From positions 38,481,877 to 38,525,425 of the forward strand of contig NC_068994.1 in the NCBI RefSeq assembly GCF_001194135.2: DNA of 43,549 bases, written 5' to 3'. Under the pieces are notes generated by a model that was given only the letters and a program-made list of their open reading frames with translations, was not told the origin of the DNA and did no database searches. Each line of letters begins with the position of its first letter. Positions within the stretch are counted from its first letter, which is position 1. This stretch comes from Octopus bimaculoides. Its lineage: Eukaryota. Made by a program: the position numbers and the translations under genes. Shown here piece by piece: positions 1-43,549 of this stretch.

Positions 1-104
1 AAAAACTTGAACTCAGGACGCAAAGATCAAATAGTATCAGCTATTCAATCAGGCATCATACTGGTTCAACATCTTCCTACCATTGGTTTCTAAATGTTTT
101 AGCA

Positions 105-427
105 TTAATTATGTGGTGTAGAGAGAGGAGACACCTGAGATAATGAAGGTACCATTGGTAGTGTTGTAACTTTAGGTACAGCTGGTAGAGGTGGTTTACA
201 ATTTGAAGTAAATTCACTTGTCATTGGTACTAAAGATGGTTGTTCGGTTATGTTAGATGTGGTCCCAGTTATAGTCAAAGGTATTTGGTCAGGATAACAG
301 GGAGTGTTATTATCGACATTAGGTTGATAGCGATACCCATTGTTGTTATCTCCCCTTGATCTGTTGAGTGTATGTGAAAGTTGATTTCTTCTATTCCATG
401 TCTGATCACTTTGGTAACGACACAGAT
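105..427 (-). CDS. Protocadherin copy A, terminal coding exon (proline-rich cytoplasmic tail, DLCRYQSD...PLSTPHN*)
   Basis: Acceptor tacttgcag|AT at 427, phase 1, joins the CCA G of the 151-nt exon to give GAT. Open to TAA at 107-105. 323 nt, homologous to five other copies. Confidence 0.88.
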
Positions 428-1130
428 CTGCAAGTATATTGATTTATAAATTATCTTATTCAAATTCTGTGAAAGACGAATTAAAGTGAAACTTTTAATT
501 ATATCTTTAGAAACTGGAAAAATTTAAATATCCATACACTTTAAAATAAATATATATGCATCTTCTTTACTTAAAAAATTTAACTATTGTACTAAATGTA
601 TATATGTATATTTAATGTAATGCAACAAATTTCGTCTGTCTGTCTGTCTACCTACATACTATTAAAACTGATTGCTTACTTGCTTGTCTGTAATTTAATA
701 CAGTCATACTGGTGCATAATGGGAAAATACTATGAATTAAGGTACACCTGAAATGTGAATACAAATGGACCACAGATTCCTGAGATAAGGGGTTTTTGGG
801 GTATTCATGAATACCCAAAACAGTGCATATTGGGAAAATACTCCGAAAATAATATAACCTTGAAAAGAAAGAAACTCTAATCTTTCAATTAGAGATATTA
901 TGATCAATGTCTTCTGTATTTTGAAGACAAACTTCATGAACTGGGCAAAAGTCTTAATGCCTTTAATTTCCCAATGAAAAAATACGAGTTGTTTTTACAG
1001 TAAATATTTCTATTTTCCCTTTTATTAAACACATTATAAGTTGTTTGTACTGTCAGTATTTATATTTTAACTTTCTTTAAACAGACAATATTCTAATTTT
1101 TTTAAAAGCATTTTTGGTAAACATTTCATA

Positions 1131-1735
1131 AAGGACCCATTCATATCTCAGTGTGAAATGATTTTTTCCCACAGGTTTTTCGAGTTCATTCAACATATCT
1201 CACCTTCAAACTCGCTGTAAGCCATTTTTTCCCCTGGAAAGAAATGGGTGGAGGGGTGGTGAGGACCTCAGAGATTCCTGGGATTTCATGGATTGTCTTT
1301 TTTCTTTTCCAAGTTATTTCATATGCTTTCAACGAATGTGACATCGAAATCACATGTAAACAGCTACTTTCCCCAGAAAAGGAAAGATTTGGCTGCTATT
1401 TATAGTACACCCTGCTGTCACGTAACAGCAATTTGTGATTAAGGATCCAAAATAACTTACGCAGAAACAGGTTGTGCTAGAAATAGCAGCCAAATCTTTC
1501 CCCTTCGATGTCACATTTGTTGAAAGCATGTGAAATAACCTGGAAAAAAAAAACAAAACAAAAAAAACATGCAAAACAACTTCATTGGTGGGAAATTCTG
1601 AAGTCTCCACCATTCCTCCACCTGTTTCTTTTCCAGAAGAAAGTGGCTTGCGGCAGGTTTGGAGGTGAGTTACATTGAATGCACCTGCAAAACCTGTGGA
1701 AAAATTATTTCATGCCAAAGTATGAATGGGTCCTT
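1131..1735. mobile_element. Fold-back / MITE-like non-autonomous DNA element with long imperfect inverted arms
   Basis: taaaggacccattcata (1129) is the reverse complement of tatgaatgggtccttta (1721-1737). The arms stay alignable inward to about 1412 and 1464 (e.g. ggaaagatttggctgctatt vs aatagcagccaaatctttcc). Confidence 0.75.
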
Positions 1736-1762
1736 TACAAAATATTTACCCAGAAGTCTACA

Positions 1763-1975
1763 TGAGGCTCCAATCTGATTTGGCAGAGTTTCTACAGCTG
1801 GATGCCCTTCCTAACGCCAATCACTCAGAAAGTGTAGTGGGTGCTTTTATGTGCTACCGGCACGAAGGCCAGTCAGGCGGTACTGGTAACGGCCACGCTC
1901 AGAATGGTGTATTTTATGTGCCACCCACACAAGAGCCAGTCCAGGGGCACTGGCAACGATCTCACTCAAAAATCC
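1763..1975 (+). mobile_element. Interspersed repeat fragment (ctacagctggatgcccttcctaacgccaa family) with a degenerate internal ~65-bp duplication
   Basis: GC-richer island. The same core motif recurs inverted at ~6990-7010 and direct at ~11620-11650. Confidence 0.6.
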
Positions 1976-2237
1976 TTATACATGCTACTGTGTAGATATT
2001 TTAGTTAATGATGTCAGACAATATAATCAAGACTGTGGATAGAGAAGTTGGCTCTAACAATGATGAATTTGACTATAATGAGGTTGATAATACAAAATTT
2101 AAGGGGGAAAACACTGTCTGTGTATCTGTGTGTGTATGTATAAAAGACTTTTCCATTTTTCCTTAGTATTAAACCTGCCTAATGTTCCTACACCTGTCTT
2201 TGTCTGTTTTCTATAAATTTGAACTTTATATATGAAA

Positions 2238-2380
2238 GTGAGGGTGTATAGCTTAGTGGTTAGGATGCTGAATTCATGATCTAGTGACCATGATTTCAAT
2301 TCCTATACTGGGTGGTGCATTGTGTTCTTGAGCAAAACATTTCATCTCACATTGCTTTGCAATCACTGTACACCTGTTCA
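2238..2380 (+). mobile_element. Degenerate tRNA-derived SINE
   Basis: A-box-like tagcttagtgg and B-box-like gatttcaattcc, followed by tgtgttcttgagcaaaacatttc, which resembles SINE core domains. Confidence 0.55.
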
Positions 2381-2406
2381 GATGATGTCAATTTGATGGA
2401 GAAAGG

Positions 2407-2940
2407 AGGCGCAGGAATGGCTGTGTGGTAAGTAGCTTGCTTACCAACCACATGGTTCCGGGTTCAGTCCCACTGCGTGGCATCTTGGGCAAGTGTCTTC
2501 TACTATAGCCACGGGCCGACCAAAGCCTTGTGAGTGGATTTGGTAGACGGAAACTGAAAGAAGCCTGTCGTATATATGTATATATATATATATGTGTGTG
2601 TTTGTGTGTCTGTGTTTGTCCCCCTAGCATTGCTTGACAACCGATGCTGGTGTGTTTATGTCCCTGTCACTTAGCAGTTNNNNNNNNNNNNNNNNNNNNN
2701 NNNNNNNNNNNNNNNNNNNNNNNNNNNNNNNNNNNNNNNNNNNNNNNNNNNNNNNNNNNNNNNNNNNNNNNNNNNNNNNNNNNNNNNNNNNNNNNNNNNN
2801 NNNNNNNNNNNNNNNNNNNNNNNNNNNNNNNNNNNNNNNNNNNNNNNNNNNNNNNNNNNNNNNNNNNNNNNNNNNNNNNNNNNNNNNNNNNNNNNNNNNN
2901 NNNNNNNNNNNNNNNNNNNNNNNNNNNNNNNGTATATATG

Positions 2941-2971
<31 letters not shown>

Positions 2972-3182
2972 TTGTGTGTCTGTGTTTGTCCCATCACCAT
3001 CGCTTGACAACCGATGCTGGTGTGTTTATGTCCCTGTCACTTAGCAGTTTGGCAAAAGAGACCGATAGAATAAGTACCAGGCTTACAAAGAATAAGTCCC
3101 GGGGTTGACTTGCTCGACCAAAGGCGGTGCTCCAGCATGACTGCAGTCAAATGACTGAAACAAGTAAAAGAGTAAAAGAGAG
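2407..3182 (+). mobile_element. tRNA-derived SINE with internal (TA)/(TG) microsatellite, interrupted by an N-gap with duplicated flanks
   Basis: A-box-like tggctgtgtgg and B-box-like ggttcagtcc, then ttgggcaagtgtcttctactatagc. 3' tail ccagcatgactgcagtcaaatgactgaaacaagtaaaagag. Related copies at 18995, 27335, 35575 and 39552. Confidence 0.75.
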
Positions 3183-3417
3183 TGAGCTAATTTGTGGCAT
3201 GAACATTTAATTACTATAAACAAATAATTTGTGCAGGTCATTTGGCAAAAGCTGAATGCTCATTTGTCATCTTCGATGGGAAAGTCCATGTTTCACTTGC
3301 AGAAAGCAAAATAGTTCTTTCCTTGAATATGTAAGTATCTCACTGTAGTAGGATATTTATGTAAACAAATTATCAGACTATACTATATTATAGTAATATT
3401 CATTGTTCCTAACTTAC

Positions 3418-3568
3418 CTGGAAGTTCCTCATAGTGTCCAGCACTACTGACATTCCAGCCATGACCACAGTCTGTGTGAGATGATAACACTGACATTTCA
3501 CTGAAATGGTCAGTATTGTTTAGTTCTCTGTAGCCTGGGGACATGCTTTCTTCTCTTGGAAGAAACAT
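3418..3568 (-). CDS. Protocadherin copy A, 151-nt cytoplasmic exon (MFLPREES...GHYEELP)
   Basis: Acceptor cttttag|ATG (phase 0), donor CCAG|gtaagt (phase 1). 151 nt in all five copies. Confidence 0.9.
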
Positions 3569-3885
3569 CTAAAAGTAGTGAAATAAATACATTTTATACA
3601 CTAATATTTCATCCTGTAACAATTGTTTCCACAGTGTAAGTTATATTGAAACATAAAACTTATTTTTCTTTTAGACTGAAATATTCTACAAGTCATCAGT
3701 TAATTAGTATATCAAATTAAACAATAACTTATTATTTTCATCATTGAGTTTAAAACTGATCAATTAGGAATATATATACTGATTGTGCATCCATAGATTT
3801 ATCAATTATAGTGATTACATAAACTTTACCATTATGAGTGGAATTTTGAAAACATTAAATCATTTTAAATTGATAATATTCTCAC

Positions 3886-6357
3886 CTGTGGATGTCCTCT
3901 CAAAGTCAGATCATTCCATCTATCACTGTCTACTATTAGTTGCTGAGATTTTTCCCCATTTCTCTCCAATGTGTACTGAACTCCAGGAGGAACACAAATA
4001 GGGTCAAACATATATTTTGAATGTGTGTTTAATGCAGGTGTAACCTTGTGGTACATATCAACACTGTTGTTATAGTTGCTATCTGTCTGCTTCAGTCTAT
4101 GAACTATACAGATTGATATAGAGATCACTATAACAACTGATACTATCACAGCTGCTATAACAATAACAATCATCACATTCAATTGGAGGCCATTACTTGA
4201 TTCTGTTGTTGTCTTTGAAGGGGTCTCAAATATCNNNNNNNNNNNNNNNNNNNNNNNNNNNNNNNNNNNNNNNNNNNNNNNNNNNNNNNNNNNNNNNNNN
4301 NNNNNNNNNNNNNNNNNNNNNNNNNNNNNNNNNNNNNNNNNNNNNNNNNNNNNNNNNNNNNNNNNNNNNNNNNNNNNNNNNNNNNNNNNNNNNNNNNNNN
4401 NNNNNNNNNNNNNNNNNNNNNNNNNNNNNNNNNNNNNNNNNNNNNNNNNNNNNNNNNNNNNNNNNNNNNNNNNNNNNNNNNNNNNNNNNNNNNNNNNNNN
4501 NNNNNNNNNNNNNNNNNNNNNNNNNNNNNNNNNNNNNNNNNNNNNNNNNNNNNNNNNNNNNNNNNNNNNNNNNNNNNNNNNNNNNNNNNNNNNNNNNNNN
4601 NNNNNNNNNNNNNNNNNNNNNNNNNNNNNNNNNNNNNNNNNNNNNNNNNNNNNNNNNNNNNNNNNNNNNNNNNNNNNNNNNNNNNNNNNNNNNNNNNNNN
4701 NNNNNNNNNNNNNATTTGCTGTGTTCTCCAGTGATGGTGTTCCTTTATCTTTTACTAAAACCTTAAACTCATACATGTTCTTTTCTTCTCTGTCTAGTGA
4801 CTCAGTTGTGGAAATAAATCCCACATCAGATATCTGAAATGGAAGAATATCTTTTCCATTAGATAACAAAGAAAAGGTTAATTGTCCTCCATCTCCAATA
4901 TCTGGGTCTGTAGCATTGACATATCCAACAGGGAAGTCTTTGTGTTCATTTTCATAGGTGAGAAACTTAAATACGTCCTGAGTAAACTGAGGTTGTACGT
5001 CATTTATATCAGTAACCATCAAAGAAAACTGTCTCTCTACTTTTAATGGAGGTAAACCATTATCTTGACATTTAAGGGTGAAATTAAAGCTCTTCTCACT
5101 CTCTCTATCTATTTCACCCTTGACAACAACTTTGTATTTCTTTTGAGAAATTGAGATTAGCTGCAGGTACTTATTTTGTAAATGACACTTCACTTGTCCA
5201 TTTACTCCATTGTCATTGTCAATAACTTTGACATAAGCAACGAAGCTGTGAATTTGAGTTGCTTCTGAGATGACAGCTGTGTTGCCAGTTGACTTAATTA
5301 CAAATTTGACATCAAAGTTTGGTGGATTGTTAATGTGACTGATTCCATTTATTAGAATAGGGACTGTTGAAGACATTGAAGGAATACCATTATCTCTGGC
5401 TTCAACAAATAATTTATAAATTCTTCCAAACTGAAATTTTTGCTTCAGAAACAACTCTCCTGTTGCTTCATCCAACCTAAAGCATTCTTTTATTTTATTT
5501 GGTGTTTTGGCATTATTAAAGATATAAGAAATTTTTCCATTTTCTCCTTCATCTAAATCTGTTGCAGATAGCCTCAGAATAGGTTTGTTTATTTTGTGCA
5601 TACCATTTACAGTGACATTGTAGATATTTTGCGGGAAAACAGGGGAGTTATCATTTTTATCTTCCACCAATATCTGTATATGAAATATACTTTCCTTTGG
5701 TGGTGATCCTCCATCTCTAGCAATTAATTGTATATTATATACATCTTTTTTCTCACGATCCAAGTTACTTTCCAAAATTAGTTGTAATAAATCAGTTCCA
5801 TCAGATTTTTTAGAAACAAACAATTTGAAAGGAATATCTTCATCTGCTTTCAGTCGATAAGAGAGTTTAGAATTCTGAACACTGAAATCTTTGTCAATAG
5901 CATTGGGAAGTGTTTCTGTGGTTCCTATCAAATCATTTTCATCAAATTGTATTTTAAGTTCCTTTTTTGGAAATATTGGATAATTATCATTGACATCATC
6001 AATTATAACTTTGATTTCTAATATCTTAATAAAAGAATGGCCTTGTTGAACTGCTATTTCCAATATCCTGAAACATTTCACATTATATAGACATAGAGAT
6101 TCTGCATCCAATATTGCACCTGTGTACAGTTGCCCTCCAGGTGTAACATTAAATAATTGAACAGTTCCATCAGTACTGCTCTGGAGTACATTAAATGTCA
6201 GTTTATTGCTCTCATCCTTCGTCTGGAAAAGTGTATCAGTGACAATATTTCCAATATAACTGTTTAAATCATTGTTCTCTTTCACATGGTAGATATGATC
6301 CACACACAAGTAGCAGTCAGCCAACAACAACAGCATAAGCATTAATACTGGAAACAT
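3886..6357 (-). CDS. Protocadherin copy A, large exon: signal peptide, EC1-EC6 (EC6 in gap 4235-4713), TM, juxtamembrane
   Basis: Cadherin motifs DVNDNYP, LDRE, DKNDNSP, DxD, DINDVQP. EC1 Cys-X5-Cys (LDAESLCLYNVKC). Hydrophobic TM VMIVIVIAAVIVSVVIVISISICIV. Acceptor tttcag| at 6364, donor CAG|gtgag at 3886. Confidence 0.95.
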
Positions 6358-6699
6358 TTTGAATCTGAAATATAATTTCATGCTGATATTCACAAACAAG
6401 AATTTAATAAATGTAGATAAAATATATCTTAACATTTAGTCTCATAACTCAATCACAAGTCAAATATAATTCTCACACTAGTAATAATAAATATTAAACA
6501 TACAAGTGAAGACAGAATTATGATTCTTTAATATAATTTGATTAAATTCATTGGAAATGAAAGTATATTTGAATAAAATTATATTTATGTTCTTGTCCTC
6601 CTCTTTTTAATAGCAGCATGTCAATGATTGATTACTTGGTTAACATACTAGACATACATAATTGTAAACAAAATCACAGTTTGACACTGGGAAACTCAT

Positions 6700-7080
6700 T
6701 CACCCTGTGTCGCTCTCTAGCCCACTTCTCTATTGTTCAACTTCTAAGGGTACATCTTCACACCTCATCACCATCTTTCCTTTTCCTATTGGAGTAATCA
6801 TGTATCTTCTCTACAAGACACCTGTTTTTATCTCTTTATCATATCTTAATTTCTTATCACCTGGCATATAACAACTTCCCTCAACACAACATATCCCAGT
6901 CAGATTCATGGTCCTGTATTGCCAATTTACACTGACCTAACTAGTGACAGTGCCACATAAGTGCAGCCAGTACACACTGAAATGGCAAGAGCATCCAGCT
7001 GTAGAAACCATACTACAGCAGAGACTGGAGCTTGATGCAGTACAACTCACTGGTCCTTGTGAAACTGACCATTTAATTCT
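6700..7080 (-). mobile_element. Degenerate retroelement-derived fragment in intron 1 of copy A
   Basis: Contains gagcatccagctgtagaaacc, the reverse complement of the motif at ~1790-1810. Absent from intron 1 of the other copies. Confidence 0.45.
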
Positions 7081-7774
7081 AGCATGAAAAATGAAAGCAT
7101 TAGAATGAATTCTTCTATAGATTTGCCATTATTACTAATTTTAAAATTATTATAATTAAGCATGTTAGATGTCTCATTCTGGTTTGAAGGAGTGTGTCAT
7201 AAATTCATTTCACATTCCTTTGGGTTGTTTTGAATAATATGAAGTTCATAACTTATTTAGTTTATTTAGCTTAGAATGGACCAACAACTTTCATCATGAA
7301 GGAGGCTAAATCAGAATAAAACAGCATTTTCTGACAATCCACAGGTGTCATTCTATGTGAGCTCAGTGATTTTAAGACACCAAGTCTGTTAAGGGAGTTA
7401 AGGATTCTGTAGATATTACAAGACAAGGGTACATCACTTGTATTGGTGCTACCATAATTCCATATTCTACAAAGTGGTTGGTAAATGAGTTAAGAAGGCT
7501 GCCTTAGCCTGGTCAGAGATATGGCGACATTTCCAGTGCAGGCGTCTCAATAAAATGCAAACAGTACCGTAGTTGGGACCTGGACATGAATCAAAAAGGT
7601 TTTGTTCGCTGGAATAGTGTATTCCTGGGAATGATATTTCATATTTTTAACATCAGTTATGAAGACACGACAACTCTGTCTTAAATTTCCTGGTCTTACA
7701 TATCATTAAACTTCTCTAAATGAATCTTTGGCAAACGAATAAAAAAATCATGTTGTTTAGTCCAAGCTCAGCTC

Positions 7775-7935
7775 CGACCAAGCGGACGGTGATCGAAGGT
7801 ATTCACGCTAAGAACATAAACTTTTCTCGGGGTAAAAAAAAATACGTTGTACAATGTGTGTCTAAAGACGCTAGGATGTTATACTAGGCATATTGGGCTG
7901 CTATTTCTAGCAGGTTAAAAATGACCACGTAAAAG
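7775..7935 (+). mobile_element. Interspersed repeat (ttggctgctatttctagcagg family) in intron 1 of copy A
   Basis: Motif shared with 15660-15690, 22955-22980, 31720-31740 and 40565-40595. Confidence 0.5.
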
Positions 7936-8345
7936 TCCTGCGTTACATAGTGAAGAGTAATCTCCCCTTTTTCTCATTCATCATGGCTCGACTTATCAAG
8001 TGTAAAATATTGTTGAAAATATACTTCGGTGATTTAACTATGTAACATAAAAGTACGTGTAAAACAAACGACTAACACTACAGCCTGTGATTTTTAATTA
8101 TTATTATAAGTTATAATTAGAGACTGACTCTGTAACTAAATATATCGAAAATAAAATACAATATATCTTTTAAGGAAATAAAGTTCAACAGTTTTAAGAT
8201 CAATATAATGAAATTTTCAACATAATTTTTAGTTACAAAAATGTATTATTAATAATTAACTACCGTCTTTTCTTTATCAAAATAATATTGTTATACTAGG
8301 GATATGACACTGCTATCTAGATATTGGTATATTTTTATCAAGATG

Positions 8346-8408
8346 GTGAGAGAGAGAGAGAGAGAGAGTGTGAGAGAGAGAGAGAGAAAGGGAGAAAGAG
8401 AGAGGGAG
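8346..8408. repeat. (GA)n microsatellite
   Basis: Visible gagagaga run. Confidence 0.9.
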
Positions 8409-8467
8409 ATGACCAAATATCTAAAGAGACAATTTATACAACAAAATAACATTGAATTAATGCTTAC

Positions 8468-8537
8468 CAGCAGTTGTCAATTGTTGCTGTCCTGTTTCAA
8501 TGTTCTGGTCACAAAGTTATGGTAGTAGCAGATTTCT
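8468..8537 (-). other. Predicted non-coding first exon of copy A
   Basis: Donor CTG|gtaagc at 8468/8467 at the same position as in B, C and D. No ATG inside. The 5' end is inferred from a TCAGA initiator-like motif. Confidence 0.6.
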
Positions 8538-8564
8538 GAGTAGTTAGGTATGTGATAGTGTCAT

Positions 8565-8714
8565 GTAGTTCTATCAAGTTGGTTGTGTAGTATGTAATGT
8601 GTGTTGTAGCCAATGACAAGCTGTCTATTATTCCAATGCAAGGAAACGGAAATACAACCTCCAGTTCTTGCAGTAAATGATGGGCTGACTCACAAAACAT
8701 TTCACTTAAACACA
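8565..8714 (-). promoter_or_regulatory. Conserved promoter block of copy A (TGACTCA 8686-8692, GGAAACGGAAAT 8642-8653, CCAAT 8633, AGCCAATGAC 8608-8617)
   Basis: Indel-free block present once per gene, just upstream of the first donor. Motifs match AP-1, ETS-like and NF-Y consensus sequences. Confidence 0.7.
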
Positions 8715-8779
8715 CTAATGTATTGATACACACATATACATGTATATAAGTGGAAGTTTTGGGAATGTTTAAGGCAAAG

Positions 8780-8810
<31 letters not shown>

Positions 8811-9617
8811 CTTTTAAAAATATACTATATATTCACTTCAAAGAAAAAAAGTTATTTTCTAACTTTAATAAAAGTTTCAAAACATTTTTATGTTCACTGT
8901 CACAACTTTTCCTATTGGATTAACAAATACCATACTAAGAGAATCACAATTTAAGTTACTAGAATAATATTTTAAATAGTTAATTAATTACTTGTGAAAT
9001 TATTAAGCTGATTTGAAAATACGAAATTGTGGCTCCAAATAATAATGATCATCAGCATATCAGTTGTGAAGGTATTCTGACCAATACATTTAAAATATAA
9101 TTGAATTTTATAACATCGGCATATAAATCTTGCATTATAAGTGAACTGAATTCTTTACTAATATATTCATATATCATAGTAATGTAGGTGAGCTAACAGA
9201 GGTTATTTTCTATTTATTTTATCAGATAACCATTCATGCATATTTTATTATATGCTACTTTTGAATTACTACATCTATTTTCCAGAAAAAGGACACATAT
9301 CTGGGGGCCTTTAACATATATATTTCCCCTAGAAATTTTAATCATATACATGGCTACATGTTTGTTCAGCTAACCTAAATAGATTCCAGCTAGCTATTTT
9401 ACAGATCACTTCAAGCAGAATTGTATCACTTACAGCCAGCATTTTGGTCAGCTTATTAATTATGCTTTTCATAATTCATGGATATAAATGGATTTATTGC
9501 AGATAAAAAATAAATAAGAATAAAAGTGTTTGATTTGATGAATAACTTCATCTAAACATGTATATGAATATGCATATTTAAAAAATATGAAAACGTTATG
9601 TAACTTGTATAGTAAGG

Positions 9618-9830
9618 ATTGGGAACTGGCAGAATCGTTAGTGCACCAGACAAAATAGTCACTAGCATTTCTTCTGATGCTTTGCATTCTGAGTTCAAAT
9701 GTAATTGAGGTCGATATTGTCTTCATTCCTTTTTGTGCTAATACAATAAAGTACCAGTCAAATACTGGGCAATATAATCAGCTTGCCTTTCCTTCATAAT
9801 TGCTGATTTTGTGCCAAAATTAGAAACAAA
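9618..9830 (+). mobile_element. Older tRNA-derived SINE copy (same family as 35064-35480)
   Basis: ctggcagaatcgttag ... ttctgagttcaaat ... gaggtcga ... aaagtaccagt. Confidence 0.65.
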
Positions 9831-10139
9831 TATAAAATTTCTAAACATTATACTCTGAAATATTTCTAACTAAACATGAATATTAATATACATTATAATA
9901 AGTCGTTTATACTTTCATAAAAAAATATACTTTGTAATATAATAATTTTACCTTTATATATGATAATCAAATTAAACTCCTTTATGTGATAAGTTGAAAA
10001 AGAGCATGAGTATTGAATGGCTAAATCCACTCTGGTAAAATTTGAACTCAGGACGCAAAGATCAAATAGTATCAGCTATTCAATCAGGCATCATACTGGT
10101 TCAACATCTTCCTACCATTGGTTTCTAAATGTTTTAGCA

Positions 10140-10462
10140 TTAATTATGTGGTGTAGATAGAGGAGACACCTGAGATAATGAAGGTACCATTGGTAGTGTT
10201 GTAACTTTAGGTACAGCTGGTAGAGGTGGTTTACAATTTGAAGTAAATTCACTTGTCATTGGTACTAAAGATGGTTGTTCGGTTATGTTAGATGTGGTCC
10301 TAGTTATAGTCAAAGGTATTTGGTCAGGATAACAGGAAGTGTTATTATCGACATTAGGTTGATAGTGATATCCATATTTGTTATCTCCCCTTGATCTGTT
10401 GAGTGTATGTGAAAGTTGATTTCTCCTATTCCATGTCTGATCACTTTGGTAACGACACAGAT
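10140..10462 (-). CDS. Protocadherin copy B, terminal coding exon
   Basis: Acceptor acttccag|AT at 10462. Hand translation DLCRYQSDQTWNRRNQL...KPPLPAVPKV...PLSTPHN is open to TAA at 10142-10140. 323 nt. Confidence 0.9.
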
Positions 10463-11544
10463 CTGGAAGTATATGGATTCATAAATTATCGTATTTAAAT
10501 TCAGTTAGAGACGAATTGAAGCAAAAATTTTTAATCAAATATTTAGAAACTGAAACATTAAATATCCATACACTTAAAAAGAAATATATATGCATATCCT
10601 TTACTTAAACATTTGTCCAACTCATTTATCTCTAGGAACCATATACACAAAAACATGGTTTTAATTCCACTTCCAAAATATAAATACAAAGACTCCCAAA
10701 AGGTGCAAGTTTCAGTAAAGATTTCTGTTTATTTCCCTCTCTTTCTCTTCACAAACACAACTGTGTATGTATGTATACATATATTTATGTGGAGTAAACG
10801 TAAGGACAAGCAAGTTAGGCATGTCGGTATACAAAATATATTAAATACTTTTAATATAAACAATGTACATATGTTTACATATAAAAAGGTTCAACTTACA
10901 CAGAATAGAAATCATATCAGGAGTTACCAACCTACTCCTTAAAAAATACTACCTAAACCACCATTCCCTCTTCCTTCTGCCTCTACTACTATCACTAGCC
11001 TCATTAACCCCTAACACCGAAATTTATTTTCCCCTCCTTCTACTTTGTATCCAAATACCTCCCAACTCTTCCTTCTAATACACTTAGTTCTCCAAAAAAT
11101 CATTCTGTCTTTACTCTCCTTTCTGTCAACACCTCAAATGTAAAATTCTTTCCTGAAGACAGAGGCTGGTATTATCTCATGATGGAATAAATTTACAATC
11201 ATTATTTTGGATACCAAGGCCCAAGAAACAGCTGTTGGACACGTAAAACTTTTATTGAACCTCTTTAATTCCAGATGTCCTTTCTATTATATGTAAGCTG
11301 GACCATTTTATATGTAAACACATGTACATTTTTTTGTATTAAATGTATTCAATACTTTTTGTATATTAACTTGTCTAACTTGCTTGTCCTTATATTTACT
11401 CCTCTACCAGCCCAAGTTTAAATCTCTTGAGCATTACAAAGTGTATTCTATACAAAGAATATCTGTCTCTCAGCTATAAACCATATATTTATGTGTGTTT
11501 ATGCTATATCATCAACATCATTTAACGTCCATATTCTATGCTGT

Positions 11545-11660
11545 CATGTGTTGGCCAGTTTGTCAGGATCTGATGTGTCTAAAGGCTGCATCAAGGCTCA
11601 GTATTAGCTTTATCATGGTTTTACAGCTGGATGCTCTTACTAACACCAACCACTTTACAA
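11545..11660 (+). mobile_element. Degenerate repeat fragment (ttacagctggatgctcttactaacacc)
   Basis: Similar to the motif at ~1790-1820. Confidence 0.45.
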
Positions 11661-12170
11661 CATAGAACACACACACACACACATTAGAAATACTTTAGGA
11701 GTTAAGAAATGGAACCAATGTTATTTATTTTTATCTTTGTTGTGTTGCAGATAGAATATGGAATGTTACATTTAATGTACTAAATATATACATGTATATT
11801 TAATGTAATAGAACAAATTTTATAATTATAATGAATTTGTAATTATTTAAAAATATTAATATTTACAAATAATCTACTCATAAAAAAAATTAGCTCCAAC
11901 TTGTAGTGTAGATGTCTTAGATAGTAATGGAAGACAATGTAATCAAGACTTAGGATAAGGAAGTTGTGTTTGACAAAGACGAATTTGACTTTAATACAGT
12001 TGAGTCTTAAATTTAAATTTAAAAACTTGTTTGTGTATGTGTGTTTCATTTATAGAAAACCAAAACTGTTCATTTCCTTGACTATGTAGGTATCTCACTA
12101 TAGTACGATATTTATGTTAATACATTATCAGACTTCTGTATTAGAGGAATATTTATTGTTCCTAACTTAC

Positions 12171-12321
12171 CTGGCAGTTCCTCATAGTGTCCAGCACTGC
12201 CGACAATCCATCCATGACCTCTATCTGTGCGAGATGACAACGTTGACATCTCACTGAATTGGTCAGTATTGTTTAGTTCTCTGTAACCTGGAGACATGCT
12301 TTCCTCTCTTGGAACAAACAT
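12171..12321 (-). CDS. Protocadherin copy B, 151-nt cytoplasmic exon
   Basis: ttttag|ATG acceptor, CCAG|gtaagt donor. MFVPREES...GHYEELP. Confidence 0.9.
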
Positions 12322-12622
12322 CTAAAAACAGTTAGATAAATACCTTTTATACCTCAATATTCGATCATGAAACATTTCCACATTGCCAGTTATATTGCTA
12401 CATAATTTATATTTTAGACAGTAATATTCTACAATTCATCATGTGATATAGTACAGAAAATTAAACAGCATATTAGTATTTTCGTTATTGAGAATGATAC
12501 TGATCAATTAGGAATATATTTACTGATTGCGCATACAGAGGTTCATTAATTTTGGCAGTTACATCAATTTTATCATTAAGAATAGAATTTTGAAATGTTA
12601 AATTAAATAACGAGTATCTCAC

Positions 12623-14928
12623 CTCTTGATGTCCTCTCAAAGTCAGCTCATTCCATCTAACACCTGGCATGGTTCTGCAGTGAATATCTTCTCTGTTTAC
12701 CACTGGTTGTTGAGATTTCTTCACATTTCTCTCCAATGTGTACTGAACCCCAGGAGGAACACAGGTAGGGTCAAATGTATATTTTGATTGTATATTTAAT
12801 GTAGGTGTAACCTTGTGGTACATATCAACACTACTATCATAGTTGCTATCTGTCTGCTTCAGTCTATGAACTATACAGATTGATATAGAGATCACTATAA
12901 CAACTGATACTATCACAGCTGCTATAACAATAACAATCATCACATTCAATTGGAGACCATTACTTGATTCTGTTGNNNNNNNNNNNNNNNNNNNNNNNNN
13001 NNNNNNNNNNNNNNNNNNNNNNNNNNNNNNNNNNNNNNNNNNNNNNNNNNNNNNNNNNNNNNNNNNNNNNNNNNNNNNNNNNNNNNNNNNNNNNNNNNNN
13101 NNNNNNNNNNNNNNNNNNNNNNNNNNNNNNNNNNNNNNNNNNNNNNNNNNNNNNNNNNNNNNNNNNNNNNNNNNNNNNNNNNNNNNNNNNNNNNNNNNNN
13201 NNNAAGACTGAAAGGGTTAACATTAGGGAAACTGAAATAGGGAGCATTATCATTTAAATCCATAACCTCAACAAGAATATTTGCTGTGTTCTCCAGTGAT
13301 GGTGTTCCTTTATCTTTTACTAAAACCTTAAACTCATACATGTTCTTTTCTTCTCTGTCTAGTGCCTCAGTTGTGGAAATAAATCCCACATCAGATATCT
13401 GAAATGGTAGAATATCTTTTCCATTAGATAACAAAGAATAGGTTAATTGTCCTCCATCTCCAATATCTGGGTCTGTAGCATTGACATATCCAACAGGGAA
13501 GTCTTTGTGTTCATTTTCATAGGTGAGAAACTTAAATATGTCCTGAGTAAATTGAGGTTGTACGTCATTTATATCAGTGACCAGCATAGAAAACTGTTTC
13601 TCTACTTTCAATGGAGGTAAACCATTATCTTGACATTTAATGGTGAATTTAAATCTCTTCTCACTTTCTCTATCTATTTCACTTTTTACAACAACTTTGT
13701 ATTTCTTTTCAGACATTGAGATTAGTTGAAGATATCTATCTTGTAAATGACACTTCACTTGTCCATTTACTCCATTGTCATTGTCAATAACTTTGACATA
13801 AGCAACAAAGTTGTGAATTTGAGTTGCTTCTGAGATGATGGCAGTGTTTCCAGTTGACTTTAAAACAAATCTAACATGAAATTTTGGTGGATTATTAAGA
13901 TGACTGATCCCACTTATTAGAACAGTGACAACAGAGGTCATTGGTGGTTTACCATTATCACTGGCTTCAATAAATAGTTCATACATTTTACCAAAACTAA
14001 ATTCTTTCTTCAAAAATAACTCTCCTGTTGTTTCATCTAATTGAAAACATTTTTTTACCCTAGATGGTGTTTTGGAATTAAAGGCGAAAGAGATTCTCCC
14101 ATTTTCCCCTGTATCTAAATCTGTAGCAGACAATTTTAAAACAGGTTTGTTCACCTGGTATGTATCATTCAAAGTGACATTATAGATATTCTGGGAGAAC
14201 ACAGGGGAATTATCATTTTTATCTCCCACCAATATCTTTATGTCCAGTATACCTTGTTTTGGTGGAGTTCCCCCATCCAAGGCAATTAACTGAAATTTAT
14301 AAATATCTTTTACTTCACGGTCCAAGTTACCTTCTAAAGTAAGTTGTAACAAATCACTTCCATCCAATTTCTTAGATACAAATAACTGGAATGGAATATC
14401 TTCATCATATTTGAGTTGATAAATGAGTTTAGAATTCTGATTGCTAATATCACTATCAATAGCATTTGGAATTATTTCTTTGATTCCTTTTGTCACACTT
14501 TCATCAAACTGTATATGAAATTCCTTGTTTGGAAATATAGGATAATTATCATTGATATCTTCTATCATAACTTTGATTTCTAATATCTTAATAAAAGAAT
14601 GGCTATTTTGAACTGCTATTTCCAATATCCTGAAGCATTCCACATTATATTGACACATAGTTTCTGCATCCAATATGGCAGCTGTATACAGTTGTCCTCC
14701 TGACGTAACATTAAATAACTGAACAGTTCCATCAGTGCTACCCTGGAGTACATTAAATGTCAGTCTGTTGCCATCATCCGAAAATGGTACATTATCCAAT
14801 AAGTGTGTATCAGTAGCAATATCACCAATATAGCTGTGTATATCATTGTTCTCTTTTACATGGTAGATATGATCCACACACCAGCAACGATCAGCCATCA
14901 ACAACAAAACCAATATCACTGGAAACAT
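12623..14928 (-). CDS. Protocadherin copy B, large exon (gap 12976-13203 removes most of EC6)
   Basis: MFPVILV signal peptide, cadherin repeats, TM identical to copy A. Acceptor tgtttcag| at 14935, donor GAG|gtgag at 12623. The frame change occurs only across the N-gap. Confidence 0.93.
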
Positions 14929-15163
14929 TTTCAATCTGAAACAGAATTGAAAATTGATACTTAAAAATGTGAATTTAATAAATATAGTAAAGTAGTTAGT
15001 CCTTATAATCTCAATGTGGTTTAGGATTACGTTTATCAAAGTTGCATATACCATTCTCTCTTATGTAGCTGGCTGATAGTCAAAAAGCAATATCTAACAT
15101 AATTTCAGCAACCAGAAACATTATCCTAATTATATACTATCATTATTAACTTGAATTATGGCT

Positions 15164-15297
<134 letters not shown>

Positions 15298-15524
15298 GAC
15301 AAGATTGAGAATGTTGGAAAGATATAATAAATTTTAAAGAATGTAATTGTGATATGGTTGTTAAAATAAAAAACAGTATTTGTTTTCTTTTGAAACATCC
15401 AGTTTTAATATTTGTTGAAAATGTATAAAGGATAGAAAGATAAAAACCTTAAAACAATAACTTTGCTGTACAGGAAGTACAACAACGTTAATTTTTGTAA
15501 ATACCTATAGTGGAATTATTAAGA

Positions 15525-15745
15525 GTTACTGTTGCAGTTTAGCCCCAGGTCAGCAAGAACGAACAGACCTATGATCCAAACGTTCAAGCTTTTTGAAAAT
15601 TTGAAAAATACACCATGTTACGTGACATTCTGTTTCTCAAGACTTCAGGATATGATTCGAGGGAGGTTTGGCTGTCATCTTTAACAGGTCAATCAACATC
15701 CTAAACAACTTCCTCATTAGTGCGTTAAGAGTAACCTCCCTTCTG
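15525..15745 (+). mobile_element. Interspersed repeat in intron 1 of copy B
   Basis: agccccaggtcagc...cagacctatgatc...gagggaggtttggctgtc...aacaggtcaa. Close homologue at 40410-40660. Confidence 0.6.
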
Positions 15746-16217
15746 AATAAATCCTACGCAATCGTTCATTCATAAAATGAAGCAGTTTAAAGAAAATAGA
15801 ATATTGTGCATTTCACAATATTGAGCAAAAAGTTCGTTAAGAATTCAACTATTATAATCTACATCCTGTCATTGTCATCATTATATCCTATCGTTATTAA
15901 CTTAAACTATTGGATGACAAGACTGAGAATACTGAAGAAAGAAATAAGTATTAAAAAAATGTAATTGTTATAGAGCTATAAAATAACAATAAACAGTTTT
16001 TGTGTTCTTTTGAAACGTCCAAGCTTCAATATTTGTAGAAGATGTAATGGAAATAATTAAGTAAAAGACGTTTGAAAATGACATTGTTATACAGGAAGTA
16101 CTAATCTGACTTATACATTGATGTAGTATTTCCAGGATTGTAGGTTACTGGTAGAGAGATGAACAAATATCTGAAGAACCAATTTACACAACAAAATAAC
16201 TTTTAATAAATACTTAC

Positions 16218-16295
16218 CAACAGATGTCTATACAGTTCTTAATGAACTTTTTCAGTGTTCTGGCAACACAAAGTTGTAATAGTGGCAGTAGTTCT
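16218..16295 (-). other. Predicted non-coding first exon of copy B
   Basis: Donor TTG|gtaagt at 16218/16217. TCAGA initiator-like motif at 16295. No ATG. Confidence 0.6.
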
Positions 16296-16322
16296 GAGTA
16301 GTTTGGTATGTAACAGTGTTAT

Positions 16323-16472
16323 GTAGTTCTATCAGGTTGGTTGTGTAGTGTTTAATGTGTGTTGTAGCCAATGACAAGTTGTCTATTATTCCAATGCAAG
16401 GAAACGGAAATACAGCCTCCAGTTCTTGCAGTAAATGATGGGCTGACTCACAAAATAATTTACTGAAACACA
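16323..16472 (-). promoter_or_regulatory. Conserved promoter block of copy B
   Basis: AGCCAATGAC 16366, GGAAACGGAAAT, TGACTCA 16444-16450, with the same spacing as in A. Confidence 0.7.
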
Positions 16473-17918
16473 CTCATGTATAGATACATATATACATACA
16501 TGTGTGTGGTGAGAAGGTACCCAACTAAATGTATGGAAATATTAATAATGTTTAAAGCAATGAAATATAAAATTAAAGTATGTTAAAAATAAATTATATT
16601 TCTATTTTAATGAATAAAAGTTATTTTCTAACTCCAGTCAAAGTTGCAAAAGTTTTTATCATAGATTTCCCTTTGGTTTTACAAAATTATCTGCTTGAGG
16701 AATCCTTAGTAAATGTTATTAGATAATACTTTAATAAGTTACTTTCATTATAAAATTGTTGAACTCATTTGAAAATACGAAATTATGGCTACAAATAATT
16801 GTGTTCAATAATGATTAGAAAATGGGCACTTATTTCTAATGTTCCTAGTAGAGAACTAAAAGTTTTGAAATGGAAATATGCCTATGGAGTTTTCACATTT
16901 GAGATTTAACATAATTATTAAAATTGAAGCCTATTCATTAAAAGATCTCAATTCATTTCTGATACATTCCTATGTCATATAGCTAATTATTAAAAAATAA
17001 AATTTTTTATTCTTTTCTTTTCTTTTTTTGGAAACTCCCAGTTTCCTTAACTAATCAATAATGCATATTCCTTATGTTGTTTAGAAATGGTAAACTATTG
17101 CTGAAAATTTAGAAACACTAATGTATATTGTATATTTTGATAATATATCAAAAACCTTTTTAAAAAGGGGAAATACCATTGCTTTTCCTGTACTTAAATG
17201 AAAGTGAATCTATTTGTGGTAGGGTAATTTCAATTCTTGGCCTGTCTGCAATAGTTTTTATGAAAATGCCCAGAAAGTATAATGGATAGATGTGTTATGT
17301 ATTTTTGTATGGCTTCACTATGTATATCCAGATAGCTTAAGTAAATATACTCCGATAGCTTCCAGAACACAAATGGTTATAAGTTCCACACGGAAACCTT
17401 GCTAGATATCAACTGGTAGTTTGGGAGGATATTTCACTCTTAAATGTACCAGTCACTCAAGATATTTTGATAATTCCATTATATTTCCTTTTTGTTATTT
17501 CTTGGAGTCAATTAAAGATCAAATTTGAAGAAAGTCATCTAATCTGATGGACCATTTATTTAAGGTTTATAACATTAGTATTATATAATTCCGGTAATAC
17601 AAACTCTGAAGTATTTCTTGACCAAGCATTATTGAAATACATTATGATTATTTTTTTTTTATACTTTCATTCAAAATATTCATTGTAATATACAAACTGT
17701 TATATAAATTAAAGTTATTTTTGATATAGTTATTAATAAGATAGCTTAAATCATGCAAAAAAGTGAAGAAGACCCTGGCAAATGATTGGTAAGGTCATCT
17801 CTGGTGGGATATAATTTCAACTTAGTACTCAAACAAACATAAAATACTACCGAGTATTTAGTCACTCGGTGTACTTAGTTCTACATTTGTGAGCCATCTG
17901 TTTCTAAGTACTTTAGCA

Positions 17919-18436
17919 TTAGTTTTGTGGTGTAGATAATGNNNNNNNNNNNNNNNNNNNNNNNNNNNNNNNNNNNNNNNNNNNNNNNNNNNNNNNNNNN
18001 NNNNNNNNNNNNNNNNNNNNNNNNNNNNNNNNNNNNNNNNNNNNNNNNNNNNNNNNNNNNNNNNNNNNNNNNNNNNNNNNNNNNNNNNNNNNNNNNNNNN
18101 NNNNNNNNNNNNNNNNNNNNNNNNNNNNNNNNNNNNNNNNAGGTACCTGAGCTAATGAAGGTACCTTTGGTAGTGTTGCTACTATTGGTACGGTTGTTAG
18201 AGGTGGCTTAGAGTATGAAATAAAGGCACTTGTCATTGGTTCTGAAAAAGATTGTCCAGTTATGTCAGATGTGTTACCAGTTACAGTCAAGGGTGTTTGG
18301 TCATGATTGCAAAAAGTATTATTGTCAACGTTTGGATAAGGATGTCCATTATTGTTATTTCCCCTTGATCTGTTGATTGTGTATGGAAGTTGATTTCTTC
18401 TATTCCATGTGTGATCACTTTGATAACGACACAAAT
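17919..18436 (-). CDS. Protocadherin copy C, terminal coding exon (contains an apparently spurious 199-N gap, 17942-18140)
   Basis: Acceptor atttccag|AT at 18436, TAA at 17921-17919. Near-identical to the copy D exon, where only 1 base lies between the gap flanks. Confidence 0.88.
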
Positions 18437-18994
18437 CTGGAAATATATCAATTTAAAGGTTACCTTGTTTAAATTTGTTTTTTGTTTTTTTTTTGGCCTG
18501 TGGAATAGAAGCAAAGTTTCTTATATACGGTTTTCAAAATAAGAAAAAAAAATCTGTACATTTTAACAACTACAAAAATATAATAAATACTACCACATTG
18601 CTATGCAGATATGAAGGTGTACAAAAAAACATTTGGTTTCACATCTTAAAAAGAAAAAAATGTTCCAAGTGTGGTAAAAGAATGATATTTATGGTTTTAG
18701 CAACAATCTTGTGTGTGTGCGTGTGAGTGTGCACACACACATAGTACTGAGTCATGCATACTTCTCTTCCATCTTCCTCTTTTTCTGACCCACAAGAACC
18801 CTCACAAAAAGAGACCAAGTGTATTAAGACTGAAAGAGGGATGAGCACCCCTAGATTTCAAACATCCAAGACACACTGTATCTCATTATGGTACACCTAC
18901 AACAACCTCAGAATTTCACTTTTATAAAAACAGAAAAATTTCCTTGCATGCAAAAATTATATACACCCATACATATATATGTATATGTGCACTA

Positions 18995-19200
18995 CAGGCA
19001 CTGACATGGCTGTATGGCAAAGAAATTCAATTTCCAGCCATATGGTTTTAGGTTTGGTCCTACAGCATGATACCAGGGCAAGTGATTTCTACTGTAGTTT
19101 CAAGCCAATCAAAGCCTCTTGTGTGTTAAATGGAAACTGAAACCAAAGACTGTTGCATATAAACGTGTGTGTGTGTTTGTGAGTTTCTGTTTTTTTAATG
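18995..19200 (+). mobile_element. Degenerate tRNA-derived SINE in intron 3 of copy C
   Basis: caggcactgacatggctgtatgg...cagggcaagtgatttctactgtag...tggaaactgaaa. Same family as 2407, at the equivalent position in D and E. Confidence 0.6.
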
Positions 19201-19508
19201 CCTCTTTGCTGTGAAATTATGTGGTAGTTGTCAATGACCTTCAGAATCACAAAAATGATTGTTTCCAATTTTTACAAAATAAACTTTTCAAGTCTCCAAG
19301 AAAGCTATATTGCTTGCATACAAGTGAAGATTAGTGATAGGAAGGACATCTGGTCATGAAAAATTATTAGCCTTCTTGAAAGCTGTTCAGCCAATCCAAG
19401 TATGGAAACATGAACAGTAGAACTAATGGTGATGGTAACTGACTGTATTAAAATACATAGGCAAATTATTAGACCGTAGTGTGGAAATATTCAGTATTTC
19501 TAACTTAC

Positions 19509-19659
19509 CTGGCAGTTCCTCATAGTGTCCAGCACTGCCAACACTCCAGCCATGACCACTATCAGTGAGAGATGACAATGTTGACATCTCAGAGAATTGG
19601 TCAGCACTATTTAGTTCTCTGTAACCTGGAGACATACTTTCTTCTCTTGGAACAAACAT
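19509..19659 (-). CDS. Protocadherin copy C, 151-nt cytoplasmic exon
   Basis: ttttag|ATG acceptor, CCAG|gtaagt donor. Contains TDSGHGWS and HYEELP. Confidence 0.9.
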
Positions 19660-19941
19660 CTAAAAACAGTAAATAGAACCACTCTATTCCATATTTCTAG
19701 TTTTATTTGTGTATTATTAGACATATAGGCAATGTTAATTATCATGTGACTTAGTATAAAATATTGAACAATAATTTAGAATCTTCATCATAGAAATTAG
19801 AATTGATCAAATGTGATTATCTTCATCTTTTGCATTTTGTAGCACTGCTTTGAAAGCTCTTAGTAAATTACTTCAAATCTCATTTTAATACTGGAATTTT
19901 GAAAGGTGAAATATTTTGAAATTAATGGAAAATTGTCTCAC

Positions 19942-22412
19942 CTGTTGNNNNNNNNNNNNNNNNNNNNNNNNNNNNNNNNNNNNNNNNNNNNNNNNNNNNN
20001 NNNNNNNNNNNNNNNNNNNNNNNNNNNNNNNNNNNNNNNNNNNNNNNNNNNNNNNNNNNNNNNNNNNNNNNNNNNNNNNNNNNNNNNNNNNNNNNNNNNN
20101 NNNNNNNNNNNNNNNNNNNNNNNNNNNNNNNNNNNNNNNNNNNNNNNNNNNNNNNNNNNNNNNNNNNNNNNNNNNNNNNNNNNNNNNNNNNNNNNNNNNN
20201 NNNNNNNNNNNNNNNNNNNNNNNNNNNNNNNNNNNNNNNNNNNNNNNNNNNNNNNNNNNNNNNNNNNNNNNNNNNNNNNNNNNNNNNNNNNNNNNNNNNN
20301 NNNNNNNNNNNNNNNNNNNNNNNNNNNNNNNNNNNNNNNNNNNNNNNNNNNNNNNNNNNNNNNNNNNNNNNNNNNNNNNNNNNNNNNNNNNNNNNNNNNN
20401 NNNNNNNNNNNNNNNNNNNNNNNNNNNNNNNNNNNNNNNNNNNNNNNNNNNNNNNNNNNNNNNNNNNNNNNNNNNNNNNNNNNNNNNNNNNNNNNNNNNN
20501 NNNNNNNNNNNNNNNNNNNNNNNNNNNNNNNNNNNNNNNNNNNNNNNNNNNNNNNNNNNNNNNNNNNNNNNNNNNNNNNNNNNNNNNNNNNNNNNNNNNN
20601 NNNNNNNNNNNNNGCATTGTGTTGACTATCTCTGTCAGAGGCCCTAACAACTGTGATATCATGGTCAGAGCGGGGATGGTAGTGGACATTAAGACTGAAA
20701 GGGTTAACATTAGGGAAACTGAAATAGGGAGCATTATCATTTAAATCCATAACCTCAACAACAACATTTACTGTGTTCTCCAGTGATGGTGTTCCTTTAT
20801 CTTTTACTAAAACCTTAAACTCATACATGTTCTTTTCTTCTCTGTCTAGTGACTTAGTTGTGGAAATAAATCCCACATCAGATATCTGAAATGGTAGAAT
20901 ATCTTTTCCATTAGATAATAGAGAATAGATTAATTGTCCTCCATCTCCAATATCTGGATCTGTAGCATTGACATATCCAACAGGGAAGTCTTTGTGTTCA
21001 TTTTCATAGGTGAGGAACTTAAATACGTCCTGACTAAATTGAGGTTGTACATCATTTATGTCAGTGACCAGCATTGAAAATTCTTTCTCTACTTTCAATG
21101 GAGGTAAACCATTATCTTGACATTTAATAGTGAAACTAAATCTCTTCTCACTCTCTCTATCCATTTCACTCTTGACAACAACTTTGTATTTCTTTTCAGA
21201 TATAGAGATGAGCTGCAGGTATCTATTTTGTAAGTGACACTTCACTTGTCCATTTACTCCATTGTCATTGTCAGTAACTTTGACATAAGCAACAAAACTG
21301 TGAATTTGAGTTGCTTCTGAGATGACTGCTGAGGTACCATTGGACTCTAAGACAAACTTGAAGTCAATGCTTGGTGGATTGTTAAGATAGCTGATTCCAT
21401 TTATTAGAATGAGAACTGTCGAAGACATTGAAGGAATACCATTATCTCTGGCTTCAACAAACAGATTATAAATTCTTCCTAACTGAAAATTTTGCTTCAG
21501 AAATAACTCTCCTGTTGCTTCATTTAATTTAAAGCAATCTTTTACAGTATTTGATGTCTTTGCATTGTTAAAAGCATAAGAAATTCTTCCATTTTCTCCT
21601 TCATCTAAGTCTGTGGCATACAGTCTTACAACAGGTTTATTTATCTTGTGTGTATCATTTATGGTGATATTATAAATCTTCTGAGAAAATACAGGAATGT
21701 TATCATTTTTATCTTTAACCAATATTTTTATATCTATTACACCTTCTTTTCGAGGAATTCCACCATCTTTGGCAATTAACTGAATATTGTAAACGTCTTT
21801 TGTTTCACGATCCAAGTTACCCTTCAAAACAAGTTGTAATAAACGAGTTCCATCTGATTTCTTAGATACAAGCAGCTCAAAGGGTATATCTACTTCTTCT
21901 TTGAGATGATAAGAAATCTTTGAATTCTCAATACTGACATCTTTATCAATGGCATTTGGAATAATATCTTTTGAACCTATTGAATTACTTTCATCAAACT
22001 CTATATAAAATTTCTTGTTAGGGAAAATGGGATAATTATCATTCATATCGTCTAACATAACTTTGATTTCCAATACTTTGATAAAAGAATGATCATATTG
22101 AACTGCTATTTCTAATATCCTGAAGCATTCCACATTATATAGACACAGGGCTTCTGCATCCAGTATGGCAGCTGTATATATTTGTCCTCCAGGTGTAACA
22201 TTAAATAAATGAATTCCTTGATCAATACTACCCTGGAGTATTTTAAATGTCAGTTTGTCCTGTGACTGCATATTACTCAGTAAGTGTGTATCAGTGACAA
22301 TATCTCCAATATAGCTGTGTATATTATTGTTCTCTTTCACACGGTAGATATGATCCACACACCAGCAGCTTTCAGCCATCAACAGCAAAACCAACAATTT
22401 CAATGGAAACAT
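19942..22412 (-). CDS. Protocadherin copy C, large exon (EC6, TM and juxtamembrane part in gap 19948-20613)
   Basis: Signal peptide MFPLKLLVLLLMAESCWC, EC1-EC5 motifs. Acceptor ttttgcag| at 22419, donor CAG|gtgag at 19942. Confidence 0.92.
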
Positions 22413-22914
22413 TTTCTAACTGCAAAACAAGTTTAAATTGAAATTCGTATTTAGAAATGTGAAAACATAGTATAGCATTTAATCCCATGAATTTAACCTC
22501 TAATTTCAATTCAGTTTATGATATATTTATCAAAGTGTAAGTTGCATACACCAGTACATATTTATATAGTAGATTTTTGAAAATCAATACCAGCTTGACA
22601 CCAGCAATAACAAATATATATCTGGTGACATTAATATGATTCTTTGATGTAATTTGCTTAAACTACCTAAAATGAAAGCAGATTATTCATAACGTGCATG
22701 CATGAGAGAGAGAGAGAGAGAGATCGCTATACAGATACGTACATAGATATCTATTGACTCCTGGTTAGCACATATCTCTTACAATTCATCCTACAATATA
22801 CTCTTTTAAACTTTTGACTGATAAAACACAAAACTTTCAAAAAGTTTCCTACATAATACTGATATTTATCCAGTTTTATTTCAGAAAAAGTGAAAAACAT
22901 ATCATGCAATATGA

Positions 22915-23030
22915 CGTTCCGTTTCTAAAGACGGTGTGGTAAATTCGAGGGAGATTTGGCTGACATTTCTAACAGGTCAAGCGAGGCCTAAACGCATCCA
23001 TGTTAGTGCATTAAGAGTAACCTCCCTTGC
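22915..23030 (+). mobile_element. Interspersed repeat in intron 1 of copy C
   Basis: ttcgaggggagatttggctgacatttctaacaggtcaagcg...ttaagagtaacctccc. Confidence 0.5.
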
Positions 23031-23516
23031 CTATCATTTGAACTTTGCACAATAATTCATTTGTTAAATTAACCATTCTAATGAAAATAGAATAATATAT
23101 ATATCTCACATTTTAGCATAAACACTTAATAAAAAATCTAACGAACGTAATCTAACAATCTATCGTCATCATAATCATAGCCTAACATTATTAACTTAAA
23201 CTATGTACATATGTGAAAACTGAGACTACTGGAAAAAGAAATATATATATTTAAAGAATGTAACTTATTTAGTTGGTAAAATAATAATAAACTGTATTTG
23301 TTTTGTGTTGAAACATCCAGCTTCAGTATTTTTAGAAAACGTATAAGGAATAATTAACTAAAAGTCTATGAAAAAATAACATTGTTACACAGGAAGTACT
23401 TATATGACTTTTGTAATGATGTAATTTTTCCAAGATGGTAGGCTACTGGGAGAAATATGACCAAATATATAAAGAACCAAGTTTATTAATCAAAATAACT
23501 TTTAATAAATACTTAC

Positions 23517-23582
23517 CCACCGTTGTCAGTTCTTTATACTGTTCCAGTGTTCAGATAGCACAAAGCTGCAGTAGTAGAGGTT
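23517..23582 (-). other. Predicted non-coding first exon of copy C
   Basis: Donor TGG|gtaagt at 23517/23516. TCAA at the initiator-equivalent position. No ATG. Confidence 0.55.
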
Positions 23583-23609
23583 GAGTAGCTTGGTATGTGC
23601 TAGTTTTAT

Positions 23610-23759
23610 GTAGTTCTATGAAGTTGGTTGTGTAGTGTGTAATGTGTGTTGTAGCCAATGACAAACAGTCTATTATTCCAATGCAAGGAAACGGAAATAC
23701 AGTCTCCAGTTCTTGCAGTAAATGATGGGCTGACTCACAGACTATTTAACTTAGACACA
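23610..23759 (-). promoter_or_regulatory. Conserved promoter block of copy C
   Basis: AGCCAATGAC 23653, GGAAACGGAAAT, TGACTCA 23731-23737. Confidence 0.7.
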
Positions 23760-24563
23760 CTTATATACAGATACACGCATATACATGTGTGCAACAAGAA
23801 GTTACCCAACTAAATGGGTGGAAATATTATTAATATTTAAAGCAATGAAATATAAAATTAAAGTATATTAAAAATATATTATATTTTAATTTCAATGTAT
23901 AAAAGTTATTTTCTTACTTCAGTCAAAGTTGCAAAAGTTTTTAATCTTAGATTCCCCTTTGGCTTTACAAAATTATCTTCTTGATACATTTCTTAGAAAA
24001 TGTTATTAAATAATATTTCAAGGAGTTAATTTCATTATAAAATTGTTGAACTCATTTGAAAATACTAAATTATGGTTCCAAATAATTGCATTGAATAATC
24101 ATTAGAATATGGGTTACTCATATTAGCATTTCTATTAGAGAACTAATACTTTTGAAATGGAAATAAGTCTGTGGAGTTTCCACATTTGAACTTTATATAA
24201 ATATTCATTAAAAGATCAGAATTAATTTCTGATACATTTCTATGTCATATAGTTAATTATCTTTTTACTTCCTCTTTTGGAAACTCCCAGTTCCTTTAAC
24301 TAATCAATAATAAATATTTTTTATATTTTTGAAAATGGTAAACTATTGCTGACAAATTAGAAACACACTGATGTATTTTGTATATTTTTATAACATATAA
24401 AAAACAATTTTACATTGGGGAAATATCATTGCTTTTCATGGAAACAAATGAAAATGGATCTATTTATGATAGGCCAAGGATTGAAATTACCCTATTTTCA
24501 ACAGTTTTTATAAAATGCCTAGAAAGCATAATGGATAGTTGTGTTGTGTATTCTTGTATGGCT

Positions 24564-24567
<4 letters not shown>

Positions 24568-24618
<51 letters not shown>
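24568..24618. repeat. (TA)n microsatellite
   Basis: Visible TA run. Confidence 0.95.
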
Positions 24619-24620
<2 letters not shown>

Positions 24621-25220
24621 AGAGAGCTTAAGTATATATATCCTGATAAGTTTCATAACACTAATGGTTATAAGTTCCCCAAAGCAAATTCTGGTAGATA
24701 TCAACTGGTACTGTGGAAGAATATTTCACTCCTAATTCTACCACTCACCTCAAATATTTTCTTTCCATTATTCCTTGGTGTGAATGAATTTACTTCAATT
24801 AAACACCAAAAATGAAGAAAAACATCTAATTTGATTACCCATTCATTTAAGGTTTATAACATTAAGAAATGTTATGATGGTGTTATATAATTTCAGTTGA
24901 CATACTCTGAAGTATTTCTTGACCAAGCATTATTGAAATACATTATGATTATTTTTTTTTTTATACTTTCATTCAAAATATTCATTGTAATATACAAACT
25001 GTTATATAAATTAAAGTTATTTTTGATATAGTTATTAATAAGATAGCTTAAATCATGCAAAAAAGTGAAGAAGACCCTGGCAAATGATTGGTAAGGTCAT
25101 CTCTGGTGGGATATAATTTGAACTTAGTACTCAAACAAACATAAAATACTACCAAGTATTTAGTCACTCGGTGTACTTAGTTCTACATTTGTGAGCCATC
25201 TGTTTCTAAGTACTTTAGCA

Positions 25221-25540
25221 TTAGTTTTGTGGTGTAGATAATGGAGGTACCTGAGCTAATGAAGGTACCTTTGGTAGTGTTGCTACTTTTGGTACGGCTG
25301 TTAGAGGTGGCTTAGAGTATGAAATAAAGGCACTTGTCATTGGTTCTGAAAATGATTGTCCAGTTATGTCAGATGTGTTACCAGTTACAGTCAAGGGTGT
25401 TTGGTCATGATTGCAAAAAGTATTATTGTCAACGTTTGGATAAGGATGTCCATTATTGTTATTTCCCCTTGATCTGTTGATTGTGTATGGAAGTTGATTT
25501 CTTCTATTCCATGTGTGATCACTTTGATAACGACACAAAT
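25221..25540 (-). CDS. Protocadherin copy D, terminal coding exon
   Basis: Acceptor atttccag|AT at 25540. ORF track 25221-25538 open to TAA. 320 nt. Confidence 0.9.
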
Positions 25541-25693
25541 CTGGAAATATATCAATTTAAAGGTTACCTTGTTTAAATTTTTTCTTTTTCTTTTTTGCCT
25601 GATGAATAGAAGCAAAGTTTCTTACATATGCTTTTCAAAATAAAAGAAAGTCAAAGTATGTGTACATTTTAATAACAGCAACTACAAAAGTAT

Positions 25694-26155
25694 GGTGCTA
25701 CTTTGGCATGTGATCTATAGGGGAGATTACTCTATGTTACTTTTTAGTTCCCTTTTCAATTTCTAAAACCCCATAAAATGTTGGCTAAAGATTTTTACAA
25801 TGTGATTAGCGACAAGAGAAAGGTTGTTGCATTTATACAAGAAGCCAGCCACTAAATTCACATTTCTTAAGAAAAAGAAATGTGCAACCTTGTCATGTGA
25901 TGTACAATTTAAAGATAGACTACTTTAGGTTACTTTTTAGCCTACTTTGTGTTAGTGCTACTTTCTGAGTGATCAACGTGAACAAATTTACTTTGGTGGG
26001 TGATCTACATGCTTATTTTAATTATTATATGGTTTTCATTTTATTAAAATACTAAGGATTGTTGAAAAAGTACATTTAAAATTTTAAGTATGTACAAAAT
26101 AATTCAAAAAGTAACAAAGTAATCTCACTTGTGGATCACATGCCAGAGTAGCACC
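25694..26155. mobile_element. MITE, 462 bp, ~50-bp imperfect terminal inverted repeats, 8-bp target-site duplication
   Basis: Left ggtgctactttggcatgtgatc pairs with right gatcacatgccagagtagcacc. Flanks are aaaagtat and aaaaatat. Copy C shows the empty site ctac-aaaaatat-aata at ~18570. Confidence 0.85.
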
Positions 26156-27334
26156 AAAAATATAGTAATACTTCCACACTGCTATGCAGATATGAAGTAG
26201 GTACACTGACAAACATTTGGTCTCATACTTAAAATAAGAAAAAAGCTTCCAAGTGCCTTAAAGGAACGATATTTATGGGTTTGACAATAATCTTGTGTTT
26301 CTGTGAGTGTGTGCACTGTACTGAGTTATTTGTTCTTCTTTTCCATTGCCCTCTCTTTTTGATGCTCACAAATATCTTTTCACAAAAAGAAACCAAGTAT
26401 ATTCAGACTAAGAGAGGAATGAGCTCCCCTAGATTTCAAACATCCAAGACACACTGCATCTCATAATGGTACACCTACAAAAGTCTCAGAATTTAAAGGG
26501 GCTCATAACCACCACTTCATCTTTATGAAAATAGAATAATTTCCTTCCATACAAAAATTACACATGCATCCCCACCACTACATATATTATATATATATAT
26601 ATATATATNNNNNNNNNNNNNNNNNNNNNNNNNNNNNNNNNNNNNNNNNNNNNNNNNNNNNNNNNNNNNNNNNNNNNNNNNNNNNNNNNNNNNNNNNNNN
26701 NNNNNNNNNNNNNNNNNNNNNNNNNNNNNNNNNNNNNNNNNNNNNNNNNNNNNNNNNNNNNNNNNNNNNNNNNNNNNNNNNNNNNNNNNNNNNNNNNNNN
26801 NNNNNNNNNNNNNNNNNNNNNNNNNNNNNNNNNNNNNNNNNNNNNNNNNNNNNNNNNNNNNNNNNNNNNNNNNNNNNNNNNNNNNNNNNNNNNNNNNNNN
26901 NNNNNNNNNNNNNNNNNNNNNNNNNNNNNNNNNNNNNNNNNNNNNNNNNNNNNNNNNNNNNNNNNNNNNNNNNNNNNNNNNNNNNNNNNNNNNNNNNNNN
27001 NNNNNNNNNNNNNNNNNNNNNNNNNNNNNNNNNNNNNNNNNNNNNNNNNNNNNNNNNNNNNNNNNNNNNNNNNNNNNNNNNNNNNNNNNNNNNNNNNNNN
27101 NNNNNNNNNNNNNNNNNNNNNNNNNNNNNNNNNNNNNNNNNNNNNNNNNNNNNNNNNNNNNNNNNNNNNNNNNNNNNNNNNNNNNNNNNNNNNNNNNNNN
27201 NNNNNNNNNNNNNNNNNNNNNNNNNNNNNNNNNNNNNNNNNNNNNNNNNNNNNNNNNNNNNNNNNNNNNNNNNNNNNNNNNNNNNNNNNNNNNNNNNNNN
27301 ATATATATATATATATATACACATATATACAGTA

Positions 27335-27560
27335 CAGGCACTGACTGTCTGCATGGTAAAGAAATTGGTTTTAGGTTCAGTCCTACTTTATAGCGCCCTG
27401 GGTAAGTGATTTCCACTGTAGTCTCAGGCCAACTTAAGCTTTTCGAGTGGTAAATGGAAATTGAAAACAAAGGCTGTTCTATATAAATGTCTGTGTGTGT
27501 GTAAGGGTTATGTGTTTATGTCTCCCTGTTTTGACATCACGGTATAGTTGTCAACGACCT
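27335..27560 (+). mobile_element. Degenerate tRNA-derived SINE in intron 3 of copy D
   Basis: Homologous in sequence and position to 18995-19200. Contains ggttcagtcc. Confidence 0.6.
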
Positions 27561-27781
27561 TCAAACCTTAGGGAAAGACTGTCTTGCTTGGATACAAGTG
27601 AAGATTAGTGACATGAAGAACATCTTGGTCATGAAAAATTATTAGCCTTGTTGAATGCTGTTCAGCCAATCTAAGCATGGAAGCATGAACGTCAGAACTG
27701 ATGATGATGGTAACTGACTATCAAAATACATAAGCAAATTATTGGACTATAGTGTAGAAATATTCAGTATTTCTAACTTAC

Positions 27782-27932
27782 CTGGCAGTTCCTCATAGTG
27801 CCCAGCACTGCCGATACTCCAGCCATGACCACTATCAGTGAGAGATGACAATGTTGACATCTCAGTGAATTGGTCAGCACTATTTAGTTCTCTGAAACCT
27901 GGAGACATACTTTCTTCTCTTGGAACAAACAT
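27782..27932 (-). CDS. Protocadherin copy D, 151-nt cytoplasmic exon
   Basis: ttttag|ATG acceptor, CCAG|gtaagt donor. Confidence 0.9.
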
Positions 27933-28214
27933 CTAAAAACAGTAAATAGAACCACTCTATTCCATATTTCTAGTTTTATTTGTATATTATTAGACATATA
28001 GGCAATGTTAATTATCATGTGACTTAGTATAAAATATTGAACAATAATTTAGAATCTTCATCATAGAAATTAGAATTGATCAAATGTGATTATCTTCATC
28101 TTTTGCATTTTGTAGCACTGCTTTGAAAGCTCTTAGTAAATTACTTCAAATCTCATGTTAATACTGGAATTTTGAAAGGTGAAATATTTTGAAATTAATG
28201 GAAAATTGTCTCAC

Positions 28215-30798
28215 CTGTTGATTTTCTCTTAATCTTTCCATCGGCATGGTTCTGTAGTGAAGATCTCTGTTTACCACNNNNNNNNNNNNNNNNNNNNNNN
28301 NNNNNNNNNNNNNNNNNNNNNNNNNNNNNNNNNNNNNNNNNNNNNNNNNNNNNNNNNNNNNNNNNNNNNNNNNNNNNNNNNNNNNNNNNNNNNNNNNNNN
28401 NNNNNNNNNNNNNNNNNNNNNNNNNNNNNNNNNNNNNNNNNNNNNNNNNNNNNNNNNNNNNNNNNNNNNNNNNNNNNNNNNNNNNNNNNNNNNNNNNNNN
28501 NNNNNNNNNNNNNNNNNNNNNNNNNNNNNNNNNNNNNNNNNNNNNNNNNNNNNNNNNNNNNNNNNNNNNNNNNNNNNNNNNNNNNNNNNNNNNNNNNNNN
28601 NNNNNNNNNNNNNNNNNNNNNNNNNNNNNNNNNNNNNNNNNNNNNNNNNNNNNNNNNNNNNNNNNNNNNNNNNNNNNNNNNNNNNNNNNNNNNNNNNNNN
28701 NNNNNNNNNNNNNNNNNNNNNNNNNNNNNNNNNNNNNNNNNNNNNNNNNNNNNNNNNNNNNNNNNNNNNNNNNNNNNNNNNNNNNNNNNNNNNNNNNNNN
28801 NNNNNNNNNNNNNNNNNNNNNNNNNNNNNNNNNNNNNNNNNNNNNNNNNNNNNNNNNNNNNNNNNNNNNNNNNTGATGGTTCATTTGAAATAAGTGTTTT
28901 TCATTTCCTCTGAGTATTTCATATGTGAGGAAGGCATTGTGTTGACTGTCTCTGTCAGAGGCCCTAACAACCGTAATATCATGGTCAGAGTGGGGATGGT
29001 AGTGGACATTAAGACTGAAAGGGTTAACATTAGGGAAACTGAAATAGGGAGCATTATCATTTAAATCCATAACCTCAACAACAACATTTGCTGTGTTCTC
29101 CAGTGATGGTGTTCCTTTATCTTTTACTAAAACCTTAAACTCATACATGTTCTTTTCTTCCCTGTCTAGTGACTCAGTTGTGGAAATAAATCCCACATCA
29201 GATATCTGAAATGGTAGAATATCTTTTCCATTAAATAACAAAGAATAGGTTAATTGTCCTCCATCGCCAATATCTGGGTCTGTAGCATTGACATATCCAA
29301 CAGGGAAGTCTTTGTGTTCATTTTCATAGGTGAGAAACTTAAATGTGTCCTGACTAAACTGAGGTTGTACATCATTTATGTCAGTAACCAGCATAGAAAA
29401 CTGTTTCTCTACTGTCAATGGAGGNNNNNNNNNNTCATTTATGTCAGTAACCAGCATAGAAAACTGTTTCTCTACTGTCAATGGAGGTAAACCATTATCT
29501 TGACATTTAATGGTGAAATTAAATCTCTTCTCACTCTCTCTATCTATTTCACTCTTGACAATAACTTTGTATTTCTTTTCAGAAATTGAGAGAAGCTGAA
29601 GGTATTTATTTTGTAAATGACACTTCACTTGTCCATTTACTCCACTGTCATTGTCAGTAACTTTGACATAAGCAACGAAGCTGTGAATCTGAGTTGCTTC
29701 TGAGATGATAGCTGTGTTTCCAGTTGACTTTAAGACAAACTTGACATCAATGGTTGGTGAATTGTTAATGTGACTGACACCATTTATGAAAACAGTGGCA
29801 GTTGAGGACATAGGAAGTTTACCATTATCTGTGGCTTTGACAAGTATTTTATAGGATTTTCTAAACTGAAATTTTGTTGTTACAAATAAGTCTCCAGTTA
29901 CTCTATTCAATCGAAAGCATTTTTTAATCTTATTAGGTGTTTTAGCACTGAGAGTATAAGAAATTTTTCCATTTTCCCCCATATCTAAATCTGTGGCAGA
30001 AAGTCTTATGATAGGTTTGTTCATCTGGTCTGTATCATTGATAGTGATGTTATAGATATTCTGGGAGAACAGTGGAGAGTTATCATTTTCATCTTGTACT
30101 GATATTATTATATCCAGTACACCTTCCTTTTGTGGGGATCCACCATCTCTTGCAATTAACTGAATATTGTAAATGTCTTTTGTCTCACGATCTAAGTTGC
30201 CTTCTAAAATTAGTTGTAATAAATCTGTTCCATCTAATTTTTTAGAAACAAACAGTTTGAAAGGAATATCTTCACCTTTTTTAAGCTGGTATGTAAGTTT
30301 AGAATTCTGAGTACTGACATCATTGTCTATGGCTTTTGGAATTCTTCCTTTTGAATCTTTTGAGTGACTTTCATCAAACTGTATATGAAATTCTTGTTTG
30401 GGAAAAATGGGATAATTATCATTGACATCTTCTATCATAACTTTGATTTCTAATATCTTGATAAAAGAATGGTCATGTAGAACTGCTATTTCCAATAACC
30501 TGAAACATTCCACATTATATAGACACAGAGATTCTGCATCCAGTATTGCAGCTGTGTACAGTTTCCCTCCAGGTGTAACATTAAATAACTGAACACTTCC
30601 ATCGGTACCACCCTGGAGTATATTAAATGTCAGTTTGTTGCTATCATCCTGAGACTGTATATTATGCAGTAACTGTGTATCAGTGACAATATCTCCAATG
30701 TAGCTGTGTATATCATTATTCTCTTTCATATGGTAGATATGATCCACACACCAGCAGCTGTCAGCCATTAACAACACCAACAATATCACTGAAATCAT
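28215..30798 (-). CDS. Protocadherin copy D, large exon (gaps 28278-28873 and 29425-29434)
   Basis: MISVILLVLLMADSCWC signal peptide, EC1-EC6 start. Acceptor ctttttcag| at 30805. 3' end reads VVNRDLHYRTMPMERLRENQQ|gtgag at 28215. Confidence 0.92.
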
Positions 30799-30985
30799 GT
30801 TTAATCTGAAAAAGAATTCTTTAATTAAAGTTTGTATATACAAATGTGAATCTAATAAATGTAAAGAAAATATGCTTTAACATTTAGTGCCTTTATATTA
30901 TTCTCTAAATTCAATTTAGTTTCAGATATTTAATCCAAATTTTTAGTTTTGCATACAACTGAATACACACACACACATGCACATA

Positions 30986-31026
<41 letters not shown>

Positions 31027-32289
31027 TTTCCATGTATATATATGCATATGTGTGTGTATATATATATACATACATAGGTTCATCACTTACTAGTGTGTAT
31101 AAGTGATTAGCATGTAGCTGTACCATGCTTTGTTAATCATGGGCAGAATATGCTTGTGAACATACATACATATGTAGTATTCTTAATTACAATATGCAAT
31201 AGATTCTACATGCTTGATACAACGAATTATTGAACTCTTTTATAGTTTTACATGCATAATAAAGAGCACACATAAACACAAACATAGAGAAACAGATAGA
31301 GAGATTGACCATGTATAATAACACATGTAAATTGAATTTAACTCAGATCTGACAATGAATACACATATGTTAAACAAAGTAATCCATATAAACAAAAATT
31401 AATGATGCGAATAAAAACTAAATATAAAGCCTCTGAAGACACTTTTCTCATCTGAATCTAACAGTACAGATTAGATTTTGCTATTACGTTGAATATTAGT
31501 ACACGCACAATTAGTGTTGAATCTTTTATGTTATTGACTCCAAGTCAACCATGATCAACAATTGTTGATCCCTATACAACACAACTAAATGTCTCCTGCC
31601 CATTCGAATGACGAATAGAGTGGGATCTGAGTGAGGTATGGGTTTTATTTTCAATAATCACGCTATGGCTCTATCGTTGGGTCAATAAGAATAAACTCTC
31701 TTGCAATGTGAGGAAAATTAGCTGTTATTTCTAATAGTCCCAATAACCACATAATGGCTCGATCGTTGGTTCATTAGAAGTAATCTCCCTTGATGATAAA
31801 TGTGTCTATGCTATCATTTTAAATTAAAACAACCTACTGGAAATATATTATGCTATATTTTAAAATGAAGCGGAAAAAGAAAAAAAGAAAAGAAAAGAAA
31901 AATAAATTAAAGTAATCTACATCTTGTAATAATCATGCTTATATCCTATCATTATTAACTTATATTCTGACTAAATATGACCAGATTAAGAATATTGTAT
32001 AAAACAAATACAGTAAATATTTTGATGGATGTAATAGCTACATATATATTATTTTAAATAATGGTACACTGAATGTGTTCTTCCAAAAAATTAATTTTAA
32101 ATATTTCTTGAAAATGTATTTTGAACAGTTAACTAAAGATCACCAAAAAAAAAAGAAAATCATTATTCAGGAAGTACTAATCTGATATATACTGGTGTAG
32201 TTTGACAAAGATGGTTGGTAATTAGGAGAGATGAACAAATATTTAAATAACCAATTTCATTGTTAAAATAGTTTCTAATAAATACTTAC

Positions 32290-32362
32290 CAACAGTTGTC
32301 GTTTGTAAAGTTGTTAGTGTATTATTACAGTGTTCTGGCAACAAAGTTGTAGCAATAGTTCT
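32290..32362 (-). other. Predicted non-coding first exon of copy D
   Basis: Donor TTG|gtaagt at 32290/32289. TCAGA at 32362. No ATG. Confidence 0.6.
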
Positions 32363-32389
32363 GAGTAGTTTGGTATGTAATAGTTTTAT

Positions 32390-32539
32390 ATAGTTCTGTC
32401 AAGTTCGTTGTGTAGTATGTAATGTGTGTTATAGCCAATGACAAGCTGTCTATTATTCCAGTGCAAGGAAACGGAAATACAGCCTCCAGTTCTTGCAGTA
32501 AATGGTAGGCTGACTCACACAATATTTCACTTAGACACA
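32390..32539 (-). promoter_or_regulatory. Conserved promoter block of copy D (distal CCAAT changed to CCAGT)
   Basis: AGCCAATGAC 32433, GGAAACGGAAAT, TGACTCA 32511-32517. Confidence 0.7.
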
Positions 32540-34004
32540 CTCATATATAAATACATACATATACATGTGTGTGGTGAGAAGGTACACAACTAAATGGATG
32601 AAAATAAGTTTTAAAGTTATGAAATATAAAATATGAAAGATAAAATTATCATATTTTAAAAATATGTTAGATTTTAAATTTAAGAGAGAAAAATTATTTT
32701 CTAACTTCAGTCAAAGTTACAAAACTTTTTATTTTAACTTCCACTTTGGTTTTACAAAATCATCTGTTTGAGACATCCTTAAAAAATGTAATTAAATGAT
32801 ATTTTGATGTGTTGATTTCATAAAATAAGTATTGATCTCATTTGAAAATATGTCATTATGACTCCAAATAATTATGTTGAATGATTAGAATAGGGGTAAT
32901 TCTTATTTGTATTCCTAGAAGAGAACTAATACTTTTGAAAAGGAAATAAATCTTTGTAAATTTCACATTTGAAACCTAAAATAAATATTCATTAAAATTG
33001 AAGCCTCTTCATTAAAAGAAGATCTGAATTCATTTCTAATATATTCATAAGCCATGTATTCAATTTTCTATATTTTTCATTTCTGTCCATTTCTTTTTTT
33101 CTTTATTTTTCGTTTGTCTTGGAAACTCCCATTTCACTTATCAACAAATCAATATTGCATATTGCTTTGACATAGTAAATTATTCTTGAAAATTTGGACA
33201 CAGAGTTAAGTCTTTTGTTTACTTTTACAACGTATCAAAAATATTTCAAAGAAGGAAATTATCATTGCCGTTTTTAACTTAAATAGCAATGTTTTTATTT
33301 CAGATTGGTTATAATTTCCATATTTTATCCTATCGTCAATGATTCTAACATGAAAGTGCCCAGAGAGTATAAAGAATAGGTGTGTTCAATATTTCTTGCA
33401 TGGCTGCAGTGTGTGTGTGTGTGTGTGTGGATATAGATATATATATTCAGTTACCATCAGTAAATATATTCTCATGGCTTCAATAACACTTATGGTTATA
33501 AGTTCCTCTAAGCAAACTTTAGTTGGTATCAGTTGTTAATTCCAAATAGTTAGGTAATTCTCTCATATTTTCTATAGTTATTCTTTGATGTGAATGAATT
33601 TACTTCAATTCAAGACTAAAGAAAACAAAATAAAAAGTCCTATTTGGTGAAAATTTATCGTAAATTTCTAAGTTCAAGAAATGTTATGACAACGTTATAT
33701 GACTTTTGTAAAATATATTCTAAAATATCACCTGATCAAATATTAATATGAAAGTATTTTATAATTACTTATAATCTTTTCATTCAAATATTTGTTGTAA
33801 TATACAAACTCTTTTATATAAGGTAAAGTTATTATTGGTAGTGTTACTAGTAAGAGCAAGTTTAAATTATTTGATTAGCTAAAGAAGACCCTGGCAAATG
33901 ACCTGCTACGTTATAATTTGAACTTAGTATGCAGACAAGTGCAAGGTTTTGAGGCAGGCACTGATCCAGTTCAGCAACTTCCTGCCATTTAAAAAATGTT
34001 AGCA

Positions 34005-34303
34005 TTAGATATGTGATGTCGATAGAGGAGGTACCTCAGGTAACGTTGTTACTTTAGGTACTGCTGGTAGAGGTGGTTTACAGTTAGAAGTGAAGGCACT
34101 TGTCATTGGTACTGAAGATGGTTGTTCACTTATATTGGATGTGGTCCCAGTTATATTCAAAGGGATTTGGTCAAGATGACTAGAATTGTTAACATTTGGT
34201 TGGTAGTGATAGCAATAATTGTTATCTCCCCTTGATCGTTTGAGTGTGTGTGGAAGTTGATTTCTCCTATTCCATGTGTGATCACTTTGATAACGACATA
34301 GAT
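34005..34303 (-). CDS. Protocadherin copy E, terminal coding exon (8 codons shorter than A, B and F)
   Basis: Acceptor atttccag|AT at 34303. Hand translation is open to TAA at 34007-34005 (...TLPEVPPLSTSHI*). 299 nt. Confidence 0.87.
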
Positions 34304-35063
34304 CTGGAAATATATCGATTTATAGGTTAGCTTTTATAAAATTATTATGCATGATAAATGGAAGCAAAATTTCTTAGGAAGGTTGTTAGTAACGAAAAAT
34401 CGAAGTATGAATGTATGTAAAAACATGAATAACGTCTAACTACTACATAGATATGAGCATGATGTACAAAATCAAAGATTTGGTTTCACATTCAAAATAA
34501 GAATAAACGTTCCAAGTGTTTTAAATAAACGATATTTATGGGTTTGGTAATAATATTTTATATATTTATGAATGAGTGTGCATGTGTGTGCATAACACAC
34601 TGCTGAAGCATGGAATAAACTACCTGCATCAGTTGTTAGCTGTCTATACACTACATCCTCCAGAATTTCCATACTTCTTGAAATTCACCAACAGTACACC
34701 CAACTCTGTTTCATTGTTTGTCCAAAGAATTTTTCACTGTTCACTTCCTGAGCGTATTCTATGTACTGTTGATGCTTTCTCTTATGAGTAGTACATTCTC
34801 TGATGAGTGGTAGTGTACCGAAGCACTGCATACAAGTTCATTATATTATTATATTATGCTTCTCTCTCTTCCTCTCTAACAAACATTCATTCAAAAAGAA
34901 ATCGATTATATTCAGACCTGGAGATGGATGTGGTCTACAAGGTTTAAAATCTCCAGGTCACACTATATCTCATAATGGTACACCTCCACCTATATCAGTA
35001 TTTAAAGGCACCCCCATAACCACTACAAACACACCGTGTGTGTGTTTGTTTGTGTGTGTGTGT

Positions 35064-35479
35064 TATTTCTTTACTACCCACAAGGGGCTACACACAGAGC
35101 TGACAAACAAGGACAGACAAACGGATTAAGTCGATTATATCGACCCCAGTGCGTAACTGGTACTTATTTAATCGAACCCGAAAGGATGAAAGGCAAAGTC
35201 GACCTCAGCGGAATTTGAACTCAGAACGTAGCGGCAGATGAAATACCTATTTCTTTACTGCCCACAAGGGGCTACACACAGAGGGGACAAACAAGGACAG
35301 GCAAACGGATTAAGTCGATTATATCGACCCCAGTGCGTAACTGGTACTTATTTAATCGACCCCGAAAGGATGAAAGGCAAAGTCGACCTTGGCGGAATTT
35401 GAACTCAGAACGTAGCGGCAGATGAAATACCACTAAGCATTTCGCCTGGCGTGCTAACGTTTCTGCCAGCTCGCCGCCT

Positions 35480-35480
<1 letters not shown>
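35064..35480 (-). mobile_element. Young tRNA-derived SINE with a 184-bp tandem duplication of its 3' part
   Basis: Minus strand reads aaggcggcgagctggcagaaacgttagcacg...ttctgagttcaaattcc. Repeat units start at 35064 and 35248 and are near-identical. Confidence 0.85.
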
Positions 35481-35514
<34 letters not shown>

Positions 35515-35574
35515 TGGGTTCTCCTTTATAAAAGTAAAATTAGTAATTTCCTTGCAAAGAAAATTATATAAATG

Positions 35575-35810
35575 GCGTAGGCACTGGCTTGTCTGTGTGG
35601 GTAAGAATTTCACTTGTCAATCATATGGCTTCAAATTTAATATCACTGCATGGAACCCTGGGCAAGTGTCTTCTAATACAGCCCTAGGCTGACAAAAGCT
35701 ATGTGAATGGTGAATGGAAACTGCCGGAAAAAGACTTGTGTGCATGGGTTTGGGGTGAGTACTTATGTGGCCTTGTCTTGACGTCATGTGATAGTTGTCA
35801 ACGACCTTCA
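35575..35810 (+). mobile_element. Degenerate tRNA-derived SINE in intron 3 of copy E
   Basis: aggcactggcttgtctgtgtgg...ctgggcaagtgtcttctaatacagcc...tggaaactg. Confidence 0.6.
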
Positions 35811-36055
35811 GAATCACACAAGTAATGTTGTGTATTTCTAGTATTTCATTAAAAAAAGCATTTTAAGCCTTGTGGAAAGGATGTCTTTTTTGGACACAAA
35901 TGAAGATTAGTGACAGGAAGGACATCTGACATAAACGAATTTTGTTCAGCTCATACAAGCATGGAAGCATGAACATTAGAACTAACGACGATCGTAACTA
36001 ACTGTATTAAAATACATTTACAAGTTTTAGAGTATATTGCAGAGATATTCAGTAC

Positions 36056-36206
36056 CTGGCAGTTCCTCATAATGTCCAGCACTACTGACACTCCAACCAT
36101 GACCACTATCAGTGAGAGATGACAATGTTGCCATCTCATTGAATTGGTCAGAACTGTTTAGTTCTCTGTAACCTGGAGCCATACTTTCTTCTCTTGGAAC
36201 AAACAT
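36056..36206 (-). CDS. Protocadherin copy E, 151-nt cytoplasmic exon
   Basis: Hand translation MFVPREESMAPGYRELNSSDQFNEMATLSSLTDSGHGWSVSSAGHYEELP. Donor is the altered CCAG|gtactg. Confidence 0.85.
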
Positions 36207-36502
36207 CTAAAAACAGTAAAATAAATCCAATGTATTTCATACTATTTCATAATTCTAGTTTTGTTAGCATATTATTAGGTATAACATCAAGTATTACAAT
36301 TTATATAGATCCTATTAATTATCATGTGAGTTAGTATAAAATTTTAAACAGTAATTTAGAATCTTCATCTTTTAAATTAGAATTGATCAAATGCTATTAA
36401 CTTTATTCTTTTACACCCTGCGGAAGTGTTGCTAAAGTTCTGAATAAATTTCTTCAAATTTCATGCTAATACTGGAATTTTAAAAAGTGAATATTATCTC
36501 AC

Positions 36503-38907
36503 CTGTTCATGTTGTCTTAATGTCCGATTATCCCATCTATCACTTGGCATGGTTCTGTAGTGAATATCTTCCTTGTCAACAATTGGTTGCTGAGATTTCT
36601 TCAGATTTCTCTCCAGTGTGTACTGAACTCCAGGAGGAACACAAGTAGGATCAAATATATATTTTGATTGGATGTTTAATGTAGGTGTAACCTTGTGGTA
36701 CATATCAACACTACTATCATAATTGCTATCTGTCTGCTTCATTCTATGAACTATACAGATTGATATAGAGATCACTATAACAACTGATACTATCACAGCT
36801 GCTATAACAATAACAATCATCACATTCAATTGGAGACCATTACTTGATTCTGTTGTTGTCTTTGAAGGGGTCTTAAATATCTTTGATGTGTTGTTACTAA
36901 CTGTTAGAGTCAAAGACAAAGTTGTTGTTGATGACAGAACTGGACTACCACTGTCTTTCACACCTAATTCCAGTTCATAGANNNNNNNNNNNNNNNNNNN
37001 NNNNNNNNNNNNNNNNNNNNNNNNNNNNNNNNNNNNNNNNNNNNNNNNNNNNNNNNNNNNNNNNNNNNNNNNNNNNNNNNNNNNNNNNNNNNNNNNNNNN
37101 NNNNNNNNNNNNNNNNNNNNNNNNNNNNNNNNNNNNNNNNNNNNNNNNNNNNNNNNNNNNNNNNNNNNNNNNNNNNNNNNNNNNNNNNNNNNNNNNNNNN
37201 NNNNNNNNNNNNNNNNNNNNNNNNNNNNNNNNNNNNNNNNNNNNNNNNNNNNNNNNNNNNNNNNNNNNNNNNNNNNNNNNNNNNNNNNNNNNNNNNNNNN
37301 NNNNNNNNNNNNNNNNNNNNNNNNNNNNNNNNNNNNNNNNNNNNNNNNNNNNNNNNNNNNNNNNNNNNNNNNNNNNNNNNNNNNNNNNNNNNNNNNNNNN
37401 NNNNNNNNNNNNNNNNNGTGATATCATGGTCTGAGTGGGGATGGTAGTGGACATTAAGACTGAAAGGGTTAACATTAGGGAAACTGAAATAGGGAGCATT
37501 ATCATTTAAATCTATAATCTCAACAACAACATTTGCTGTGTTCTCCAGTGATGGTGTTCCTTTATCTTTTACTAAAACCTTAAACTCATACCTGTTCTCT
37601 TCTTCTCTGTCTAGTGACTCAGTTGTAGAAATAAATCCCATATCAGATATCTGAAATGGTAAATTATCTTTTCCATTTGTCAACAGAGAATAGATCAATT
37701 GTCCTCCATCTCCAGCATCTGGGTCTGTAGCATTGACATATCCAACAGGGAAGTCTTTGTGTTCATTTTCATAGGTGAGAAACTTAAATGTGTCCTGGCT
37801 AAACTGAGGTTGTACATCATTTATGTCAGTGACCATCATAGAAAACTGTTTCTCCACTGTCAATGGCGGTAAACCATTATCTTGACATTTAATGGTGAAA
37901 TTAAATCTCTTCTCACTCTCTCTATCTATTTCACTCTTGACAATAACTTTGTATTTCTTTACAGACTCTGAGATTAGCTGCAGGTATTTATTTTGTAAAT
38001 GACACTTCACTTGTCCATTTTCTCCACTGTCATTGTCAATAACTTTGACATAAGCAACGAAGCTGTGAATTTGAGCTGCTTCTGAGATGACAGCTGTGTT
38101 TCCAGTTGACTTTAAGACAAATCTGACATCAATGTTTGGTGGATTGTTAATGTGACTGATTCCATTTATAAAAGCTGTAACTGTTGATGACATTGACGGT
38201 CTACCATTATCTCTGGCTTCAATAAATAGCTCATAAATTTTACCAAAATCAAAGTCTGTCTTCAAAAACAACTCACCCGTTGCTTCATCTAAATGAAAGC
38301 ATTCTTTTATCATTTTGGGTGTTTTAGCATTATTGAAGACATAAGAAATTCTTCCATTTTCTCCTACATCTAAATCTGTAGCAGACAACCTTACAACAGG
38401 TTTGTTTACGTCATGTGTATCATTTATAGTGACATTGTAAATATTCTGGGAGAATACAGGGTAGTTATCGTTTTTATCGTCTACAAATATTTTTATATCC
38501 AATACACCTTTCTTTGATGGAGATCCTTCATCTGTGGCAATTAACTGAATATTGTAAATGTCTTTTGTCTCACGGTCTAAGTTACCCTCCAAAATTAGTT
38601 GTAATAGATCTGTTCCATCTGGGTTTTTAGAAACAAACAGCTGAAATGGTATATCTACTTTCTCTTTGAGTCGGTAAGTGAGTTTAGAATTCTGAATGCT
38701 AATATCATTATCAATGGCATTTGGAAGTGTTTCTTTTCTTCCTTTTGTCACACTTTCATCATATTTTAAATGAAATTCTTTGTTTGGGAAAATAGGATAA
38801 TTATCATTGACATCTTCTATCATAACTTTGATTTCTAATATCTTAATAACAGAATGGCCATATTGAAGTGCCATTTCTAATATCCTGAAACATTCCACAT
38901 TATACTG
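36503..38907 (-). CDS. Protocadherin copy E, large exon (5' end hidden in gap 38908-39551, EC6 gap 36982-37417)
   Basis: EC1 end through EC5, end of EC6 (YELELGVKDSGSPVLSSTTTL), TM matching A and B. Donor CAG|gtgag at 36503. Confidence 0.9.
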
Positions 38908-39551
38908 NNNNNNNNNNNNNNNNNNNNNNNNNNNNNNNNNNNNNNNNNNNNNNNNNNNNNNNNNNNNNNNNNNNNNNNNNNNNNNNNNNNNNNNNNNNNN
39001 NNNNNNNNNNNNNNNNNNNNNNNNNNNNNNNNNNNNNNNNNNNNNNNNNNNNNNNNNNNNNNNNNNNNNNNNNNNNNNNNNNNNNNNNNNNNNNNNNNNN
39101 NNNNNNNNNNNNNNNNNNNNNNNNNNNNNNNNNNNNNNNNNNNNNNNNNNNNNNNNNNNNNNNNNNNNNNNNNNNNNNNNNNNNNNNNNNNNNNNNNNNN
39201 NNNNNNNNNNNNNNNNNNNNNNNNNNNNNNNNNNNNNNNNNNNNNNNNNNNNNNNNNNNNNNNNNNNNNNNNNNNNNNNNNNNNNNNNNNNNNNNNNNNN
39301 NNNNNNNNNNNNNNNNNNNNNNNNNNNNNNNNNNNNNNNNNNNNNNNNNNNNNNNNNNNNNNNNNNNNNNNNNNNNNNNNNNNNNNNNNNNNNNNNNNNN
39401 NNNNNNNNNNNNNNNNNNNNNNNNNNNNNNNNNNNNNNNNNNNNNNNNNNNNNNNNNNNNNNNNNNNNNNNNNNNNNNNNNNNNNNNNNNNNNNNNNNNN
39501 NNNNNNNNNNNNNNNNNNNNNNNNNNNNNNNNNNNNNNNNNNNNNNNNNNN

Positions 39552-39915
39552 GTCCCACTGTGTGGCACCTTGGTCAAGTCTCTTCTATTACAGTCTAACT
39601 GAACACTTGTGAAAGTATTTGAGTATTTGGTAGATGGAAAGAGAAAGCCGTCCAGTGCGTGTTTGTGTGTATGCATATGTATGTGTGTGTGCATGCCTGC
39701 ATGCATGTGTGTGTGTGTATCTTTGTGATTGTCTGCCACCACTGCTTGACAACTGGTATTGTTTTGTGTAAAGTCTCTGAAACTTAGCAGTTTGACAAAA
39801 GAGACCGATAGCATAAGCATCGAGCTTAAAAACTAAGTACTGTAGTCGATTTATTCAATTAAACCCTTCAAAGTGGTGCCCCAGCATGGTCACAGTCCAA
39901 TGACTGAAGCAAGTC
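39552..39915 (+). mobile_element. tRNA-derived SINE (family of 2407-3182), 5' end in gap
   Basis: gtcccactgtgtggcaccttggtcaagt...gcttgacaactgg...aaaagagaccgatag...ccagcatggtcacagtccaatgactgaagcaagt. Confidence 0.7.
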
Positions 39916-40409
39916 AAAAAAAAAAAAAAGGTGGGGGATATGACAGAGAGAGAAGGGGAAGATAAATACAAAATACGTACATAGCTATGTTATTCTTAGT
40001 TACCACATACCTCTTGCAATATATTCTATAATATATTATTTACACTTCTGACCTGATAAAAACAATGCATGTACACACACATATACTTTACTTTCAAAAT
40101 ATGCCCAAAATAATGCTGATGTTTTTAATATAACAACCTTTTATTGTGAGTTTTCAGAGTGGGAAATTGTTGTACAGAAAATTTTGTGGTATTCGTTCCT
40201 GCTCTATGTAACCTTTGTTCAAATCTCATAATGATCAACTTCAACTTTTATTTTTTCAGAGTCGTTAATTAAAGTACAATTTCAGCATTGGATTGATCTT
40301 TCTTCCCCATCTTTTTGATACTCACTTGTCTCTATGATAGATCCCTAATAAACGGTTTCAAGATTACATCGAAAATTTCATATCTACACTTATGGTAGTT
40401 ATGCTGCAT

Positions 40410-40660
40410 AACTCAACTTCTCTAGATACATGCCTAGCAAGAACGATCAAACCTATGATTCACAGCATTGACGTTAAGAACATCATATTTTCTTATAGAA
40501 GATTTGAAAAAATACACTGTTATGTGACATTCCATTTCTAAAAACTGCAGGATACGAATCGAGAGAGATTTGGCTGTTATCTCTAACAGGTCAAGCAACG
40601 TCGTTAAAAAAAAAAAACTTCCTCATTAGTGCGTTAAGAGTAACCTCCCTTCCTAATAAC
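40410..40660 (+). mobile_element. Interspersed repeat in intron 1 of copy E
   Basis: Close homologue of 15525-15745 (gagagagatttggctgttatctctaacaggtcaagc...ttaagagtaacctccc). Confidence 0.55.
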
Positions 40661-41222
40661 ACTGCAAAGTCGCTCATTCATAAAATGAACCATTCTAAAG
40701 AAAATAGAAAACTATTTCACGATATAGAGCAAAAACTTGATAAACAATGCAACTAATATAATCTACATCCTGTCATTATCATAATTATATCCAATCATTN
40801 NNNNNNNNNNNNNNNNNNNNNNNNNNNNNNNNNNNNNNNNNNNNNNNNNNNNNNNNNNNNNNNNNNNNNNNNNNNNNNNNNNNNNNNNNNNNNNNNNNNN
40901 NNNNNNNNNNNNNNNNNNNNNNNNNNNNNNNNNNNNNNNNNNNNNNNNNNNNNNNNNNNNNNNNNNNNNNNNNNNNNNNNNNNNNNNNNNNNNNNNNNNN
41001 NNNNNNNNNNNNNNNNNNNNNNNNNNNNNNNNNNNNNNNNNNNNNNNNNNNNNNNNNNNNNNNNNNNNNNNNNNNNNNNNNNNNNNNNNNNNNNNNNNNN
41101 NNNNNNNNNNNNNAATAGTTGTTAGTTGTTTATATTGTTGTTAAAGTACTGTTTCAGTCTTCTGGTCACAAAGTTGTAATAGTGGCAGTAGTTCTGAGTA
41201 GTTTGGTATGTAACAGTGTTAT

Positions 41223-41372
41223 GTAGTTCTATCAAGTTGGTTGTGTAGTATGTAATGTGTGTTATAGCCAATGACAAGCTGTCTATTATTCCAATGCAAG
41301 GAAACGGAAATACAACCTCCAGTTCTTGCAGTAAATGATGGGCTGACTCACAAAATATTTCACTTAGACACA
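41223..41372 (-). promoter_or_regulatory. Conserved promoter block of copy E
   Basis: AGCCAATGAC 41266, GGAAACGGAAAT, TGACTCA 41344-41350. TCAGA at 41195. The first-exon donor presumably lies in the gap ending at 41113. Confidence 0.7.
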
Positions 41373-42871
41373 CTCATATATAGATACATACATATACATG
41401 TGTGTGGTGAGAAGGTACCCAACTAAATGGATGGAAATATTAATAATGTTTAAAGCAATGAAATATAAAATTAAAGTATATTAAAAATATATTATATTTT
41501 AATTTTAGTGCATAAAAGTTATTTTCTAACTTCAGTCAAAGTTTTAAAACTTTTCATCTCAGATCTGCCTTTGGCTTTATAAAATTATCTGCTTGAGACA
41601 TCCTTAATAAATGTCATAGAATAATATTTTTAGAAGATAATTTCATTATAAAATTGTTGAGCCCATTTGAAAATACGAAATTATGGCTCCAAATAATGGT
41701 ATTGAACAATGATTGGAATTGAAGTAATTCTTACTAATAAAGAAGTAATAATTTTGAAATTGAAATAAATCTTTGTAAATTTCTCTTTTAAAACCAAACA
41801 TGAATATTCATCAAAATTGAATCCTGTTAATTTATTTCTGATATATTCATATGTCATATATCTATTGTTTTTCTTACTTTAATTTCTTTTTGCATACATT
41901 AATACTAACTCCCATTTCACTTATCAACTTATCAATAAAGTATATTCTTTATATTGTTTTGAAATAGTAATCTAATGGTGAAAATTCAGAAACAGAGTAA
42001 AGTATTTTGTATACTTTAACTACATAACAAAAATACTTTTAAAGAGAAGAAATATTGTTTTTCCTGGGCTTAAATGAAAGTCTTTCTATATAAGATGGAA
42101 ATATTGAAATTATGCTATCTTCAATAGCTTTTATAAGAAAATGTCCAGAAACTACAATGGAGAATTGTGTTATATATTTTTGTATGGCTTCCCTATGTAT
42201 ATATATATCCTAATATCTTCAGTATGACAGCTTCAATAACATACAAGTTTCTCTAAGCAAACTTTGGTAGATATCAACTGCTAGTTTCTGAGAATATTTC
42301 ATTCTTAACTGTACCAGTCATTCCAAATATTTTGGTAATTCTGTCATATTATCTGCTTGTAATTCCTTAGTATAAATGAATTTACTTCAATTGATGATTT
42401 AATAAGAAAAAATTATCTATTTTGGTGAAAATTTATCATAAATTTATAACTTGAAGAAATGTTATGACGATGTTGATATTAATATTAAATCCTTTATAAT
42501 TACTTTTCATATTTCATTCAGATATTTGTAGTGATATAAAAACTCTATTTTATAAAAGATAANNNNNNNNNNNNNNNNNNNNNNNNNNNNNNNNNNNNNN
42601 NNNNNNNNNNNNNNNNNNNNNNNNNNNNNNNNNNNNNNNNNNNNNNNNNNNNNNNNNNNNNNNNNNNNNNNNNNNNNNNNNNNNNNNNNNNNNNNNNNNN
42701 NNNNNNNNNNNNNNNNNNNNNNNNNNNNNNNNNNNNNNNNNNNNNNNNNNNNNNNNNNNNNNNNNNNNNNNNNNNNNNNNNNNNNNNNNNNNNNNNNNNN
42801 NNNNNNNNNNNNNNNNNNNNNNNNNNNNNNNNNNNNNNNNNNNNNNNNNNNNNNTTCTAAATATTGCAGCA

Positions 42872-43194
42872 TTAGTTTTGTGGTGTTGATAGAGGTGGTA
42901 CTTGAGGTATTGAAGGTACCTTTGGTAATGTTGTTACCTTAGGTACAGCTGGTAGAGGTGGTTTACAGTTTGAAATAAAGGCACTTGTCATTGGCACTGT
43001 AGATGATTGTTCAGTTGTGTTAGATGTGGTCCCAGCTGTAGTCAAAGGTATGTGGTCGAGATGACAAAAAGAGTTCTTGTCAACATTTGGTTGATAGTGA
43101 TATTCACTGTTGTTACTTCCTGTTGATCTGTTGAGAGAGTGTTGAAGTTGATTTCTTCTATTCCATGTACGATCACTTTGATAACGACATAGAT
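42872..43194 (-). CDS. Protocadherin copy F, terminal coding exon (rest of the gene is beyond the window)
   Basis: Acceptor ttccag|AT at 43194. Hand translation DLCRYQSDRTWNRRNQL...KPPLPAVPKV...PLSTPQN* is open to TAA at 42874-42872. 323 nt. Confidence 0.87.
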
Positions 43195-43549
43195 CTGGAA
43201 AATTTCGATCTAAAGGTTATTTCAAAAACAATTTCATGTATGATGAATAGAAACAAAAATTTTTTTAAGTGGGTCTTTAGCAATTATAATTGGAAGTATC
43301 AGTAGTTTAACAAATAAGTAAATAAATAATGTCATGTACAGATACATGCTGGGTATATACAAAGGCTAAGGTTTGGTTTTACATTTAAAATAAGTTTCTT
43401 TGGTAATGATCTGTTATATATGTAGGCATATATGTGTGTATGTTACTGAGCATGCTATTCTCTTCCTCCTACTCATTCTCTCTCCCCCTCACATACACTT
43501 TCTAAAGGAAATCAATTAGATTCAGTCATGGAAAGAGATGAGCTCCACT

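What the first reader, a model, noticed from the sequence alone, without database searches (positions are those of the whole stretch)
105..43194. Fully phase-compatible exon cassettes: the array could assemble chimeric protocadherins by splicing between neighbouring genes
Seen: in every resolvable copy the first exon has no ATG and the large exon starts exactly 7 nt before the ATG (6364/6357, 14935/14928, 22419/22412, 30805/30798). The large exon ends at a phase-0 AG|GTGAG donor, the middle exon is always 151 nt (phase 0 to 1), and the last exon always starts AG|AT. All genes face the same way and are 7-10 kb apart. Established: vertebrate Pcdh-alpha and -gamma clusters splice variable ectodomain exons to shared constant exons, whereas octopus Pcdhs were described as complete tandem genes. 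Inference: any promoter, ectodomain and downstream tail could be joined in frame if transcription reads through, giving a distributed variable/constant system. Shared phases are also the expected result of simple duplication, so only transcripts can decide.
Basis: partly seen in the sequence, partly recalled or inferred. Interest (0 to 1): 0.72.

Follow-up and report, generated by a model that had tools for sequence, protein, structure and literature searches.

The report
Tandem octopus protocadherin genes, ordinary structure
The window holds five to six complete, separately promoted protocadherin genes of Octopus bimaculoides. Their matching exon phases are inherited from tandem duplication, and nothing here or in public gene models shows them swapping heads and tails by splicing.

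Summary
On the minus strand, five four-exon protocadherin units plus the last exon of a sixth share one structure. The large-exon acceptor lies 7 nt before the ATG in 4 of 4 copies. The donor is CAG/GAG|GTGAGA in phase 0, the middle exon is 151 nt in 5 of 5, and the last exon starts AG|AT in 6 of 6.

Caveats: every large exon is broken by an N run whose length is wrong, g3's donor phase cannot be read, and g1's putative exon 1 does carry an ATG. Ungapped O. sinensis orthologues confirm a continuous 2397-nt, phase-0 large exon.

The shared phases are one inherited character. A protocadherin only about 53% identical has the same 0/1 pattern. Only like-for-like cross junctions stay in frame; all others stop within 1 to 50 codons.

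Each unit has its own strongly conserved 100-nt promoter block, its own roughly 300-nt intron 2, and its own tail exons under purifying selection. All public models of these genes use within-gene junctions.

Read-through between octopus PCDH genes is documented, but the recorded junctions run from a donor inside the last exon to the next large-exon acceptor. They are not module swaps. The similar 3' halves come from gene conversion: dS is 0.03-0.19 there against about 0.55 in EC1-4.

Verdict: ordinary and already known. The chimera idea remains untested and unlikely.

The parts
105..8694 (-). Gene g1. Promoter block 8595-8694. Putative exon 1 ends at donor 8468. Large exon 6364-3886 (ATG 6357; gap 4235-4713). 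Middle exon 3568-3418. Last exon 427-105 (TAA at 107-105). GT inside the last exon after base 153.
   Evidence: Tail matches UniProt A0A0L8H7G4 (P0002) and aa 839-1655 of XP_014774838.1.
10140..16452 (-). Gene g2. Promoter block 16353-16452. Exon-1 donor 16218. Large exon 14935-12623 (ATG 14928; gap 12976-13203). Middle exon 12321-12171. Last exon 10462-10140. GT inside the last exon after base 10188.
   Evidence: P0001 (A0A0L8H8Q5) is 100% identical across the large->mid->last junctions. Pfam Cadherin E=2e-55 and Cadherin_2 above cut-off.
17919..23739 (-). Gene g3. Promoter block 23640-23739. Exon-1 donor 23517. Large exon 22419-19942 (ATG 22412; gap 19948-20613 ends 6 nt before the donor). 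Middle exon 19659-19509. Last exon 18436-17919 (the 199-N gap 17942-18140 replaces about 1 nt). GT inside the last exon after base 18165.
25221..32519 (-). Gene g4. Promoter block 32420-32519. Exon-1 donor 32290. Large exon 30805-28215 (ATG 30798; gaps 28278-28873 and 29425-29434, the latter with 53-nt duplicated flanks). Middle exon 27932-27782. Last exon 25540-25221. GT inside the last exon after base 25269.
   Evidence: Tail = RefSeq LOC106872396 (P0006), with its own large->mid->last junctions.
34005..41352 (-). Gene g5. Promoter block 41253-41352. Exon-1 donor lost in gap 40800-41113. Large-exon 5' end lost in gap 38908-39551. Large exon readable at 38907-37418 and 36981-36503 (gap 36982-37417). 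Middle exon 36206-36056. Last exon 34303-34005. GT inside the last exon after base 34035.
42872..43194 (-). Gene g6, last exon only (acceptor CAG|AT at 43194, TAA near 42872). The rest lies beyond the window end.
7563..7624 (-). A 62-nt stretch in g1 intron 1. The superseded Gnomon fusion model XP_014774838.1 used it as a bridging mini-exon (EYTIPANKTFLIHVQVPTTVL; weak donor CT|GTTTGC) to keep g2 and g1 in one frame.

Best explanation
The window is part of the Octopus bimaculoides protocadherin super-cluster. It is a head-to-tail array of at least five complete, autonomous genes, made by tandem duplication of a four-exon unit of about 8 kb.

The unit has four exons:
- a non-coding exon 1;
- a large exon of about 2.4 kb encoding the signal peptide, EC1-6, the transmembrane segment and the juxtamembrane part;
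- a 151-nt exon;
- a last exon of about 320 nt.

The identical intron phases (0 after the large exon, 1 after the middle exon) and the fixed exon lengths are inherited from the ancestral unit. They are not a device for mixing. Each gene is transcribed from its own promoter and spliced within itself. The large-exon donor meets its own acceptor about 300 nt downstream, long before polymerase reaches the neighbour's acceptor about 9 kb away.

The resemblance to a variable head plus constant tail arises at the DNA level. Gene conversion or unequal exchange homogenises the 3' half (EC4/5 through the tail) between copies, while EC1-4 diverge.

Shown: the anatomy, phases, divergence pattern, promoter-block conservation and the junctions in annotated models. 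Inferred: the transcription start, autonomy of transcription, and conversion as the homogenising mechanism.
For: - Species and identity. P0001 is 100% identical to the g2 tail and is from O. bimaculoides. Full-length relatives are about 955 aa. Pfam finds Cadherin and Cadherin_2.
- Unit structure and coordinates.
- Ungapped O. sinensis orthologues have the same four exons and a 2397-nt stop-free large exon in phase 0.
- A protocadherin about 53% identical to the g2 query has a phase-0 large-exon donor and a 142-nt middle exon, which is also 1 mod 3. The phase pattern is therefore family-wide.
- Only like-for-like cross junctions are in frame.
- Intron 2 is 282-317 nt, against about 9.05 kb to the neighbour's middle exon (coordinates).
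- The 100-nt promoter block is about 90% invariant over 7 copies and 97% identical to O. sinensis. Its flanks are 15-45% invariant.
- Tail exons are intact in 6 of 6 copies, with dN/dS 0.19-0.47.
- Synonymous divergence (dS) is 0.51-0.64 in EC1-4, 0.07-0.19 in EC4-6, and 0.03 (g3-g4) and 0.12 (g1-g2) in the tails. High-identity tracts include introns.
- Public models P0001, P0002, P0006 and P0141 all use within-gene large->mid->last junctions.
- Literature: full gene duplication plus gene conversion, and no variable/constant splicing (PMC9068888).
Against: - No transcript data for this locus could be examined, so within-gene splicing rests on gene models.
- The spacer from each stop codon to the next promoter block is only 1.42-1.50 kb. 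In g4 the first AATAAA/ATTAAA comes 1276 nt after the stop, so some read-through is plausible.
- Read-through PCDH transcripts are reported in O. vulgaris, and conjoined models exist in three species.
- All large exons are gapped, so intactness of each copy is inferred from relatives.
Confidence: 0.8

Rival explanations
1. Read-through pre-mRNAs are spliced between neighbouring genes at like-for-like sites (large exon n to middle exon n-1, or middle exon n to last exon n-1). This would give functional chimeric protocadherins and a distributed variable/constant system.
For: These two junction types are in frame in all four neighbour pairs. All genes share orientation and the spacers are short. 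Read-through in the family is documented.
Against: - No public model has such a junction.
- The gene's own acceptor is about 300 nt away, the neighbour's about 9 kb. Unlike vertebrate variable exons, each donor here has a nearby competing acceptor.
- Every unit keeps its own tail under purifying selection.
- The tails differ by only 1.4-14% at non-synonymous sites (dN 0.014-0.138), so swapping would add little diversity.
- The published statement is to the contrary.
Confidence: 0.05
2. Conjoined read-through transcripts of a different kind. A GT inside the last exon (..TTLP[K/M]|GTACCT, 13-17 codons before the stop) is used as an alternative donor. It is spliced to 3'-flank sequence or to the next gene's large-exon acceptor. 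In this window the product would be a protocadherin whose last 10-16 residues (by copy) are replaced by 14-15 frameshifted ones, probably a minor or NMD-prone isoform. This can coexist with the best explanation.
For: - The GT is conserved in 6 of 6 copies.
- Models in three species branch exactly there: the O. bimaculoides fusion XP_014774838.1, and O. vulgaris CAI9732429, CAI9732435 and CAI9732428.
- In a distant gene pair, RefSeq XP_052829003.1 joins a last-exon internal donor CAAAAT|GTAAGC to the next gene's large-exon acceptor and stops after 7 codons.
- Styfhals 2022 reports read-through fusions.
Against: - The site GTACCT is a weak donor, and its conservation may simply reflect the coding motif LPKVP.
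- The giant fusion models may be products of ORF-maximising predictors. The O. bimaculoides one needs a contrived 62-nt exon.
- No reads were examined.
Confidence: 0.45
3. Promoter sharing. Exon 1 of an upstream gene is spliced to the large exon of a downstream gene (for example 16218->6364). One promoter could then drive several ectodomains without changing any protein.
For: The junction leaves the downstream ORF intact, because exon 1 is non-coding in g2-g4. RefSeq numbers two neighbouring distant PCDH genes as isoforms of one gene.
Against: Each unit has its own conserved promoter block. The upstream gene's own large-exon acceptor is 1.1-2.1 kb away, against about 9.9 kb. The RefSeq merger is explained by the conjoined isoform X2, not by a shared 5' exon.
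Confidence: 0.1

Closest known systems
Cephalopod clustered protocadherin expansion (Albertin et al. 2015 and 2022; Wang & Ragsdale 2017; Styfhals et al. 2019)
   Same: Species, gene family, head-to-tail tandem arrangement, multi-exon genes with one large exon for the ectodomain plus transmembrane segment, and homogenisation by gene conversion.
   Different: Nothing essential. This window is a piece of that published cluster in the gapped v1-derived assembly.
Vertebrate Pcdh-alpha/gamma variable/constant clusters
   Same: Each large ectodomain exon has its own promoter with a conserved element, ends in a 5' splice site without a stop, and lies in a same-orientation tandem array. The membrane-proximal parts are homogenised.
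   Different: There is no single shared set of constant exons here; every unit carries its own two tail exons and stop. The large exon is a second exon with its own 3' splice site, so downstream units are not invisible to the spliceosome. The promoter block has a different sequence from the vertebrate conserved sequence element (that comparison is from my own knowledge and was not tested).
Vertebrate Pcdh-beta cluster
   Same: Tandem, complete, independently promoted protocadherin genes without shared constant exons. RefSeq names these octopus genes 'protocadherin beta-like'.
   Different: Beta genes are single-exon with a very short cytoplasmic tail (my own knowledge). The octopus genes have four exons and a cytoplasmic region of roughly 250 aa.
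Conjoined (read-through) genes of tandem neighbours
   Same: Annotated models join an upstream gene's late donor to the second exon of the downstream gene.
   Different: Here the donor is a cryptic GT inside the last coding exon. In this window the join is out of frame.

Membership tests
Protocadherin (cadherin superfamily) | Several extracellular cadherin repeats, including the protocadherin-type N-terminal domain | tested here: met
   Pfam PF00028 Cadherin at E=2e-55 with 4 stretches, and PF08266 Cadherin_2 at 26.9 bits against a cut-off of 23, on the g2 N-terminal 575 aa.
Protocadherin (cadherin superfamily) | A single transmembrane segment followed by a cytoplasmic tail | tested here: met
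   A hydrophobic stretch NVMIVIVIAAVIVSVVIVISISICIV lies in the only open frame after the gaps in g1, g2 and g5. Judged by eye; no transmembrane predictor was run.
Cephalopod clustered PCDH expansion | Octopus origin, and close paralogues in head-to-tail tandem with one large ectodomain exon | tested here: met
   100% match to O. bimaculoides proteins. Five units on one strand with a 7.3-8.7 kb period. Same layout in O. sinensis and O. vulgaris loci.
Vertebrate-type variable/constant Pcdh cluster | One shared set of constant exons downstream of all variable exons | tested here: not met
   Each of the five units has its own middle and last exon with its own stop, and a sixth last exon is present.
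Vertebrate-type variable/constant Pcdh cluster | Variable exons are first exons without a 3' splice acceptor | tested here: not met
   A polypyrimidine-AG acceptor lies 7 nt before each ATG, and a conserved upstream non-coding exon with a GTAAG donor is present. Exon 1 is inferred, not shown by transcripts.
Vertebrate-type variable/constant Pcdh cluster | Each variable exon has its own promoter with a conserved sequence element | tested here: inconclusive
   A 100-nt block is nearly invariant in 5 paralogues and 2 O. sinensis copies. Promoter activity and the transcription start were not tested.
Vertebrate-type variable/constant Pcdh cluster | Mature mRNAs join any one ectodomain exon to tail exons that are shared with other ectodomain exons | not testable with these tools
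   No reads were available. All protein models covering these genes use each gene's own tail.
Conjoined read-through genes | A transcript containing exons of two adjacent same-strand genes | tested here: inconclusive
   Seen only in gene models: XP_014774838.1 spans g2 and g1 through a contrived exon; XP_052829003.1 and CAI9732428.1 at related loci; and a literature statement. No reads were examined.

The most novel reading that the evidence does not exclude
Neighbouring octopus protocadherin genes are joined at a functionally relevant level by cis-splicing of read-through transcripts, at like-for-like sites. Ectodomains and cytoplasmic tails of different genes would then be combined. This would be a second, independently evolved, splicing-based layer of Pcdh diversity on top of gene duplication.
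Probability: 0.05. Interest if true: 0.75.

Novelty: already known. Interest (0 to 1): 0.22.

Why it matters
If cross-gene splicing really mixed ectodomains and tails, it would overturn the published view that cephalopods diversify protocadherins only by gene duplication. It would also deepen the convergence with vertebrates. What the evidence shows is more modest:
- This is a textbook tandem array whose phases are inherited.
- Its constant-like 3' half is kept alike by gene conversion.
- Read-through products, where annotated, alter only the extreme C-terminus.

Two by-products may be useful to people working on octopus PCDH regulation. One is a very strongly conserved 100-nt promoter block, a candidate counterpart of the vertebrate conserved sequence element. 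The other is a conserved alternative donor inside the last exon, which explains why annotation pipelines keep fusing these genes.

Tried and rejected
- Transcript-derived (Logan) proteins carrying the tail. The tail search gave 8 hits, none from Logan. That search is not exhaustive: it missed full-length paralogues with similar tails.
- Locus look-up for P0006: not on record.
- Albertin 2015: the paper is not held, and one literature query was malformed.
- RefSeq 'isoform X1-X18' of a neighbouring PCDH gene, which I suspected might mean several ectodomains sharing one tail. Mapping showed two adjacent genes, each with its own tail, linked only by conjoined isoform X2.
- An apparent cross-gene middle exon in the O. 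vulgaris fusion model. It was a tblastn artefact; the gene's own middle exon matches 100%.
- The giant Gnomon models as evidence for in-frame chaining. The g2->g1 bridge needs a cryptic donor plus a 62-nt exon with a weak donor, so it looks like ORF-maximising stitching.
- The promoter block in a distant PCDH locus: absent.
- Rfam: no match.
- Supplement of Styfhals 2022: the annotation GTF is not held, and there are no details on the read-through transcripts.
- Polyadenylation hexamers. They are present in every spacer but uninformative in DNA of 19-27% GC.


Full report
**What is there.** The window (43,549 nt, 12 N runs) carries a tandem array on the minus strand. Self-comparison shows repeat units of about 7.3-8.7 kb that align through exons and introns at 78-95% identity. 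The long ORFs translate to protocadherins. On the g2 ectodomain, Pfam gives Cadherin (E=2e-55, four stretches) and the protocadherin-type Cadherin_2 domain above its cut-off. The cytoplasmic part of g2 is 100% identical to Octopus bimaculoides A0A0L8H8Q5. The g1 and g4 tails match A0A0L8H7G4 and RefSeq LOC106872396. The window is therefore a piece of the published O. bimaculoides PCDH cluster.

**Check of the observation.**
- The large-exon acceptor lies 7 nt before the ATG in the four copies whose 5' ends are readable.
- The donor CAG/GAG|GTGAGA is present in five copies.
- The middle exon is 151 nt in five copies.
- The last exon begins AG|AT in six copies and ends at a homologous TAA.
- An upstream conserved segment ends in TG|GTAAG at 8468, 16218, 23517 and 32290.

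Two details fail or cannot be decided. The putative exon 1 of g1 contains an ATG at 8564, opening a six-codon uORF. In g3 the donor sits 6 nt from a gap, so its phase is unreadable.

**The gaps, tested first.**
- Every large exon is broken in the same homologous stretch (EC5 to the transmembrane segment), which is the most similar part of the copies.
- On each side of each gap exactly one frame is open, and the pieces are collinear with the 955-aa paralogue XP_052829025.1.
- The missing lengths are 121, 105, about 199, about 150 and 51 aa, for N runs of 479, 228, 666, 596 and 436. Frame across the gaps is therefore meaningless in this assembly.
- The 199-N gap in g3's last exon stands for a single base.
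- The 10-N gap in g4 is flanked by an exact 53-nt duplicate, an unmerged overlap.
- An ungapped O. sinensis orthologous locus (L001) has the same four exons. In two copies its large exon is 2397 nt = 799 codons from ATG to a phase-0 CAG|GTGAGA donor, with no stop.

Continuity and phase 0 are thus well supported by relatives, though not demonstrable in the window. In those O. sinensis copies the acceptor lies 20 nt before the annotated ATG, so the 7-nt spacing is a local trait.

**Is the phase match more than inheritance?** No. The copies are paralogues, so their agreement is one inherited character. A protocadherin only about 53% identical, on the same chromosome (L002), also ends its large exon in phase 0 (..CAT CAG|GTAAGG). 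Its middle exon is 142 nt, again 1 mod 3.

I translated all cross-gene combinations for the four neighbour pairs:
- Large(n)->mid(n-1) and mid(n)->last(n-1) stay in frame.
- Large->next large stops after 14-15 codons.
- Mid->next large stops after 1-7 codons.
- Large->next last stops after about 50 codons.
- Mid->next mid stops after 17-19 codons.

'Fully phase-compatible' is therefore true only for like-for-like swaps, as in any tandem duplicate.

**Evidence that the units are autonomous.**
1. Upstream of each putative exon 1 lies a 100-nt block. It reads TGTGAGTCAGCC...GCATTGGAATAATAGACAGCTTGTCATTGGCTACAACACAC, with an AP-1-like site, two inverted CCAAT boxes and a TATA-like motif. It is about 90% invariant over five O. 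bimaculoides and two O. sinensis copies and 97% identical between species. Its flanks are 15-45% invariant, and in O. sinensis they are unalignable further upstream. This looks like a core promoter kept in every unit.
2. Intron 2 is only 282-317 nt, whereas the neighbour's middle-exon acceptor is about 9.05 kb away (coordinates). Unlike vertebrate variable exons, each donor here has a close competing acceptor.
3. All tail exons are intact, with dN/dS of 0.19-0.47, similar to the ectodomain.
4. Every public protein model that maps to the window uses within-gene large->mid->last junctions.
5. Albertin et al. 2022 state that cephalopods do not make PCDH diversity by splicing variable exons to shared exons, but by full gene duplication with gene conversion.

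**Why the array looks variable/constant.** Synonymous divergence (dS) varies sharply along the gene:

| Region | dS |
|---|---|
| EC1-4, all pairs | 0.51-0.64 |
| EC4-6 | 0.07-0.19 |
| Transmembrane/juxtamembrane part | 0.14-0.19 |
| Tail exons, g3-g4 | 0.03 |
| Tail exons, g1-g2 | 0.12 |
| Tail exons, other pairs | 0.38-0.54 |

The high-identity tracts include intron and flank sequence. That pattern indicates gene conversion or unequal exchange, not only purifying selection. It also explains why the assembler failed in that stretch.

**Read-through.** The premise is not idle. The spacer from each stop to the next promoter block is only 1424-1498 nt. Styfhals et al. [quoted passage not shown]

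- RefSeq XP_052829003.1 joins an internal donor in the last exon of one gene (CAAAAT|GTAAGC) to the next gene's large-exon acceptor 16 kb away. It stops after 7 codons.
- In the subfamily of this window, models in three species leave the last exon at a conserved GT..TTLP[K/M]|GTACCT, 13-17 codons before the stop. These are the superseded 6188-aa Gnomon fusion that starts with g2 and continues into g1, and O. vulgaris CAI9732429, CAI9732435 and CAI9732428. The last of these continues in frame into the next large exon.
- That GT is present in all six copies here. Joined to the 7-nt leader it is out of frame, which is why the Gnomon fusion needed a contrived 62-nt exon at 7563-7624 with a weak donor.

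No model shows a head/tail swap.

**Verdict.** The features are those of a known gene family in a known cluster. The decisive data already exist in part (public O. vulgaris Iso-Seq), but I could not query them here.

Noticed in passing
window 8595-8694, 16353-16452, 23640-23739, 32420-32519, 41253-41352 (minus strand); L001 1305-1403 and 17384-17482: A 100-nt block just upstream of the putative exon 1 is nearly invariant in all five units and 97% identical in O. sinensis, far above its flanks and above coding DNA. It carries TGAGTCA, two inverted CCAAT boxes and AATAATAG. It is a candidate core promoter, possibly a functional counterpart of the vertebrate Pcdh conserved sequence element. It is absent from a distant PCDH locus, and I found no paper describing it.
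   Followed up: partly
window: last exonic base 153, 10188, 18165, 25269, 34035, 42920 (minus strand): A conserved GT lies inside the last coding exon (..TTLP[K/M]|GTACCT). Public gene models of three octopus species branch or fuse to the next gene at this point. It probably causes the recurrent PCDH gene fusions in annotations.
   Followed up: partly
window, large exons against tails of g1-g5: Divergence is mosaic. dS is about 0.55 in EC1-4, 0.07-0.19 in EC4-6 and the transmembrane part, and 0.03 (g3-g4) and 0.12 (g1-g2) in the tail exons. The high-identity tracts run into introns. This indicates gene conversion of the 3' half.
   Followed up: yes
window 29372-29487; 17942-18140; the gaps at 4235-4713, 12976-13203, 19948-20613, 28278-28873 and 36982-37417: Assembly artefacts. 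There is an exact 53-nt duplicate on either side of the 10-N gap. A 199-N gap replaces one base. All five large-exon gaps fall in the same near-identical stretch, and their N lengths are wrong by up to about 280 nt.
   Followed up: yes
window 7563-7624 and 10188 (minus strand): The superseded RefSeq model XP_014774838.1 (6188 aa) chains g2, g1 and further genes beyond the window start. It does so through a cryptic donor and a contrived 62-nt exon in g1 intron 1.
   Followed up: yes
the five spacers between each stop codon and the next promoter block: Spacer length is strikingly constant (1424, 1445, 1460, 1464 and 1498 nt) although the sequence is only about 80% conserved. In g4 the first AATAAA/ATTAAA is 1276 nt after the stop.
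   Followed up: no
window 8564 (minus strand): g1 alone has an ATG in the putative 5' UTR exon, opening the uORF MTLSHT*.
   Followed up: no
window 35064-35431: A 184-nt unit is duplicated in tandem (96% identity) inside g5 intron 3. (GA)n lies at 8348-8409 and (TA)n at 15163-15243 and 24568-24618.
   Followed up: no
L002 70327 -> 86263 (O. bimaculoides CM046614.1, 40.13-40.23 Mb): RefSeq isoform XP_052829003.1 is a conjoined transcript model between two distant-subfamily PCDH genes. This seems to be why RefSeq numbers both genes' products as isoforms X1-X18 of one gene.
   Followed up: partly
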